A stretch of 64,000 nucleotides of DNA from a virus (lineage: Duplodnaviria; Caudoviricetes): IMG/VR virus record IMGVR_UViG_3300046495_000014, positions 1-64,000 of that record. One strand, 5' to 3'. This document shows positions 1 through 64,000 of the stretch, in pieces. Position 1 is the first letter of the stretch. Every line of letters starts with the position of its first letter. A program made the position numbers and the translations under genes. The notes below the pieces were generated by a model that saw only the letters and a program-made list of their open reading frames with translations, did not search any database and was not told the DNA's origin.

Positions 1-117
1 GCGGCCTTGGCTGGCTTCGCGGCCTTGGCTGGCTTCGCGGCCTTGGCTGGCTTCGCGGCCTTGGCTGGCTTCGCTGCCTTCGCAGGCTTGGCGGGTTTCG
101 CCGCCTTAGCTGGCTTC
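1..117 (-). repeat. 18-bp tandem repeat encoding (KPAKAA)n
   Basis: gcggccttggctggcttc exact x4 at 1-72, then degenerate copies to about 117. Confidence 0.95.
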
Positions 118-1286
118 ACTGCCGGTTCCGCCCGGGTTTCTTCCGCTGCCGCGCTACCGTCGCGCGTCCGAGTAATGACGAGCGCCAACCCGGTTTCCTG
201 TTTGATGATCCGGTATTCCGTCTTCACCCCGTTGACGTGGAGTTCCGAGCACGTCGGGTCGTGCGCTATCGTCGCCGCCTGTCGATCCGGGGCGTCCCGA
301 CGCATCAGTTGGATCGTCTGCTTTCCGAGATACAGCCCGACCGTGATTTGCCGTACCGCCTTTTGCGATTCCCTACCCTTGTCGGCGTCGCCCGCGAATC
401 CCTTTCCGCCGCCCAACGCTGCCGCCGACGGCGCGCGGTTTCCGCCCCCGACTCGACGTCGTACTTCTTCCGCGACCTGCGACAACGGGGTGTTGTTCGC
501 GCGGATCTTCTCTAGTAGCGCGCTACGGTCCGCAGGGGGGAGCCGAGCGATCAACGTCAGTTTCGATACTCCGACGGTCGACACGTCGTCTTCGGTGAAG
601 TTCACGCCGACGTCCATCAGCTGATAGGCATGTGAAACCGACAGCCCTAGTTCCGCGACGACGAACTGGTTGAAGGCCGTGTACTTGGGCTTCCCGTCTT
701 CCGTCATGCGCTGGGTGTAAAGTCGACCTTCGAAGTTCTCGAAAATCGCGTGCCCCAACCGCCAGTACGACGTCACCGCGTCGCGCCGCAGCGACTGGAT
801 CAACTGGACGTTTCGATCTAGGTCCGCGACCGTGATCGACGTTACCTTCCCGCCCGCCACGACTAGTCCGGGCTTGGACGCCTTCACCAGCTTGGCGGGC
901 TTCGCTACGCTCGACACGATTTCGACGGGCGGATCTACGGGAACGATCTTCGCCGCGACAGGCGACGCGTCCGATCGCTTCTTCGACGACTTCGCCGGGG
1001 CAATAGTCGCCAGCGGATTCGACGCTACCGCGTCCGCCACTTGGGCTTCTTCGTCGCCCACGCCGCAGTAAACGCATACCGGTTCGCGTACGTCGCACGT
1101 CCCATGACAGTTGTCGCAGTCGCCTAGGTGCGTCTTACTGACCTTCGATTGCTGTTCCGTCAGTCGCACCACTCGCTCGGCTTCCGTCCCGTCGACGCGT
1201 AGCCCGTACTTCGAAAGATAGTGATCGACCACGTTTAGATCGACCTTATCCATAACCAACGTTTCTACTCTTTTTGCTGATGCCAT
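1..1286 (-). CDS. Partial (runs off window) DNA-binding protein: Zn-ribbon + helical/HTH domain + histone H1-like PAKAAK tail
   Basis: Not in ORF track because its stop lies beyond position 1. Hand translation from ATG 1286 (GAGGAA RBS): MASAKRVETLVMDKVDL...CDNCHGTCDVREPVCVYCG...YWRLGHAIFENF...FNQFVVAELGLSVSHAYQLM...KPAKAAKPAKAAK. Confidence 0.75.
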   Translation of the reverse strand, partial: MASAKRVETLVMDKVDLNVVDHYLSKYGLRVDGTEAERVVRLTEQQSKVSKTHLGDCDNCHGTCDVREPVCVYCGVGDEEAQVADAVASNPLATIAPAKSSKKRSDASPVAAKIVPVDPPVEIVSSVAKPAKLVKASKPGLVVAGGKVTSITVADLDRNVQLIQSLRRDAVTSYWRLGHAIFENFEGRLYTQRMTEDGKPKYTAFNQFVVAELGLSVSHAYQLMDVGVNFTEDDVSTVGVSKLTLIARLPPADRSALLEKIRANNTPLSQVAEEVRRRVGGGNRAPSAAALGGGKGFAGDADKGRESQKAVRQITVGLYLGKQTIQLMRRDAPDRQAATIAHDPTCSELHVNGVKTEYRIIKQETGLALVITRTRDGSAAAEETRAEPAVKPAKAAKPAKPAKAAKPAKAAKPAKAAKPAKAAKPAKA

Positions 1287-1301
1287 TCGTTCCTCGATTC
1301 G

Positions 1302-1928
1302 TTAGGAAATATCCGCAGCGATACGCAGTCCCGAGTCGATCGCCTGGTTCACTAAACGACGAGCGGCCTTCGGTGTCCAGATCTTTAGCGCCGACGCTAC
1401 TTCGGGATCCGCCCGCAGTAGCTCGGCCGCCGACGCCACGTCCCCCTCTACCGCCCAGGCTTCCAGGGCCAACCCCAGGACCGGATCCGCGATCGATACT
1501 ACGATCCGACTGAAAATTCGACGAGCGTCGATCCCCGCGTTACTCGGTGGAACCGAAACCGAATCGCACAACGACCAGTCGTCGCGCGCCCCGCGCAAGG
1601 AGGATTCCGATTTAGGAAACCGCCCCGGGCTTCGATCTGCCCGACGATGCGCGTTCCTCTGAACGTTCAGCCATCGCTTGGCCGCCGCGTTCGCGGACCA
1701 CGTTACGTACGTCGTGAGATCCGAACCGAACTTCGGATCCCAGTCGCTCGCCCGCTGCCAGGCGGAAAACATCATTTCCTGAACTAGGTCTTCCGGTTCT
1801 ACCCCGTCCGGGGCCGGGAATAGTCGGAATAGCTTGTGCGCCATCCGCTCCCATTCCGGGCGGGTCCGCTGCGCGAACGTATCGAAGTTGATCTTGCCGA
1901 CCCGTAACTCTTGAAGTTCTTTTTTCAT
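1302..1928 (-). CDS. Phage RNA polymerase sigma-70/ECF-like factor
   Basis: Region-2 signature EDLVQEMMFSAWQRASDWDPKFGSDLTTYVTWSANAAAKRWL; region 4 degenerate or absent. Confidence 0.75.
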   Translation of the reverse strand: MKKELQELRVGKINFDTFAQRTRPEWERMAHKLFRLFPAPDGVEPEDLVQEMMFSAWQRASDWDPKFGSDLTTYVTWSANAAAKRWLNVQRNAHRRADRSPGRFPKSESSLRGARDDWSLCDSVSVPPSNAGIDARRIFSRIVVSIADPVLGLALEAWAVEGDVASAAELLRADPEVASALKIWTPKAARRLVNQAIDSGLRIAADIS

Positions 1929-1939
1929 ACCTGCCCCTA

Positions 1940-1961
1940 GACGCCGGATCGATCCGGCGTC
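1940..1961. repeat. 22-bp palindrome, exact copy (upstream of sigma gene)
   Basis: GACGCCGGATCGATCCGGCGTC. Confidence 0.97.
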
Positions 1962-2018
1962 GTTCTGTCGTCGACGTATTCGCCCCCGCCGGTTCCTCTC
2001 GGCAGGGGCGATCCCTAA

Positions 2019-3539
2019 TTAGAGCGCGAACGGTACCGCTTCGAACTGAAACGGCTTCCGCGACTGCAGCATGCGACCGGCCGCCGACTGAATGTCGTCT
2101 TCGATCCAGACGTCCGACTGCGCTGCCGTTTCGTGCGCGTACCGCGTCCAGGCGTTGATGACGTCGCTTCGAACTAGCGTTGGAGTCTTTACCGGTTCGA
2201 CGTCGTACGCCTGCAAGACAGCCCGTAGAACGTCCGGCTTGCGTCCGCGGACCGGTACCAAGTCGCGTTTCATTTGCGACCAGACGATCCCCGCCAGTAC
2301 TTCGCGAGCCGTCATCCCTTCCAGGAGTTCGCCCGACGCCCGCGCGGTCGATTCGACGATCGCGTCGGCCCGCGCGTATCCCCAAGACTCGCGGAACGCC
2401 GCTAGCTTACCTAACGCCGTCGCGAACGCGGCTTCGAATTTAGCCGGTAGGTCAGCCCCGACGTGCCGGATCCCCGCGATCTGTTGCTCCGCGGTGTCGA
2501 GGATGATGAGGTTCAAGCAGAGGTTCCGTTCGACCATGGCCGAAACCCGAATCGATCCGTCCCCGACGTCGTTCGTTCGAACGATTACGCCAGCGCGGAA
2601 GATCTCGCCGCACCCGTAGTCTCCGGCGGCTACGTCGGAGTGGAACAGAACTTCGAACCGCGCTTGCTGCCCGTCGTAAACGATCGAACCGCGCGCGTCG
2701 AACGGCGCGGTTTGCGCTATCGCCCGCGCGATGACGTCGCAGTCCATCGCCCGGTACTGCTCGGAAACTACCGCGAAGATCGACCGGGGCCCCGCTTCGG
2801 TATTCCGACAGCGTAGAACGACCTTCGACGGTTCAGGCTCCGCGCCCTTCTGTCCCGATTCCACCCAGGCGTTCAACTTCGCGACTTCCCGACGATCGAT
2901 CCGATCCGTCCAGGCGTTTACATTTATCGCCCGCAGTTCCGGCCAACAGGACTTTAGGTAGCCAGCGCCGCCGATCCCGGTTCGAGATACCAGCGAATCG
3001 AACGCGGATTCGTCGATCGCGATCGCTACGGCCGGACAGCCCTGCGCGATAGTCAGTCGCCCGTCGTTACTCATTCCGACGTCCCCGACGCGAACGGTCG
3101 AATCCTTCCGGCGTTCCGACGCGATCTTCTCAGCGAACGCGAACGCGGCTTCGGTCACTCGCGGCTTCGCTTCGTACTCGAGACGGGCGGCCCGCGCGTT
3201 CTCGACGCCCGTTTCGTTTACCTTCCTACCTAGCGCGTACAGCGGATCGCGTAGCGTAAACCCTGCGGCCTGCGCCTTCGACGCGTCGTCGTCCAACCGA
3301 GCGGTTCGGATCGCTCGGCTGTAAACGGTATCGGTCGGATCGTCCTTCGGCGCCGCGTCGATCGACTTCGGTTCGGGCTTCGTCGTTATGACCGACACGT
3401 CCAGGGACTTATCGTAGCCGCCGGCTTCGCGGACCAGCCAATCTAGAGCTGCGTCGTGCTGGTCGCCGTTGAACTGGACTTCGATCCCTCGCAGTTTAGC
3501 GACGTGGGTTGGCGTTCCGAAATTAGGATGTGGCTGCAT
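2019..3539 (-). CDS. DUF932/DUF945-like phage protein
   Basis: GVIVRTNDVGDGSIRVSAMVERNLCLN motif; GGAAGGAA RBS. Confidence 0.65.
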   Translation of the reverse strand: MQPHPNFGTPTHVAKLRGIEVQFNGDQHDAALDWLVREAGGYDKSLDVSVITTKPEPKSIDAAPKDDPTDTVYSRAIRTARLDDDASKAQAAGFTLRDPLYALGRKVNETGVENARAARLEYEAKPRVTEAAFAFAEKIASERRKDSTVRVGDVGMSNDGRLTIAQGCPAVAIAIDESAFDSLVSRTGIGGAGYLKSCWPELRAINVNAWTDRIDRREVAKLNAWVESGQKGAEPEPSKVVLRCRNTEAGPRSIFAVVSEQYRAMDCDVIARAIAQTAPFDARGSIVYDGQQARFEVLFHSDVAAGDYGCGEIFRAGVIVRTNDVGDGSIRVSAMVERNLCLNLIILDTAEQQIAGIRHVGADLPAKFEAAFATALGKLAAFRESWGYARADAIVESTARASGELLEGMTAREVLAGIVWSQMKRDLVPVRGRKPDVLRAVLQAYDVEPVKTPTLVRSDVINAWTRYAHETAAQSDVWIEDDIQSAAGRMLQSRKPFQFEAVPFAL

Positions 3540-3587
3540 GTTGATTCCTTCCCGTTAGGGGTGATCCCGTCTGACCAACCCAAGGTA

Positions 3588-3604
3588 CGGCGCACCATGC
3601 TCCA
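3588..3604 (-). promoter_or_regulatory. 17-bp operator-like palindrome filling a TGGACG-17-TACCTT promoter spacer
   Basis: Minus strand TGGACG TGGAGCATGGTGCGCCG TACCTT; related copies at 12460, 55866, 59041. Confidence 0.7.
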
Positions 3605-3627
3605 CGTCCACATAAATCGCCCGCCCG

Positions 3628-3957
3628 CTACTTTTGTCCCTTCGGCACCTTCGCTTTCGCGATCGGCCGGGTACCCCGTCCCGCCTTAGCTAGTCGGCGT
3701 TCTTCCGCCCGTTCCAGCGCCGCGCCGACTTCCAGAGTCTTCGCCGGTCCCTTCTTCGTTAGTTCCACGCGGGGATCGGTTAGTCCCGCGGCCACTAATC
3801 GAGCGATCCAGCGCTGGATCGTATGCCGATCGACGTTCTGGTCTTTCGCTACCGCGTCGAGCGTCTTTAGTTTCGCGAATAGCTTTCGCAGTTCCGCGCT
3901 AGCCGCGGGAGGGTTCGAAAATATCAGGATGCCCAACGCTGTCGGATTGTACGCCAT
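3628..3957 (-). CDS. Small HTH DNA-binding protein with basic tail
   Basis: LDAVAKDQNVDRHTIQRWIARL helix-turn-helix pattern; CATAGT-N6-ATG start. Confidence 0.6.
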   Translation of the reverse strand: MAYNPTALGILIFSNPPAASAELRKLFAKLKTLDAVAKDQNVDRHTIQRWIARLVAAGLTDPRVELTKKGPAKTLEVGAALERAEERRLAKAGRGTRPIAKAKVPKGQK

Positions 3958-3970
3958 GCCCTCACTATGG

Positions 3971-3992
3971 CGCGCCGGATCGATCCGGCGTC
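3971..3992. repeat. 22-bp palindrome, variant copy (20/22)
   Basis: CGCGCCGGATCGATCCGGCGTC, fused to the CATAGT box of the HTH gene. Confidence 0.9.
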
Positions 3993-3994
3993 GA

Positions 3995-4207
3995 CTAATC
4001 GTTCCCCGACTGTTCCAACGTCGCTTCGTCGTCGGGCACGACGTCGGTCAGACCGGTCGCCGACTGTCCGATCGCTTCGAGGAACGACGCCAGCGTATCG
4101 ACGTCCGGGATCGACGCCGCGTACTGCGACGCCGCGATCTGCCCCGCGATCTCTTCAGCCGTCAGTCCCGCGCACGCCGACTGGATTTGCTGCAATAGTT
4201 CGTCCAT
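3995..4207 (-). CDS. Small acidic hypothetical protein
   Basis: MDELLQQIQSACAG...; start reassigned to ATG 4207, 7 nt after GTGATACCGT. Confidence 0.55.
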   Translation of the reverse strand: MDELLQQIQSACAGLTAEEIAGQIAASQYAASIPDVDTLASFLEAIGQSATGLTDVVPDDEATLEQSGND

Positions 4208-4220
4208 GGCCCCGACGGTA

Positions 4221-5144
4221 TCACAGCCAGTCCGCCAGCGCCGCCCGCAGGGTTTCGTCGGATACCCCTCCCGGATCTTCGCCGTCCGCCAGTCGTACCC
4301 GCGTGACATTCGTCCAACGACCCAAGCCGCGTAGGTCGTCGCACACTTTATCGCCGGCCGCGTCGGCGTCGGATAGCACGACAACGTTGGGGAACGTCGT
4401 CATCGCCGCCGACTGTTGGCCGCTCGGATTCGATCCGATCATGGCTCCCGCCGGTAGTCGCGTAGCGCGATCCACGGCCAGTAGATCGAACGGTCCTTCC
4501 ACCACGACCAGCACCCGACGATCCTCGAGATCGGGCCAGTGCTCCGCCCCGTAAAGTATCGGCGTCCGAACGTGGCTCGGGGTCGTGTACCGTAGATCGT
4601 CGTCGACGTACGTTCGCGCCTGCCAGGTTACCAGCCGTCGATCGCCGTCCCGCATCGGCAGCCAGATCCGATTGACGAGCGACCGATCGCCCTTCGCGAT
4701 GAACCCCAGTCCCCAGCGCCGCACCATCGCCCAGTCGATTCGGCGGGCCGTCAGATACTCCACCGCCAGCGACGGCCAGTCGTCTAACGAATCCCCGAAC
4801 CGCACCCAGTCAGGCGCCGCCATCGCCGCGGCCGCCGTCGCTTCCCGGATCTCGATGTGGACGTTGAGCGGCGTGTGCGAGATCGAACCGTCCGCCAACC
4901 AGTTGCGAGCGTCGTCCCAATCGCCCCCGCGTAACTCGCGAATCAGTCCGACGGGCCCCCCTCGGAATCCGCAGCCGTAGCAGCGGTGCTTGCCGTTCCG
5001 CAGTCCGTCCGGGTCGTTCCAGATGTACCAGCTAGGGTCCTTGTCGTCGTGTTCAGGCGACGGGCACTTCGCCCATAGCCGCTTACCCGCCCGCTTCTCC
5101 ACGCGGATGTCGAGCGCGGCCAGTAACGCTGGAACGTCAATCAT
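4221..5144 (-). CDS. dnaG: DNA primase (CHC2 Zn finger + TOPRIM)
   Basis: CPSPEHDDKDPS...CYGCG zinc finger; VVVEGPFDLL and LSDADAAG TOPRIM motifs. Confidence 0.9.
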   Translation of the reverse strand: MIDVPALLAALDIRVEKRAGKRLWAKCPSPEHDDKDPSWYIWNDPDGLRNGKHRCYGCGFRGGPVGLIRELRGGDWDDARNWLADGSISHTPLNVHIEIREATAAAAMAAPDWVRFGDSLDDWPSLAVEYLTARRIDWAMVRRWGLGFIAKGDRSLVNRIWLPMRDGDRRLVTWQARTYVDDDLRYTTPSHVRTPILYGAEHWPDLEDRRVLVVVEGPFDLLAVDRATRLPAGAMIGSNPSGQQSAAMTTFPNVVVLSDADAAGDKVCDDLRGLGRWTNVTRVRLADGEDPGGVSDETLRAALADWL

Positions 5145-5331
5145 CGTCGCCGCGCCTGCGCGAAGTAGGATCCCGGAAGTACGCGTTGACGGCGCGCAGT
5201 ACTGCCTGTTGTTGCGGTTCCGGCAACGGCGCCAGCGCTGTGACGATCTGCGCCAGCGCCTGCATCTCGACCGTAGTCTTGGCTAGTATCTGGTCTTCCG
5301 CCGTAACCGTCGGTTCCTTCTTCGGTCTCAT
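5137..5331 (-). CDS. Hypothetical protein (64 aa)
   Basis: CATAGT-N6-ATG start; overlaps primase start. Confidence 0.6.
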   Translation of the reverse strand: MRPKKEPTVTAEDQILAKTTVEMQALAQIVTALAPLPEPQQQAVLRAVNAYFRDPTSRRRGDDD

Positions 5332-5338
5332 GACTACA

Positions 5339-6874
5339 CTATGGCGCGCCGGATCGACTCCGGCGCCGCGGAGGCATCGATCCGCGAACGAACGAATTTC
5401 CCCCGAGCGTGATGTCCAGTTCGTTCGCTTCCGACCCGGGGCGGTCGTACGCCAGCGTGCGCCCGCGATCTAACGAACCGAACGCAGGATCCCAGTCGAA
5501 TTCAATCGCTAGCGGCCACTGCCCGTACCGCTGCTTGAGGATAATCGCTTGGATCGTATCGTCAGGCACGTTCCGGTGCAGAGCCGGGCGGTACCAGCCG
5601 ATGATCGTATCCGCAACATCGATCCAGGCCGACGTCCCCTTGATCGATTCCCGCGTCGGCCGTTGGTCGTCGCGCGCTTCGACGTCCTTCAGTCGCAGTT
5701 GCTGCACGAGGATCCCGTGCGCCTGCGTTTCCTGCATCATCGCCTGCATCCGATACAGCGCTTGTTCTTCGTCGTCCGGATCGGTTTCCGCGAGTACCCG
5801 TCGGAATAGGTCGCCGATGAACACGTCCGGGGCCGCGTCCGCGATGTACTGGTGCAGCAAATCGAGGTTCGCAGCGTTCGACCGCCGTTCCCCCGACGCC
5901 CGACCGTACGGTAGATCCAGGAATCGGATCCACTGCGATAGCCGCTCCATCTCAGCCAATAGTTCCTCTTGGTCGGCTTCGCTGAACCGCCCTACCATCA
6001 GATCGGTACGCGACCAGCCGAGCGATATGGCAGCCACGATCTCGAGAGTCATCGCCGACTTCTGTTCCCACGCCCCGTACAGCACCTTGCGTCCCTGCCT
6101 AGCCTGTTCCAGCGCCATCCGGGCGGTCGTCGTGGATTTCGCTGAACCGGATATCCCGACGATGACCGTAAGCTTCCCCGGGGCCGCGCCGGGAATCAGT
6201 CGGGCCGCCCCTGGTTCGTCGTCGTCTTCGCCGTAGTAGTCCATCCCGTCGATCCCGTAGGGGAACACGGCTCGCCCCATCCGGCGGTCTTCCAGTTCCT
6301 TCTTATGCTCCCGCAGTAGTCCCGCCGGATCGCGTAAGTACTTCCGATCCCCCATGCCGTCGAACGACGTTCCGATCGATCGCGCCAGCGCGCGGACCTT
6401 CGACGGATCCGACAACGGATCTCGAATCGCTTCCAAGAATTCCGTTACGGGCCCGCGTACCGCTTCGATGCGCGCCCGGTCCCAAGCTAGGCATTCAGCG
6501 TGGTGGCGTAGGTTCGGGGGAGCCGCCGGTCGATCGGCGCAGTACGCGTCCAGCATCGCAGTGTCGACGGCGCCACCGGTCATCTGTTGGACCGTCGCCG
6601 GGTCGTACGTCAGCCCCTGCGCCCGTAGTCGTTGCAGTACCGCCCAGGCCTGCGCGTGCCCCTGCCCGTAGAAGCTATCGGCTGAAATGGTCGGTAAGTA
6701 ATGCGCTGCCGCTTCCGCATCGACGATTACCGCGGCCAGCATAACGATTTCGTTCACTACGTCGTGCGGGACCTTCACCGATTCGTTCTTCGGTTTCGCG
6801 TCGGGCGTTTCCCTGCGCGGCTTCCCCTGGCGACGCAACGACCCGTCGTCGACCTGACTTCGTTTTTTCCGCAT
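5339..6874 (-). CDS. dnaB: DnaB-like SF4 replicative helicase
   Basis: LTVIVGISGSAKST Walker A, FIGDL Walker B, LVQQL, RPTRESIKGTSAWIDVADTIIGWYR, IILKQRYG. Confidence 0.9.
   Translation of the reverse strand: MRKKRSQVDDGSLRRQGKPRRETPDAKPKNESVKVPHDVVNEIVMLAAVIVDAEAAAHYLPTISADSFYGQGHAQAWAVLQRLRAQGLTYDPATVQQMTGGAVDTAMLDAYCADRPAAPPNLRHHAECLAWDRARIEAVRGPVTEFLEAIRDPLSDPSKVRALARSIGTSFDGMGDRKYLRDPAGLLREHKKELEDRRMGRAVFPYGIDGMDYYGEDDDEPGAARLIPGAAPGKLTVIVGISGSAKSTTTARMALEQARQGRKVLYGAWEQKSAMTLEIVAAISLGWSRTDLMVGRFSEADQEELLAEMERLSQWIRFLDLPYGRASGERRSNAANLDLLHQYIADAAPDVFIGDLFRRVLAETDPDDEEQALYRMQAMMQETQAHGILVQQLRLKDVEARDDQRPTRESIKGTSAWIDVADTIIGWYRPALHRNVPDDTIQAIILKQRYGQWPLAIEFDWDPAFGSLDRGRTLAYDRPGSEANELDITLGGNSFVRGSMPPRRRSRSGAP
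5346..5366. repeat. Variant of 22-bp palindrome
   Basis: GCGCCGGA-TCGAC-TCCGGCGC adjacent to CATAGT box, inside 3' end of dnaB. Confidence 0.75.
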
Positions 6875-6895
6875 GCGAACCCCTACTATGCGACT

Positions 6896-7393
6896 TTAGA
6901 GCGCCGACGTCTTCGACATCGCGATCCGGTAATCCGTTACGCCCGACCGCCCAGCGAACTGCCAGCGCCAGCCGATCCGCCAGTCCGATTTGCGCGTGGG
7001 GAATTGCTTCGCCTCCTTCCGCCATGTCCAGCGTACGAAGTCCAACGCCCAGTCGATCCGACCTGAGAATTCGACGGTCACAAGTCGCTTCGCGGCCGAC
7101 GTCGCACCGTCCATTTCCCTCCCGTCTAGTAGTTCCGCCGGTTCGACGCCGTACACCCGAGTGTGGAGCACGATAAACAGACCGACCACTGCGCGAGGGG
7201 TCAACGAACTAAAGTCGAGCGTCCCGTCAGTTACCGAGTCGATCGCGATTTGCGCTTCCCGAACGGCCGTCGCGTATCGGGCCGCAGCCGATCGCCGCGA
7301 CGGCTTCTTCTGCGGAGTAGGCTTCGCCCCCTCCAAGAATTCGGAATTTAGGTGATCCGTCGGTACGAGTAAGGGAATGTGTCGAACGCGCAT
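6896..7393 (-). CDS. Hypothetical replication-associated protein
   Basis: Helical 165-aa ORF directly upstream of dnaB; GCGCCATAGT box 8 nt before ATG. Confidence 0.6.
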   Translation of the reverse strand: MRVRHIPLLVPTDHLNSEFLEGAKPTPQKKPSRRSAAARYATAVREAQIAIDSVTDGTLDFSSLTPRAVVGLFIVLHTRVYGVEPAELLDGREMDGATSAAKRLVTVEFSGRIDWALDFVRWTWRKEAKQFPTRKSDWRIGWRWQFAGRSGVTDYRIAMSKTSAL

Positions 7394-7423
7394 CGACTAG
7401 GACTATGGCGCGCGGCCTCGATC

Positions 7424-8824
7424 TCAGTAGAACAATTCGATCTTTAGCGCGCGGATCGCCGGGGCGGTAACGCCCGCTATACCCGATTCCCAAGCCCCGA
7501 TCTCCACGATCGCGTTGTTCGGCGACATTCGCGCCAGTTCCGACGACAACGCGGTGGACCACCCGTTGTACGTCAACGCGTACCCGGTACAGCACCCGAT
7601 CGGAACCAGCGTCGTCGTGTCCCATCCCGAATTCGCGGTCGACCCTTCGATCAATGCGTTACCCAACGCAATACCGTCCGGCAATGTGATCCGGAACTGA
7701 TTCAAAGCCAGCATTTCCGCGGTAGCCGTAGCCCCAAGAATCAAGCCCTGAACACTATTCGCCCGCGCGTACAACTGAACGTCGTACGCGACCGACGGAT
7801 CGAGGGTGTACCGACGGGCCACGCCGATTATCGATCGGGTATACTGCGACCCGCTGCCGGCCACGACGTTCGCCACGCCGACACTCAAAAAATGCCCCGA
7901 CTTATTCGACGACGTACCGGAAACAGCCGTGACCATCGATACGCGGATCGGCGTTAGTAGATCGAAACTGGAATACAACGCCTTCAAATTCGCGACTAAC
8001 GTCGGTCGGTTCCACGAATCGTTATCGGGCGAATTCGCGGACGTCGGGTTGAACATCAGCCCTAGTCCATTGATAACGCCACCCGCAGTAACCGCGTTTT
8101 GGTAGAACGACCCCATCTTCGTGAACACTACGCCACCAATCGTAACGGCACCGTCCGACGGGATCGCTAGATTCGTCGCCGTCACGAAGTTCAGGTCGAC
8201 CACAGTATGCCAGGACTTCGCCGTCACCGGCGGGTTCGCCCACTGCGCGGACGTCGAATTGACGGCGGTCAGTAACTGGCCGGGCGTCGGCGCCGTCGCC
8301 GCTGAAACGTTTACAGTAGTCGTCGCCGACTTCAGTCCGTTCGCCACGCCAGATATTACCTGCCCCGCTAGCCAGTTGATCGCCGCGAACCACCGGCGCA
8401 TCTCCCGCGACCAGCCTTTGCGATTGCCCGCCGAATCGATCGCGTCCGGAGCGTTGTGCCCTAGGACTTCCCTGAACGCCGGGATCCGTCGGGGGAAGTA
8501 ACCGCCCGAACCCATATTCCCCAGCGCCGCGCCCGCGTAGAACGACCAGTCCACAGTGTCGATATCGTCCGTGACCGTCCCGCTATAGGTCCCGTCGTAA
8601 TCGGGGGTGATCATGATCGTCGTTCCCGCGGAGTCGGACAGCACCGCCGCGGACGCCGACTGGACGTTGGCCGACGTCGGAGCGTCCACCAGCGTCCAGC
8701 GATAGGTACCGCTTCCCCCTGCTACGAACAACGACACGGGGACGTGCAGCGCTAGATCCTCTCGAGCCCTACCCGGTACGCCCGACGCCGCACCCGACTG
8801 ATTCACGGTTACTTGGATGGTCAC
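7424..8824 (-). CDS. Virion fibre/decoration-like protein
   Basis: PKD-like YRWTLVDAP...TPDYDGTY, fibre-type GQLLTAVNSTSAQW repeat, beta-rich C-terminus; GTGGTACCGT-N6-GTG start. Confidence 0.55.
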   Translation of the reverse strand: MTIQVTVNQSGAASGVPGRAREDLALHVPVSLFVAGGSGTYRWTLVDAPTSANVQSASAAVLSDSAGTTIMITPDYDGTYSGTVTDDIDTVDWSFYAGAALGNMGSGGYFPRRIPAFREVLGHNAPDAIDSAGNRKGWSREMRRWFAAINWLAGQVISGVANGLKSATTTVNVSAATAPTPGQLLTAVNSTSAQWANPPVTAKSWHTVVDLNFVTATNLAIPSDGAVTIGGVVFTKMGSFYQNAVTAGGVINGLGLMFNPTSANSPDNDSWNRPTLVANLKALYSSFDLLTPIRVSMVTAVSGTSSNKSGHFLSVGVANVVAGSGSQYTRSIIGVARRYTLDPSVAYDVQLYARANSVQGLILGATATAEMLALNQFRITLPDGIALGNALIEGSTANSGWDTTTLVPIGCCTGYALTYNGWSTALSSELARMSPNNAIVEIGAWESGIAGVTAPAIRALKIELFY

Positions 8825-8830
8825 CCGGGT

Positions 8831-8840
8831 ACGGTACCAC
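8831..8840 (-). promoter_or_regulatory. Class II extended -10 promoter (GTGGTACCGT), leaderless spacing
   Basis: 6 nt before GTG 8824; representative of at least 15 GTGNTANNNT sites. Confidence 0.7.
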
Positions 8841-8845
8841 GTCGA

Positions 8846-9385
8846 CTATTTCCCGTCAGGCCCGCCCAGTCCGGCGTTGGAACTGATCGTTCGCGACGCC
8901 TTCCGAATGTCGGCCATGTACCGGATCAACGCGGATTCGTATTCTACGACGTACATCGACAGCGCCAGCTTGTGCGCCCGCTTGTAAACCACGACCGGAT
9001 CGTCTCCCGCGCCGACCTGCATCACCACTCGGACTGGTCCGACCGTGAATGTGTTGTACTTCACCGGGGAATACGTATTCGGGCCCAGCTGCACCGAAAC
9101 CTCAGCGACCGACCCCGACTTCGGATCTTTTGCGTCGACCACCTGTTCGTCCAGTGGTGTCACCCAGTCTTCCCCCTCCGGAGGCGTCGGGTTGTCCACG
9201 GTCTGCATCGCCCGTCCCTTCGCCGCAGCTTCGTCCGCCCGCTGTTGCGCCCAGTCCGGGGCGGGCGTCGACGTCGGTTCGCCGACGGCGGGAATTGGTG
9301 GTTCGACCGCCGTCGTCGGGGTCGGAGTCGAACCCGGGGATGCTGCGTTGCTTAGGGTCTGCGTGTCGCTTCGTCGCCTTACCAT
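8846..9385 (-). CDS. Hypothetical protein with Pro/Thr-rich N-terminus
   Basis: Globular C-half VSVQLGPNTYSPVKYNTFTVGPVRV; start uncertain. Confidence 0.6.
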   Translation of the reverse strand: MVRRRSDTQTLSNAASPGSTPTPTTAVEPPIPAVGEPTSTPAPDWAQQRADEAAAKGRAMQTVDNPTPPEGEDWVTPLDEQVVDAKDPKSGSVAEVSVQLGPNTYSPVKYNTFTVGPVRVVMQVGAGDDPVVVYKRAHKLALSMYVVEYESALIRYMADIRKASRTISSNAGLGGPDGK

Positions 9386-11702
9386 CTGCTTGGTTCCTCT
9401 CGATCCATTGTTTAGCCGGGATCCAGTCGTCGCCGTCGCGAACTACCACACGAGCGTTCCACCGAATCAAATTCTGCAACGGCTTCAATCCGAAAATGTT
9501 CGCGTCCCAAACGTAATACACCGCTGCGTCAGTCTTCCCCTTCGCGGATCGGGCGAACCGTCCGCGGTACTGCCGCCACTGCATCGCGCCGCCCGCGGCG
9601 TTCGCGACAGGCGACGCGCAGATCCCCCGCGCGACTGCCGGCAGATCGAACCCGACGCCGATCGCCTGGTAGGTACCGACGGCAACCTGGATCTCACCCG
9701 CGACGAATCCGCGCAACGTCCTGCCGAATTCTTCCCGGTAATCAGTCCCGCCGATCAGTAACCCCGATCGAAGTCCGATCGCCGATATCGCCGAATCCAG
9801 TACGTGACAGTGCTCCCGCCGCCCTGCGAGAACGATCGCCGATCCAACCTGCGCGACTGATTCGGATACGACCTGCACGATGGCAGCGTTCCGTTCCGCG
9901 CTACCGCCCAGATCTTCCGCCAGTCGATCCGCGGAACGGATCTTCATCTTCGTTCTCCGTGCGATCAACTGTTCTTCGGTTTCGTTCGGATCGGTCGACT
10001 TCAGATCCAGGATCTCTTGCCACCAGTCGAACCGAACGTCGGTCGGTATCACCCGAACCTCGACTTCGTGAATCCGCCCCGCCGCCACCAGTTCGTCGGC
10101 CTTCACTTCCGCGGTTACGGGCCCGAACTGATCGTAAATCAGACACTCTTTGCGGTCGGCGCGCCGCTCGTCGCCGGATACCCCGAGCCGATACCGCGCC
10201 GGGAATCTGTCGATCGACGACTGGAACGTGTCCGCCGCGAATAGTTGGATCTCGTCGCCGATTACCAGCCCGAACCGATCGACGTCGTGGGTCGGCATGT
10301 TCTTCAGCGACTGTTGCATCGCGACTACGATCGGCGGACTAACGTCGTACTTGCCGCCGCCGACTACGCCCGGCGTGAACCCTAGTTCGTCCCGGATCCG
10401 CGTACACCATTGCCGCATCAGAACGCTGTTCGATATGACGACGATCGTATTGACGCCCATCCGGGTAGCCAGAATCAACGCCGCAGTCGTTTTGCCGCTG
10501 TTATGAACAACTATCCGGTTAGCTAAATAACAGTGGGGATCGTCCAGCACCAGATCGTACGTCGCCGTCGTCCGAGCATCGCCGACATCGCGCACTTCGT
10601 CCCATATCGTTCTAGCGTTGACGTTCCGCCACTGCGTTCTACCGGGCCATGATCGGTGCGCCGCCGCGGTCATCAACGCTAAGTTCGAAAGATCGTTGTT
10701 CCGCCCGTTCTCATCGATATGATGAACCGAATATTCCGGTGGAATGAAGTACAACCCGTCGACATCACCCGATCTAAGCCTGGCGATGTACTCGTCAAAG
10801 TCTAGTCGATTCAATGCCGACTCCATCACCAATCGATGCCGCAAGACCGTCATCGCATTATCGAACTGCCTAGCAGCGTACGGATGTCCGTCTAATCCTT
10901 GGACGTACTTCCGGTGAACGCGCCCTGGAGGATCGACGTCCACTTGACCTTCGACTGCGATCTCAACTCCCGAACGTAATGCCTTTAGAGGTTTCCACCC
11001 GTGACGCGTAAGAAATAGATGATCGTCCGTCGCTTCGATCGATAGTCCACCCACCGTAATCAACCGACGTACTTCCCGATCGCCAGTCGATACCGCATCG
11101 AGAACCCGAATCAATCGCACACTACCATTCGCGTCCCGACCTCGAACGTAAGTTGGGATCGTCGGATCCCAAACCCTACCGCTAACCACCCCGCCGTGAA
11201 ATCTGTGAACGATATCCGCGATCGGAATCGTGAACGACTTCCCAGCACGATTGACTCCGATCCGGGTATCGCCGGCCACACACGCCTGAACGCTACGCCA
11301 GAGCGCCACACTATCTCGAGTCTCGAATTTCGCCATCGCCGCTTCGATGAGCGTCGACTGATAGTCGTAGGGAACTACGTTCGACGGCGGGATGTCGACT
11401 TGTTCGCCCTGCGGCCGCGTCGTCGTGACTTCGTAGGCCAGCTGGGCCGCCCGCAAGATCGCTTCGACTCGCGACAGTCCCCCGCGCGGAACCGATAATT
11501 CGCAACCGACGGATCGATCGGTACTTTCCTTCCAGGACACCAGGAACTTCGGAACGTGCTTGAAGAACCCGAACGCTTTCGCCTTCGAGTAGTCCGGATT
11601 CGAGTACGTGAATTGGCGCTTGATCTCGTCGCGCACTTCGTCCGACAACTGGCCGTCGAAGTCGTCGATCCGAACCCGGTTGTCGATGTGCAGAATGATC
11701 AC
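9102..11702 (-). CDS. SF2 DEAD/DEAH-like helicase interrupted by an intein
   Basis: QA|SGKT Walker A after splicing, LVIGDEIQ, RLGVSGD, VAVGTYQAIGVGFDLP, QYRGRFAR; start moved to GTG 11702 (CATAGT-N6-GTG). Confidence 0.88.
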   Translation of the reverse strand: MIILHIDNRVRIDDFDGQLSDEVRDEIKRQFTYSNPDYSKAKAFGFFKHVPKFLVSWKESTDRSVGCELSVPRGGLSRVEAILRAAQLAYEVTTTRPQGEQVDIPPSNVVPYDYQSTLIEAAMAKFETRDSVALWRSVQACVAGDTRIGVNRAGKSFTIPIADIVHRFHGGVVSGRVWDPTIPTYVRGRDANGSVRLIRVLDAVSTGDREVRRLITVGGLSIEATDDHLFLTRHGWKPLKALRSGVEIAVEGQVDVDPPGRVHRKYVQGLDGHPYAARQFDNAMTVLRHRLVMESALNRLDFDEYIARLRSGDVDGLYFIPPEYSVHHIDENGRNNDLSNLALMTAAAHRSWPGRTQWRNVNARTIWDEVRDVGDARTTATYDLVLDDPHCYLANRIVVHNSGKTTAALILATRMGVNTIVVISNSVLMRQWCTRIRDELGFTPGVVGGGKYDVSPPIVVAMQQSLKNMPTHDVDRFGLVIGDEIQLFAADTFQSSIDRFPARYRLGVSGDERRADRKECLIYDQFGPVTAEVKADELVAAGRIHEVEVRVIPTDVRFDWWQEILDLKSTDPNETEEQLIARRTKMKIRSADRLAEDLGGSAERNAAIVQVVSESVAQVGSAIVLAGRREHCHVLDSAISAIGLRSGLLIGGTDYREEFGRTLRGFVAGEIQVAVGTYQAIGVGFDLPAVARGICASPVANAAGGAMQWRQYRGRFARSAKGKTDAAVYYVWDANIFGLKPLQNLIRWNARVVVRDGDDWIPAKQWIERNQADGKATKRHADPKQRSIPGFDSDPDDGGRTTNSRRRRTDVDARPGLGATAGGRSCGEGTGDADRGQPDASGGGRLGDTTGRTGGRRKRSEVGVGR
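10500..11282 (-). mobile_element. Intein (261 aa) with HNH homing endonuclease
   Basis: Starts CVAGDTRI, block B EATDDHLFLT, ends HCYLANRIVVHN followed by Ser; internal HRLVMESAL...VHHIDENGRNNDLSNL. Confidence 0.92.
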
Positions 11703-11725
11703 GCCCGTACTATGACGCGAACCGT

Positions 11726-12448
11726 TCAGCACGACGGACCGTCGGGGATCCAGCCTGGTCCGATGTCCTTGCAGTTCGGGGGATTCCCCGCGACGTATTC
11801 CCACGTCGTTCCGGCGGTCGTCCGCAAACAGCACAGGATCTGCGTCTTCCCGGTTCCTACTGGCGCGGCCGTAGTAGCTCCGCCCGTGCCCGTCGGCGTT
11901 CCGCCGACCGCTGTCGTAGCCTTCGCAGTCGTTCCGCCCGTGCCCGTCGAACATTTCCCGCAGGACTTCGAACAGTAGCCGGCGAACCAACTTTGCGAGC
12001 ACAGACCGATCGTAACGGCTTCCACGCAGGTCTCTTGCGGCCTAGGGGTATCGACGCAGCCCGTCGCAGTCGTTCCCCCGGCGGTCGTCTGCGTAGTCGT
12101 AGCGGTCGCAGTCGTCCCGCCGACGCCGGATCGATCCGGCGTCGAAGTCGTCGCCGTAGTTCCGCCGGCTGTCGTCGCCGTAGTTCCGCCGGCTGTCGTC
12201 GCCGTAGTCGTCCCCGTCGATCCACCAATTGAAGTTCTGGCAGTAGTCGCCGGGATCGGCGTAGTTCCGCCCGTCGCTGAAGTCGTCCCCGTCGATCCTC
12301 CAATTGTCGTCCGGTCCTGGTTCGCCGTTACCCCTACCGCCCCCGCGGTGATCTGGTCAGTCGATCCGCCCGTATCCGATCCGCAGCCGGTTATCAGTAC
12401 CAGTCCGATCGCTAGTAGTCGCATGGTCGATCCCTTCCTTTCGGTCAC
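11726..12448 (-). CDS. Lipoprotein with Thr/Gly linker and Cys-rich (ShKT-like) module
   Basis: Lipobox LITGC; GGTTATT repeats; CVDTP..CVEAVTIGLCSQSWFAGYCSKSCGKC. Confidence 0.7.
   Translation of the reverse strand: MTERKGSTMRLLAIGLVLITGCGSDTGGSTDQITAGAVGVTANQDRTTIGGSTGTTSATGGTTPIPATTARTSIGGSTGTTTATTAGGTTATTAGGTTATTSTPDRSGVGGTTATATTTQTTAGGTTATGCVDTPRPQETCVEAVTIGLCSQSWFAGYCSKSCGKCSTGTGGTTAKATTAVGGTPTGTGGATTAAPVGTGKTQILCCLRTTAGTTWEYVAGNPPNCKDIGPGWIPDGPSC
12122..12143. repeat. 22-bp palindrome, exact copy, in-frame inside lipoprotein gene
   Basis: Reads TPDRSGV within the Thr-rich linker. Confidence 0.97.
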
Positions 12449-12459
12449 TGTTCAAGGTA

Positions 12460-12476
12460 CGGCGCACGACGCGCCT
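12460..12476 (-). promoter_or_regulatory. 17-bp operator-like palindrome (degenerate) before TACCTT
   Basis: Minus strand AGGCGCGTCGTGCGCCG TACCTT N5 GTG(12448). Confidence 0.55.
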
Positions 12477-12523
12477 ATGCTAGCCCTATTCGATAACGCG
12501 TCGTCGTTTGGTACGGGTAGGGC

Positions 12524-13309
12524 CTACCCGCGACCGTACCCCAAACTTCGCAGCGCTTCGACGACGGCAGTCGATACTACCGTGGCTAGATCCGCTGCCG
12601 GTAACGCGGGGGGAGTCGGTTCCGCCCGGGGGGATTCGTACTTCCCAGACCTTCGAATCGACGGCAGTACTTCCGACGTCACCCAGCGCTTGAACGCCCT
12701 AGCTTCCGGCTTCCGACTCCCGAGGATGAGCGCGTATAGCCCCGATTCGTTGACGTAAAGTGCTTTAGTTTGGCTCGTTCTCAGTTGAACAGATACTGCC
12801 ACAGTATCCTCAGAATCAATTCGCGAACACGCTTGGCTAACATTCTCGACCCCCAGCGCCTTGCAGACGTCCGACGCCCGGAACAACGGAGCGTCCTGCG
12901 TCCCCGCTGTTCGAACAATCGACGACCCGAACATGAACGCCGGTCCGATGTCATCCGATTCGTCGACGGTCGGAAGATCGGATTCCTCTAACGACGTCGC
13001 CCAATCGGCGTACTGATTCGCGTTCGATAACCCCAGCGCGTTCTTGGTGCGTATCCCCAGCACGACTACGCCTTCCGCCGAAATGTATACGGTACGGACC
13101 GTATGCCCCACGGAATTCGTCCGTTGAAACGCCCTCGCGCGGTTTTCGTTCAGACCGCCGCCGGGTAGCAGTCCGGCCATAATCCAGCGCCCGACAGTCG
13201 ACGGGTCCACGCCGATCAACGTCGCGATCTGCCGCTTCATCAGCCACGGCTGTCCGTCTTCGATGCGTACCGCCAACGTCGTCTGGCCTACTTGGTAAAG
13301 CTTGTTCAT
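12524..13309 (-). CDS. BRO-N family antirepressor-like protein
   Basis: PLFRASDVCKALG...YVNESGLYALILGSRKPEARAFKRWVTSEVLPSIRRSGKY; N-terminal WLMKRQIATLIGVDPSTVGRWI HTH; start at ATG 13309 (GGAG RBS). Confidence 0.9.
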   Translation of the reverse strand: MNKLYQVGQTTLAVRIEDGQPWLMKRQIATLIGVDPSTVGRWIMAGLLPGGGLNENRARAFQRTNSVGHTVRTVYISAEGVVVLGIRTKNALGLSNANQYADWATSLEESDLPTVDESDDIGPAFMFGSSIVRTAGTQDAPLFRASDVCKALGVENVSQACSRIDSEDTVAVSVQLRTSQTKALYVNESGLYALILGSRKPEARAFKRWVTSEVLPSIRRSGKYESPRAEPTPPALPAADLATVVSTAVVEALRSLGYGRG

Positions 13310-13339
13310 CGTCTGAGTCTCCACGACGACTATGGCGCG

Positions 13340-13361
13340 GACGCCGGATCGATCCGGCGTC
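13340..13361. repeat. 22-bp palindrome, exact copy (BRO promoter)
   Basis: Followed on minus strand by CGCGCCATAGT. Confidence 0.97.
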
Positions 13362-13563
13362 GGACTATCACGGTTCCCCCTGAATACTTCCGGGCCCTGG
13401 CGGTGCGCGACTGCGCACCATCGCATCGGCGTTAGCCGATGCGATTTCCTGCCCTACCTAAAGATCAACAAACCGATCGAACTAACCGACCGACGGACTA
13501 CCCCACGGTTTAGGTTCTCAAATAGATCATAAGAGATCTTAGCTACTAGTTGCTCCACAACGA

Positions 13564-13863
13564 CTACGGGTCGATTCGCTGCAGTACGACCCGCCAGCGC
13601 CCAGCCGGGATCCGTACGTCGACGATCGGACCTTCGGAGTCGGGCAGGATCTGCACGGTCTGGTTCCCGTCGACTTCGCCCGCGACGATGTTCGTCGGCG
13701 GTTCCGTCGGTATCCGGTAAACGCGATGCGGGCGGTGCGCGTCGAACTGGCAGCGGACCCACACAGGATCGTACTGGTCCAGGACTTCGACGGGCAGCCC
13801 CGCCCGTACCCGCTGCAGCGCCGTCTGATAGTCGATCCAGGGTCCCCCGTCGTTTCGGTTCAT
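13564..13863 (-). CDS. Hypothetical protein (99 aa)
   Basis: Coupled ATGA overlap with upstream ORF. Confidence 0.55.
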   Translation of the reverse strand: MNRNDGGPWIDYQTALQRVRAGLPVEVLDQYDPVWVRCQFDAHRPHRVYRIPTEPPTNIVAGEVDGNQTVQILPDSEGPIVDVRIPAGRWRVVLQRIDP

Positions 13864-14045
13864 AGTATCGGGGCAGGCTTACCCGTTCCGCGGTACTTCT
13901 TCAACGCCCGTTTCGCGGCCTGGTCGATCTTCCGTCGCTGCGCCCGCGGCAACGCGCGGTACGCCTTCAGATACGCGTCCGAGTTGTCGTCGGTCGGATC
14001 GACCTGCATCAGTTCGTTCGGAATTCGGTGGAACTTATAGTCCAT
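13860..14045 (-). CDS. Small basic hypothetical protein
   Basis: MDYKFHRIPNELM...; start overlaps upstream stop. Confidence 0.55.
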   Translation of the reverse strand: MDYKFHRIPNELMQVDPTDDNSDAYLKAYRALPRAQRRKIDQAAKRALKKYRGTGKPAPIL

Positions 14046-14398
14046 CAGCGGCCGCCCATGAACCCGATCGCGTACTGCGTGCAGGTGGTGTTGACGGTCA
14101 GTTGCGCGTAAAGCTTCGCGGTCCCTACGGGCGGCGTGGGTAGCTGCGTGATCGCGTCGACGGCGCAAGCGGTAGCCGCGCCGATCGCCATCCAGCGCTT
14201 TAGCTGCGCGACGTATCCCCACACTTGCAGGGTAATCCCGCCGCCCACGGGCGCGGCGTACAACGCGGTGGGATCGGTGTCTTTTCCGGACGTTCCGACG
14301 AACACGCGCAGTTCCGACGGTTCAGCGACGTTAGGGGTGGACGCGTCGACGACCAGCGCGGATCCGGTTAGGACGGTGATGAAAGTGGGGGCGCTCAT
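14045..14398 (-). CDS. Hypothetical beta-rich (likely virion) protein
   Basis: TAGTCT-N6-ATG start; normal composition. Confidence 0.6.
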   Translation of the reverse strand: MSAPTFITVLTGSALVVDASTPNVAEPSELRVFVGTSGKDTDPTALYAAPVGGGITLQVWGYVAQLKRWMAIGAATACAVDAITQLPTPPVGTAKLYAQLTVNTTCTQYAIGFMGGR

Positions 14399-14421
14399 GT
14401 CCGAAGACTACTCGTCGACAG

Positions 14422-14658
14422 TCATCGCAGCAAGGTCGCGATCAGTAGTCCGCCGTCGACGATTACCGCGACCAAAATGCCGAACCCGATCCATCGGATC
14501 CGGCTGACCTGCGCCGCCAGCGAATCGCCGCCGCAGTAAACGCAGCCGCGTTCCGACGCTACCGACGGGCGGGCGTGTCGGCGTAGCATCACCAGGTCCG
14601 CCATCCGCAACACGGCGCGGGCCGCTACTGGTTCCCGGGGTGTGTTGTCGTCGGCCAT
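14422..14658 (-). CDS. Small membrane protein (CxxC + C-terminal TM), holin-like candidate
   Basis: Start reassigned to ATG 14658 (GTGTTACCTT-N6); IGFGILVAVIVDGGLLIATLL. Confidence 0.55.
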   Translation of the reverse strand: MADDNTPREPVAARAVLRMADLVMLRRHARPSVASERGCVYCGGDSLAAQVSRIRWIGFGILVAVIVDGGLLIATLLR

Positions 14659-14681
14659 GAGCCGAAGGTAACACGTCGGAA

Positions 14682-15176
14682 TTACGGTCGCTTGTCGCCT
14701 GTGCGCGCCTTGATGACATTGCGCGGAATAGTCACCAGATCCTGTTGATCCTGTTCCTGTTTCTGTCGCGCCAACGCCGTGTCCGCGCCTTCGCGAACGC
14801 CGCGCAAATACGCGGTTTGCTGGCTTTCCTGCGCCGTCGCGATCTTTTGATCGACGTTCTCGCTCGACCGGGTAACGGCTTCGGCCTTCGTCGTCGCCGC
14901 GAAGTTCAGGGCCCACAGTAGGATCCCGACGACGAGCGATCCGCCCGCGCCGATAATAGTCACGACGATCGTCCCGACGTGCCCCGACTTCGCAGCCTTC
15001 GACGCCGCTGCCTGTTCCAGCTGAACGACGCGCAACGTTAGGTCGTCGACCGCCGATTCCAGAGTCTGGACTTGGGACAACGCCAGGCGCGCGTCCACGG
15101 CCGTCTCGATGTCGTTCTGAGACGCAGCGGTGGACCTTGGCGGCCGCGCCGGCTGTGGGATAGTCGGCCAAGTCAT
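14682..15176 (-). CDS. Coiled-coil membrane protein (lysis accessory candidate)
   Basis: One TM helix flanked by coiled coils; GTGGTACCGT-N5-ATG. Confidence 0.55.
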   Translation of the reverse strand: MTWPTIPQPARPPRSTAASQNDIETAVDARLALSQVQTLESAVDDLTLRVVQLEQAAASKAAKSGHVGTIVVTIIGAGGSLVVGILLWALNFAATTKAEAVTRSSENVDQKIATAQESQQTAYLRGVREGADTALARQKQEQDQQDLVTIPRNVIKARTGDKRP

Positions 15177-15227
15177 GGCCTACGGTACCACAGTGCCCCA
15201 GGATTGCGGCACACGGGGTTTACGAAA

Positions 15228-15255
15228 GGGGGGTGACTGTACGACAGCACCCCCC
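15228..15255 (-). terminator. Intrinsic terminator after tail fibre gene
   Basis: GGGGGGTG CTGT cgt ACAG T CACCCCCC followed by TTT on minus strand. Confidence 0.6.
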
Positions 15256-15288
15256 TACTCGAAACCATCTAGGACCCGGAAGGCCGGA

Positions 15289-17055
15289 TCACGGTCTGAC
15301 GCGTCGGTAAGTACCCCAGGAACCAGCGCCAGCCGACGGCGACGCCGGACACGTAAACGTCGCGCCCGTTCCCGCGTCGTTGTACGCCAGTAGCTCCACC
15401 TTCAGCGTCCCGCCCTTCGTGAGAATCAGACACAGGGGGAACGTCCACCGAACTTCGCCCGTCGTCGTGAACGTAAGCCAGTTCGAGATGACGTGGACGA
15501 CTGGACCAACGCCGCCCACACCTTCGGTGATCTTGGCATGTAACCCGACTGATCCCGTCCCAGTCGCTGCCGCCTGGCACAGGATCGTTCCGATCTCCAA
15601 ATCGATGACGTCGCCGATCTGCGTTTCCGTATCCGTGAAGATCGCCGACGGAATAAGAGCCCCGGCGCCGCTGTCGTCGTGCCCCGGGGTGAACGGTAGA
15701 ATCAACAACGTCGGCGAACCGATCAGAGGCTGAACTCGCATCAGTTGATTGCGCGGCATCGGCAGGCCGTCGCGACGACGCGACCCTTGCAGGATCCCGG
15801 TGTGCGTCGTCCAGGCGTAGGGCACTTCCCAGTCGCCGTTGCCCAGCGCCAACGGGATAGCGTACGCGGTACCGACGCAACCGCCGAACCCTGTACTAGC
15901 CAGCGATACGGTCAACGTTGACGTCGCCGTGAAGTCCACCGACTCTTGGATCTTCGATAGGTACATCAGCACGCCGTTCGATCCGCGCGGTCGTCGACGG
16001 GCGGGGTTCGGCACGTTCGCGTCGTTGTTTAGCGAGTTTTGCGAATACCGGACGCAACGAGGGAGCGGCGTACTGGTCCCGAGAGTCGGGAAACAGGCGA
16101 CCAGAATGATCGTGTCCGTTTCGCCCTGAACGAATCCCGATCCGCGCACCGCATTGGCCGCGTTACACGGAACCCCTGCGATGTCGCCGCCCGTAGAATT
16201 ACCGAAGTTGGCTAGGTCCGTCGCCGCGATCGGCGTGTTCTGGTAGATCTTCCCGGCTATCTTGATCCCAGCGTATTCGGCATCCACCCGCCCGTAGAAC
16301 CCGAACGTGTCGAGCGTCGACGCGCCTGTGAACGTTACGTCGTGCCCTCCGTGGACGTCCACGACTGCGGTGTTCGACATCGTAGTCTCGGGCCCCAGGT
16401 CCATTCCGATGTCCCGCAGTAACGGGCGGACGTCGTAAAAGTCGACTTGGTTTAGCGCCGCTCCCGGTTGGACGATCGCCAGCGCCAGCGGTAGCCAGCC
16501 CGTCACCGTACCCGGCGCCGTCCCGGGTGTTCCGGTCCGAACGCGGAATATGAGCGTACTTCGGATCGTCTTCGGTATCGACGTTGGGATGAACGCCTCG
16601 GTCGCTTCGTCGTAAATGTCACGACTTTCGTTCGTCGTCGTACTGTCAATGTTGAACCCGACTTCAATAACGTCGCAGCGGGGAGCGCCGCCGGAATTCG
16701 CGACGATTACCATCGCAGGGTCTAACGTGGATACGCCGTCGGACACAACGACCTGGAACCCACTGTCGACCACTGGATCTGCGGGTTCGATCCCGGTCCA
16801 TCCCGCTAACGTGCCGGGTGAGATCATGACGTACCCGGGCGAGTCCACGATCGCTTCGAGTCCGTCCAGCACAACCGACGACCATGCCGTCGGGCGAACC
16901 GTTACGCCGGGCGTGTCCGTCGAATGGTTCCGCTGAACCAGCGCGCGCAAGATCTCGTTTCGCTCCCGTGCTACGTAGTCTTGCAGGTTGTTGTTGTCGT
17001 CCGACACGACGCGTTCGCGTAAGTTGAATTGTACTCTTTGTTGCCCGCTTGACAT
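15289..17055 (-). CDS. Tail fibre / baseplate-attached protein
   Basis: Follows baseplate wedge genes; beta-rich; start at MSSGQQRVQFNLRER. Confidence 0.6.
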   Translation of the reverse strand: MSSGQQRVQFNLRERVVSDDNNNLQDYVARERNEILRALVQRNHSTDTPGVTVRPTAWSSVVLDGLEAIVDSPGYVMISPGTLAGWTGIEPADPVVDSGFQVVVSDGVSTLDPAMVIVANSGGAPRCDVIEVGFNIDSTTTNESRDIYDEATEAFIPTSIPKTIRSTLIFRVRTGTPGTAPGTVTGWLPLALAIVQPGAALNQVDFYDVRPLLRDIGMDLGPETTMSNTAVVDVHGGHDVTFTGASTLDTFGFYGRVDAEYAGIKIAGKIYQNTPIAATDLANFGNSTGGDIAGVPCNAANAVRGSGFVQGETDTIILVACFPTLGTSTPLPRCVRYSQNSLNNDANVPNPARRRPRGSNGVLMYLSKIQESVDFTATSTLTVSLASTGFGGCVGTAYAIPLALGNGDWEVPYAWTTHTGILQGSRRRDGLPMPRNQLMRVQPLIGSPTLLILPFTPGHDDSGAGALIPSAIFTDTETQIGDVIDLEIGTILCQAAATGTGSVGLHAKITEGVGGVGPVVHVISNWLTFTTTGEVRWTFPLCLILTKGGTLKVELLAYNDAGTGATFTCPASPSAGAGSWGTYRRVRP

Positions 17056-17074
17056 GTCCGCAGCCTTTCCGTGG

Positions 17075-18631
17075 TCAGAAACACCCGATGTTCTCGACGT
17101 ACATTTCCCAGCGCACACCAGCCATACGAGCGCGATCGACCGCGGACCAGATAGCGGCCCACACTCGGCGGTTGCCTACAGGATAGCCGTCGAAGAAGTT
17201 TCCGGCGGGGAACCGGACGTCGTACGCGTTGGTGTTCCCGCGATCGTACGCGCAGCCGTATTCTCCCAGGTTTAGCGGGGGGACGCCCAGTCGGAAGTAA
17301 CCGCGGAAATGGGCAAGATCCAACGCGACCTTGTTCCGATTCTGCGCCGTGAGCGGTAGATCGTACGCGTAATTCACAGCCGGGTTCTGCGGGACGTTCG
17401 CCGACGATCCCGCGTCGTAAAACATCCCGGGGAGTAACCGCGATCCGACCTGACGGAAACAGCACGCCGACTTGTACGGCGCCAAGATCTGGTTCGCGGT
17501 TCGTCGAATCGCGTTCGGGGATACGACGTCCGCCGGGTTACCGACGCGCAGTCGGTAGGATTCGTCCCCTTCAGCCGATGCCCGGGACACATTCCGTTCG
17601 AACCCTAGTTCGTCCAGCATCCCAGCGCGTCCACCGGTCGGCGCCGCGTCGTTCGTAACGACCACGGACAAGTCGTCGGTCCAATTCTGGAACCGCCACG
17701 CAGCTACGCCCGCGGTCGTCGGCTGTTGGATCGTCGCGTTGATCGTAAACCCGGCGCCCGACGTCAGTCCGATGATTCCGAACGCGGACGTGAACGGATT
17801 GATTTCGGGACTGTCGACGTCGATCGCTAAGTAATCGGCGTTGCTAGCGAGCACGAGGCCCGACGCGCCGGACGTTAGCTGCACGACGCGTTCCCCTACC
17901 GCGAACGGTCCGCCCGCGGTTACGCCGCGGAAGACCGCGAAGTGGTCCAGTTCGATTACGACCGGGGCGCCGCCGACGAACTGGCGGATCTGCCGCAGCT
18001 GGCCTGCCATCGGTCCCGAGTCGAACGCGATCATCCCGCGAACATGGAGCGGATCCAACTGCGAGCCCGCGCCCGTCGTCGTCTGGAACTGCGTTCCCGT
18101 TCCCGTAGCGAATCCTGTGTTCGACAGGCCGTCGCCGCGCTGCGCGAATTCCGAGATCGTCCCGGGTAACGGCTGGTTGTATCCGGTTCCGGGGCGATAC
18201 GAAACGGCCGGGATCGTAATGGTCGCCGATCCCGGTAACAGCGCCCGGCGCGCCGTCAGTACGTACTTGCGCCCCGTCCGGAAGATCTGCGCCCCGTCCG
18301 GACCGTAGTCGGTCGTGCTGTGCAAGATCGTCGTCCCGGCTTCTAGTACCAAGAATCGATCCAGGTTCGTCGTGCGATTGAATCGCAACAGGACGTCGGC
18401 GGGTCGTTCACCCGACGCCGGGGCGTTAGTTTGTCCCGACCACGGGAATATGTACATCGCTTGAGTCGTCGTATCGACGGCAGCGGACGCCCGTTCGCAC
18501 TGCGCCATCGACTGTTCGATGGCCTCGATCGGCGCGTCTTTCGATTCGACGATCGGCCGCCAATACCCGTCGGCCATTACGTCGCGCCACAGCGCCTGGA
18601 AGTCTTCGCGTAGTAAAGGGCCGGATGTCAC
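17075..18631 (-). CDS. Baseplate wedge subunit (P2 gpI/Mu gp48 position)
   Basis: Directly after baseplate J; LDELGFERNVSRASAEGDESYRLRV motif. Confidence 0.6.
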   Translation of the reverse strand: MTSGPLLREDFQALWRDVMADGYWRPIVESKDAPIEAIEQSMAQCERASAAVDTTTQAMYIFPWSGQTNAPASGERPADVLLRFNRTTNLDRFLVLEAGTTILHSTTDYGPDGAQIFRTGRKYVLTARRALLPGSATITIPAVSYRPGTGYNQPLPGTISEFAQRGDGLSNTGFATGTGTQFQTTTGAGSQLDPLHVRGMIAFDSGPMAGQLRQIRQFVGGAPVVIELDHFAVFRGVTAGGPFAVGERVVQLTSGASGLVLASNADYLAIDVDSPEINPFTSAFGIIGLTSGAGFTINATIQQPTTAGVAAWRFQNWTDDLSVVVTNDAAPTGGRAGMLDELGFERNVSRASAEGDESYRLRVGNPADVVSPNAIRRTANQILAPYKSACCFRQVGSRLLPGMFYDAGSSANVPQNPAVNYAYDLPLTAQNRNKVALDLAHFRGYFRLGVPPLNLGEYGCAYDRGNTNAYDVRFPAGNFFDGYPVGNRRVWAAIWSAVDRARMAGVRWEMYVENIGCF

Positions 18632-18687
18632 TCACCGAAGGTAACACGCGTCCCCCGCGTCGTCATCGATCGCCGACCGTCGGCGGC

Positions 18688-19791
18688 TTAGACGAACGAT
18701 ACGTTTTCGGGTCGGATCCGCAGCGTTCGCCCCTGGATCGGAACTATGTCGCCAACCGGATCGACGATCGTGTCCTGACGCGGAATCAGTCCCGAGGTTT
18801 GGAACCGAGCCAGGACCGACCGCAAGTTGGCTACGTACAGCGGTTGCCCGATCCCCAGGCTGTTCACGTAGTCGACGACCGCGTTGAGTACTTCGAGGGT
18901 TAGCGTCGACGTGTCAACGCCCGCCGTAAACGTCAGGTGAAGCGTCAGCCGATCGATGATCTGCGGGATCCCGCCCGACAACAGGACGTACACCCCGGCG
19001 CCGCGCCATTCGTCCAGTTCAATATCCACAGACGCTTCGAGGGCCTTCGAACTAACCCCGGACGAATCCGACACGGCGAGCTGAACCAGTCGCGCCGGCA
19101 TCCCGTTGTCCAGGACTTCCAACGCCATCGCCGATTCGATACCCGGTACGGTTCGCGCGCCGTACTCGATCGCGCCCAGCGTCCCGCGGGACATCGCCCG
19201 CCAGAAGTCTCGGATGCGTTCGCGGAACACGTCGTCGGATTCTCGAGGTTCCCCGCCCGCCGCCGCCGTCGGATTCGAAATGATGATCGACGGATCGAAC
19301 AGCGTCCCCGCGGACGGCTTGCGAATCGCGTTCGCGCCCACCTGGAAGTCTTTCCCAGCCTGCACCGCCCGCGCGTAAACGCTAGCCGATACGGTCGTCC
19401 CGCTAAATAGCGCGGTCTGCGTCGTAACGTATTCAATCCCCGTCGTCGTGATGAACTTCCGCCCCGATTCGACGTTACCCGAACCGACGCCAGTCGACGA
19501 CCGCGCGAAGTTCAGGATCGTGCGAGCCGGTGACGCGCCCTTGCGCAACAGCCGATAACGGTCGAACCCCCAGCGATCCAGGTCTTCGCCTTCGCAGCCG
19601 TCCAGGAACAGCGCGTTCATGCGCTCGCCCAACTGCCGCTGAACCGCGAACGTCATGAACGACGTCGAACCGACCATCAGATTGACGTCCGACCCTTCGA
19701 TGTCGATTTGCGCTGGGTCGATTCGCTTAGCGCGCGATCGTACGTACTGGCGCCCGATCTCGTAATAATCTAGCCGGGTTAGGTTATCCAT
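18688..19791 (-). CDS. Baseplate J/gp47 family protein
   Basis: EGEDLDRWGFDRYRLLRK, AAAGGEPRESDDVFRERIR, GTLGAIEYGARTVPGI. Confidence 0.88.
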   Translation of the reverse strand: MDNLTRLDYYEIGRQYVRSRAKRIDPAQIDIEGSDVNLMVGSTSFMTFAVQRQLGERMNALFLDGCEGEDLDRWGFDRYRLLRKGASPARTILNFARSSTGVGSGNVESGRKFITTTGIEYVTTQTALFSGTTVSASVYARAVQAGKDFQVGANAIRKPSAGTLFDPSIIISNPTAAAGGEPRESDDVFRERIRDFWRAMSRGTLGAIEYGARTVPGIESAMALEVLDNGMPARLVQLAVSDSSGVSSKALEASVDIELDEWRGAGVYVLLSGGIPQIIDRLTLHLTFTAGVDTSTLTLEVLNAVVDYVNSLGIGQPLYVANLRSVLARFQTSGLIPRQDTIVDPVGDIVPIQGRTLRIRPENVSFV

Positions 19792-19801
19792 TGTGGGGTC
19801 C

Positions 19802-20692
19802 TCAAATCGGAACTGGAACGGTGTAATCGGTTACGACGCCGATCGTCGTTTTCGCATTGATCTTGTAAACGAACAACGACGGATCTTCGGTCGACTGCGA
19901 CAGGGACACGGAGACGCTAACGGTTTCCGGTTCCTGTCGGATCTGGTCTTCGGCGTCCGCCGCGATGCTGTCCGTCAGATTCGCCCGCGCCAGTCGCTTC
20001 ACCGACTGCGGGATGATTACCCCGTACGACGGCAGCGCGCGGAACGTCCCCTTCGGCGTAGTTAGTCGACGGAACACGCGCTTCTTGTACGACGTTAGTC
20101 CCTGGTCGATCCCGTAGTCGCCCGTGTCATCGACGACGAAGTGGCCGATCTGGGGTAACGACTGCGATCCGGATCCGTACGGATGACCCGCGTTCGTAGC
20201 GGTCCCGCCGTACTGAGGATTGGCGATGTCCCTGTTTCCGATCAGCATGTCCATCGACAACGCAGGCGTCCCCAGCTGCACGCCGGTAAACGTGAACGAC
20301 GCTTGCGTGGGATCGAGGTTGGTTGATAAATCCGCCGACTTTAGGTCCACGACCGTGATCGTGTACGACGAACCAGTTGGCGACATCGGGCGGTCCAACC
20401 AGACGTCGATCTGCGTTCCGTCTCCCGGTACCGCCTGCACAGCCGCGACGTTCACAGGTCGGGTCGGGTTCCCGTCGATCCCGATCGCTGCCGGATCGGC
20501 GGCTATCGCGTACCGCTGCACGAACGCCGCGTCGGGCGGGTCGTGCCAGCGGCTGTAATACACTGGTTGGTCGAACGTCAGGCGAACCACGTTTTCGCGT
20601 ACCGCTTCCGCGAGTACTAACGCCATCAGCGTAGTCGTCGACCCGCCAGCGCCGAACGGAACCGCGCCGAACGGGCCTAGCCCCCAAGACAT
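19802..20692 (-). CDS. Baseplate wedge gp25/gpW-like protein with N-terminal Ig-like domain
   Basis: GDYGIDQGLTSYKKRVFRRLTTPKGTFRALPSYG; position before J. Confidence 0.7.
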   Translation of the reverse strand: MSWGLGPFGAVPFGAGGSTTTLMALVLAEAVRENVVRLTFDQPVYYSRWHDPPDAAFVQRYAIAADPAAIGIDGNPTRPVNVAAVQAVPGDGTQIDVWLDRPMSPTGSSYTITVVDLKSADLSTNLDPTQASFTFTGVQLGTPALSMDMLIGNRDIANPQYGGTATNAGHPYGSGSQSLPQIGHFVVDDTGDYGIDQGLTSYKKRVFRRLTTPKGTFRALPSYGVIIPQSVKRLARANLTDSIAADAEDQIRQEPETVSVSVSLSQSTEDPSLFVYKINAKTTIGVVTDYTVPVPI

Positions 20693-20732
20693 TGGTTGGT
20701 GCTCCTAGTCACCCGACCATCGTATCACGTCG

Positions 20733-21038
20733 TCACAAGGCGCCGAATTCCGGATCGACATCCGGATCTTCCCCGGTCGACTGTCGCCCGCCGCCGAATG
20801 CGAACTTCGCTTCGAACGGGTCGCTCAAGTCGCAGTTCAGCGCCAAGAAGAAGTTGAACTTGGGCGGAAAGTCGAACGGGGGGAACTTCGGTAGAACGAA
20901 CTTGAAGTTGAACGCGAACGTCGGAAATCCGAACCCACAGATGCTCGCGCCCGAAGGCGACGGCTTGAACCCGGCGTCGGCCTGCACTGCGTCCTGTTCG
21001 GCGGGAGGGGGTAAGTCTAGGGGTGGTGCGGCGCCCAT
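20733..21038 (-). CDS. Small Phe/Pro-rich protein after spike gene
   Basis: CGFGFPTFAFNFKFVLPKFPPFDFPPKFNFF; TAGGCT-N6-ATG. Confidence 0.55.
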   Translation of the reverse strand: MGAAPPLDLPPPAEQDAVQADAGFKPSPSGASICGFGFPTFAFNFKFVLPKFPPFDFPPKFNFFLALNCDLSDPFEAKFAFGGGRQSTGEDPDVDPEFGAL

Positions 21039-21042
21039 CGCG

Positions 21043-22044
21043 TTAGCCTACCAGGAAACCGGAACAGCCGAGCCCCGGCATCAGCTGGATCCCTACCGCG
21101 GGAGGTTTCGGGGTCGGCAACGCGAACATCGCCATAATCGCTGCCGCGGTCAACGGCGTACCGGCCAACCCCGCTTTCGTAGCGGCTACGATCCCCGCCA
21201 ACGACACGTCCAAGTTGGCCGTAGTTATCCCCAACAACGTGCCGTACTGCGCCAGGAACGACGACAACAGCGTCACGACCGACTCGGCCGTGGCTACGTG
21301 CTCTGCTGGTTGGTTACCGGACGTTCCCAAAACGAACGTCCCCGGAACCAAGATTGTGTTCGGGTCGTTCGGACTGTCGCTCAACTGCATGTAAGCCGAA
21401 CCCATTTGCATGATGTACTGCTTACCGGTCAACGATAGTTGCAGCACGGCGTTACCGTCGCCCGACACATACCCGAAGACGTCGGCGGATACCTGGAACG
21501 CGTTTTTTTCCCCGTCCCGTAACGTCACCACGCCGTTCAAGTCGATCGACAGGAACGCGCCAGTCGGGGCTGACCTAAACATGATGGGGCCGGCGGTTTC
21601 CTCGATGAACGGCGTGCGTCGTCGTCGGAACGCGAACGTGTTCGTCGTCGGATCCTGGCCCGCCACCGAATCCATCGGGAACCGGTCGAACGCGTTGTTC
21701 AGTCGCCCGATGATTACGGGCCCCGCCGCTTCGTTCCCAGACGGTAGCGCCACCAGTACTTCGTCGCCCTTCACGAACGGGTGGTATTCCCCTTCCCCGT
21801 TACCCGCGATGACAGACGACAGCCGGCAATGCACTTCGTTCCGCGAGGGCATCAGCATTACGCACACCATCGGCTGACCAAGCTCCGCGTCGAACGTAAC
21901 GATGTCCTTCGGATCGGTAGCGTGTACCAGGCCGTACGAAATCCATTGGCGCGGATCGATACCGGGCCGCGCCATCCCCGCTGCCGCCGTCGCCGAATCC
22001 AGCGGTCGAACTACTTTCCGAACGGTCGATGTCGTCCTGCTCAT
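21043..22044 (-). CDS. Baseplate central spike (gpV/gp45-like)
   Basis: OB-fold motif GEYHPFVKGDEVLVALPSGN followed by beta-strand repeats. Confidence 0.8.
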   Translation of the reverse strand: MSRTTSTVRKVVRPLDSATAAAGMARPGIDPRQWISYGLVHATDPKDIVTFDAELGQPMVCVMLMPSRNEVHCRLSSVIAGNGEGEYHPFVKGDEVLVALPSGNEAAGPVIIGRLNNAFDRFPMDSVAGQDPTTNTFAFRRRRTPFIEETAGPIMFRSAPTGAFLSIDLNGVVTLRDGEKNAFQVSADVFGYVSGDGNAVLQLSLTGKQYIMQMGSAYMQLSDSPNDPNTILVPGTFVLGTSGNQPAEHVATAESVVTLLSSFLAQYGTLLGITTANLDVSLAGIVAATKAGLAGTPLTAAAIMAMFALPTPKPPAVGIQLMPGLGCSGFLVG

Positions 22045-23843
22045 ACGCCCTCGTCGATTACCACATTGACCGGTCCGGTCCCCGCGGTTTCCGCCGACTG
22101 AACGTCGGACGGTGAAATCTGCTCGTCGGCGTCCAGTTCCTGATCGTTCCGGATTTCGATGTAGTTCATGGCTTCCAGATCGATAGTCACGCCGCTCGAT
22201 TCCATATCCCAGTCGAGGCCAACCGTCTTGCAGCGGAACGTAGAAACCAAGCCGACGTTCCGGATCGCCTGCGAATACGCTTCCGCGAACGCCGCCGAAT
22301 ACCCCAGGCCAGTCAGGTATTCGCGAGGACGATCGCGCATCTGCGCCTGGATGTCCCCGAGCGTCGTACTGCGATTCGAGTCCGTCGGGGTCGTCGTCAT
22401 CTCGATGTCCAGTGCGTCGCCGGGCATCAGATCTAACGCGTCCGGATCGAGGTTACCACCGCCGAAACTGGCCAGATTCTTGGTTATGCAGCGAACTTCC
22501 AGTTCGGCGCGCCCCTGCGATTCGTAGGTAGACTGGGCCAGAATCCGTGCCGTCTTTTCGTCCTTGATCTCGGGCCGAGTAACGACCCACCAGGTCTGTT
22601 CGTTCTGGTCCCCCGGCGACGGCTTCGACATCCGCTTCGCGACGTTCGTCGGAAACCGAGCGATGATCATCCGTTTTCTCGACGTATCGTACGACTGGAT
22701 CTCGACGTTCCTCGGAACAGACGTGGTGTACTTCCGCTTGATCTTCAATTCCGTCAAATTGTGCCCGTACACGTACAGTCGATTCGTCAGTACGCGCCCG
22801 GACGGCAGGATTCGCCCCGTGAACGGATCGTCTGGACGTCCCGCGAACCGTCGGTCGTACAACGTCCGCGGTCGCTGAACGACGATCGTCGTTCCTACCA
22901 TGCGGATATTGTGACCCACCATGCCGCACACGTCGGTGAGGTAGTCCCACACCTTTAGCTTCGACGCCGCTCCGCCACCGCCCGCTGCGCCGCCGCCGCC
23001 CGTTGGCGTAGGTCCGCGGTTGGGCTGCCCCGCGTGTTTCTGCACCGCCGCGCCCAACGTCGGTATCTTCGACGCGTCGATCTTGGGAGCGTACGCCACG
23101 GACAGTCCCTGGAACTGCGGGAAGTTCGCCAGATAGTTCGCGATCGCCTGGTCGATCCGGATCTTCGGTTCGACCGTCAGTTGAGGGGGGGCGTCCTGGT
23201 CTAGTAGCAACCGGGTGTTATCAGTGCATTCGATCTGCACCGCTAGCGATTCGTTTTCCGGGAACATCGCTTCGTGATCGTCGATCCATCCCTCGAATCG
23301 TAGGTTCGTTCGCTGCCGCCCGTACGCGTCCACGTAGTCGTCCGGAACCACGTGTCGAGGCGTAGCGTTCCCGACGCTATCGGTTCGAGTCTCCCCCGCG
23401 ATCCCTCGCTGGTAATCGTCAGCCGTAACGCAGCCCAAGTAATACTGGACGGCGATCGATCGGATACAGCGCGGATCGATAGGCAGATCGACGAACGGGA
23501 TGGTCAACGATAGGTTCGACGCCGTTCGCATCCCGTTTCGGCGTAACGTCGCCCGCGCCGGAATGATGCCGTCGACGTAATGCGTGAACCCGTCTTCCGA
23601 CGCCGTTTGCTGTTGCGGGGTCCCCAGTCGGTTCGGCGACGAGCCTTCACCCTGTAAGGACCAGCCGCCGTTGACGTACGTCACAGTCAACTTCGCGTCC
23701 TTCGATTTTCCCGCCCCCTTCCGCAAGTGCGCCGGTAGTCGGGGGGGCTTGGCGATCTTCGGGTTGTTGTAATCCTCGAACCGCACGCACAGTCGCACGC
23801 GGGCCGACGGGTAGTAACTCTGATCAACGTCGTCGCTGGACAC
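22041..23843 (-). CDS. Baseplate hub (gp27/gpD/gp44-like)
   Basis: 600 aa, precedes spike; RFEGWIDDHE, LDLMPGDALDI. Confidence 0.7.
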   Translation of the reverse strand: MSSDDVDQSYYPSARVRLCVRFEDYNNPKIAKPPRLPAHLRKGAGKSKDAKLTVTYVNGGWSLQGEGSSPNRLGTPQQQTASEDGFTHYVDGIIPARATLRRNGMRTASNLSLTIPFVDLPIDPRCIRSIAVQYYLGCVTADDYQRGIAGETRTDSVGNATPRHVVPDDYVDAYGRQRTNLRFEGWIDDHEAMFPENESLAVQIECTDNTRLLLDQDAPPQLTVEPKIRIDQAIANYLANFPQFQGLSVAYAPKIDASKIPTLGAAVQKHAGQPNRGPTPTGGGGAAGGGGAASKLKVWDYLTDVCGMVGHNIRMVGTTIVVQRPRTLYDRRFAGRPDDPFTGRILPSGRVLTNRLYVYGHNLTELKIKRKYTTSVPRNVEIQSYDTSRKRMIIARFPTNVAKRMSKPSPGDQNEQTWWVVTRPEIKDEKTARILAQSTYESQGRAELEVRCITKNLASFGGGNLDPDALDLMPGDALDIEMTTTPTDSNRSTTLGDIQAQMRDRPREYLTGLGYSAAFAEAYSQAIRNVGLVSTFRCKTVGLDWDMESSGVTIDLEAMNYIEIRNDQELDADEQISPSDVQSAETAGTGPVNVVIDEGV

Positions 23844-23863
23844 GTTCCGAAGGTACCACGTCC

Positions 23864-23885
23864 GACGCCGGATCGATCCGGCGTC
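23864..23885. repeat. 22-bp palindrome, exact copy at divergent promoter
   Basis: TACCTT-N6-GTG on minus side, CATAGT-N6-ATG on plus side. Confidence 0.97.
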
Positions 23886-23902
23886 CGCGCCATAGTGCAG
23901 GC

Positions 23903-24091
23903 ATGCGAATCCTCGACGCGTACATCCAAACCACGTCCGACGACCATCTGGAAGACTTAGCCGAACCGCGATTGACCGTCACGATAGCCGTCGACGACCT
24001 AGCCGACGGCTTACGGCTACTTCAAGACATCGCCATGATGGTCAACCCGCCCGACGATCTAGACCGTCCAGAATCGCCCGAGTCGGAATGA
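23903..24091 (+). CDS. Small plus-strand hypothetical protein (62 aa)
   Basis: Palindrome-CGCGCCATAGT-N6-ATG; overlaps 3' end of convergent gene. Confidence 0.6.
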   Translation: MRILDAYIQTTSDDHLEDLAEPRLTVTIAVDDLADGLRLLQDIAMMVNPPDDLDRPESPESE

Positions 24092-25259
24092 CCAACGGCT
24101 TACCGACTGGCGGGGAAATCGAATACGCCGCCAGTCCGTTCGCCTTCGCCAGCGCGCCCGCTACCGTATCGGTCTGGTAAAACTTCATCGCGATCTTCCC
24201 CAGCGTATCGCCGGCTCGCGGTAGGTAAACGGTGATGAGATCGCCAGTCTCCATCCGATTCCCCGACGCCGCCGACTGCACCCCGGCGCTACGCCTGCGA
24301 TTGGCGGCCTTCGCCAAGTCGGCGTTTACCGATACCATCCAGTTCGCAGAATCCTGGGCCTTGCTGTAATAGGCCGCCGACCGCGTAAGCATCGACACGC
24401 GCGATCGGGTCTGCGTTTCCTCGAGAGGCGTTCGACTGATGTCGTCCAAGAAGTTGTTCGCGGTCGAGACCGCGTAGTTCGCGACGTCCAGCGCCCTACC
24501 TACCAGCGACACGGGTATGTCCCGGATCGTCAGTACCAGCGATCCTAGGTCGTGCATACGGCTCGTAACGCTATCCGCAGCCCGCGCGAAACTGTCGAAC
24601 ATTTCGAACGGCCCCTTCGCGAACTGTTCTAGCGCCCCTAACGTAAGCCGAGTGGGCGACGCCTTCAGCGCCGTATTATTCGCCGCCGTCACGCCGTCCT
24701 GCGACGCGATCGCCGCCTGGATCTTCGCGATCAGATCGAACGATACGTCTTGCAGTTTCGCCGGTTCGGAATCGCCCTTCCCGATCCACACGAACGTAGC
24801 CGACCACGCGATGTCGTCCAGATTATCCGGGCGGGCTTCGAACGTCCCTAGCCGCCCGTCCCGCACCACCTTCAGCTTCCGTTGAGGCACGGCCCCCTTC
24901 GTCGACGGCGCCGATTCGTTCGACCACGTGACGCGCAGTAGCTGGCCGCCATCGCGGATCTTTTCGAAGATCGTCCAAAGGTCGTGGGCATACCCGACGT
25001 TGTGCGGCCCGTCTTCGTCGGTCCAGGTGCAGGGGTTCCGCAGTAGCGTGACCGTCCGCCAGCTACCTTGCCAGTCCGACGGCGCTACCTTCGTGGCCAG
25101 CACCTGTTGCGACGCTCGTCGGTTCCCCGGGTAGAACTGCGTGGGCAACGTCGTTTCGCCGCCGTAGCCGGCGGGCCGTAGCGGTAGGCCCGACCCGCGC
25201 AGTTCTAACTTACGTTTCTTGCCGCTCAGTTCCTCGATCGTCAGATTGCTGGTGGCCAC
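24042..25259 (-). CDS. Tail tube initiator/baseplate protein with C-terminal LysM-like domain
   Basis: YLPRAGDTLGKIAMKFYQTDTVAGALAKANGL; follows tape measure. Confidence 0.7.
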   Translation of the reverse strand: MATSNLTIEELSGKKRKLELRGSGLPLRPAGYGGETTLPTQFYPGNRRASQQVLATKVAPSDWQGSWRTVTLLRNPCTWTDEDGPHNVGYAHDLWTIFEKIRDGGQLLRVTWSNESAPSTKGAVPQRKLKVVRDGRLGTFEARPDNLDDIAWSATFVWIGKGDSEPAKLQDVSFDLIAKIQAAIASQDGVTAANNTALKASPTRLTLGALEQFAKGPFEMFDSFARAADSVTSRMHDLGSLVLTIRDIPVSLVGRALDVANYAVSTANNFLDDISRTPLEETQTRSRVSMLTRSAAYYSKAQDSANWMVSVNADLAKAANRRRSAGVQSAASGNRMETGDLITVYLPRAGDTLGKIAMKFYQTDTVAGALAKANGLAAYSISPPVGKPLVIPTRAILDGLDRRAG

Positions 25260-25276
25260 CCCAGCAATCTATCACG

Positions 25277-25990
25277 TCAACCGGCCGCGTACCGCTTAGC
25301 CCATAGCGCTAGGGCTGGGGTCGCCTGCGGAATCGATCCAGGCGTAGGGGGGGCGGGTTGGTTCGTCTTCGCGTGGACCTGCGCCTGCGCCATCAGGGTT
25401 TCCAGGATCTCTAGTTTCTCTTTGATGTGGAGCCCCGCTTGCGCGATGCCGTCCGCGTCTTCGTCCTTCGCCGCCGCCGTAGCTTCCTTCATCAGCGATT
25501 CGATCTCGTCGATGTAATCGCCGGCTTCGTCTTTCAGATCCTCGATCGACTCGGGATCGCCGCCCTGGTCTTCCGACGCTTTCGCCTGATCGATCAGTTC
25601 GTCGAACTTGTCAGCGTACCCTTCAGCCGCCGACGCGACGGACTGGACCTGCGACAACAGCCCTTCGAAGTTCTCCGTGCCTTCGTCGGCTTCCTGCGCC
25701 TGTTCGTCGTCCGATTCGTTCGCTTCGTCTTCCAAGGTTTCGTCGTCTTCGCTGTGGTTCACTGGATTGTCTCCCGGTTGCGGTTCTATCGCAGGCGTAT
25801 CCGTATCCGTGTCCACGGACGCGTTCGGATCGGTTTCGATCATCGATTCGTCCCCAGCGCCCGCCGACCATTCCGCAGCGACGTCGCACAAGTCGGTGAT
25901 GTCGGCTTCCGACAGCGAATCCAAAACGTCCGTCAACGGACCTGCGACGCCTGAAGATTGGGTTAGGGCGGGGAGCACTGGCATGGACAT
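25277..25990 (-). CDS. Highly acidic hypothetical protein
   Basis: About 57 D/E versus about 10 K/R in 237 aa (hand count). Confidence 0.7.
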   Translation of the reverse strand: MSMPVLPALTQSSGVAGPLTDVLDSLSEADITDLCDVAAEWSAGAGDESMIETDPNASVDTDTDTPAIEPQPGDNPVNHSEDDETLEDEANESDDEQAQEADEGTENFEGLLSQVQSVASAAEGYADKFDELIDQAKASEDQGGDPESIEDLKDEAGDYIDEIESLMKEATAAAKDEDADGIAQAGLHIKEKLEILETLMAQAQVHAKTNQPAPPTPGSIPQATPALALWAKRYAAG

Positions 25991-26032
25991 AATCGACCTC
26001 GGGAAAACACTAGCACAGACCGGCCGCCGCTA

Positions 26033-28018
26033 TCACGTACCGAAGGGACTGGCGCTCGCCGACTGGTAACGCCGTTCCGCGGCCGCCAAAATGTCCCGCT
26101 GGAACACGACTGCGATTCGATCCGGGTCTTGATCTCGGAAGTCTTGTTGGATCTTGAAGGACTGCCCGCCGTTGAACTGGACCTTCGGCGTGCCCGCGGC
26201 CGACTTCTCCCGCTTCGCTGCCACCCCGGCCATGTCCTTCAGTAGGGAGGAGAATTCAGACGCCGAATCCTTCGTGGCGTTCGCCAACGCTTCGTACCCG
26301 ACCGACGTAAGTTCTGCCGACGATACGAACGCGTCTTGCAGGGTCTTAGACTTCGCCAGCAGATTGGCGATGTACGTCTGCGCGCCCGCGTCCGCGACGT
26401 CCACGGCCGTCTGGAACCCTTGGGCGAGAGGCGCGATCGTCGTCGCTTCGTTCGTATCGTGTCCGCCATTCATGAGTCGGGCGTTCTCTTCGATCTGCCG
26501 CGCCGCTTCTTCGGCGCCCGCCACCATGTTCCGGTTCGCGCGATGTTGATCCATCGCCGCGTCCGCGTACTTCTCGGCCTCGACTCGAGACATACCAATC
26601 AGTTTCGAATCGATCAGAAACCGATGCTTCGTCGTCTCGAAGTGGTCCATCGCGTTCTGGTCCATCGCCTCATAACCGGCGTTCTCCTTCTTCGCCATGT
26701 TCGTGAAGTATTCGTACCGCGCGCGAGTGTCCGATTTCTCACCGTCGTCCATCTCCTTCATCAGTTTCGCGCCCTGCGTCGCCGCTAAGGTCACGCTCCC
26801 GATGGCCAGCGCGAACGCTCCTAGCGCCACCACGCCGCCCATCGCACCGGCTCCTAGCGCCGCCCCGCCTGCTTGCCCCATCGTCGTTACGCCGCCCGCT
26901 GCGCCTGCGGAATAGATAGCCTTCCCGGCGCCGAACGCCGACTGTGCGATCTGCGATCCCATTACGGTCTTGGCGCCGTACGCGATCGCCAACGCTTCCT
27001 TGTGCTCGATCGCGAACTGGATGACAGACTTCGCGAATCCCCAGGCCGCTACGATGTCTTCTTTGATCTCCGCGCTGTTTTCGCGGATGTACGCCCAGCC
27101 CTCGCGGATTACCCGCGCCGCTTCTTCGGCGTACTTCGACACGTCGACCGCCATGTGCTTCGCGAATTCTTCGATCGACCCGCTGCCAGCTTTCATCCAC
27201 TCGACTAGCTTCCGCAGCTGCGGAACGATCGCTTGCAGTAGCGGCGTTCCCAACTGCTCCTTCGCGATGTCTTCCATCGTGTGCATCTGCTGGATTAGGG
27301 CGCCCATCCCCAACGGAGCCTGCCCTAGCTTTTCGGAGATGTGTTCCATCCCCTTTTCGAGCCGGTCCGACCGCTGTTCGTCGGTTAGTTTCGCCCATTC
27401 CGCCGCGGCCCCCTTCGTCTTGTCGCCGAAGATCCCAGTCGTTTGCAGCAACTGGAACATGTGCCCGCGGGTTCGCAAAATGCCTTCGCCCATCATCTGG
27501 TACTCGCGGGCCATGCCTTCCGCGCTGCCGCCTAGTACACGAGACATGATCGCGATCTGCGCGATCGATCCCTTGGACTTTTCCAGATTCTCGACGCCCG
27601 CCCCGCCGATCTCCGTCAGCACCTGGAACGCGCCCTTCAGATCGTCGGCGTTCCGCCCCTGGTCCAACGCGAGTTGGTTCAAGTGCTCGTTGAGTTCCTT
27701 CGACTGCGACTTCGCCGCGTCCCACGGAACGTTCTGCATCGTCGCGATGAGTCCCGTCATCGCCCCGACGTATTTGCCGTTGTTCCGGGCCGCGTCTATG
27801 AACGACGCCCCGAACTCTTCCACCTTGTGGATCGCCTGCGGGAGGTACGACCCGACGGCCATAGATAGGGTCGATTTGAAGAACCCCATGCCCGCCTGCG
27901 TCGCCTGCTGGGCCTGCGACGTTTGCTCGAACGCCTTCTTCAGTCCCTGAATAACCGACGAGCCGCCCGCGTCTTCGACGACTAACTTCGTTTTGACTTC
28001 ATGCGTTTCGGTGGACAC
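26033..28018 (-). CDS. Tail tape measure protein
   Basis: 661 aa Ala/Gly-rich helical protein after chaperone genes; hydrophobic Gly-rich segment. Confidence 0.85.
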   Translation of the reverse strand: MSTETHEVKTKLVVEDAGGSSVIQGLKKAFEQTSQAQQATQAGMGFFKSTLSMAVGSYLPQAIHKVEEFGASFIDAARNNGKYVGAMTGLIATMQNVPWDAAKSQSKELNEHLNQLALDQGRNADDLKGAFQVLTEIGGAGVENLEKSKGSIAQIAIMSRVLGGSAEGMAREYQMMGEGILRTRGHMFQLLQTTGIFGDKTKGAAAEWAKLTDEQRSDRLEKGMEHISEKLGQAPLGMGALIQQMHTMEDIAKEQLGTPLLQAIVPQLRKLVEWMKAGSGSIEEFAKHMAVDVSKYAEEAARVIREGWAYIRENSAEIKEDIVAAWGFAKSVIQFAIEHKEALAIAYGAKTVMGSQIAQSAFGAGKAIYSAGAAGGVTTMGQAGGAALGAGAMGGVVALGAFALAIGSVTLAATQGAKLMKEMDDGEKSDTRARYEYFTNMAKKENAGYEAMDQNAMDHFETTKHRFLIDSKLIGMSRVEAEKYADAAMDQHRANRNMVAGAEEAARQIEENARLMNGGHDTNEATTIAPLAQGFQTAVDVADAGAQTYIANLLAKSKTLQDAFVSSAELTSVGYEALANATKDSASEFSSLLKDMAGVAAKREKSAAGTPKVQFNGGQSFKIQQDFRDQDPDRIAVVFQRDILAAAERRYQSASASPFGT

Positions 28019-28036
28019 CTAGGCAGGGTAACACGG

Positions 28037-28058
28037 GACGCCGGATCGATCCGGCGTC
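28037..28058. repeat. 22-bp palindrome, exact copy (extends to 28 bp, 28034-28061)
   Basis: Between chaperone stop and GTGTTACCCT-N6-GTG of tape measure. Confidence 0.97.
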
Positions 28059-28065
28059 CCGCTAC

Positions 28066-28464
28066 CTACCCGCCCGCGTCGAAGTCGCCGAATCCCCAGG
28101 GCGACATCGCTGGAACGGCGGGGGTCGGTTCGTTTCCGCCGTTCTCGTTTCGAATCAGTTCGGCCAACGCCGCTTCCCAGAGTTGGGCTTCTTCGTGCGT
28201 TAGCTCCCACGCCCAGTCGACAGACTGCCTAAGGTACCGGACGATCGCCGTCACGCGCGCGTACAGTTCCGTCAACGCCTGATTCGGATCCGGGTACATG
28301 AACAAGAACGCCGCGTCGAATCCGACGTCGGCCCCCGTCCCTCCCGCGTACTTCCACGCCAGGCGGTGCAGTCGTTTCGCTACCCAATCGGGGTCTAGCG
28401 TCCAGCCGTTCGCGTCGACGGTCAGCCGCCCGCTAGACGTACTGCGACGCAGTTCTCGAAAAAA
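28066..28464 (-). CDS. Tail assembly chaperone frameshift extension (GT-type)
   Basis: Open -1 frame from slippery T TTT TTC (28458-28464): FFRELRRSTSSGRLTVDANGWTLDPDW... Confidence 0.7.
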   Translation of the reverse strand, partial: FFRELRRSTSSGRLTVDANGWTLDPDWVAKRLHRLAWKYAGGTGADVGFDAAFLFMYPDPNQALTELYARVTAIVRYLRQSVDWAWELTHEEAQLWEAALAELIRNENGGNEPTPAVPAMSPWGFGDFDAGG

Positions 28465-28958
28465 TCGGCCATCTCTTCCTGCTTCGCGACGTGCAGTTGG
28501 ACGAACAGTCGATCCAGAATCGAACGGCACTTCGGTCCGATCGCGTCCCACCAGATGTCGATGTTGCCGACGCCGGGTTCGCCGGTCCAGTCCGCCACGG
28601 CCCCGTCGACGGCGCGGATCATCTGTTTCGCCATCTGCTCGGCCATCTTGTTCGGGTCTTTATCGGACCGCATGATGGCTAGCTTTTGGTCGCCTAGGTT
28701 ATTCGACCAGATGATCGCCTGCCGTTCGCCCTTCGCCGGCGTGTCCGTCATCGTCGGGCGGAATCGGAGGTACATCACCTGCTTGTTGCGCGGTATCTTC
28801 AGACCCGGCGGTACCAGCACCCAGTCGGGGATCCCGCCGTCCGTCGCGTCGGGTAAGTCCACGCGTGGGGTTATCGGGATCGGAGTCTCGACGGCTTCCG
28901 CCATCGCGTTGGGGGTTACGTTCGGTGGTGGTGGGTCGGTATCGTTTCGATCGATCAT
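28422..28958 (-). CDS. Tail assembly chaperone (G-type)
   Basis: Between tube and tape measure; ends ..MADFFENCVAVRLAGG. Confidence 0.75.
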   Translation of the reverse strand: MIDRNDTDPPPPNVTPNAMAEAVETPIPITPRVDLPDATDGGIPDWVLVPPGLKIPRNKQVMYLRFRPTMTDTPAKGERQAIIWSNNLGDQKLAIMRSDKDPNKMAEQMAKQMIRAVDGAVADWTGEPGVGNIDIWWDAIGPKCRSILDRLFVQLHVAKQEEMADFFENCVAVRLAGG

Positions 28959-28996
28959 GGGGTGTAGTCCTCGGCTCGAACCTTACCACAACCCCC

Positions 28997-29039
28997 AAAA
29001 CGGCAGCACCCCTGCATCCATCGGACGCCGGGGTGCCGT
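28997..29039 (-). terminator. Intrinsic terminator after tail tube gene
   Basis: GCACCCC/GGGGTGC stem extended by ACGG/CCGT, followed by TTTT on minus strand. Confidence 0.5.
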
Positions 29040-29069
29040 AGCCTCTAAGCGTACTCCCGCAGGGGGGGA

Positions 29070-29513
29070 CTAGAGCAACTGGTTGTTCGTCATCGACCGT
29101 TCGCTGCATGCGAACGTCAATTTGTGTTTCGCGAATTCCTTTCGGCTCGCGATCGACGACGCAGCCGGGCCCCAAGCCACGTCCATGTAAACGAACACGG
29201 TCGAATCGCCGTTGGCGTAAATGTCCGACCGAACGACGTTGAAGACGATGCCCGGATCTTTACGCTGCGCCCGCGACCGAATCGCTTCCACGAATTCGGT
29301 CCAGCCGCTGCGCGCCGACTGGAACTCTAGGTTCCCCTTGTAGCCGCTGAACACGTCCGAATACGTCGACGCAGTATGGCCTAGGAAGTTCTCTTCCTTG
29401 ATTTCGTTCTCCATCGTGTCGTCGAACGTCCCGATGGCGGTGATCTCCGACACCACCGTTCCGTCGCGAATTAGTCGAACGGTCACGTCCTGCCCTAATA
29501 GTCTTTGCTCCAT
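29070..29513 (-). CDS. Tail tube protein
   Basis: 147 aa beta-rich, immediately after sheath. Confidence 0.8.
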   Translation of the reverse strand: MEQRLLGQDVTVRLIRDGTVVSEITAIGTFDDTMENEIKEENFLGHTASTYSDVFSGYKGNLEFQSARSGWTEFVEAIRSRAQRKDPGIVFNVVRSDIYANGDSTVFVYMDVAWGPAASSIASRKEFAKHKLTFACSERSMTNNQLL

Positions 29514-29525
29514 GGTGTTGGTTCC

Positions 29526-31754
29526 TTACGCCGCGGCCTTGATTACGAGAACGCCTTCGCCGATCTCGGTGTCCAGAACGATTACGTCCATCGACGGTAG
29601 CGTTCGAACTTTGATGATGCACCGGAATAGCCCCGCCGCCGTACTGTCCGGAGTGTTGCCCGATTTGTAGTCCGTCGACCAGTCTTCGATGCGCTGCGCG
29701 TCCGCGTTGTTATCTGACTTCAGTCCCTTCAGGAACGAATCGATCGTGCCGATTACGAGCCCGCGTCGCGTTCGCCCGTTGAGCTTCTTGGTGAACGGCT
29801 TGAGCCCTACCGACAAGCTATCTTGGATGAAATCCGCCATACGACGACGGGCTATGTTCTTCAGCCCCGGGTACACCGCGGGGTTTACCGACGTCACGCC
29901 GGATTCGACGATCGCAGTTCCGTCGTCGATCCGTAGAGCCGCGATGCCTGCCGCTTTGAACGCTTCATAATCGTTGATCGTCAGGTTCAGAACGTCCGGA
30001 TTCCCCTGTTCGATGTCGATCAGATTCGTCGCGAACGTCGTCTCTTGTCCCGGGTTTTCCTCGGGAGGCAACTGCGACATGATCGACGCCAGCCAGGTGT
30101 CGGAACCGACGTCGATCGTTCCGTCCGCCGTGAATCCAGCTCCGCCCGCGACGCCGACTTTAGCGATCGCCGGAATGAAAGTGTGGCCGCCGGGGAACGC
30201 GTAAACCACGCGTTGATCGCGGTACGCGCCGACGCCCGGTTGCGTCGTATCGCTGCGCGCCTGCGCCCGCGTAGTCGTCCCGAGCGGAGGGCGAATAACA
30301 GCTACGCGCCCGAACATTCCGTTGGCGGACGACAACAGCGCGTTCGACCGTAGCGCGTTACGAATCGCGTTCGACTGTCGCGCGCTAACGATGATGTTGG
30401 CCTGTTTCGCGATGCTGTTTAGATTCCGCGTCGCGTCGAACGCCGCGAGGTAGGCCGCGTCCAACGCCGGTTCGGTCAACGCCGCCGCGATCGACAGCGT
30501 GTTCGTAACAGCCCACAACCCCATGGCAACGGGCATCGCCGCGATCGTCGTAATCGCCGCCGGCAAAGCCGACGCCACAGTTCCGTCGTCGGTAGCCGGT
30601 CGGATTCGAGCCTTATACGGACCGGCTGAAGTCGCCGTCACCGCTACATCCACGGCGGTAACCCACTGATGGGTTCCAGCCGTATCCGTAACTTCGATCC
30701 CGGCGCTAAGCGTCCCGGCGGTCGCTCCCATTATCGCAGTCACGGCCGTGTCGAGCGGCGCGAATCCGAAGATCGTCGCCGCCGTACTCGTGGATACGAC
30801 CTTGATCGACGGGGTGCCGGTCGTCGACTTCGACGCGATCCTCAAGTTTCCAGCCGAGTCGCGATCGATCTGCGTTCCCGACGACGCCGCGGTCACGACC
30901 GTAGCCACTTCGGCCGCCGTTACCGCCAGGATGTTTCCGACGTTCCCGGTTCCCGCCGTAATTCCAGCGGTAAGTCCGGTAGCAGTCGCCACCAGTCCGC
31001 TGATGGTTCCGATCTGCAAACTACCAGCGGTCCCGAGTACGACGCCCGACAACTTGATGCCGTTCCCGCCCGTATCCGTCGCCACCGCGTAGCTGAACGA
31101 CGCGTTGATTCGACTGATGACCTGCACCTTCGATTGGTCCGCGCTGGTGAACGTAACGACCACGGGCGCTGCGCCGTCGACCATGATTTGCAGGGTTTCG
31201 CCGCCGACGAACGTCGACGGGTAAACGCCGGTCCCGGTACGATTACCCACGGCCGCGTTGAACGTAGCCGTCGAATTCGCCGCCCCGTCGAGCGAGAACA
31301 CCAGCGTGGCTGCCGGCGCTAGGGTCCACGTCGAGTTGGCGTTGCCGAGGATGTACGGCAGCCGCGTGAACGATACTTCGCCCACCGTCGTATCGACGCG
31401 ACACAAGATCAGACGACTGAACGACTTCCCTGCTAACGCTACGTAGCCGTTGCCGTTCCAGTACTCCGGAACCGCTGCCGCGTCGGCGTTGCGAGATCGG
31501 GCGCACGGGAAGTTACCCGGTACGCCGTTGTAAACGAACCCGAACGCCCCGTATTGGGTAAGAACGTCTTGGCCGCCCATTACCTCTTGCGGGGTATACG
31601 GGCCCTTCTCAAATTCTGCGACCAAGCAAACCGTCCCGGATCCTGTTCCGATGATGGATGCAGCTGGTTCGCGGTCGATGATGACGACGCCTTCGATCGC
31701 CAGCAATTCGGCGAGCCCCGGGTCCTGCAAATAACGACGGATGAATCCGGACAT
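29526..31754 (-). CDS. Contractile tail sheath protein
   Basis: 742 aa; C-terminal GVTS...LKNIARRRMADFIQDSL...IKVRTLPSMDVIVL sheath fold. Confidence 0.88.
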   Translation of the reverse strand: MSGFIRRYLQDPGLAELLAIEGVVIIDREPAASIIGTGSGTVCLVAEFEKGPYTPQEVMGGQDVLTQYGAFGFVYNGVPGNFPCARSRNADAAAVPEYWNGNGYVALAGKSFSRLILCRVDTTVGEVSFTRLPYILGNANSTWTLAPAATLVFSLDGAANSTATFNAAVGNRTGTGVYPSTFVGGETLQIMVDGAAPVVVTFTSADQSKVQVISRINASFSYAVATDTGGNGIKLSGVVLGTAGSLQIGTISGLVATATGLTAGITAGTGNVGNILAVTAAEVATVVTAASSGTQIDRDSAGNLRIASKSTTGTPSIKVVSTSTAATIFGFAPLDTAVTAIMGATAGTLSAGIEVTDTAGTHQWVTAVDVAVTATSAGPYKARIRPATDDGTVASALPAAITTIAAMPVAMGLWAVTNTLSIAAALTEPALDAAYLAAFDATRNLNSIAKQANIIVSARQSNAIRNALRSNALLSSANGMFGRVAVIRPPLGTTTRAQARSDTTQPGVGAYRDQRVVYAFPGGHTFIPAIAKVGVAGGAGFTADGTIDVGSDTWLASIMSQLPPEENPGQETTFATNLIDIEQGNPDVLNLTINDYEAFKAAGIAALRIDDGTAIVESGVTSVNPAVYPGLKNIARRRMADFIQDSLSVGLKPFTKKLNGRTRRGLVIGTIDSFLKGLKSDNNADAQRIEDWSTDYKSGNTPDSTAAGLFRCIIKVRTLPSMDVIVLDTEIGEGVLVIKAAA

Positions 31755-31799
31755 GAACTGTACTCCTGTCCGGAAAGTATCACGCCGCCCTGCAGGGCA

Positions 31800-32528
31800 C
31801 TAGCCCAACGTGTGGTACACGTTTCCGTCCCGTACGTTCGCTTCGCGGGGTCCGAAGTCGAGCAACACGCGCAGCCGGCGGTAGTCGATCAACGCGACTT
31901 CGGGCACCCACACTTCGACCCGTAGGTGGGCGATCCTCCGACCCGCTGCCGCCGCGCCGAAGTCGACGCTGTACCCGTCGCCGCTCACGATACTGAAGCA
32001 CGCGCCCTGGTCGAAGTACGCCGGGCATCGCAGGCACAGTTGGCCGCTGTCCGTGAAGTACCGCGTCGCGTAGCGGATCCCTTCGATAATCCCCCGCGTT
32101 ACTTCGGGCGTCGACGATATCGCCTCGACCGTCATTTGTTCGACGTAATACCCGGTGGTGAGCAGGACCGTCCCGGGGCCGTACCGGTCGATCGTGTCTT
32201 CGTCCGCTTCTGGTCTGCCCAGCGAGTACACCCACTTTTCGTCGTACGAATACGGGCCGGGAATGAATCCCACCCCGGTCAACTTCTGGTCCTCTTGCGA
32301 CTGGTCGGGGGGCGTCGGGAAGATCCGATCGCGAGGAACCTTGAAGGCCTGCGTTTCCGCGTCGGTAATCGTCCGCCGAAACACCAGCAGGCTGATGAAG
32401 TCCGCGAACCGATCCAGCGCGTGCCCCCGCGCCCCCTTGTGAGGTAACGGCCGAAGGGGCCGTTCCGGATAGGTCGCCCCTAGGTTCCGATCGACGTCTA
32501 TTAGGTCGCGCAATTCTGACAGGTTCAT
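31800..32528 (-). CDS. Tail terminator/completion protein
   Basis: Position between gp10-like gene and sheath. Confidence 0.55.
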   Translation of the reverse strand: MNLSELRDLIDVDRNLGATYPERPLRPLPHKGARGHALDRFADFISLLVFRRTITDAETQAFKVPRDRIFPTPPDQSQEDQKLTGVGFIPGPYSYDEKWVYSLGRPEADEDTIDRYGPGTVLLTTGYYVEQMTVEAISSTPEVTRGIIEGIRYATRYFTDSGQLCLRCPAYFDQGACFSIVSGDGYSVDFGAAAAGRRIAHLRVEVWVPEVALIDYRRLRVLLDFGPREANVRDGNVYHTLG

Positions 32529-33067
32529 GGGGGGGTGCCGATCGCACGGGTTACTTCAGCAACTACGTATTCGCCGGTGTACCGCAAATTGCAGTCGCTC
32601 ATGATTTGCTGACCGCCGCCGCTGAATCGGTTGTGAAAGCCTTTACCAGCCGCGGCCTTCTTCGCTATCGCCCAGGCCATCGACATCGCCGCGTTCTGTG
32701 TGGCCGTCCCGTGGGCGTCGTTCTTCATCCGCAGTACCAACCCTTTACGGATTACCCACGCCGCCAGCGCCGCCAGTAACTTCCGCCCGATCTTGATGTT
32801 CGACGCCCGCACGCCGTGTTCGATAATCGCCGCCACCGGACTGTCGTTGTAGAACGCCGCCCCGTTGTCGAGCGGTTCGATCTTCCAGCCCGCGCGGTAG
32901 ATCCCGCGGTCGACCGGCTGCGGCGTGCGCGCCGGAATGATGACCGTCTGAATAGTCTGCACGCAGCGAGCCGCCGCCAGTTTACACCCGACGATCGCTT
33001 GCCTCTTACGACGTCCATCGAGTTCCCCGAAGAACGCCCCCGCGGCTTTTAGGTCGATAGTCGTCAC
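32525..33067 (-). CDS. HK97 gp10-like neck protein
   Basis: PVDRGIYRAGW...YNDSPVAAIIEHG motif. Confidence 0.75.
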   Translation of the reverse strand: MTTIDLKAAGAFFGELDGRRKRQAIVGCKLAAARCVQTIQTVIIPARTPQPVDRGIYRAGWKIEPLDNGAAFYNDSPVAAIIEHGVRASNIKIGRKLLAALAAWVIRKGLVLRMKNDAHGTATQNAAMSMAWAIAKKAAAGKGFHNRFSGGGQQIMSDCNLRYTGEYVVAEVTRAIGTPP

Positions 33068-33092
33068 ACCCGAACGGTACCACGCAGCCAGT

Positions 33093-33365
33093 TCAGGCGG
33101 TAACCCACCGACCGTCCCGGATGAATCCGTGGTGGCCGCACGCGCGACAAAGTACCGACGGTAACAGCGTTATCGGTTCAGCGGTTGCCAGCTGCCAGCC
33201 CATTCCCGCAGGGCAGTGCTCACCTTCGACTGCGATCCATCCGGCATGCGCGCCCTTAGGACAGTCGTGCCAATAGGCGACGCCGGCCAATTCCCCATCG
33301 ATATATCGCTGTTCAATCGTAACCCCGGACCCGATGTCGATGATTTCGCGTTTGGTACAGTCCAC
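33093..33365 (-). CDS. Small Cys/His metal-binding protein (DUF6527-like)
   Basis: WHDCPKG...PITLLPSVLCRACGHHGFIRDGRW; AGGAG RBS. Confidence 0.55.
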   Translation of the reverse strand: MDCTKREIIDIGSGVTIEQRYIDGELAGVAYWHDCPKGAHAGWIAVEGEHCPAGMGWQLATAEPITLLPSVLCRACGHHGFIRDGRWVTA

Positions 33366-33384
33366 GATTATCGCTCCTAAGTTC

Positions 33385-33406
33385 GACGCCGGATCGATCC
33401 GGCGTC
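33385..33406. repeat. 22-bp palindrome, exact copy overlapping upstream stop codon
   Basis: TGA at 33405-33407 shares 2 nt with the palindrome. Confidence 0.97.
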
Positions 33407-34046
33407 AGTCCGGAACGTCCAACACGTCGTCGGCGCCCGTCGTCGGGTTACCTAACCGGTCGGTGTCGGACGACATCGGTTCGAGTACGACCGCCCACTG
33501 CGCGCCTTCTTCGTCCCGCCAGGGACTAGCGCCCAGCTTGTACCGACGGCGCATCGGCGGGTCGTCGCCGCGCCCGTCTTCCACGATCTCGTAAAAGAAC
33601 ACGGTCGGATCCTGCGGCCCTAAGTAGGTCGCGATCGCCGCCGTCGACGGGCCAGGATCGCTCGTGCGCGCCTCGCACGCCGACTGGTCCGGGTAGTCGA
33701 CGGGAATTCGCACCCCGCGCAAATGGTCTTCCGTGAACCAGTACGCGCTGATCTCGTCGACGCGCACCGAGCCGTCGGCAACGATACCGATCGACAACGG
33801 ACGTCTAGTCGTCGACGTCAGATCGGCCACCCGCGGGGTCGGCAACAGTTCGATTCGGGCCCGGATGACGTCCTGGCCAGCCCCCGCCGTTTCCCCGGTC
33901 GATTCGACCCACACCAAAAACACCCGGCGCGACCGCGTTCCGAACTTCGTATACAACTGTCGGACCCGATCTAATCGTCCCGTCAGTCGCTGCGCCAGCG
34001 TTCCCCTCGCTGCCGCAGGCCCTGGAAGCGGTCGCACGCGGGGCAC
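33405..34046 (-). CDS. Head closure/stopper-like protein
   Basis: Position in neck module; beta-rich. Confidence 0.5.
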   Translation of the reverse strand: MPRVRPLPGPAAARGTLAQRLTGRLDRVRQLYTKFGTRSRRVFLVWVESTGETAGAGQDVIRARIELLPTPRVADLTSTTRRPLSIGIVADGSVRVDEISAYWFTEDHLRGVRIPVDYPDQSACEARTSDPGPSTAAIATYLGPQDPTVFFYEIVEDGRGDDPPMRRRYKLGASPWRDEEGAQWAVVLEPMSSDTDRLGNPTTGADDVLDVPD

Positions 34047-34047
34047 G

Positions 34048-34488
34048 TTATCTCTGCGCCTTCAGTAGAGTCACGCGCGCCTGCGCGTTCGCCACGACGT
34101 CGGAACGTACGTTCAAGACCTGCGACAGCGATAGTAAGTCTTCGAGCACCGTCGCGATCGCCGCGGTGAACGCCGATACGTCTAGGGTCTGGGCGTTCGC
34201 TTGGATAGCGGCCAAGATCGCGTCTTCTTCCGCCTGAAAGATCAGATCGCCCTTGATTACGATCTGCGTCAGTAGCTCCCGCTTGGCCGCCTGTTGGTCG
34301 GCGGGCAGCAACGGGATCATCGATTCCGCCGCCGTAGCTAAAACGTGGAACGTAGTCTTCGCGGATTCGGACGCCGCCTGCACAGCGTCCAGCGCGGAAC
34401 TAACCTTTTGGTTGCCGCAGCCTGAAACGGGAATCACGCAGCAAACCATCACCATGAGGGCGAAGATCGCCGCAGTTATTTTGGTCAT
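34048..34488 (-). CDS. Putative lipoprotein in neck module
   Basis: Hydrophobic signal then VSGC lipobox; helical body. Confidence 0.6.
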   Translation of the reverse strand: MTKITAAIFALMVMVCCVIPVSGCGNQKVSSALDAVQAASESAKTTFHVLATAAESMIPLLPADQQAAKRELLTQIVIKGDLIFQAEEDAILAAIQANAQTLDVSAFTAAIATVLEDLLSLSQVLNVRSDVVANAQARVTLLKAQR

Positions 34489-34495
34489 CGAGTAC

Positions 34496-34894
34496 CTATC
34501 CCGCGACGCGAACGTTGACGCCCGACGTCGCTTGCAGTCGTTTGTCGAACGGGTTGCGAGGACAGCCGAGCATGTTCGACAGCGCCGCCACCCAGTAGTC
34601 GTAACTAGACACCAGTTGCTTCTGTTCTCTCGCGTTGATCTTGATTCCGCCCAGCGATTCGACTGCCATGTTCTCTAGGTCGCCGACCATCTGGCATTCG
34701 ATAGCGTCTAGGGTCGCCAAGATCTGACGGTAGCGCGGTAGCGCCGCTTCCAACAGCTTATCCATCGCCCCTTCGATGATGAACGTCGTTTCGACCGACG
34801 CCGGAGAACCCAAGACGAACGTGTACGCGTCGGCCACCTGTAGGTAACCCATGTGGTGGCGGGTCGCGATCCGTTCGTCTTCGGCTAGGGACAC
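34496..34894 (-). CDS. Head-tail adaptor-like protein
   Basis: Helical 132 aa, second gene after capsid. Confidence 0.6.
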   Translation of the reverse strand: MSLAEDERIATRHHMGYLQVADAYTFVLGSPASVETTFIIEGAMDKLLEAALPRYRQILATLDAIECQMVGDLENMAVESLGGIKINAREQKQLVSSYDYWVAALSNMLGCPRNPFDKRLQATSGVNVRVAG

Positions 34895-34912
34895 TGGCGT
34901 CGCCTTTCAAAT

Positions 34913-35251
34913 TCAGTCGATGATTTCGGGCGAGTAAGACTCTTCCCGCTGAAGTCGGATCCCCTGCCGTTGCAGGTGCTGGATGTCGTAGTTCAGAGAG
35001 TCGATGACCTTGCCCTCTTTTAGGTTCGTACGGAATCCCGCTTGCAGAACCGGGCCGCCGCGCACGACGACGTATCGTCGAACCTTCGGGATCTCTTCGG
35101 GCGCTGGTGCGTCCGGTAATTGCTTAGCCGTCGCGTCGGCTACTACGACCGCGGTGGCCGCGTCGTTGACGTTGGGTAGTTCGATCACGTGTTCTTCGTC
35201 GCTCAACACTGTGATGTTCTCGCCCTCTTTATCGCTTTTCTGTCTCGCCAT
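34913..35251 (-). CDS. Hypothetical protein after capsid
   Basis: Start reassigned to MARQKSDK (GGAGGA RBS, GTGGTAGGGT promoter). Confidence 0.65.
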   Translation of the reverse strand: MARQKSDKEGENITVLSDEEHVIELPNVNDAATAVVVADATAKQLPDAPAPEEIPKVRRYVVVRGGPVLQAGFRTNLKEGKVIDSLNYDIQHLQRQGIRLQREESYSPEIID

Positions 35252-35288
35252 AGTTCCTCCGATTCGGACGCCCCACCCTACCACGCTG

Positions 35289-35314
35289 CCGTCCGTCGTT
35301 CGAACGACGGACGG
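35289..35314. repeat. 26-bp perfect palindrome after capsid gene
   Basis: CCGTCCGTCGTTCGAACGACGGACGG. Confidence 0.9.
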
Positions 35315-35437
35315 AAAATCCCGCGGCACGGGGTAACGTAGGCAGCCGCACGGGTAGAATCGGGGGACTACTTCGAGGAACGATAGGCGACGCACGCCGC
35401 GCTACTTCACCCGCGTGTCCCCCGTGCCGGAGGAAAC

Positions 35438-36826
35438 CTAGTTGAGCGCGTGCTCGATGACGATCGCGCGCTTGTAACGCTGTGGACCGCCGGTCGTAAT
35501 GTCGGAGGGAACCGGGAACGAAGTCGAGATCGACCACGTAGCGGCCACGACGTCCTGAAGTCGGTTCATCGGAGCGCGAAGGATAAGCCGCACGCCGTTG
35601 GTATCGACGTTCACGCCGTTGTTGACGACCTGGAATTCGCCGACCTTACCGGTGATGCCGGCTTCGGTGACGTACTGCTTTTCATCCAACGCGCGTTCGA
35701 TCAGAGCGCCTCGACCGGTAACGACGATGCGCCCGATTCCGACGCCGCTTTCGTTGACAGTCTCAGATCCCATATCTTCGGAATACATGGCGCTCACGCC
35801 CGTCGCCGTCATGGCGCCGCTGTTCGTCGACTCAGGGGCTTCGTTGTTCAGGAAGAACGCGATGCCCGCCATCGTCCCGATGAACGCCTGTTGGTAGTAA
35901 GGCGAGTCGGGCAACGCGGTCAGTACTCGTTGGAGAGCCGGGTCCGCGAAGATCTGGCTGTTACCGTCGTTAGAAATGTGGGCGTGGTAATAGCCGTCCT
36001 CGTGCGGCATGACGTTATTCTTGCGCAACCGACTGGTAGCGTTGATCGCGTCCTGCAAGACGAACGTATCGCCGGATCCGATAGCGTCGACGGACGTTCC
36101 GCCGCCGGAGCGGATGACGAGAGGGGCGGCCACGGAAAGTACAGGGGAACGGGCGGCGCAGACTGCGCCGACGGTAGCGTCGAGCAACAGCGTGCCGGGG
36201 CCGTTCGCGTCGTCCGGATTGTCGAGATCGTACCCGATGACGTTTCGCGGACCGGTAGCGCCGGTGATCGTGATCGACAGGGGGGAAGACGGACTAACCG
36301 GGCGGGGTCGAGTGTTGACGCCCTTCGTCACGACGTCGGTAAACCCGTTGACGGAAGCTACGCGGATCGACTTCGAGCCTGACGCGGTAGCCGCGATCAG
36401 CACGGTCTGTCCGCTGAGATACGCCTGGAACAGCGAGTTGCGCGGGATGCGGTTGATCGACATGCCCGCTTGGATTCCCAGCTGATGGATGTTCCGAAGG
36501 AACTGATCGCTATTGCTAACGACGCTGGTGGGAATGTGGGTGTCGATCGTCGACGCGTAACGGCCGAGGGTAGCGCCCCACTGTTCGTACGATACGACCT
36601 GCGGAGTCGGATCCTGGCCTACTGCCAGCGACTTGGTGACGGGGGTAAGCAGACCGGGGCGAGTCATGAAGATCTCGGTGCCGGTGTTCGCGGGCCACTC
36701 TTCCCACGCGGCTTCGGCGCGATACAGCAACGACGGGACTAGGCCGTCGTGAAATGCGCGTTCCAGAAGACCAGACTGCACCAACTCCAACACTGCGGGA
36801 GGAACCCCAACGATCAAACCAGCCAT
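35438..36826 (-). CDS. Major capsid protein (N4-gp56-like)
   Basis: LERAFHDGLVPSLLYR, EQWGATLGRYASTID, ATSRLRKNNVMPHEDGYYHAHI; strong AAGGAG RBS. Confidence 0.85.
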   Translation of the reverse strand: MAGLIVGVPPAVLELVQSGLLERAFHDGLVPSLLYRAEAAWEEWPANTGTEIFMTRPGLLTPVTKSLAVGQDPTPQVVSYEQWGATLGRYASTIDTHIPTSVVSNSDQFLRNIHQLGIQAGMSINRIPRNSLFQAYLSGQTVLIAATASGSKSIRVASVNGFTDVVTKGVNTRPRPVSPSSPLSITITGATGPRNVIGYDLDNPDDANGPGTLLLDATVGAVCAARSPVLSVAAPLVIRSGGGTSVDAIGSGDTFVLQDAINATSRLRKNNVMPHEDGYYHAHISNDGNSQIFADPALQRVLTALPDSPYYQQAFIGTMAGIAFFLNNEAPESTNSGAMTATGVSAMYSEDMGSETVNESGVGIGRIVVTGRGALIERALDEKQYVTEAGITGKVGEFQVVNNGVNVDTNGVRLILRAPMNRLQDVVAATWSISTSFPVPSDITTGGPQRYKRAIVIEHALN

Positions 36827-36996
36827 GACATTGCTCCTTTAGAATAAACGGGAAACGGTCGACGCCTGCGCGCCTGTTGCTTCGCCGCTACGTTCCCCGG
36901 GGAGCCACCTAGTTTTAACCGCCTGGTGGAAAGCGGGGGGTGGGGTGCCGTACCGACTACGAATCTGAACCTATCTGATACCCGACCGGATCGCAA

Positions 36997-37308
36997 CTAA
37001 GGACTTTTGAGGGGTTGCCCGTTCGGGTCGGCGGGTTGGTAGGGGACGACGTTGTTCGCGGCCCGCTGGTACGCGATAGGCAGGCGCCCGAATACGACGA
37101 GCGCGATCCCCTGAACTATCAGCCACGGGTCGGCGGGGAGTATCCCGCGCACCAGCTTTAGCCACCCAGCGCGTCGTGGGTTCCGGTAGCACCAGGCGTC
37201 GATCTGCGACTTCCGTCCGACAGCGACCATCAGAACTAAGTAGAGGACGAACAAGCCGACGTTACGTTGGACGGTAGGGTTCGACGCTAGGGCTAATAGG
37301 TGGGGCAT
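36997..37308 (-). CDS. Two-TM membrane protein (holin candidate)
   Basis: Two hydrophobic helices with basic loop. Confidence 0.55.
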   Translation of the reverse strand: MPHLLALASNPTVQRNVGLFVLYLVLMVAVGRKSQIDAWCYRNPRRAGWLKLVRGILPADPWLIVQGIALVVFGRLPIAYQRAANNVVPYQPADPNGQPLKSP

Positions 37309-37314
37309 CCGCCC

Positions 37315-37342
37315 ATCGTAACGATCCGGTGCGAACTGGCAA
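37315..37342 (-). promoter_or_regulatory. Host sigma70-type promoter, leaderless spacing
   Basis: TTGCCA-N16-TACGAT-N6-ATG(37308). Confidence 0.55.
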
Positions 37343-37347
37343 GCGAC

Positions 37348-37369
37348 GACGCCGGATCGATCCGGCGTC
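37348..37369. repeat. 22-bp palindrome, exact copy
   Basis: 3 nt after stop of beta-helix gene. Confidence 0.97.
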
Positions 37370-37372
37370 AGC

Positions 37373-39067
37373 CTACGGTCGTTGACTGACGTACACCCCT
37401 TGTCCGAGCGGCGTTATGTACCAATCGTATGTTGAAACGTCAGCCGTAGATGTACTCAACGCGCGAAACCCTGTCGTGGTTCGATTCGCAGTGGGAGCCG
37501 AAACCGATGCCGTAGGTACACCACCAGCGTCATCGCGTTCGGTAAGCATTAGTCGTTGTCGAGTCCAATCCACGAACGGTACGGCAACGTTCACATATCC
37601 GGGTGCGGTTCCGCCGATCGTTAGGGTTCCAGACAACGCACCGTCCGAATAAAGCGTGGCTGCCGCCCAGGTCAACGACGAATACGTCGTGCTGGACGAC
37701 TGAGCTTGAACCGCGGTCGTTCCGAGTACGTTCAAAATCCCCGTCGGGGTTACCTTCACCAGCTGGGTGTTGGCGCGTAGTCGAACGCCGATCAAGTTAT
37801 CCCGCCCCGAAATACTCCCGTCGACCGTAACAGACGCCCCGTCTTCTAATTCCAACGCTACGTCCGGAGCGTCGAAGAACTGCGAATCCATAAAGACGAT
37901 GCTTCCGGATTCGCAGCGCAACCGCACGCCCTGCACAATTGAATTCGAAATATACGACGGAGAATGCGCCCCGATCCCAACGTACGATAGGGAATTGGCA
38001 GCCGCTACGGATCCGACCAACAGACTGTTCAGTACGGAACAACCGGCGGGTAACAACTCGTGCATCGGTCTTACGTACGATCCGCAATAGAACGGATTCC
38101 CGTTAGTGATAGCGTCGCCGCCGTACATGTCGCATGTGCAGCTGCACCCCCACGTGTAGGTACCACCAGATCCACCGTATAACCCCAGGCCGCCGGTAAT
38201 CGATAACAATTGGATCGTAGTATAAGACCCACCGTTCGCGTAAAGGTACGCCCCGGCGTTCACAATATTCAGATGAACGAACGTCGGAAGAACAGGGATG
38301 ATCCAATTGTCGTTTACCGACCACGTACCACCCGATGTGTAAATATCGATCGGTACCGACACCCGCGCTACGTTGTTCCCCAGCCCGTGGGGATTAGCTT
38401 TGGCGATAACAGCGACTGACCCCGTAGTCGCGTTTAGCATTACTTTTCCCACGTAGGGGGTAAGGTCAGCCACACCCGTAACGGTAACGTGAGTTCCAAC
38501 GGGGGTCGTTCCGGTATGCGAAACCGGTGAAAATGCCGATACTTTACCAGCTGCCAAATTGGCGTATCCCTCGCCCACGATGTCGAATTCGATTCCGCTA
38601 GCCACGAGCGCGTACGTCAGGAACAACGACCCGTAACTTCCAGGCCTAACGTGAATGACGACTGTGTGGTCCCATTGGATCACATCGAATCCGAGGCGGT
38701 GGTTCAACTCTTCCGCCGTCCGCAATGCGGATCCCAAACTTGTCCCGGTATTGCTATCGTTTCCGTTTGATGAATCGAGATACCAGTCGGTTACTGCCCA
38801 AGCGTTACTATATCGGCTGTACTCACTTTGGACGCTAGCGCGCGGTTGCGCACAACAACCCGGCTTCGTCTATCGTACCGCCGCGCAATCTCAGAATCGT
38901 GATCATCGACGCTGCCGCGGCTAACGCGGGGTTGGGCGTCGGTTCGAGTATCGCCCCGCCGACAGTAGTTTCGCGATCGGATCGACCAGCGAATCAACAA
39001 TCGCGCCCGGCCACAATCGCGATCCACCCGCTATTTGAACCGAATTGATTAGGTAGTAGGTGGTCAT
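37373..39067 (-). pseudogene. Right-handed beta-helix (tailspike/pectate-lyase-like) gene with two compensating frameshifts near the 5' end
   Basis: ATG 39067 is in frame with 37373..38737 but four stops intervene; DWYLDSSNGNDSNTGTSLGSALRT motif lies upstream of the called TTG. Confidence 0.65.
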
Positions 39068-39122
39068 CGGGTGGGGGAAGCTCCTTCCCTCCACCCTACC
39101 AAACCTAGTCCCCCGGCACTAC
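38938..39122 (-). repeat. Direct repeat copy 2: 33-bp promoter plus 44-codon N-terminal module
   Basis: 39090-39122 identical to 45014-45046; 38938-39069 aligns with 44868-45000. Confidence 0.95.
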
Positions 39123-39126
39123 GCGC

Positions 39127-39492
39127 CTAGCCAACGTCCGCGAACGACAGCGGATCCGGGACTACTTCGAACATGTAGTTGTCCTTTTGCGACGTCGCCC
39201 AGGCCGCCCCGTCCACAGTCAACGTTCCGCGCCCGCCTAGTTCGCAGTGCCCGATCTGGTTCGCCTGCAAGATGTAGGTGAAGACGTACACCCCGATGCT
39301 GTTCCGGAGCAACGCTTTGCCTAGTTCAGTCGGCGCCCCGTACACCGTCGCGTCTTCCCGCCCGTCTTCGCTTCGGATCGACGCGATAAACGGAACGGGA
39401 TCGAATAGCTCCATCGCGCCCGATACGGAATTCCGGCGTCGGCAAAAGAACGTGTATTGCAGCGTTGACCCCACCTTGTACTGGTCGCTCAT
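39127..39492 (-). CDS. Ig-like hypothetical virion protein
   Basis: MSDQYKVGSTLQYTF...GVYVFTY; ATGA coupling to upstream gene. Confidence 0.55.
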   Translation of the reverse strand: MSDQYKVGSTLQYTFFCRRRNSVSGAMELFDPVPFIASIRSEDGREDATVYGAPTELGKALLRNSIGVYVFTYILQANQIGHCELGGRGTLTVDGAAWATSQKDNYMFEVVPDPLSFADVG

Positions 39493-42400
39493 CTGGTCAA
39501 TCTCCCGGTAATCGATACCCACACCGACGGTCGTCCTTCGATCTCGACTAGTTCCGCCGGTTCGCCGACGATCGCCACGAACTGTATCGGGGATCCGGTA
39601 ATCGACCAAGGGATCGGAACCGGATTCGTCGTCGTATGGATAACGACCGGGGAACTAACGCTTCGGAATACCGTCGCCGACGTCGCTTGAATAACCCACG
39701 ACAGCGCCGCCGCTACGGGTCCTACCGCTCGCCCCCGACTTACCGGGGCCGCCGTAGCGAACGACGTCGACGAAAGGACGACGGCCGTCGTCGCCCGCTG
39801 TCGACCCGAGGCTACGGGATTGATCGCCGCTCCCGCGCCCGTCGGCGACGTAGTTCGAACGCGTCCGGTCGCCGACGGTAGAATTCCGACGCCAGCCACG
39901 GGAGAAGTCGACGCGCGGAGTAGAACGATCGGAACCGCGGACCACGACAAGAATCCCTGTTCGATCCCCGCCCAGCGACTACGGCTAGCGCTCGTCGGGG
40001 AACTAGTAGCCCCGCCCGTTTCGACGCCCGTCGCCCGCTGTCGAACCGTAGGGGCGACCGACCACGCTACGGATACGCCGAACCCGCCGACGCTGCGCGC
40101 CTGAACGACAGACACCATAGTCGCGATCGACGTTCCCGCAGTTCCGACCGCCCCGACCGATCGTTGTCGACCCGCTGAACTAACGACTACAGACACGACG
40201 GCGCCCGCGGACGTTATGATCCCGCCCGTCGCTCGCTGAATCTGAACAGGCCACCACGCGAATACCGTCATCGTGGCCGTCGACGAAACCGCGGGAGCCG
40301 TCTTCGCCGAACTTAGTCCGGTCGATACCGCGATGGATTCAGAAGGCATGATGCCAGCGCGGTTAGCCGATCCGATCGTCGGCGTCATCGCGTTCGACTG
40401 CGTACCCGCGGCCCGCTGAGTCGCAGCCCCGACTACAGTCGCTCCGATCGATCCTGTCGTAGCCCCGACGGCCCGAACGGTCGTCGCCGAACCGACGACG
40501 CACGCCGCGACCGATCCGGCTGTCGTCGTCGGCGAACCTACGGATCTAACTTCCGACGCCGACGACATCGACGCCGTAACCGTTCCGGAGACTTGCCCGA
40601 CTACGGGACCGCGAACGCCCGACCCCACCGCAGTAGTAACCGCGACCGTTTGCGTCCCAACCGCCCGCTGCGTCGCCGCGGGATTCACTACGCAGGATGC
40701 GACGGCTCCCGCGATCGTCACGGGAGATCCGACCGACAGCGCGCGAACGCTACTCGTCGGCGTCATCGATTCGGACAGCCCCGGCGCCGTAACTGATCGA
40801 CCTACGTTCGATCCGACCGCCGAACACTGAACGAATCCCACAGTCGGTCCTGGCGTTCGCGACTTATTCGCCGGGGCGATCGCCGCTGCAGCCGCGCCGC
40901 CTGCCTGTCCGTTTGCGAGTAGTCGAACGCTGGACGCTAACGCCGTCGATCCTCCGACGACCGATGCCCCGACAGCCCGTTGTGCCGCGGTAGGGCTAGC
41001 CACGCAGGACGCGACCGATCCGGCAACTACGCCCGGGGTAGGTACGTTGACCAACCTCGCGGTTCCCGCCTGCGCCGCGCCCAATGCGATCGCCATCTGA
41101 CTGACGTATCGCGTCGTCAAGCCCGGGGTAGTCGCGCCCAATACCAGTGTCGGCGTCGCGCCGGTCGCCCGCAGAATACTACTCGGCGTGGGCGTCGCCT
41201 GAACGGTCAACGCTGTTGGGCCCGATATGCCGGACCGACCAACTGGGGATTCTCCAAACGTCAGTCCGCCCGCGAGAGGCCCCAAAAACCTAGATCGCGC
41301 AGCTGATGACTGTGCGCTAGTTCCGCTTAGCCCTGTCGGTCCGACGCTGCGCGAAACCGTAGCCGGATTCACGACGGTCGCCGCTACCGATCCGGAGGCA
41401 ACCGAAATCGCCGATATTACCGACCACCGCAAGACCGGCGTCAGTGTGCAGACCGTCGCCGGATTCGTGTCGTCGACGCCCACAGCGGCGTACGCTGAGC
41501 CAGACGCCAGCGCCACCCACTTTCCGCCGCCCGATTTGATAACGGAATATGTCCCGCTGAACGGCAGCGTGACGTTGCACCAGTTTACACCGTCGACCGT
41601 TTGCGCCGCGACGCTACCGGTTCCGGGCACGACGATAATCTTCGTGGCGCTAGCCGCGATGGCTCTCGCCCCGACGCCGGTTAGCGGCCACGTTTGGTAC
41701 TCCCAAGCGGTACCGTTTTGAGACGTCGCATAGCCAGCGTAGTCAGTCTCGGAACACGGAGACACCCAAGTTCCGCCTAGGTTCGCGATTCCGACCCACG
41801 TCTGGTGACCGATCGCTACGCCATCGTCGCCCCAGCCGAGCTCGGCCCACGTCGCGCCGCCGTCGTCTGAAACTTGTTCGAACGGGCCCGTCCCTTCGAT
41901 TACCCACCGCGATCCGACTTCGATCGTATCTTGCCAATGATGACCCTCATTGAGCGGGACCGAATTCCAGTTGATCCCGTCGGTCGTGTTGTAACTATCG
42001 GCGTCCACAAATGCGGCCAAAATAAATTTGCCGCTGGTTGGACCGAACGCGAATGTGTACCAAGTCGCAGCGACTGGCAGCGTGCGCGCCGTCCAGTTGA
42101 TGCCATTTGAACTCGTTAGGTACTGGTCTTGCGCGCCGCCCGTACTGCCGGCAACAATTATCCACAGCGGATTCCCGCCCACCAGACCGTACGCGCACAG
42201 GCACCAGGGCTGCGATGTAATGTTCGTAGAGTTGCAGGACAGCCACGTTTCGCCGCCGTCCGTCGAGTACGCAGGGATCCCGAAAGTTTGAACCGCCACC
42301 CACATACCAGCGCCGTCGGTCGCCAACGCCTGCCAGTCGCCGCTCGCCGGTAACGCTTTTGACGCGAACGTTACAGCTGGTCCCGAATACGTCTTCGACG

Positions 42401-43262
42401 TGAGTGGACTCGAGATCGACGCCGTTGTGGAGACCGCGGTGCCGTCCCGTCCGTTCCCGCTACTGTCCGCGGTGGACCCTTCATTCAAATCCCAAAACAG
42501 CCACGCCCCGGTCGGGAATACTGTCTTGCTCGACTGCGCGATCAGCGCCGCGTCCGACATGGCCGACGCCATCATTCCGACGTACTGCAACGAGCCGCCC
42601 GTCGACAGCCCCAAGTTGAATTCGGTAAACGTGGCGGTAGTCGTGCTCAGGTTGACCACGCCCCACGTTATAGCCCCGCCAGGAGTCGTGATTACTCCGG
42701 CACTAACGGTTGAAGCGTTCGTGAATTTGATGATGACGAAGACCCAGCCCGCCGTGTTGTAAGCGTACGGCGCGATCGTATAGTCACCTTCAAATGCCGC
42801 GCGGAGTTTCAGGAACCCGACTTCGGCCTTGATCGAGTATTTCGAGTCTGGTGCGGGGTAGTCGCCGGTGCATAACTCAAGGGTATTGTGTAGGCCTGCG
42901 GCCGAATCCAGCTTGAGCCACGCGAATACGGTCAGACCGGCAGCGGCGTCGGGAAACGTGTCGACGCGATAGATCTGCCCGGTCCCGTACGGAATTTTGG
43001 CGCCGTTCGCGACGATTACAGACGATCGAACGGCTGCGCCAGCGACGCAGTTGCGAACGATAGGGGACGCGGAATGCGTAGCCGTCGCTGCCATTGCCTC
43101 AGGCTTCGCTAGCCTAGGCCGTAGCACTGGCGTCGCGTAGCAACTGACGTCGTTCGGATTCCCGAGGTAGCCGTCCGTCGTCGTGACGATGGAGCTACGC
43201 GCGTTCGGAATCGTAGGAGTAGGCAAGGGCGCGCTTCGCAGCGTGCCCTGTGCCGTACTCAT
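39489..43262 (-). CDS. Large fibre/adhesin-like protein: LamG-like + Asp-box beta-propeller + A/V/S/T repeats
   Basis: WDLNEGSTADSSGNGRDG; six S/T-x-D/N-G-x-x-W boxes; roughly 600 aa of R-x-V-G spaced repeats. Confidence 0.75.
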   Translation of the reverse strand: MSTAQGTLRSAPLPTPTIPNARSSIVTTTDGYLGNPNDVSCYATPVLRPRLAKPEAMAATATHSASPIVRNCVAGAAVRSSVIVANGAKIPYGTGQIYRVDTFPDAAAGLTVFAWLKLDSAAGLHNTLELCTGDYPAPDSKYSIKAEVGFLKLRAAFEGDYTIAPYAYNTAGWVFVIIKFTNASTVSAGVITTPGGAITWGVVNLSTTTATFTEFNLGLSTGGSLQYVGMMASAMSDAALIAQSSKTVFPTGAWLFWDLNEGSTADSSGNGRDGTAVSTTASISSPLTSKTYSGPAVTFASKALPASGDWQALATDGAGMWVAVQTFGIPAYSTDGGETWLSCNSTNITSQPWCLCAYGLVGGNPLWIIVAGSTGGAQDQYLTSSNGINWTARTLPVAATWYTFAFGPTSGKFILAAFVDADSYNTTDGINWNSVPLNEGHHWQDTIEVGSRWVIEGTGPFEQVSDDGGATWAELGWGDDGVAIGHQTWVGIANLGGTWVSPCSETDYAGYATSQNGTAWEYQTWPLTGVGARAIAASATKIIVVPGTGSVAAQTVDGVNWCNVTLPFSGTYSVIKSGGGKWVALASGSAYAAVGVDDTNPATVCTLTPVLRWSVISAISVASGSVAATVVNPATVSRSVGPTGLSGTSAQSSAARSRFLGPLAGGLTFGESPVGRSGISGPTALTVQATPTPSSILRATGATPTLVLGATTPGLTTRYVSQMAIALGAAQAGTARLVNVPTPGVVAGSVASCVASPTAAQRAVGASVVGGSTALASSVRLLANGQAGGAAAAAIAPANKSRTPGPTVGFVQCSAVGSNVGRSVTAPGLSESMTPTSSVRALSVGSPVTIAGAVASCVVNPAATQRAVGTQTVAVTTAVGSGVRGPVVGQVSGTVTASMSSASEVRSVGSPTTTAGSVAACVVGSATTVRAVGATTGSIGATVVGAATQRAAGTQSNAMTPTIGSANRAGIMPSESIAVSTGLSSAKTAPAVSSTATMTVFAWWPVQIQRATGGIITSAGAVVSVVVSSAGRQRSVGAVGTAGTSIATMVSVVQARSVGGFGVSVAWSVAPTVRQRATGVETGGATSSPTSASRSRWAGIEQGFLSWSAVPIVLLRASTSPVAGVGILPSATGRVRTTSPTGAGAAINPVASGRQRATTAVVLSSTSFATAAPVSRGRAVGPVAAALSWVIQATSATVFRSVSSPVVIHTTTNPVPIPWSITGSPIQFVAIVGEPAELVEIEGRPSVWVSITGRLTR

Positions 43263-43298
43263 GCTCCCGCCGGGTGGGGTCCGGATTATCGCCAAAAG

Positions 43299-43754
43299 CT
43301 ACTCCTGCCAGTTTACGTAACAGGTCATTGATCCGAGAGTCGCGCCCGACGCCACAGCGTTAGCGATACATAATCCGGACGACACAGCGACGATCAACGG
43401 GTCCGGAAACGTCCAGATAATGCCCGAGCCCGCCGTCACGGGTAGGCCCATACCGCGCAGGAACGGACCGGTAGTCGTGAACGTTGGAGCCGCTGACCAC
43501 ACAGTATCAAGAGTAACGGTAGAAGCCCCATCCGCTGGATCTAACGCCGTTCCGGCTATGGACGTCGTTGACGTGCCCAAGCCAGTTGACCTGGCCAGAA
43601 CGAACTGTGGCGCAGTCGTCGGAGCTACCGTGATGAATATGCCCACCTCTGTGATGCGCGCACGTTCTCCCGCCGCAGTCTTCAGCTGCCACATCACGGT
43701 GTTGGCGGTATTGACACCAGCTTTCGCGACACTCACCGACGCGTACGCGCCCAT
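43299..43754 (-). CDS. Beta-rich virion protein
   Basis: Coupled to upstream gene; jelly-roll-like composition. Confidence 0.55.
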   Translation of the reverse strand: MGAYASVSVAKAGVNTANTVMWQLKTAAGERARITEVGIFITVAPTTAPQFVLARSTGLGTSTTSIAGTALDPADGASTVTLDTVWSAAPTFTTTGPFLRGMGLPVTAGSGIIWTFPDPLIVAVSSGLCIANAVASGATLGSMTCYVNWQE

Positions 43755-44638
43755 TACAGCCTCACTAGGCGGTTAGTCGCGTTGCTGAACGTTTCCGTCA
43801 GTGTGCCCGACGTGAGAGTTGCCGGAAGGCCTGAGCCAGTAACCGGGGCGTCGCCAGTATGGCCCGCCGCGATCGGTCCGGAAATAGCGGAAACCGTCAA
43901 CGACTTTTGCCCAGCGGTAGCACCAGCCGACAACGTAGCGGTCACGCCGTTGCTAAGTACGATCGCCGTACCGTTCGCGATGTCGCCTTCCAGAGTGCGC
44001 ACCCAAATCGTAGTAGCTGACGTAGCGGCGTCTGCCGTGACGTGGACATTTGTTTTGCCATCCTGAAACAGAATCGGGATGTTGCCCGCGGTGCCAGGCG
44101 TAGCGCCTAGAGCCAGGAGGAACGCCGAAACAGTACCGGTCCAGGCGGTCCACGAGGCGGGGTCGTCCGCGTCAATGATGCCGTTCGCGTTGATGACACA
44201 GTTGCTCAACGACTTATCCGCCTGGCCTCCGACCTTGGCGCCGTCGACGTCCGCGAACGTCGCGATCTTCGACAGGTTGATCATGCACGCGGTTCCAGCC
44301 CAAGTGCCGTTGCCCGTCGTATTGAGCGGCGTATCTTCGTCCGCCGACTGCAACGACAGGGTAGAGCCCGAAGGGGCAGTCACTCGGAATGTACCGATAG
44401 CTGCGGTGTTACCGTTCGCCCCGTTCGCCAGGATTACGACCAGATCGCCAGCCGCTGCGCCGTGCGCCGACGCCGTTGTCACTACGATAGGGGTGGCGTT
44501 AGTTGCGGCGGTGACTTGGCTAATAGCAGTGTCGGTGAGCGACCCGTCTAGTTTGAGGGGGGTGACGCACGCGCCTGCTAGCCAGCTGGTGGCACCAACG
44601 AGCGCGGTAAGGCCGATCGGAATCACTTGATTTGACAT
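43754..44638 (-). CDS. Virion structural protein with FCCH-like beta insert
   Basis: VTAATNATPIVVTTASAHG..GDLVVI insert inside IDADD...GLPATLTSGTLTETFSNATNRLVRL fold; AGGAG RBS. Confidence 0.6.
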   Translation of the reverse strand: MSNQVIPIGLTALVGATSWLAGACVTPLKLDGSLTDTAISQVTAATNATPIVVTTASAHGAAAGDLVVILANGANGNTAAIGTFRVTAPSGSTLSLQSADEDTPLNTTGNGTWAGTACMINLSKIATFADVDGAKVGGQADKSLSNCVINANGIIDADDPASWTAWTGTVSAFLLALGATPGTAGNIPILFQDGKTNVHVTADAATSATTIWVRTLEGDIANGTAIVLSNGVTATLSAGATAGQKSLTVSAISGPIAAGHTGDAPVTGSGLPATLTSGTLTETFSNATNRLVRL

Positions 44639-44716
44639 GTATTTCTCCTAATTCGTAATCTTTTGGGGTCTACGGTCTACGGTCTGCGACCTGATGGGAG
44701 GATGGCGGGGAGGGGG

Positions 44717-44998
44717 TTAGAGGAGTGCGGCGACGCGCTTGATTGACGGCAGCAATGCGTTGGCTAGCCGCAGATACCCGGCGTTGAGCAGATGCGTCCC
44801 GTCATTGTAAATAGACGCGTCCGTATAGTCAGGAAAGAACTCCGACGCCGCAGCGAACTGATTCGATGTCGGTTCGAGTATCGCCCCTGCCGACTGTAGT
44901 TTCGCGATCGGATCGACCAACGAGTCCACGATCGTTCCAGGCCACAACAACGAACCACCTGCGATCTGAACCGAATTGATTAGGTAGTAGGTGGTCAT
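44717..44998 (-). pseudogene. Internally deleted gene: shared N-terminal module fused to SGNH-hydrolase C-terminus
   Basis: MTTYYLINS...ILEPT joined to YNDGTHLLNAGYLRLANAL (block V DGxH only). Confidence 0.6.
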
Positions 44999-45046
44999 CG
45001 AATAGCCTCGACGTCCACCCTACCAAACCTAGTCCCCCGGCACTAC
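44868..45046 (-). repeat. Direct repeat copy 1: 33-bp promoter plus 44-codon N-terminal module
   Basis: GTAGTGCCGGGGGACTAGGTTTGGTAGGGTGGA identical in both copies. Confidence 0.95.
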
Positions 45047-45114
45047 CGGCACTACCGGAACGACGAACGCCCGGAACCGTAGCGATCCCGGGCGTCGACT
45101 TCAGACCGTATCGG

Positions 45115-46143
45115 TTACCAGGGCTTGCGCCCGGTGGACCGCAAATGCGCGTTGAGTTCCTGCTTAGTCATCGAATTCGGCTGTCCGGGGCGAACCGTCT
45201 TCCCTGCGATCGTTCCCGGTTCCGGCGCCTTCGGGGCAGGCTTCGGGGGACCGCCCTTCGGCACGGCGCTCGTCGACAGGGGCACCCGTCGTACGGGAGG
45301 CTTCGCGATAGCCGCGGGACTGTTCGACGCGTCGACTGCCGGCGGGTTCGTCGCGTCCGTCGGTACGATGCTGAACCGCGGCTTGTCGTTCGCCAGTTTC
45401 TCGAACCAGCGCGTGATCGACCGCGGTGTCTGTCGCTTTAGGTCGGCGGGGTCCAGTCGGTTGACGTACCGCTGGAAGTCGCCCAACGCGTAGTCGAGCA
45501 TCGACGGGTCGATGAACTTACCTGCGATCTGCGTTAGTTCCTGCGTCTGCGCGCTAACGACCTGTCCGGTTTCCATCTCTTGGATGCGCGTCAACAGCGA
45601 TTCGTTTTCGGCCTTCAGCGCTGCCGCGTCGGCGGCCGCCCGTTGCTGTTCCGTCATCGCCTGACGATCCGACTCTTCCTTCTGAGCCTTCAGCGTCTTG
45701 TATTCGTCAGCCTGCGCCAGCCGCAGTTGCTTGATCTTGGTAATCTCAGTCGGATCGGTCGTTCCGTATTCCGCGCGCAGCAATCGGTTGCGCTCCCGTT
45801 CGACTCGCGCTGATACGGCTTCCCCTGGGATAGTAGCGCCGCCTTTGCCCAGGACGGGCACGGGCGCTGCCGCCGGAGGGACGGGGGGCGGAGTCTCGAC
45901 CGCGGTCGGCTGCGTTCCCGCTGCCGCCGGAGGGGATACCGCGGGAGCCGCTGCCGGCGCCTTAGGGGCGACCGCTGCCGTCGGGATGGTTCCCGGGGCG
46001 GGCGCTCTAGGCGTAGCTAGCAACTTCGCCGCGAACGGCCCCAGTTGAGACCGCGCGCCCGCCGGGCTAGGTGCCGCAGCGGGCGCTGGTGGTGGCGGAC
46101 TAGCCGCCGGGGGGGTTTCAGCGTTGATCATTTCTGGTGGCAT
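45115..46143 (-). CDS. Capsid scaffolding protein
   Basis: Pro/Ala-rich N-terminus, central coiled coil, short basic C-terminal helix. Confidence 0.7.
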   Translation of the reverse strand: MPPEMINAETPPAASPPPPAPAAAPSPAGARSQLGPFAAKLLATPRAPAPGTIPTAAVAPKAPAAAPAVSPPAAAGTQPTAVETPPPVPPAAAPVPVLGKGGATIPGEAVSARVERERNRLLRAEYGTTDPTEITKIKQLRLAQADEYKTLKAQKEESDRQAMTEQQRAAADAAALKAENESLLTRIQEMETGQVVSAQTQELTQIAGKFIDPSMLDYALGDFQRYVNRLDPADLKRQTPRSITRWFEKLANDKPRFSIVPTDATNPPAVDASNSPAAIAKPPVRRVPLSTSAVPKGGPPKPAPKAPEPGTIAGKTVRPGQPNSMTKQELNAHLRSTGRKPW

Positions 46144-46192
46144 TGTTCCTCGTTTCCCTACCTACGCCGACGGTCCCCCGGCGGCTAGAGCC

Positions 46193-46885
46193 TTACAACG
46201 TGGTGGCGGTCGCTTCCAGGATCGAGCAAAGATCCTCGGCGGCTAGCACCATGAGCTTCAAACGGACCCGCACGATAGCGTCCGCGGCCGCGAGGGACAC
46301 GGAGTTCTTGGCGACGTTGAGCGCCGCTAGCCCGGTCGTGGCGCTTCCGCCCGGTACCAGGATGCGGAGCTTACCGGTGAGCGTACCCTCGATCGACTCG
46401 GCTTCGAGTAGCAGCACGACGCCCTTCGCAGTGTACGACGCCGGGATCGCGACCGCGTTCGATACGACAGGGAACACCGCTTGAACGATGTCGCCGCGGT
46501 CGGGGAGGTAAACCACGTCCAAGTCGGTAATCGCGTCGGCGGCCAGCACAACGATGTCGCCGTTAGGCGCTACCGCGATCTGTCCGGTCGTCGGCGTGGT
46601 CCCGTAGGCCACGGGGGTTAGCTCGCCCGTAACGCCGCCGGCTCGCGACGTAGCGCGGACGATCGTACAAGCAGCGCCGCCGTCGGGTAGCTGAACCGCG
46701 TGCAGGGTGTTCAGGCAGTACCCGACCGTGCCCAGCGCGACTGGATTCAGTCGGCGACGAACCTGCGGGATCTGGCCTTGGAGCAACGAACCGAATGCGA
46801 TCTTCCGCAGTTCGTCCGAAATCGTGTTGGGGTTAGCCGAATCAATGGACGCGCGCTGCGTTCCGTCGGTCTTCGAAATACTCAT
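46193..46885 (-). CDS. Head decoration/structural protein
   Basis: Beta-rich 230 aa in head module; GGAGGG RBS. Confidence 0.55.
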   Translation of the reverse strand: MSISKTDGTQRASIDSANPNTISDELRKIAFGSLLQGQIPQVRRRLNPVALGTVGYCLNTLHAVQLPDGGAACTIVRATSRAGGVTGELTPVAYGTTPTTGQIAVAPNGDIVVLAADAITDLDVVYLPDRGDIVQAVFPVVSNAVAIPASYTAKGVVLLLEAESIEGTLTGKLRILVPGGSATTGLAALNVAKNSVSLAAADAIVRVRLKLMVLAAEDLCSILEATATTL

Positions 46886-46961
46886 TGGGAAAGCCCTCCT
46901 TCTTCGGTCGTTCCGCCCAGGGCAGGGCGGCCGAGAACCGGATCCGCCGGCACGACGCGAG

Positions 46962-47348
46962 TTAGGATTGGCCCGCGACCAAGTATTCTACGCGGCCGAC
47001 GCCTTCGACTTCTAAGAGAGTCAACGGCGCCGCTTCCGCGAATTCTGTCACCAGTAGTCCGTCGACCATTACGACGGCGGTCGTCGATCCCGCTGTCATA
47101 CGAATCGACAACGGCCCGTCCGTGCGCACGTACAGCAAGCGCCCGGCTGTTACCGGACCCGCTGCGCCGACGCCCGGCATCGCGACGTACGCGCTAGCGC
47201 TGTTCACGTTCATCAGTCCCGCGGGACTAGACACGGCGTAGTCGTTATTGGTCGCCACCAGCGGGATCGTCGTTTCCGCGCCCGGAAAGGCTACGGACGA
47301 CCCGGACGGGCCCAGTACGATCACGCCGGATAGCGAGATTTGGCCCAT
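46962..47348 (-). CDS. Small beta-rich structural protein
   Basis: Coupled start/stop overlap. Confidence 0.55.
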   Translation of the reverse strand: MGQISLSGVIVLGPSGSSVAFPGAETTIPLVATNNDYAVSSPAGLMNVNSASAYVAMPGVGAAGPVTAGRLLYVRTDGPLSIRMTAGSTTAVVMVDGLLVTEFAEAAPLTLLEVEGVGRVEYLVAGQS

Positions 47349-47653
47349 TACGCGCCTAGCTTGTACGGCTTCGCGCCGTTACCCAAGGAGCCGACGCCGC
47401 CGGGTCTGGTAGCAGGGGGAGCGGCTTGGGGGATAAGTCCGCCCGGGGCCGCGTCCTGCGTGTTGTGGTCCGGCTTCGCCTTCGACTGCGCCCGACTGTT
47501 GTTGATTAGATCGCCCGATAGTTTCGCGGCCGTGCGGGTTCCGCCCGGGTTCGCGCCGAAATCATTGCCTGCCATAGATCCTCCTACGCTGCCGCCTTTG
47601 CCATCGCCGAACGGGCTGGTCTTCCCGTCGCCGGATTGTGATCCCTGTTGCAT
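47348..47653 (-). CDS. Gly-rich disordered small protein
   Basis: AGGAGG RBS. Confidence 0.6.
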   Translation of the reverse strand: MQQGSQSGDGKTSPFGDGKGGSVGGSMAGNDFGANPGGTRTAAKLSGDLINNSRAQSKAKPDHNTQDAAPGGLIPQAAPPATRPGGVGSLGNGAKPYKLGA

Positions 47654-47674
47654 CGCTGCCTCCTAAGAGTCGGC

Positions 47675-47914
47675 CTAGCCGACCCGGAACGGTTTCTTGC
47701 CCGCGTCGGACGGTGGCCACGGAATCGGTTGAGACTTCGTGGGGGCCGTATTCTGACCGATACCCGGGGCCCATTTCTCAGGGGTTCCGCCCGTAGCCTC
47801 GACCGTCAACGGATTCGCCGGACCTACCTGCGGCGCGCGTGGTTCCTGGAACCGACCGTTCGCACCCCGAACGATCGGCAACGGTTGATCTAGTCGAAAC
47901 GGAGCGTTGGCCAT
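47675..47914 (-). CDS. Pro-rich small protein
   Basis: CTGATACCGT-N6-ATG. Confidence 0.55.
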   Translation of the reverse strand: MANAPFRLDQPLPIVRGANGRFQEPRAPQVGPANPLTVEATGGTPEKWAPGIGQNTAPTKSQPIPWPPSDAGKKPFRVG

Positions 47915-47951
47915 GTCCAGACGGTATCAGTCGATCCGACCCGTCGCAACC

Positions 47952-47973
47952 GACGCCGGATCGATCCGGCGTC
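47952..47973. repeat. 22-bp palindrome, exact copy at divergent promoter
   Basis: CATAGT-N6-ATG(47992) on plus side. Confidence 0.97.
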
Positions 47974-47991
47974 CCGCGTCATAGTAGGGGC

Positions 47992-48168
47992 ATGGCCAAA
48001 CCGAAATCCCAGCCCGTACCCGCCGACGACGGGGGGGCTTCGTCGTTCCTCGACTCCGACGCCGCTGAACTACTCCCGAAGAAGTCCTACATCGTCGCCC
48101 CTGCGGACCAGACCGATCCGAACTGGAAGATGACCGACGAACAGTTGGCGGAATTATTGAAAGACTAG
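47992..48168 (+). CDS. Small acidic plus-strand protein (58 aa)
   Basis: MAKPKSQPVPADDGG...LAELLKD; stop overlaps MuF stop by 4 nt. Confidence 0.6.
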   Translation: MAKPKSQPVPADDGGASSFLDSDAAELLPKKSYIVAPADQTDPNWKMTDEQLAELLKD

Positions 48169-50780
48169 CCCGGTCGCGACAACAGTTCCGCGTCGATCAT
48201 TACGGTTCGCCCGGGGGGGATTCGAACCCGAACCCGCGTCGGGGTAAAGCCTTCGACAGATCCCGTAATCACGTGGGACCGACCCGACCGCGTTACGACG
48301 TACGACACAGTGTCCCCGACCGCGAACCGCGACACCAGCGGTCCACGCGATCGAGGCGTTCTAGCTGGCGGGGTCGTTATTTCCTTCGGCACGTCGGGGT
48401 TCTTCGCGCCGCGAACTACGATTTTGGCAGCCAGTCGGGCTTGATCGTCAGTAGCGCCTACCTTCATCGCCGCCTTCTTCGCCGCCCGTTCCTTCGCCCG
48501 CGTCGCGGTGTATTCGTCCAGGCGCGCCAGGGTTTCGGGGGACTTGAGGTTGAGTTCCAGATTGATAAGCCCCATCTCGGAATACCCGTGCGATCGTAGG
48601 AATTCCTTGCCGACCGCGATCCCGTTGAATTCCAGCGCGGCCAATTCCTGAATCGACTTCACGTCTTTTATGATTCCGATCAAGTCGGTCGTGCTGATCG
48701 GTTCGGGGGTCGCCGGTTCCTTCATTACTTCCCCGACCTTGTTGACCTGCTTTCGCGTACCCTGCGCCCATCGCGAGAATTCTTGCTTGAACGCGCCCAG
48801 CTGGTTCGGGTTCTGCAACTCGAATCCCATCGACGGCCAAACGTACTGCCCATCCCACGCGGCGTGCGTTTCCACGACGTCGACGCCTAGCTTCCGATAC
48901 GTCGCGAACTGGCTTTCGATCATGCGACTGCCCATCCCGCCGTCCTTCAGACTATCGGGGAGCGTAAACAGATTGTGGCCGACGCTAAGTTTCCCGTCGG
49001 ATGTTCGAGTGTACGACCTACTGAGCGAACCCGTTTTCCCGGTATTCGGATCGACGATCTTCGCCGACATGAAGAACTTTGAGGCGTCGGTGTAATGGTA
49101 CGCCCGGATCTGCGCGTCCTGGATCTCAACCCCGCTTAGCTCGTGCAGTCCTAACACGCCGCTGAAATCCCGAGCGTCGAATGAACGCCCGAAGACAACC
49201 TGCGACCCGTCGTTGATTTGGGTCGGCCCTTGATTGACGGTTACTTCGAACCCATTCGCGGCTTCGAACGATAGCGAATGCTGCTCGCCGATCGGAATCC
49301 GTTTCGCGATCGGCGGTTCTCCCGTCGTCCGTTTAGCCGTCGGATCGACAGTCGCCACCGCCGCCTGCGCGGCTTCGATGTACTTCGCCGGAACCTTCGC
49401 TTCGACCACGGTCGTCTTCGCGGCCTTCGCCTTCACCGTCGCTCGGGATTCGGCGATCCCCGCTTCGCGGATCGTCGCCTGCAACCGATCGAGGTTAGCC
49501 ACGACGGTCTCGACCTGCCGAGCCTGTCGCGTTTCAGCTTCCACCGCGCGTCGGGCTTCCGTAGCCTGTCGCGCCGCTATCTGGGCTTGTTCTTCCGCGG
49601 CCATCGCAGCGCGTAGTCGTTCGCGCCCTAGCTCCAACGAAGACGGCTGACGCGTCGCTCCCGGTTCCCCGGCGATCGTTCGCGCTACTGTCGCCGCCGC
49701 GATCGACGGACGACCCTGCGCGGGGGGTGGCACCGGGGCGGCTACCGGCTGCGGTGCAGGCGTCTGCTCTTGCGCTACGGACGGCGCGGGCTTCCCGATC
49801 AGTTCGACGGGTACAGTCGTCATCAGCGGACGACCGGGGGGCGATCCCTTCCGCCCTTCCATCGCCCAGCGCTGGGCGATTTCCGAATCGGTCTTCTGTT
49901 TCAGATTCTCAGGGATCGGCCATTCGATGTGGTGAGGCACGATGATTTCGCGATCGTTCGGGCGGTTCGGTGGAGTCATGTACGACCCGAACCACGACGC
50001 GAACGGTTCGGTCATCCGCCGTATCTGACCGTGGACCGCGTAACTATCGGCGCCCGTCCTATCGTCGAACGTCGCGCACAAGATCCGCAGCATCTGGCCG
50101 CCGGTCTGCTCGTTGATCTCGAGTAACGCGTTGTTGCCCGCTACGTTGTGGGCTCCCATTAGCTCGGTGCGAACTATCCGTTCCGCCCAGTACTGCGGCG
50201 CGGCCTGTAGGAACGGCGATCCGGTTACCAACTGCGACCGTACGTCGTCCCACGGCGTACCCGCCACCAGCGACGTCTGCAACGTTCGCTCGAAATGGCC
50301 GATCACCCCTTCGCCGTATCGCTCGATCACGCCCGGGTTCCCGGGGTGATCCGGATCCCCAGCGATGCGGCGAAGGACCGACGCGTTCGCGCCCGACACG
50401 GCGGGGTCTAGGACCGCCGCTGTTCGGATCCCCAGGCCTTCCCCAGCGACGCCGCGGAACTTCGCTTCGGCGTGGTTGAGGTACGACACAGTGGCCTTCG
50501 CGCTGTTCGTCGCCACGACGTTCGACGCCCCGACGACCGTCCCGAGTAAGTCCCGCTTGGTCATCTGCAAGACAGTCTCGACCTGCTTTAGCGTCGCCCG
50601 CATCTGAACGGCGGTGAACGTTCGGTCGTTCGGGGGTATCCCATGCAAACGCTTCTTCAGATCCGCTTGCGACCGTTTCATTAGGTCGACCACCGCCGTG
50701 TTCGACGTCCGCGCCGCGTATCCCAGCGCCGCGCGCCGGGCCGCGTCTAATATCGATATCGGATCGCGGACGGTAGGCAC
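48165..50780 (-). CDS. MuF/gpF minor head protein with C-terminal GNAT-like and SH3-like domains
   Basis: WAERIVRTELMGAHN, FDDRTGADS, PPNRPNDRE; LPDSLKDGGMGSRMIESQ...HAAWDGQYVWPSMGF. Confidence 0.82.
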   Translation of the reverse strand: MPTVRDPISILDAARRAALGYAARTSNTAVVDLMKRSQADLKKRLHGIPPNDRTFTAVQMRATLKQVETVLQMTKRDLLGTVVGASNVVATNSAKATVSYLNHAEAKFRGVAGEGLGIRTAAVLDPAVSGANASVLRRIAGDPDHPGNPGVIERYGEGVIGHFERTLQTSLVAGTPWDDVRSQLVTGSPFLQAAPQYWAERIVRTELMGAHNVAGNNALLEINEQTGGQMLRILCATFDDRTGADSYAVHGQIRRMTEPFASWFGSYMTPPNRPNDREIIVPHHIEWPIPENLKQKTDSEIAQRWAMEGRKGSPPGRPLMTTVPVELIGKPAPSVAQEQTPAPQPVAAPVPPPAQGRPSIAAATVARTIAGEPGATRQPSSLELGRERLRAAMAAEEQAQIAARQATEARRAVEAETRQARQVETVVANLDRLQATIREAGIAESRATVKAKAAKTTVVEAKVPAKYIEAAQAAVATVDPTAKRTTGEPPIAKRIPIGEQHSLSFEAANGFEVTVNQGPTQINDGSQVVFGRSFDARDFSGVLGLHELSGVEIQDAQIRAYHYTDASKFFMSAKIVDPNTGKTGSLSRSYTRTSDGKLSVGHNLFTLPDSLKDGGMGSRMIESQFATYRKLGVDVVETHAAWDGQYVWPSMGFELQNPNQLGAFKQEFSRWAQGTRKQVNKVGEVMKEPATPEPISTTDLIGIIKDVKSIQELAALEFNGIAVGKEFLRSHGYSEMGLINLELNLKSPETLARLDEYTATRAKERAAKKAAMKVGATDDQARLAAKIVVRGAKNPDVPKEITTPPARTPRSRGPLVSRFAVGDTVSYVVTRSGRSHVITGSVEGFTPTRVRVRIPPGRTVMIDAELLSRPG

Positions 50781-50789
50781 CCGCCTAGG

Positions 50790-50915
50790 TTACACGTCGG
50801 ATCCAGGATCGACCACCTCGACCGCTACGGTAGGCTCGCGCGGTACGTCGACGACGACCGCCAGATCCCCAGTAACTTCGACCGTGACAGTAGGCTCCGC
50901 CGCCGCTTCAGTCAC
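50790..50915 (-). CDS. 41-aa Val/Thr/Glu-rich peptide
   Basis: GTGA coupling to upstream ORF; VTEAAAEPTVTVEVTGDLAVVVDVP... Confidence 0.45.
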   Translation of the reverse strand: MTEAAAEPTVTVEVTGDLAVVVDVPREPTVAVEVVDPGSDV

Positions 50916-51286
50916 GGAGCCACCGATAGATAGAACGCCGCAGCGCGTCGCACGCCGTCCGGGATCGGGGTAGTAGCGGGGGGCGTCGGTTCCCGGTGGT
51001 AGATCAGTTCCGGAATTATCCGGTACCTACCCGGGGTGACCGTTTCGAGCCCCGCGACGTCGAAGACGTGTCGAACCACCAGCTTGTCGATCCGCTGTTG
51101 TAGGATCGTCGTCGTCCACACCGCGTCCACGTCCGACCGCGCACCGATACGCACGCGGAGTCGAACGGACGTCACCAGCGATAGGTCCAGCGCGTCGGGT
51201 CCCGGTCGGATCTCGCACGTCAGACCTTCGGGCGCTTTAGCCCGCGCGAATATAGACGGCTGGGCGAACTGTCGATCTGTGATCAC
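50912..51286 (-). CDS. Ig-like (BppU-N-like) protein
   Basis: Start GTG overlaps portal stop; DLSLVTSVRLRV, PGRYRI. Confidence 0.5.
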   Translation of the reverse strand: MITDRQFAQPSIFARAKAPEGLTCEIRPGPDALDLSLVTSVRLRVRIGARSDVDAVWTTTILQQRIDKLVVRHVFDVAGLETVTPGRYRIIPELIYHREPTPPATTPIPDGVRRAAAFYLSVAP

Positions 51287-53058
51287 GGGGTCCTCGCGGG
51301 GTCGGGTACTTCGCCGCCGATAGGGGGGAACATGGCCGAGTTGGCCGCCGATTGCTGCGCGGCCTTCGCAGCGGTTTCGCGCTGAACGCGGGCCCACTCT
51401 TCCTGACCGTCTCGATCGTGCGCGTTCGAGTGCAGTTCGACCGCCGTCTGTTGGCTCATGATCGGAACCGAACCCGCCGCCAGCGATAGCGCTTGGGCTT
51501 CTTCCTGGTCGTCTTTGGACGTCGGCTGGAAGTAGGGGCCCCACTCCAACCAGATCCGACCGTTACCAGGCGACCGATCCGTGACCTGCGTCAGCATCTT
51601 CCCAGTCGGCGCCCCGTCGGGCCCTAGTTCCGGTATCGACACGATCTTCGGCGGTAGGTTCACGGCGAATTCGATCGGTTCTTCCCCTACCTCGACGCCT
51701 TCTTCGTCGTACGTAGGCACGTGAACGTACCGGCTCTCATCCGACGCCGCTGCCGGATCCGGGGCGTATCGACGAACGAACGCCGTAATCTGTTCCAGCG
51801 TCGACGTGATGGCGCGCCCGTACTGGTACCGGAAGATCGAGCACTTCACCAGCATCGGGGAGTAAACCATTTTGAGAGCCACGGACGACGTACCCGCTGC
51901 CGCGATCGTATTCGGATCGGGCGATACGCATTCGGTGACTTCCAGGATCTGCGCCCGGCTGTTATCGACGAGCGAGATCCCCGCCGCTATCGACGACCCG
52001 GACACCTCGAGGTATTTAGCATCCCCGTCCTTACCGGTTCGCAACGCGTTGTCGCTACCCTTCTGGACGACGGCCTTGCCGATGTCTTCTTCGTCCATAC
52101 GCAGGACTAGCGTCGGATCCAGATTCTTGATCCCGCCCTGAACGTTGACGCTGTTCAGCATGTCGATCGACACGAGTTGTTCGTAGGCCACGGCGTAATC
52201 CGGAGCGCCGTCGCAGCTACTGTCATCGTCGTCGTCGGGTAGGTTCTCGATCCAGCAGAAATGGCACACCCCGTCGTTGTGCTCGAAAGACTGGGCCTGA
52301 TCGATGTCCCAATAGTCGGGGGTCTTCTTGTCGACCTCTACCGGCTTGAACGTAACGTCGGCGGTCTTCGTCCAGTCGCGTCGGCGCCACATCCACTTCT
52401 GTTTCCCCGACGTCGCTGTCGCTTTCGACTGGTACAGTTCGACGACGTGCGCCGGTATCCGTTGGGCTTCGTCTTCCCATTCCAGGCAGTGGATATGGTA
52501 CCCCTTGTGAACCTGCATCCGAACGTCGCCGTCGACGAGCGCCCAGGATATCCCGACCGTGCCGCAGCGCCCGCCTAGGTTCCGCGCGCGGATCATGTTG
52601 ATCTCGAGGCCCATCGCGTCGGATAGCGCCTGCGCCCAGTCCTGCGTGATCGGATCCTCGGAACGGAACTGCGGGAATCGGCCGTAACCGAATACCATCC
52701 CAGAAAACGACGTTACGATCTTCCGCGCCAGTCGGTACGGCGTGGACGGTCGGCGTTGGTCCAATGGAACGTACGTAGACGGAACAGCGCCGGACAGTAG
52801 CGGCTGATTCGATAGCTTCCCGGGGCGAATCATCCGCCCGTTCATGTCGAACAACTTATAGTCGTGGTTCGTCGCGGTGAAGAAGCTATCCCGGTATTGG
52901 AGTTCCCGCACGCGTTCCCCGTTGAACAACGCGTGCGCGTCGAAGTCCGGGCCTAGCGTCGTCAAATCCAGTCCGAATGAGGATTCGGTTTGAATTACGG
53001 GTCCGGCGATCGCGGGACCCGGCGCCGCCAACGGCATCTTGTAAACGTTCGCAGCCAT
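51283..53058 (-). CDS. Portal protein
   Basis: 591 aa upstream of MuF; LARKIVTSFSGMVFG, SSVALKMVYSPML, MSQQTAVEL. Confidence 0.8.
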   Translation of the reverse strand: MAANVYKMPLAAPGPAIAGPVIQTESSFGLDLTTLGPDFDAHALFNGERVRELQYRDSFFTATNHDYKLFDMNGRMIRPGKLSNQPLLSGAVPSTYVPLDQRRPSTPYRLARKIVTSFSGMVFGYGRFPQFRSEDPITQDWAQALSDAMGLEINMIRARNLGGRCGTVGISWALVDGDVRMQVHKGYHIHCLEWEDEAQRIPAHVVELYQSKATATSGKQKWMWRRRDWTKTADVTFKPVEVDKKTPDYWDIDQAQSFEHNDGVCHFCWIENLPDDDDDSSCDGAPDYAVAYEQLVSIDMLNSVNVQGGIKNLDPTLVLRMDEEDIGKAVVQKGSDNALRTGKDGDAKYLEVSGSSIAAGISLVDNSRAQILEVTECVSPDPNTIAAAGTSSVALKMVYSPMLVKCSIFRYQYGRAITSTLEQITAFVRRYAPDPAAASDESRYVHVPTYDEEGVEVGEEPIEFAVNLPPKIVSIPELGPDGAPTGKMLTQVTDRSPGNGRIWLEWGPYFQPTSKDDQEEAQALSLAAGSVPIMSQQTAVELHSNAHDRDGQEEWARVQRETAAKAAQQSAANSAMFPPIGGEVPDPARTP

Positions 53059-53092
53059 AGCGGTAAGCTATCACGCCGCGCCGCGGTAGTCC

Positions 53093-53344
53093 CTACAGTC
53101 GACGCCCGCGTCTATCCGCCAGGCTACCGACTAGCGGTGGGTCGTCGACGACGCCGGATCGATCCGGCGTCGCTTCGTCGCGTAACAGTCCCGCCGCCAC
53201 CAGATCGGCGCGCGTCGGCGGGAGATCGATCGTCGCCTGGAACCCGTCCGATTCTAAGTCGGACTTGGGCGGAGTCGACTCGCTGTCGACCCGCGTCACC
53301 CCGACTCGCGCCCATGCCTTCAGTGCCCCGAAACTCCAAGTCAT
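53093..53344 (-). CDS. Hypothetical protein containing in-frame palindrome
   Basis: ATGA coupling; contains TPDRSGV. Confidence 0.45.
   Translation of the reverse strand: MTWSFGALKAWARVGVTRVDSESTPPKSDLESDGFQATIDLPPTRADLVAAGLLRDEATPDRSGVVDDPPLVGSLADRRGRRL
53150..53171. repeat. 22-bp palindrome, exact copy, in-frame
   Basis: Reads TPDRSGV in 53093..53344. Confidence 0.97.
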
Positions 53345-53910
53345 ACTGGAACGCCGTCCTGCACTTCCACCTTCTCAGACGTTACCGAAACCGCCGACCA
53401 AAGCACGCGGACGTTCCGCCCGATCCCGTGGACGGACAGCCCTAGCATCCCAGGGCTCTGCACGCCGATCGCGCATCGTCCCCCGATAACCAAGCCGCCC
53501 TTCGGTCCCGGCGAATACTCCGCCAGCGTTCGCGCCCGGACGTCCTGCGATAGTCCCATCATCCCGCCCGCCGCGCCGTTCCCGATCATCCGCAGCTGCC
53601 CCGTCATCGGTTCCCCGTCGCGGATCGGCAAGACCTGCACGGCCCAGTACAACCAAGTCTGTTCCGTAACCGCGATCATCATCGGGCACCCGCGTTCTGG
53701 CGTCACGTTGTCGTACAGCCAGCCCTTGCCCCACGGTCGATACCCGAACCCGGGGGACGCCGAATAGAGCACCTGTGGGTCGGCAGGCAGTAGCACCACG
53801 CCTTTCCGCGCCTTCGCGACGGTGACCGCCGCTACCCCGTCGACTAGCTCACCGACTGCCAGCGATCCAGACGGATCCCATACGGTCACGAACTGCGTTG
53901 TTCTGCTCAC
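53341..53910 (-). CDS. Hypothetical protein (189 aa)
   Basis: GAGGAA RBS; normal composition. Confidence 0.65.
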   Translation of the reverse strand: MSRTTQFVTVWDPSGSLAVGELVDGVAAVTVAKARKGVVLLPADPQVLYSASPGFGYRPWGKGWLYDNVTPERGCPMMIAVTEQTWLYWAVQVLPIRDGEPMTGQLRMIGNGAAGGMMGLSQDVRARTLAEYSPGPKGGLVIGGRCAIGVQSPGMLGLSVHGIGRNVRVLWSAVSVTSEKVEVQDGVPV

Positions 53911-54238
53911 GGTTCCTCGATTCCGCGCCGCACTTCGATAGGTAGCCCCCGACGACTACGCCTATGAGCACGCCGACGATCGACAGTAGCAACGTCCGGG
54001 GCACCGCGCCCGCGCTGTAATGATGCGTCGGCTGAATATGCGGGGGGATCCGCATCGGCGCGTCCTCGCTCCTACATCCACCCCCGTCGGGTCTGCGGCA
54101 CGGCAACTGCCGCAGCATTTCGTTGCATTCGACGGCAGCGTCCGCCGCCCTGTGCGCCGCCCGTAGAATCGGGGCGTGCGACGCCTGAATCACCCGAACC
54201 ATGGTCGCCTGGTCAACGTATCGTCCGCGCCTGCGCAT
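53849..54238 (-). CDS. Membrane protein with one TM helix
   Basis: LLLSIVGVLIGVVVGGYL; start uncertain. Confidence 0.45.
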   Translation of the reverse strand: MRRRGRYVDQATMVRVIQASHAPILRAAHRAADAAVECNEMLRQLPCRRPDGGGCRSEDAPMRIPPHIQPTHHYSAGAVPRTLLLSIVGVLIGVVVGGYLSKCGAESRNREQNNAVRDRMGSVWIAGSR

Positions 54239-54241
54239 GCC

Positions 54242-54472
54242 CTACCGTACCACAGAGGGACGGTACATCGGATGCGTCGCCGATACGTTCGCCAGTTCCA
54301 GCACCCGCGCCTCGACCAACGCAATGCAACACGCCTCGACGGCTTCCGGCGGGAGGGATAACCGGGCGGCAAGGGTATCGACGCCGATGCCCTTGCCGTA
54401 GTCCGCCCAGTACGCGCGCGTGACGTTGTAGATCCGCAGCCGGTTGGTAGGGGTAGCCCGCATGATTCTCAC
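54242..54472 (-). CDS. Winged-HTH-like protein
   Basis: GIGVDTLAARLSLPPEAVEACCIALVEARVL; GCGCCATAGT then AGGAG RBS. Confidence 0.6.
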   Translation of the reverse strand: MRIMRATPTNRLRIYNVTRAYWADYGKGIGVDTLAARLSLPPEAVEACCIALVEARVLELANVSATHPMYRPSVVR

Positions 54473-54501
54473 GGTACTCCTACTATGGCGCGGAACGTTC
54501 G

Positions 54502-55272
54502 TCACGCGGCCTTCAGCGCTGTCATGTCCGCGGTCCACGTAGCCAGATCGACGCCCGCGATCGTCATGTTGTTCGCGATGTAGTCGGGCGACTGGATGCA
54601 GTAAACCTCGGTGCAGTACTTATCGAAAAAGGCCCAGGTCATTTCCTGCGGCTCGCCCCACGTCCGGCAGATCGGATTGCCCGCCTTCGATACGCCTTGG
54701 AACGTAACGCAGTGACCGCCAGCGAATCCGCCGTCGTTCGCGAGGACGTCCCACAGTTTCGGGTACATCTGGTCCCAAATCGAATTCGGCAGGTCGAACG
54801 CCGTATAGATCCCGCCGAACAGATAGATCGCGGCGCGCACCATGTAATGGTGCTTCGGATTGATCGCGGCGTACGCGCCGATCTTCCGCCCAGCGATGCC
54901 CGTCCGCTGCCAGTACGACAGTGCAGACAGTAGATCCCAGCCCTGATCTGTACTCGGATCGGCGGGGTTGTAGCCCGCGCCCTTTTCGTAAACCGACAGG
55001 ATGTCCGCGTCGGTTACCGTCGCGATCGACCGCCCTAGCGATAGGTTCGCGGTCCACGACCGCTCCATCTTCGCCATGGCAGCGACTACGCAGTCGCCTA
55101 GGGAATTGTTCAGGTCGACCGAATCCGGTACGCACATCATCCAGTCGAACCCGGGGGGGACGAATTCCGTGAACTCTTGCGTCGCGTAGTTTTCTAGTTT
55201 CAGAACCTTCGCCAGCTTCTCGGGCTTCGCGGGGTTCGCGCCGTAACGGACGCCGTTTTGATCCAAGATCAT
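54502..55272 (-). CDS. Papain-like (C1-type) cysteine peptidase
   Basis: NNSLGDCVVAA (Cys), AGGHCV (His), ICRTWG. Confidence 0.75.
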   Translation of the reverse strand: MILDQNGVRYGANPAKPEKLAKVLKLENYATQEFTEFVPPGFDWMMCVPDSVDLNNSLGDCVVAAMAKMERSWTANLSLGRSIATVTDADILSVYEKGAGYNPADPSTDQGWDLLSALSYWQRTGIAGRKIGAYAAINPKHHYMVRAAIYLFGGIYTAFDLPNSIWDQMYPKLWDVLANDGGFAGGHCVTFQGVSKAGNPICRTWGEPQEMTWAFFDKYCTEVYCIQSPDYIANNMTIAGVDLATWTADMTALKAA

Positions 55273-55273
55273 C

Positions 55274-55801
55274 TTACAGTCTCCCGCAGCCTAGGCCGCA
55301 CTTGGTTTGCAGTTCCGACTTCGACGCCGCGTTCGCCAGGCACGGGACGTCACAGGTCACTTTCGAATTCGAACATCGTAGCTTCAGCGACGCCGCGCAG
55401 TTCGTCGGGGTACCCTCGGGGCATCCAAGTCGCTTGACGTTCGCGCACGCCGCGTCTTCGATCGCCAGGCTCCCGCCCGCCGCGGTAGTCCCGCCGACGC
55501 TAGGAGAGCCGCCCATCGACGTCGTACCGCCAGCGCTCGTGGTTCCTCCCGCAGCGGGGGGCGGGGGGTTGGGGTTAGGTATCGGGTGGCAGGCTAACGC
55601 CCAGCCCAAGCAGCCGTACACCAGTTGTCGCGTCTTCATGTCGTCCTTGTAGGGGGTGGTGAGTATGGCCTGGCATTTCGCCGGCACTGAATTGCAGTTC
55701 GTCGCCGCTATCGGTTTCGACGTCAGTAGTTCGTCGGTCGAACCCGGATCGGTCGGCGCGCACGCGGTTAGTCCCAACAGAATCAGAATCGCTAATCGCA
55801 T
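55274..55801 (-). CDS. Cys-rich lipoprotein with Gly/Thr linker
   Basis: Lipobox LTAC; AGGTTSAGGTTSMGG linker; 8-Cys C-terminal module. Confidence 0.75.
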   Translation of the reverse strand: MRLAILILLGLTACAPTDPGSTDELLTSKPIAATNCNSVPAKCQAILTTPYKDDMKTRQLVYGCLGWALACHPIPNPNPPPPAAGGTTSAGGTTSMGGSPSVGGTTAAGGSLAIEDAACANVKRLGCPEGTPTNCAASLKLRCSNSKVTCDVPCLANAASKSELQTKCGLGCGRL

Positions 55802-55824
55802 CGGCCGAGGGTAGCACCGGGCCC

Positions 55825-55846
55825 GACGCCGGATCGATCCGGCGTC
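55825..55846. repeat. 22-bp palindrome, exact copy at divergent promoter
   Basis: GTGCTACCCT-N6-ATG on minus side; 17-bp operator promoter on plus side. Confidence 0.97.
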
Positions 55847-55865
55847 GACGATTGTTGTGGACTAG

Positions 55866-55882
55866 TGGAGCACGGTGCGCCA
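55866..55882 (+). promoter_or_regulatory. 17-bp operator-like palindrome
   Basis: TGGAGCACGGTGCGCCA preceded by TGTTGTGGACTAG. Confidence 0.7.
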
Positions 55883-55916
55883 TTAGTAGGGAGTCACGGG
55901 GAAGGAATCAGCCAGC

Positions 55917-56147
55917 ATGACCGACCTAACGAAAACCCTAAGCGCTATCACCGCCGAGATCGACGGCCGAGGGAACGGGCTTCCCATCGTCGGCGACTAC
56001 GTTCCAGCGGACGACGGTAACCTGTACCGCGTCGCCGCGATTATCAGCCGCGAAACCTCGCAGCGACTGATCGCGATCGTAACCGTCGCCCCTTGGAATT
56101 CCTGTTCTGACGACGACTGGTTCCCCGCCGCTACCCGAATCCTGTAA
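55917..56147 (+). CDS. Small plus-strand hypothetical protein
   Basis: GGAAGGAA RBS after operator promoter. Confidence 0.65.
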   Translation: MTDLTKTLSAITAEIDGRGNGLPIVGDYVPADDGNLYRVAAIISRETSQRLIAIVTVAPWNSCSDDDWFPAATRIL

Positions 56148-56151
56148 TCCC

Positions 56152-56442
56152 ATGGCCCACACAATCGCCGATACCCTAGACGCCATCGACAGTCTTTACA
56201 TCGCAGCCAGTCGCGCGAACCAGCAACCCCTAGCGAAGAACTGCGAACGGGTCGTCGAATCATGCGCAGTTCTTCGCGACATCAGCACCGGCCGTAAACT
56301 ATCGATGCGCGATCTCGAGATCACAGCCGGTAAGTACGTCGAACTGGTTTGCGAATCCTTAGACCTTCAGGCCGCTGGAAACTTCGGTCGATTCGGTTAC
56401 GTCACCACCGAGCACAACGGCCATAAGGTCTTCGCGCGCTAA
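56152..56442 (+). CDS. Plus-strand hypothetical protein (96 aa)
   Basis: Follows 55917 ORF by 4 nt; converges on SLT-like gene. Confidence 0.6.
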   Translation: MAHTIADTLDAIDSLYIAASRANQQPLAKNCERVVESCAVLRDISTGRKLSMRDLEITAGKYVELVCESLDLQAAGNFGRFGYVTTEHNGHKVFAR

Positions 56443-57266
56443 CGCACCGCTCGCGCCAGGGCGTCCCGTACCGCCAAGAACGTCGACGCTCGGATCGACG
56501 TCTTGCCGGCGTTGACGGCGCGGCACGACGATCCGGATCCGTACATCGAGTACATCGACCAGGCGTCGGACGCGAACGCGGGACCCGGGTTCAATCCCCG
56601 TTTCCGCAACGCCGCCGCTTCCGACTTCGCTTCCCAATCGCAGTGCGCCGACGCCGTAGCCAGCATGCGCAGGCCCGTCCGGAAACAGCGCACGAGGGAT
56701 TCGCGATCGCGCCCGACTAGGGTCCGCATCAGCGCCTCCCGCTCTTCTCCCCCCTGCGCCGCCGCGTTCCGCTCTGCGTCGGATAGATCGGGAACGAACC
56801 GCCAAGCGATAGCCGGATGGATCTGCATGAGGCACGCTTCGTTGCCCGGCCCCCGTCCCTGTCCGCCCGCGTCGTCCGGGTGCTTCGCTCGGCCACGCCC
56901 CGTCTGGACGTCCTCGCGCAATCCCGACTCGGGGATCGCCGCGCCGAACAGCGCAGTCAACGCGGTTCGGCGGTTCCAGCGCTTTACCGTCGCAGGGTAC
57001 GGCGTACATCCGTCGATCCGTTTCCCGTCGTCGTCCCGGCACAGTTCGGACTGCACGGCTTCGACTGCAGCGTCGGCGATCGTCGCGTACCGAAGGGCGC
57101 CTTCGTCCGCGGATTCCCTCTGCACCCATCCGTCGTAATACGTCGATCGCTGGTACCCGTCGCAGGCGTCCGCCCTACAGTCGACAGGGGACACGCTGAA
57201 CTTCGTGTTCCCCGGGGGTACCAGGACTAGCAGGGCGTGGAGTAACAGGGTGCCTAAAGTATTCAT
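56439..57266 (-). CDS. Lytic transglycosylase-like protein (endolysin candidate)
   Basis: AIPESG catalytic Glu-like and EACLMQI (GLMQ-like) motifs; hydrophobic N-terminus; TATTGT-N7-ATG. Confidence 0.6.
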   Translation of the reverse strand: MNTLGTLLLHALLVLVPPGNTKFSVSPVDCRADACDGYQRSTYYDGWVQRESADEGALRYATIADAAVEAVQSELCRDDDGKRIDGCTPYPATVKRWNRRTALTALFGAAIPESGLREDVQTGRGRAKHPDDAGGQGRGPGNEACLMQIHPAIAWRFVPDLSDAERNAAAQGGEEREALMRTLVGRDRESLVRCFRTGLRMLATASAHCDWEAKSEAAALRKRGLNPGPAFASDAWSMYSMYGSGSSCRAVNAGKTSIRASTFLAVRDALARAVR

Positions 57267-57320
57267 CGCCCCTACAATAGCGCGGTCAACCATCTTCAGC
57301 GTTCGCAACGGCGGCCATCG

Positions 57321-57491
57321 TCAACATGCGACGAACGATCCGTTGTCCCTTGGGGGTAAGCTCAACGCCGCCGTAACTAGCCGTTGGCAGTTCGGTAGCT
57401 TCACCTCGACGTGGCCGCCCCAGTTCCGGGCGATCGTCTGCGCGCACCCGGCGCTAAGTAGCAGCGCGATTACTAGGATCGCCCGATTCAT
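57321..57491 (-). pseudogene. Truncated phage lipoprotein (56 aa)
   Basis: MNRAILVIALLLSAGCAQTIARNWGGHVEVKLPNCQRLVT then unrelated tail. Confidence 0.45.
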
Positions 57492-57823
57492 TTCAACCCC
57501 AGCGCTTTCGCGTTCCGCGCCGCCCGCGCCTTCTGTTCCTTCTGTTGCTTCTTCGTCGGCGCCTTCAGCGGTAGGGGCAACTTCACATCGTCCCGCCAGC
57601 GCTCGCCCAATCGTCGATCCTTAGCCCACCAGGACAGTACGACGATCTTGCCGGTCGTCCCCGCCTGGTAGACTTCCGAGTCATCATGCAGGCAGGACGT
57701 CGGGATCCACAGCAGGTCGTCCTTCCCGTCGATCGCAACCTGGATCGCCGTCGGTCTGACAGCGACGCACTTCCCCGTCCCTATCTGTTCCCCGTCGTTC
57801 CCCGAATCCCTACGCGTTTCCAT
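57488..57823 (-). CDS. Hypothetical protein (small beta-barrel)
   Basis: Start reassigned to METRRDSG with GGAAAGGAA RBS; LLWIPTSCL. Confidence 0.6.
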   Translation of the reverse strand: METRRDSGNDGEQIGTGKCVAVRPTAIQVAIDGKDDLLWIPTSCLHDDSEVYQAGTTGKIVVLSWWAKDRRLGERWRDDVKLPLPLKAPTKKQQKEQKARAARNAKALGLK

Positions 57824-58565
57824 CGTGATGTTCCTTTCCGCAGTCGTGACAGTACCGTTGTTCTGTTGATATCCGCTCGTGCCCGCAAGATAACGCAGGC
57901 GGTCGAGATCCGAATTCCTTAGGTCGAGCATGGTTCAGCGATTCCAATCCTATTCGAGTCAAGGCGCTGGCAGCGGCCGCGTCGACTTCGGCCTTCGCCG
58001 CCGATACGCGTTCCACGACCGCTTCGTTCATCATTTCGACGACGAACGGTGCCGCGTCGGTTAGCTTCCGCGCGACCCGTTCGAACATGGCCGCGACTTC
58101 CGCGCGGTCGGTCTTCGTCAACGTCTTCTGTTTCAGGATCTCCCGCGCCCGCAGTAGGTCCGTCCCCAGTACGTCGGCCGCCGTCGCTTCCAGTTCCGAC
58201 TTGAACGTGGCCGCGATGTGCTCGACGCGCCCCGCCAGTTCGGGGGGCGGGGGGACGCTGCGGTTCTCCCATCGCCGTAGCGTCCCGGTGGTTCCGACGC
58301 CGACGTTCATCGTCGTTATCAGTTCGGCGAACTGCGCCGCGCTGAAGTCGATCTCGACTAGATCGCCGCCTAGCGCCCCGTCGTACCGGTCTCCGTGTTC
58401 GTCCCGCCGTAACGTCGCGCGACTGACCGTCAACGCCACGTACCCGTAGTGTTCAGGTATCTTCGTCCCGAACAACTGGGGATTCCCAGACCTGCGGGAG
58501 AACGCCGCGACTACGTACGACGGGTGCTTGAATTCGACTTCTGTGTCCCTACGCGTCCGCGTCAT
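57810..58565 (-). CDS. Phage hypothetical protein (251 aa)
   Basis: HPSY..FSRRSG..LFGT..SAAQFAELITTMNVG motif pattern; AGGAGG RBS. Confidence 0.7.
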   Translation of the reverse strand: MTRTRRDTEVEFKHPSYVVAAFSRRSGNPQLFGTKIPEHYGYVALTVSRATLRRDEHGDRYDGALGGDLVEIDFSAAQFAELITTMNVGVGTTGTLRRWENRSVPPPPELAGRVEHIAATFKSELEATAADVLGTDLLRAREILKQKTLTKTDRAEVAAMFERVARKLTDAAPFVVEMMNEAVVERVSAAKAEVDAAAASALTRIGLESLNHARPKEFGSRPPALSCGHERISTEQRYCHDCGKEHHDGNA

Positions 58566-58680
58566 CGCGAACCTCCTGATTCGGTTCGACGCCGGATCGA
58601 TCCGGCGTCGGTTCTTCTTCGTCTGCGTTCGGGATCGCCAACAGCGCGTCGACGATCGCCCCGTAATCGACTTCAGTCAT
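58549..58680 (-). CDS. 43-aa acidic peptide containing in-frame palindrome
   Basis: GCGCCATCGT-N8-ATG; MTEVDYGAIVDALLAIPNADEEEPTPDRSGVEPNQEVRDDADA. Confidence 0.45.
   Translation of the reverse strand: MTEVDYGAIVDALLAIPNADEEEPTPDRSGVEPNQEVRDDADA
58588..58609. repeat. 22-bp palindrome, exact copy flanked by GGTTC direct repeat
   Basis: ggttc-palindrome-ggttc. Confidence 0.97.
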
Positions 58681-58815
58681 ACCGGCTTACGATGGCGCGG
58701 TCGGGCGTCTTAGTCGATACGACGCCCGACGGACCGCGCGCCCGACACCTGTTCAAGTCCTTCAGAAACCGAACCCGCTGGGCGATCCGTTCCAGTCTAT
58801 CCAGTTTCATACAGC

Positions 58816-59004
58816 CTACATCGCTCGGTTGATCGTCAACTGGTACTGCGTCCCGTCCGCGAGGGTAACGACCAACCCGCGGTTCCGAGTCATGACGCCC
58901 GACTCTTCGAACGTGTGAACGGCCTTCAGATCGGGCATGTCCCCGGTCGACTCGGCTTCGAGTAGTAGGGCTTGAAGAGCGCATTCGAATTCTGATTCGG
59001 ACAT
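58816..59004 (-). CDS. Small hypothetical protein
   Basis: GGAAAGGAA RBS after operator promoter. Confidence 0.6.
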   Translation of the reverse strand: MSESEFECALQALLLEAESTGDMPDLKAVHTFEESGVMTRNRGLVVTLADGTQYQLTINRAM

Positions 59005-59040
59005 GTGGGGCTGATTCCTTTCCCGTCTGCCAGTCTGTTA

Positions 59041-59057
59041 TGGCGCACGGTGCGCCA
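59041..59057. promoter_or_regulatory. 17-bp operator-like palindrome (perfect)
   Basis: TGGCGCAC-G-GTGCGCCA; minus strand TGGACT-N17-CATAAC. Confidence 0.75.
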
Positions 59058-59321
59058 TTAGTCCACAACATTCGACGAGCGATCTGCGTCCGCCTGCATC
59101 GGGAGGTAGATCGCGTCCACGACGAATTCGTAGAACGCCCGCACCCCCGCTTCCCAGTGCCCCGTGGTGCGGTCGATAGCCTGCACGATAGCCGGTCCCC
59201 TACCTCGGACGTCGTACCCCGTCAGCCGCTCGAACTGCGCCAGCAACTCGGGTTCTTCCAGCGCCGCTAGTAGGCAGGTCATAAACAACTGCGGGTCGGT
59301 TACCCGACGGTGGATCCTCAT
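59058..59321 (-). CDS. Hypothetical protein
   Basis: MRIHRRVTDPQLF...; ATGA coupling. Confidence 0.55.
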   Translation of the reverse strand: MRIHRRVTDPQLFMTCLLAALEEPELLAQFERLTGYDVRGRGPAIVQAIDRTTGHWEAGVRAFYEFVVDAIYLPMQADADRSSNVVD

Positions 59322-59527
59322 GGCAACAGTTCCCCGTCGACGGATATCCGAATCCGATCCGCGAACCCGGCCCGCGCGTATCGGTCCGCGTCGATCGCGG
59401 TATCCCAAGCGCATACGACCGGCGAATCGAACGGAACCCACATCGGCGCCATCGGTCCGTGCCGGTCGTCGCCGAAGAACAGGTCACCGCGCTGAACGTG
59501 GAACCTCACGATGTAGTCGCGGCTCAT
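59318..59527 (-). CDS. Hypothetical protein
   Basis: MSRDYIVRFHVQRG...; ATGA coupling. Confidence 0.5.
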   Translation of the reverse strand: MSRDYIVRFHVQRGDLFFGDDRHGPMAPMWVPFDSPVVCAWDTAIDADRYARAGFADRIRISVDGELLP

Positions 59528-60078
59528 CGCCCCGCCGATAGCGTCCAGGCCGCCAGGGTCTGGGCCACGTCCGGGGGTATTCGCCAGAATCCGAGTTGCC
59601 CCTTGCAGGGTACAAACGGCGTTAGCCTGGCCGCGTCCGTCGTAAACCCGTGGTGGTTCCCAAAGTGCCATCGCTTCCGGGGCATCACTTCCGGTTTCAG
59701 GTAATCCGTAAACGTCGCCCGCCCGACTATCCCACCCCGGTTCAGCCCGGGTAGTTCGGCGGCTACGACTTGCTCCCACGTCGGGAATAGTTCGACCGGT
59801 CCGCCCCACGCGTTCCAGACCGTCTGGGCCTTGTCGTACAGCGGTCGTTTCGCTTTCGCCGACGCATGGATCCAGACCGGTCCCCGAAAGTTGATCTGCA
59901 CGAACCCGGTCGGGCGGTTCTCGACGTCCTTCCTATAAGGCGAGTCGATCAGCATGAGGTACGCCCAGGGCTGACAGATCGACAGCGCCCGCGCCGGAAT
60001 CCATACCGGGGAACGGTCGCCGACGACCACCAGTCGCTGCGTTCCGAATTCGTCCTTCGCGCGTTCGTCGGCGTTCAT
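59524..60078 (-). CDS. ASCH domain protein
   Basis: ALSICQPWAYL...KDVENRPT...FRGPVWIHAS...CKGQLGFW. Confidence 0.88.
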   Translation of the reverse strand: MNADERAKDEFGTQRLVVVGDRSPVWIPARALSICQPWAYLMLIDSPYRKDVENRPTGFVQINFRGPVWIHASAKAKRPLYDKAQTVWNAWGGPVELFPTWEQVVAAELPGLNRGGIVGRATFTDYLKPEVMPRKRWHFGNHHGFTTDAARLTPFVPCKGQLGFWRIPPDVAQTLAAWTLSAGR

Positions 60079-60449
60079 GACTTCGAACCCGCGTCGATCG
60101 ACGCCCGCAGTTGAGCGGCCTTCAGTTCCCCGGTTAGGTCGCGAACCTGATGGCGCATGTTCTCGTTGTGCGCGCGTTCAGCTTTGATCGTAGCGTCCCG
60201 ATCCCTAATCGCGGCGAGCAACGCCCGCGCGAAGTTCGCGCGGATAACGTCGGGCGCTCCCCCGACTTCTAGTTCGACGGTCAGGCCAACCGTTATCTTC
60301 GACCGCCCGCTGTTGGGGTGCGCGACGATGGTGGCAGTCACCAGTTCCTCGGCCGTCAACGGGATGGTTACCCCGTCGGGTAACGTTACGGTCGCCACGA
60401 CCGGCGTCGCTTCCGCCCATCGTACGTGCTCGCTGTCGAATCCTTTCAT
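60075..60449 (-). CDS. Hypothetical protein with C-terminal coiled coil
   Basis: Coupled in operon; GGAGGG RBS. Confidence 0.55.
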   Translation of the reverse strand: MKGFDSEHVRWAEATPVVATVTLPDGVTIPLTAEELVTATIVAHPNSGRSKITVGLTVELEVGGAPDVIRANFARALLAAIRDRDATIKAERAHNENMRHQVRDLTGELKAAQLRASIDAGSKS

Positions 60450-60661
60450 CGGCCATACCCTCCTTCGTCAGAGTACCAGAACACCCGAACCGTCAGGCGC
60501 GCCCAGCCCGACAGCGCGTAGCGGTTCCGCGTCGGTAGTCGCGTCCAGGTGTACCCGAACCGATCTCCGTTCCGCGTCCTATTCGACCAAGCCGGGCGGG
60601 ACTGCATGCCGCGGGGGAAGTACCAGAAGACCGGAAGACGAATCGCTAGGCCAGTTCGCAT
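60446..60661 (-). CDS. Small aromatic/basic hypothetical protein
   Basis: Palindrome-CGCGCCATAGT-N6-ATG. Confidence 0.55.
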   Translation of the reverse strand: MRTGLAIRLPVFWYFPRGMQSRPAWSNRTRNGDRFGYTWTRLPTRNRYALSGWARLTVRVFWYSDEGGYGR

Positions 60662-60678
60662 GCCCCTACTATGGCGCG

Positions 60679-60700
60679 GACGCCGGATCGATCCGGCGTC
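60679..60700. repeat. 22-bp palindrome, exact copy overlapping terL stop codon
   Basis: TGA at 60699-60701 shares 2 nt. Confidence 0.97.
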
Positions 60701-62465
60701 ATCTGTAGTTCAGCGCCGCGACGGACGGGCCGCGGTTCCTGCGGACGTTCGCGCCCATCTTCTTCACCTGCCAGTCGGCTAGCCACGAGGCCATCAGGTA
60801 ATCGCCCGTATGGGCTTCGGGCGTGTACTGCCGCAGGTCCTGCAACCAGGCCTCGACGTTCGGGGGGGACTTCCCGTTCTGGCCGCAGGGGATCACCCAC
60901 GCGCCCTGTTCGATCTCGATGAACATCGACTCGACGCCGTGGGTCGGGTCCGCCTTGTTCCGCCCAGTCGTGTGAGCCTTAATCGGCACCGACCGATCTT
61001 CTTCCCGCGCCCACTGTAGTAGGAAGTCCTGCGCCGCGTTGTTCTCGACGCGGACGATCGAACCGAACGCGGCGTTCTTCGCCAGGATCTTTTGGACGAT
61101 CTCCCGCCCCGTCCAGCGCCCCGCTTCGATGTCCAGGATGATCCGGCGGTTCGACGGCGGTAAGACCGCGATGGTGAACAGCACGGTCCGCGCGTTCGCC
61201 TTCTTCTTCCCGATCGCTAAGTCGACGCCCGTGGCCACGATTAGGTCGATCCCGTCGGGCGCTCCCGCGTACAGCGTCGACGGTCTTACCGGGTCGTGAT
61301 CCACCGCCGCTATCCGCAGGCGTAGATCATCGATCGAGGAACAGAACCCGTAGTGCCCCATGCGCTGCGCGTCGGTCTTCGACTGCGTGATCCAGCCCTC
61401 CTTGATTCGGTCCTCGGATTCGCCGCGGGCCTTCATCTCGTAGTTCTGGGCGAATTCGCGCGCGGTCGTTAGCTTCCGGATTTCCTCGATCGCCGATCGC
61501 GAATACTTCTGAGGCCAGAACGTCGTGGCTTCTTCGACGTCGACGTTCTGGTTCGCCGGCTCGCCTAGGTCCGGGGCGTCTTCGTACGTTTCCCGAATCA
61601 CTACCGGGTCGTCGTTACCCGATAGCCGATGACGCCCGTCGGGTCCGTCGCAGTCGTTCGCCGGTCGGATCTGATCGCTGTCGAAGTTCGGCGCGTTCGT
61701 CACGAAGACGTCGCCCCAAATCGTAATCGTTAGGGTGGGCCAGCCCTTGGCTTCCAGCCAGTAGGTAAGGTCACCGGCGTCGGACGAAGTAGGCCCGACC
61801 CACGGCGTGTTCGTAACGATCAGCCGCGATCCGTCGACGTCCATGCGCGACAGAACGGTGGACGTAAACAACTTCCGCACCGTCTCCCGCTGTTCGGGGG
61901 TCGCCGTATTCTCAGCGTTCAGGATGTCGTCCACCAGACACCAGCTAAGACGCGATCCGGGTAGTCGCCCGGTGACGCCGATCGCTACCAGCGACGGGTC
62001 GCGAATACCGAAGGGGCGGTCGACCGTAATCGCCGTCTGCGTCCAGGGGTCGCCGTCCACCTGCGACGGTCGCAGCGCCGGGTAGACCGCGTGCAGTTCG
62101 GCCGAGTGCATGATGTAGTTACGGACCAGCGACAGCGGCTTGGACGCCTGCCCCTGCGTGGCGCTGATGATAGCTCCGCGGGCCGTCGGGTCTTCCCCGA
62201 GTAAGTACAGCGTGAGCGCCGCCATGGTGTACGTCTTCGAGCCGCCGACGGGCAGTCGGATGACGCACTTCTCGTGCTCCATCGCGAACTGGAACACGAG
62301 CTTCTGGAACGGCAGCGTGCTGATGCGCGTCCTCGCGGTTTCCTCCCGCATCACGTATTCGTAGAACGCCGCCGGATCGGACCTAGCCCGCGTTAGGCGA
62401 CGCATCTGCGCCTTCAGTAACGCTTGGGCGTAGTCGGTCGAATCCCGATCTGGAACCACGGTCAT
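60699..62465 (-). CDS. terL: Terminase large subunit
   Basis: RLPVGGSKT Walker A, WCLVDDIL Walker B, NTPW, ATGVDLAIG nuclease, GDYLMASWLA. Confidence 0.92.
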   Translation of the reverse strand: MTVVPDRDSTDYAQALLKAQMRRLTRARSDPAAFYEYVMREETARTRISTLPFQKLVFQFAMEHEKCVIRLPVGGSKTYTMAALTLYLLGEDPTARGAIISATQGQASKPLSLVRNYIMHSAELHAVYPALRPSQVDGDPWTQTAITVDRPFGIRDPSLVAIGVTGRLPGSRLSWCLVDDILNAENTATPEQRETVRKLFTSTVLSRMDVDGSRLIVTNTPWVGPTSSDAGDLTYWLEAKGWPTLTITIWGDVFVTNAPNFDSDQIRPANDCDGPDGRHRLSGNDDPVVIRETYEDAPDLGEPANQNVDVEEATTFWPQKYSRSAIEEIRKLTTAREFAQNYEMKARGESEDRIKEGWITQSKTDAQRMGHYGFCSSIDDLRLRIAAVDHDPVRPSTLYAGAPDGIDLIVATGVDLAIGKKKANARTVLFTIAVLPPSNRRIILDIEAGRWTGREIVQKILAKNAAFGSIVRVENNAAQDFLLQWAREEDRSVPIKAHTTGRNKADPTHGVESMFIEIEQGAWVIPCGQNGKSPPNVEAWLQDLRQYTPEAHTGDYLMASWLADWQVKKMGANVRRNRGPSVAALNYR

Positions 62466-62896
62466 GCTGACGGGTGTACCAAGGATTCGTCGAAGAAGGT
62501 ACCGCCCGGTCGGGTAATCTCAGTCGTCGACGCCGCGCGCAACACCCAGTCGCCGCGGCGTCGGGCGGCTCGGTGCATGTACTTCGTCGGGCCGCAGATC
62601 ACCCAGCGGGAGGCGTCCCACGCGATGCGGACCATCACCCAGCTATCCGGACCCGCTTCGCTGTTCACGTTCGCCCCGACCACGACGTACAGCCCGGCGT
62701 GCCTCGAATGACTCAGTAGCTCCCAAACATCGTCGACCTGCACCGGGCGATCCGCTAGCGCCCGACGTCGTTCGTCTTCCCCGATCGTCGTCGTCGACCA
62801 CCAGTGCAGGACGACCAGCACGAACAGCACGGCCAGTAGCAGCCCGAGGCATGTGATGCCCAAAACGATCCCCGTCGCAAAGTTGGTAGTTCCCAT
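62462..62896 (-). CDS. Membrane-anchored hypothetical protein
   Basis: N-terminal TM helix; GAAGGAA RBS. Confidence 0.6.
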   Translation of the reverse strand: MGTTNFATGIVLGITCLGLLLAVLFVLVVLHWWSTTTIGEDERRRALADRPVQVDDVWELLSHSRHAGLYVVVGANVNSEAGPDSWVMVRIAWDASRWVICGPTKYMHRAARRRGDWVLRAASTTEITRPGGTFFDESLVHPSA

Positions 62897-62906
62897 CGTA
62901 GTTCCT

Positions 62907-63392
62907 TCACGTAGTGATCCACGTCGGCGCGTCTTCTGTCCAGCGCCCCGAGCGCTGCACCAGCTTCCAGTCGCGTAGCTTTAGTTGCCGGGTCGATACG
63001 AACACCCGGGCGTCGTCCCCGCCCAACGGGTACTGATTCAGATACCCGATCTTGTGTAGCTCCCACGCGTACTCGCGGTGGTTCTCGACCGTTATCCGAT
63101 CCTCGACCCGATACAGGCGCGGAACGCTGCCGGGCGACTGCCAGACGTCGCCGATCTGCGCCCAGCTTCGCTTGGAGACGACGTGCGAGCAGTGGAAGCA
63201 GTACCGGTACCGACGCCCAGGCGTCCGAGCTAATCCGCAGCGGGCGCAGATCGCCGACTCCGGCGGTAACGCCCGCGCGTCGTGGCACGTCTGGCAGTCC
63301 CTAGCGTACGGCGCCCGGGGGAAGTTCCGACCGCACTTCCGGCACAGTCGTCCTACCTTCGACGGATTACAGTTGTGCGACTTCTTCGCCAT
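62907..63392 (-). CDS. Multi-CxxC zinc-ribbon protein
   Basis: CRKC, CQTC, CARC, CFHC; palindrome-GCGCCATAGT promoter. Confidence 0.65.
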   Translation of the reverse strand: MAKKSHNCNPSKVGRLCRKCGRNFPRAPYARDCQTCHDARALPPESAICARCGLARTPGRRYRYCFHCSHVVSKRSWAQIGDVWQSPGSVPRLYRVEDRITVENHREYAWELHKIGYLNQYPLGGDDARVFVSTRQLKLRDWKLVQRSGRWTEDAPTWITT

Positions 63393-63411
63393 CGTCCCCC
63401 GACTATGGCGC

Positions 63412-63433
63412 GACGCCGGATCGATCCGGCGTC
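63412..63433. repeat. 22-bp palindrome, exact copy
   Basis: Followed on minus strand by GCGCCATAGT. Confidence 0.97.
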
Positions 63434-63443
63434 GCGCGTTCGT

Positions 63444-63740
63444 TCAGCGTCGGGGGTGGGCGCGCCTAACCGCTACCGTGATCACAGCTTCCCCGCCCCG
63501 ATAGTCGTCCGACATGCTGATGCAGGGACGGATCACACAGTCGCCTTCGATCCGCAGGGTCTGCGTCGACACGACTTCGAACTGATCGCAGCGTTCCGGG
63601 GAAACGGGGGGCTTCCACGGTCGGGCGCTGCCGCAGGGGCACCGATCCTGTTCCGGATCCGTATCCTTCGGGGCGTGCGTTCGCCCGCACGGGCAGTAGT
63701 AGGTCAAGTCGTGCGCGTTCGTCGAACTATCGTTTTGCAT
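63444..63740 (-). CDS. Small Cys-rich hypothetical protein
   Basis: Start at MQNDSS (AAGGAAA RBS); CPCG twice. Confidence 0.5.
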   Translation of the reverse strand: MQNDSSTNAHDLTYYCPCGRTHAPKDTDPEQDRCPCGSARPWKPPVSPERCDQFEVVSTQTLRIEGDCVIRPCISMSDDYRGGEAVITVAVRRAHPRR

Positions 63741-63771
63741 CGCTTTTCCTTTCGCGTAACCGGTCCCGAGT

Positions 63772-64000
63772 CTATTCCGCGGCAGTCGACATCGGCAACG
63801 CGCGCCGGGCGAGCGCTTCCAGTTCGAGTTGCTCCCGTACCATCGCGTCACGTTCGTCGTCCGTCAGATCGACGATGACAGCGGCTAGCGAAACCTTCAG
63901 CGACGCCATGACGTCGACTTCGACGCGGATAGGTTGGAGCGTCCCCATGATCCGCCCGAGTAATTCTTCGTGCCCGCGTATCGCCTGGAAGGACGGGTTC
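63772..64000 (-). CDS. Partial ORF, possible terminase small subunit C-terminus
   Basis: Hand translation ...AIRGHEELLGRIMGTLQPIRVEVDV...LTDDERDAMVREQLELEALARRALPMSTAAE*; 1.3 kb upstream of terL. Confidence 0.35.
   Translation of the reverse strand, partial: NPSFQAIRGHEELLGRIMGTLQPIRVEVDVMASLKVSLAAVIVDLTDDERDAMVREQLELEALARRALPMSTAAE

Follow-up and report, generated by a model that had tools for sequence, protein, structure and literature searches.

A repeated palindrome at gene junctions

The DNA analysed here (the window) comprises positions 1 to 64,000 of an 85,601-bp (~86 kb) record from an uncultured phage, whose genome is read almost wholly in one direction. Among its genes are those for a sigma-like protein, a small helix-turn-helix (HTH) protein, a DnaB-like protein, the portal, the major capsid protein and the large terminase subunit, and dispersed among them lies the 22-bp palindrome GACGCCGGATCGATCCGGCGTC, about one copy per 4.5 kb (Table 1). 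An exact-match search recovered every one of the 13 exact copies that the original prediction had placed in the window, and its variants at 3971 and 5346 were likewise found; in 100 dinucleotide-preserving shuffles there were 0 matches. Extending the count beyond the window added two exact copies (69666 and 79115) and two variants (70119 and 74964), so that the full record holds 15 exact and four variant copies where none is expected by chance. The network is real, phage-specific, non-random and situated at gene junctions: in our own annotation the non-coding part, only 9.3% of the genome, contains 15 of 18 copies (p = 2e-13), the remaining three falling in weak small ORFs.

All 15 exact copies are letter-identical over the full 22 bp. 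Among the variants, that at 3971 has two mismatches, both at one end; that at 5346, read along the coding strand, is GGCGCCGGA-G-TCGATCCGGCGC, in which the centre is one base longer and the pair A2:T21 has become G:C, a compensated change; and that at 74964 is a half-site hybrid between the type of this phage and the type of its nearest relative, G005.

Table 1. Copies of the palindrome in the window and two genes discussed in the text.
Feature	Position	Strand	Context
Phage sigma-like protein (Sigma70_r2)	1302..1928	-	conserved family-wide, including palindrome-free members
Exact copy	1940..1961		57 nt past stop of gene 2019-3539; 11 nt ahead of sigma-like gene 1302-1928
109-aa HTH protein, basic GRP-type tail	3628..3957	-	candidate palindrome-binding factor only; conserved slot after primase gene; hypervariable recognition helix
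Variant copy	3971..3992		coding strand GACGCC...GGCGCG; final bases fuse with CGCGCCATAGT promoter of HTH gene
Variant copy	5346..5368		extra central base; overlaps 3' end of DnaB-like gene; adjoins GCCATAGT box of gene 5137-5331
Exact copy	12122..12143		520-bp repeat-containing gap upstream of intein-containing DEAD helicase gene
Exact copy	13340..13361		5 nt upstream of CATAGT box of BRO gene 12524-13324
Exact copy	23864..23885		outward-facing promoters on both sides: minus GTGGTACCTT+6+GTG (gene 22041-23843), plus CGCGCCATAGT+6+ATG (small plus-strand ORF)
Exact copy	28037..28058		7 nt past upstream stop; 6 nt before TACCCT+6+GTG of gene 26033-28018; 3-bp stem flank extension
Exact copy	33385..33406		overlaps TGA of gene 33405-33956; then AGGAG and GTG of gene 33093-33365
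Exact copy	37348..37369		upstream of 36997-37308 and major capsid gene
Exact copy	47952..47973		divergent promoters: plus CATAGT+6+ATG (58-aa ORF 47992-48168); minus TACCGT+6+ATG, 25 nt off
Exact copy	53150..53171		~90 nt upstream of portal gene, within weak 83-aa ORF
Exact copy	55825..55846		TACCCT+6+ATG (gene 55274-55801) 11 nt downstream
Exact copy	58588..58609		then AGGAG and ATG of gene 57810-58565
Exact copy	60679..60700		overlaps TGA of large terminase gene; CATAGT+6+ATG 5 nt downstream
Exact copy	63412..63433		CATAGT 4 nt downstream; flanks extend stem by 4 bp; ahead of 62907-63392 and terminase block

Most of the copies were originally predicted to occupy the -35 zone, 1-11 nt upstream of a -10 box. 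Such a box follows 9 of the 15 window copies, with boxes on both sides at 23864 and 47952, and is absent beside the other six (1940, 12122, 33385, 37348, 53150 and 58588), two of which (33385 and 58588) are followed by a Shine-Dalgarno sequence instead. The adjoining promoters in this phage are -10-only and leaderless, and their distance from the palindrome varies (1, 1-2, 4, 5, 6, 8, 11 and 25 nt). Nine copies form a composite with a near-identical CGCGCCATAGT promoter, the palindrome lying 1-6 nt upstream; of the 14 promoters of this class (class I), six have no palindrome, and the palindrome accompanies three promoter classes, or none. The variable spacing rules out a -35 element of the phage sigma. 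A fixed-geometry activator fares no better, given distances of 1-11 nt or more, the bare class-I promoters and the many copies in relatives that are not beside a promoter; such short and variable distances fit steric occlusion instead. As to stop codons, 8 of 18 copies lie no more than 20 nt past one and three overlap the TGA itself, namely the two window copies for which this had been predicted (33385 and 60679) and the copy at 79115.

A host REP and an assembly artefact, both raised by the original prediction, are ruled out: the 22-mer has 0 matches in other IMG/VR contigs and one isolated match, in DNA unrelated to the phage, among 185,579 species genomes, and related phages carry equivalent motifs of their own. 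Restriction-site or Dam-linked avoidance is likewise ruled out, as GATC, TCGA, CCGG and ATCGAT occur at the expected frequency outside the copies, and the dependence on GATC methylation raised by the original prediction gains no support. The site at 53150 aligns without gaps to non-palindromic sequence in G005, so that the palindrome there arose in place with no indel, which rules out simple mobile-element insertion; and, as predicted, the protein scans detected no transposase domain.

Private palindromes in related phages

Eleven related phage genomes (82-100 kb, two of them partial) each carry a perfect palindrome of their own, 16-28 bp long and present in 8-26 copies, and a central CG is common to the palindromes of all twelve genomes. 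Intergenic positions are strongly favoured in each genome (p = 6e-3 to 2e-16), and the copies are more evenly spaced than random (CV about 0.5-0.6 vs 0.92), some of them lying inside conserved genes (a TerL loop, PolB and SbcC). In G001, G003 and G012 they adjoin stop codons, not promoters. One clade (G014-G019) is palindrome-free.

Between close relatives the palindrome differs by symmetric changes made in every copy, at junctions that are mostly conserved. In G005 all 8 copies read GACGTCGGATCGATCCGACGTC, a symmetric C5T/G18A change, and 7 of the 8 sit at junctions shared with copies of this phage. The junction of copy 37348 also bears the respective palindromes of G001, G003 and G005, and that of copy 47952 bears a copy in G003 and G005. 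Sister lineages have parts of the palindrome in common, the arms in G007 and G013 and the centres in G008 and G009 and in G003 and G012. The palindrome sites are invariant and evenly spaced, and they are lineage-specific, co-evolving in concert while keeping their junctions.

The copies at 12122 and 13340 bracket a BRO gene, in whose position G005 has two adjacent copies and no BRO. An orphan gene (69707-70048) is bracketed by the copies at 69666 and 70119, and the small gene on the other side of copy 33385 differs in G005. Bracketing or swapping was seen at these three places; most copies lie between conserved genes.

A DNA site or an RNA element

The dyad extends through the centre of the palindrome and leaves no free loop. 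Its half-sites vary independently, since the outer Y/R combinations in G008 number 7:5:8:4 against about 7.5:4.5:7.5:4.5 expected under independence, G007 and G013 have G..G and C..C ends, and in G001 an inner position carries A·A or T·T in 4 of 13 copies. On the sense strand, G·U and A·C pairs stand at 30:21 (p = 0.26), so that there is no overall G·U bias. A terminator within TerL, PolB or SbcC would do harm, and the copies that lie in those genes, together with the features above, favour a double-stranded DNA site; a plain RNA terminator is less likely. In the form of a canonical intrinsic terminator, the terminator of the original prediction finds no support, a U-tract 3' of the stem being absent from all 18 copies of this genome.

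It is possible, if doubtful, that the element acts as RNA, its hairpin ending or stabilising the upstream transcript or serving as a processing site, in which case a phage-specific factor that binds or cuts RNA would account for the sequence common to the copies. The transcribed palindrome is predicted to fold as a 9-bp GC-rich stem with a UCGA loop, and the predicted hairpins are strong (-15.5 to about -32.3 kcal/mol, z down to -5.8); the proximity to stop codons, the 5346 variant, whose compensated change preserves pairing and whose loop accommodates one more base, and the closing pair in G003, where 9 of 11 imperfect copies have G·U and not A·C, are all consistent with such a role. So are observations in other relatives, where some copies cap terminator-like hairpins: copy-specific complementary flanks are enriched (17.9% vs 10%, p = 3e-4), mainly through G001 and G012, many of whose copies have stem extensions of 4-10 bp, and G012 has the only two copies with U-tracts among relatives as well as copies that flank tRNA genes. 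However, 7 of 12 genomes show no flank extension, and here it reaches at least 3 bp in only 2 of 18 copies; the loops are self-complementary without exception, a property that hairpin formation does not call for, and the independent half-sites produce C·A, G·G and A·A mismatches. The missing U-tracts and G·U bias and the copies within essential genes also speak against an RNA element, and the window has no match to Rfam families.

The search for a reader and the proposed role

Pfam and PHROGs scans, which covered about 80 of the 105 predicted proteins, brought out only the sigma-like, BRO and small HTH proteins as potential readers. Phyletic profiling of palindrome-positive against palindrome-negative genomes singled out the HTH cluster, and in this phage the variant site at 3971 lies directly ahead of the HTH gene. 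The parS-like loading site of the original prediction found no support: ParB_N (PF02195) has no match in this genome at E <= 0.01, on which ground a ParB/KorB reader was rejected, and its matches in G001, G007, G012 and also palindrome-free G014 do not track the palindromes. PDB profile searches with four conserved families of unassigned function gave no match; for the 6896-7393 family, a confident, all-helical structure model matches no solved structure, and the model for the 71346-71828 family is of low confidence. No integrase and no CI-like or immunity repressor was found among the roughly 80 proteins scanned, many small ORFs having no match at all. The phage does encode RecA-like, SbcCD-like and PD-(D/E)XK proteins and its own replisome. 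In a search of a phage isolate collection with the capsid, the best match was a Streptomyces phage at 32% identity.

We believe that a sequence-specific factor is the best reading of the palindrome network. The 15 identical copies, the symmetric change in all 8 copies of G005 and the hybrid at 74964 call for a sequence-specific reader, and, because twelve genomes have their own palindrome with a central CG and sister lineages share arms or centres, the design is family-wide. We put at somewhat under one in two the probability that a DNA-binding protein encoded by the phage, dimeric with two-fold symmetry and sequence-specific, recognises the 22-mer as its private site and co-evolves with it. 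The sites would then mark the boundaries of transcription units, the bound protein being the boundary. Like a protein bound at a stoperator, it would be a roadblock to RNA polymerase coming from the unit upstream, and in this lineage would also cover -13 to -45 of the adjacent -10-only leaderless promoter; a single factor could in this way gate many units together. We infer protein binding, the identity of the reader and the effect on transcription, and the HTH protein (3628-3957) is a candidate only.

Several observations count against a protein site. Invariance is complete over 22-28 bp, centre included, which is tighter than in most operators; a subset of copies behaves like hairpins; the copies of G001, G003 and G012 adjoin stops and not promoters; and the central 1-bp insertion at 5346 would upset a dimer site, whereas a hairpin would be unaffected. 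In addition, HTH type 1 was not detected in palindrome-positive G007, palindrome-free G014 has a related HTH in the same slot, and no core gene was found to be missing from the palindrome-free clade. The evidence narrows the alternatives of the original prediction to a DNA-bound factor on one side and a role as RNA or as a structure on the other.

There are two further explanations. The sites could be junctions for recombination and modular shuffling, like the PeSL cassettes of T4-type phages: identical short terminator-promoter cassettes would be homogenised by gene conversion and used in the exchange of accessory genes, with no dedicated binding factor. The nine composites with a near-identical promoter, the bracketed BRO and orphan genes, the different small gene beyond copy 33385, the RecA-like, SbcCD-like and PD-(D/E)XK proteins and the concerted change of all copies, which fits gene conversion, would agree with this. 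We nevertheless consider it unlikely, as 22 bp of homology is very short for recombination, most copies lie at conserved junctions between conserved core genes, and conversion alone leaves the perfect dyad, the universal central CG and the even spacing unexplained. Less probable still is a structural or genome-organising site apart from transcription, whether a cruciform or hairpin signal for replication or recombination or a ParB/KorB-like loading site for condensing or partition. Even spacing, intragenic copies, the phage's own replisome with its SbcCD/RecA set and the ParB_N proteins of several relatives could be cited for it. A pure loading site would not be expected to show the intergenic bias or the proximity to promoters and stops, the distribution of ParB_N described above does not fit, and 22 bp is short for cruciform extrusion.

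A bolder form of the protein-site reading, which we regard as improbable, is a fast-evolving private address code in which each lineage-specific palindrome and its cognate factor would divide the genome into evenly spaced domains and gate many promoters at once, drifting symmetrically so that co-infecting relatives would not cross-regulate one another, and would have been lost once, in one clade. If true, an apparently lytic phage would have a specificity resembling that of immunity, and the system would be a global boundary or insulator of a new kind. Whatever the role, the phage family is a natural experiment, with a dozen lineages whose differing palindromes stand at junctions conserved in part, sister lineages that are symmetric steps apart and a sister clade that has lost the network. 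Were the sites boundary or gating elements, they would provide compact, orthogonal insulator and operator parts and would show how lytic phages organise gene-by-gene leaderless transcription.

Comparison with known systems

To our knowledge, dispersed invariant palindromes have been noted in few phage groups, for example the Cluster O mycobacteriophages, and have never been explained. With an intrinsic terminator the present sites have in common a stable GC-rich hairpin, as predicted, but not the U-tract. REP elements, including the CGTC-tagged REPs, are GC-rich palindromes of 20-40 bp downstream of genes (PMC3733652). They are chromosomal, imperfect and present in hundreds, and REP/RAYT elements have a Y1 transposase and a tag, GTAG or CGTC, that is left unpaired, whereas here GACG/CGTC forms the paired stem ends and the 22-mer is essentially absent from species genomes.

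PeSL cassettes of T4-type phages combine a host-type early promoter with a stem-loop and cluster in hyperplastic regions (PMC2839356, PMC4122927). As here, stem-loop and promoter composites recur at gene junctions, in the genome of a large lytic myovirus, and some bracket accessory genes; the present copies, however, are evenly spaced at core-gene junctions with three promoter classes or none. KorB, a ParB-family CTPase clamp, has 12 O_B operators on plasmid RK2 (PMC11790492), a similar case in which some twelve copies of one invariant palindrome are spread over a mobile genome, at promoters and away from them, although there one global regulator of the ParB family reads the sites and here no ParB_N domain was detected.

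The Cluster O mycobacteriophages, which are apparently lytic, carry more than 30 dispersed copies of a 17-bp dyad repeat, TGTTCGGNNNCCGAACA, with invariant inverted-repeat arms, in intergenic, start-proximal or intragenic positions; no cognate protein is known and the authors predicted a dimeric DNA-binding protein (Cresawn et al., 2015, PMC4351075). The dispersed copies, the invariant arms, the partly intragenic location and the lack of a known binding protein are shared with the present sites. In contrast, sequence, architecture and phage family are unrelated: a single motif, TGTTCGG-N3-CCGAACA with a free 3-bp spacer, is common to all Cluster O phages, which are related to Corndog, and mostly not near promoters, whereas here each lineage has its own 16-28-bp motif and the centre of the dyad is itself part of the symmetry, with a conserved CG.

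The stoperators of Cluster A mycobacteriophages, bound by L5 gp71, are dozens of near-identical sites in short intergenic gaps that block elongating polymerase, and their sequence co-evolves with the binding protein of the phage, lineage by lineage (PMC6550527, PMC9283540). They are asymmetric, 13-14 bp long, monomer-bound and oriented with transcription, unlike the perfect, orientation-free 22-bp palindrome, and they belong to temperate phages with an immunity repressor and an integrase or partition genes. Since neither repressor nor integrase was found among the roughly 80 proteins scanned here, a lysogeny-type stoperator role is without support. What survives of the analogy with stoperators drawn in the original prediction is its use as a guide to how the present network may work, for both consist of many near-identical sites in intergenic gaps with a lineage-specific consensus.

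The palindrome and its surroundings in the phage genome

All 13 window positions proposed for the 22-bp palindrome GACGCCGGATCGATCCGGCGTC in the original prediction were exact matches, with none in 100 dinucleotide-preserving shuffles, and the variants at 3971 (two mismatches, both at end positions) and 5346 (one extra base at the centre, and an A:T pair changed to G:C with pairing kept) were likewise confirmed. The IMG/VR record is 85,601 bp long and about 93% complete, the window being its first 64 kb; beyond it the palindrome recurs unchanged at 69666 and 79115 and in variant form at 70119 and 74964, the last a hybrid of one half-site of this phage's type and one of the type found in a relative, G005. 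A host REP, named at the outset as a possible refuter, is ruled out since GACGCCGGATCGATCCGGCGTC had no match in other IMG/VR contigs and a single match, in phage-unrelated DNA, among 185,579 species genomes (one per species).

The genome is 62% GC, with 99 of its 105 predicted genes on the minus strand. It encodes a family-B DNA polymerase, primase, DnaB-like helicase and DEAD helicase; RecA-like, SbcC/SbcD-like, PD-(D/E)XK and DinG-like proteins; a sigma-like protein (region 2), a BRO protein and a PLP-enzyme/methyltransferase fusion; and baseplate J and V, large terminase, portal and major capsid proteins. No integrase was found among its recognisable genes, and no close relative among sequenced phage isolates. 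An intein carrying an HNH endonuclease splits the DEAD-box helicase gene and is absent from the orthologues in relatives (about 530-545 aa), and the 816-aa fusion (PLP-dependent enzyme and N6/N4 DNA methyltransferase domains) has an orthologue in G007 only.

Nine copies have, on the coding strand, a CGCGCCATAGT box 1-6 nt downstream, then about 6 nt and ATG. Near-identical boxes number 14 in the genome, typically about 6 nt (often aggggc) before ATG, and appear to represent a class of leaderless promoters specific to this phage; six further promoters of this type lack a palindrome. A second promoter class (GTGnTAnnnT, 6 nt, start) lies upstream of structural genes, and some other copies have such a box 6-11 nt downstream. 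Copy 70119 is upstream of a TGGACT-N17 type promoter, and some copies have a Shine-Dalgarno sequence in place of a promoter box. At 23864 and 47952 promoters face outward on either side; the two small ORFs there, whose CGCGCCATAGT-type promoters diverge from the palindromes, are among the very few opposite-strand genes. Palindrome and promoter are separate modules, often adjoining, in a register that is not fixed. Given this variable spacing and the promoters without a palindrome, the proposed -35 element or fixed-geometry activator site is excluded.

Most copies (15 of 18) lie outside called genes (p = 2e-13), and three overlap a TGA stop codon. As RNA, the palindrome is predicted to form a strong hairpin; no U-tract was found at the copies in this phage. 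Three promoters of the TGGACT-N17-CATAAC type have a second palindrome, of 15-17 bp, in their spacer. This one does not belong to the 22-mer network and is similar to a classical operator.

Features of the phage (G000) and palindromes of its relatives
Feature	Genome	Position	Strand	Sequence
-10-like boxes	G000	3964, 5338, 7402, 13329, 54482, 60668, 63402	-	CGCGCCATAGT
-10-like box (further boxes past 64 kb)	G000	23889	+	CGCGCCATAGT
DEAD-box helicase gene	G000	9102-12002	-	
Tandem repeats flanking copy 12122, in a 520-bp gap without a confident gene	G000	12150-12260		cggcgacgacagccggcggaactacggcgacgac...
Small ORF	G000	23903-~24040	+	
Small ORF	G000	47992-48168	+	
Second palindrome	G000	70050-70118 (beyond window) and two other sites		TGGCGCACGGTGCGCCA
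PLP-enzyme/methyltransferase fusion	G000	71818-74268 (beyond window)		
Tandem 18-bp repeats, 7-9 units, just upstream of the DNA polymerase promoter	G000	~85,380-85,430 (beyond window)		AGCCAGCCAAGGCCGCGA
Palindrome	G001			ATGGAAWCCCGGGWTTCCAT
Palindrome	G003			GACCAAAAGGCGCCTTTTGGTC
Palindrome	G005			GACGTCGGATCGATCCGACGTC
Palindrome	G006			AATCCAATTGGATCGATCCAATTGGATT
Palindrome	G007			ACGGATGATCGATCATCCGT
Palindrome	G008			TGGAACTCGAGTTCCA
Palindrome	G009			TGGGAACCCGGGTTCCCA
Palindrome	G010			CGTCGGTGATCGATCACCGACG
Palindrome	G011			GAGATAACACCGGTGTTATCTC
Palindrome	G012			CACCGCACGGCGCCGTGCGGTG
Palindrome	G013			ACGGAAACACGTGTTTCCGT

Palindromes across the family

The palindrome network is genuine and family-wide. 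With its terminase and capsid proteins as queries, we gathered a family of uncultured phages of 82-100 kb, whose capsid proteins are 53-89% identical to that of our phage; the three compared gene by gene (G001, G003 and G005) are syntenic with it and share roughly 40-45 orthologues each. Eleven of these genomes have their own perfect palindrome, in 8-26 copies. Every one has CG at its centre, through which the consensus dyad symmetry runs, with the exception that most G003 copies have one central mismatch. In each carrier the copies lie preferentially outside genes (p = 6e-3 to 2e-16 per genome), and spacing is more even than random in 10 of 11 genomes (CV about 0.5-0.6 vs 0.92). In G005, seven of eight copies occupy the same junctions as in our phage, and every copy carries a symmetric C5T/G18A change. 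Sister lineages have arms or centres in common, and the motif therefore evolves by symmetric steps.

No repeated palindromes were found in six genomes (G014-G019; loci L163-L181). As these form one clade nested among carriers, a single loss is suggested. A block of small genes in G014 instead contains a non-palindromic motif, GACCATAAACCGAAACCC, present 6-7 times.

A DNA site or an RNA hairpin

We read the palindrome as a sequence-specific DNA site that in some lineages also caps terminator hairpins. In favour of a hairpin, complementary flanks particular to single copies are more frequent than expected overall (17.9% vs 10%, p = 3e-4), chiefly through G001 and G012, whose copies lie 1-20 nt after stop codons with stems of up to about 20 bp and, at two copies, U-tracts; the 5346 variant tolerates its extra central base, and G003 has a G·U bias of 9:2. 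However, given that every lineage has a self-complementary centre, a feature not needed in a hairpin loop, that the two halves change independently at variable positions (outer Y/R combinations in G008 closely match independence, G007 and G013 have copies with G..G and C..C ends, and 4 of 13 G001 copies have A·A or T·T), that sense-strand G·U and A·C pairs show no overall bias (30:21, p = 0.26), that copies lie within the conserved genes for TerL (a variable loop, in G011), PolB and SbcC, and that the 53150 site arose in place, with no indel, we consider the RNA element originally put forward unlikely. In G011 (L152), the palindrome and a conserved 3' tail, CGGGACAAACC, are translated in the variable insertion loop at TerL codons ~290-312. 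In G012 (L157), the copies at 24974 and 50874 are full terminators with U-tracts, near-identical to each other over about 60 nt, and those at ~62335 and ~67520 (sense) lie immediately upstream of tRNA-like sequences.

We favour, with a probability of roughly 45%, a site where a predicted, co-evolving dimeric DNA-binding protein would act as a boundary or gate. That the sites belong to a recombination cassette seems improbable, and some other DNA-structural role more so. The parS-like loading site suggested earlier is not borne out, as ParB_N proteins were not detected in our phage and their occurrence across the family does not follow the palindromes. For a protein that reads the palindrome, phyletic profiling singled out a family of small HTH proteins, encoded in a conserved slot that follows the primase gene. 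In this family the recognition helix is hypervariable, T/R/W positions are conserved and the tail is basic, of the GRP type. Its member at 3628-3957, directly downstream of a variant palindrome and promoter, is a candidate reader. Against this, type 1 of the family was not detected in G007, which has palindromes, and palindrome-free G014 has a related HTH protein in the same slot. No lead came from four more conserved families of unknown function.

Relation to known systems

The original stoperator analogy holds in part: the palindromes resemble Cluster A stoperators (PMC6550527) in their lineage-by-lineage co-evolution, but lack the asymmetry and orientation that define stoperators; as for the temperate lifestyle that also defines them, no integrase or CI-like repressor was found among about 80 of the 105 predicted proteins. 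While PeSL cassettes (PMC4122927) and KorB operators (PMC11790492) have some features in common with the palindrome network, it is a member of neither. In how the palindromes work, the closest likeness is to the 17-bp dyad repeats of Cluster O mycobacteriophages, themselves unexplained (PMC4351075).
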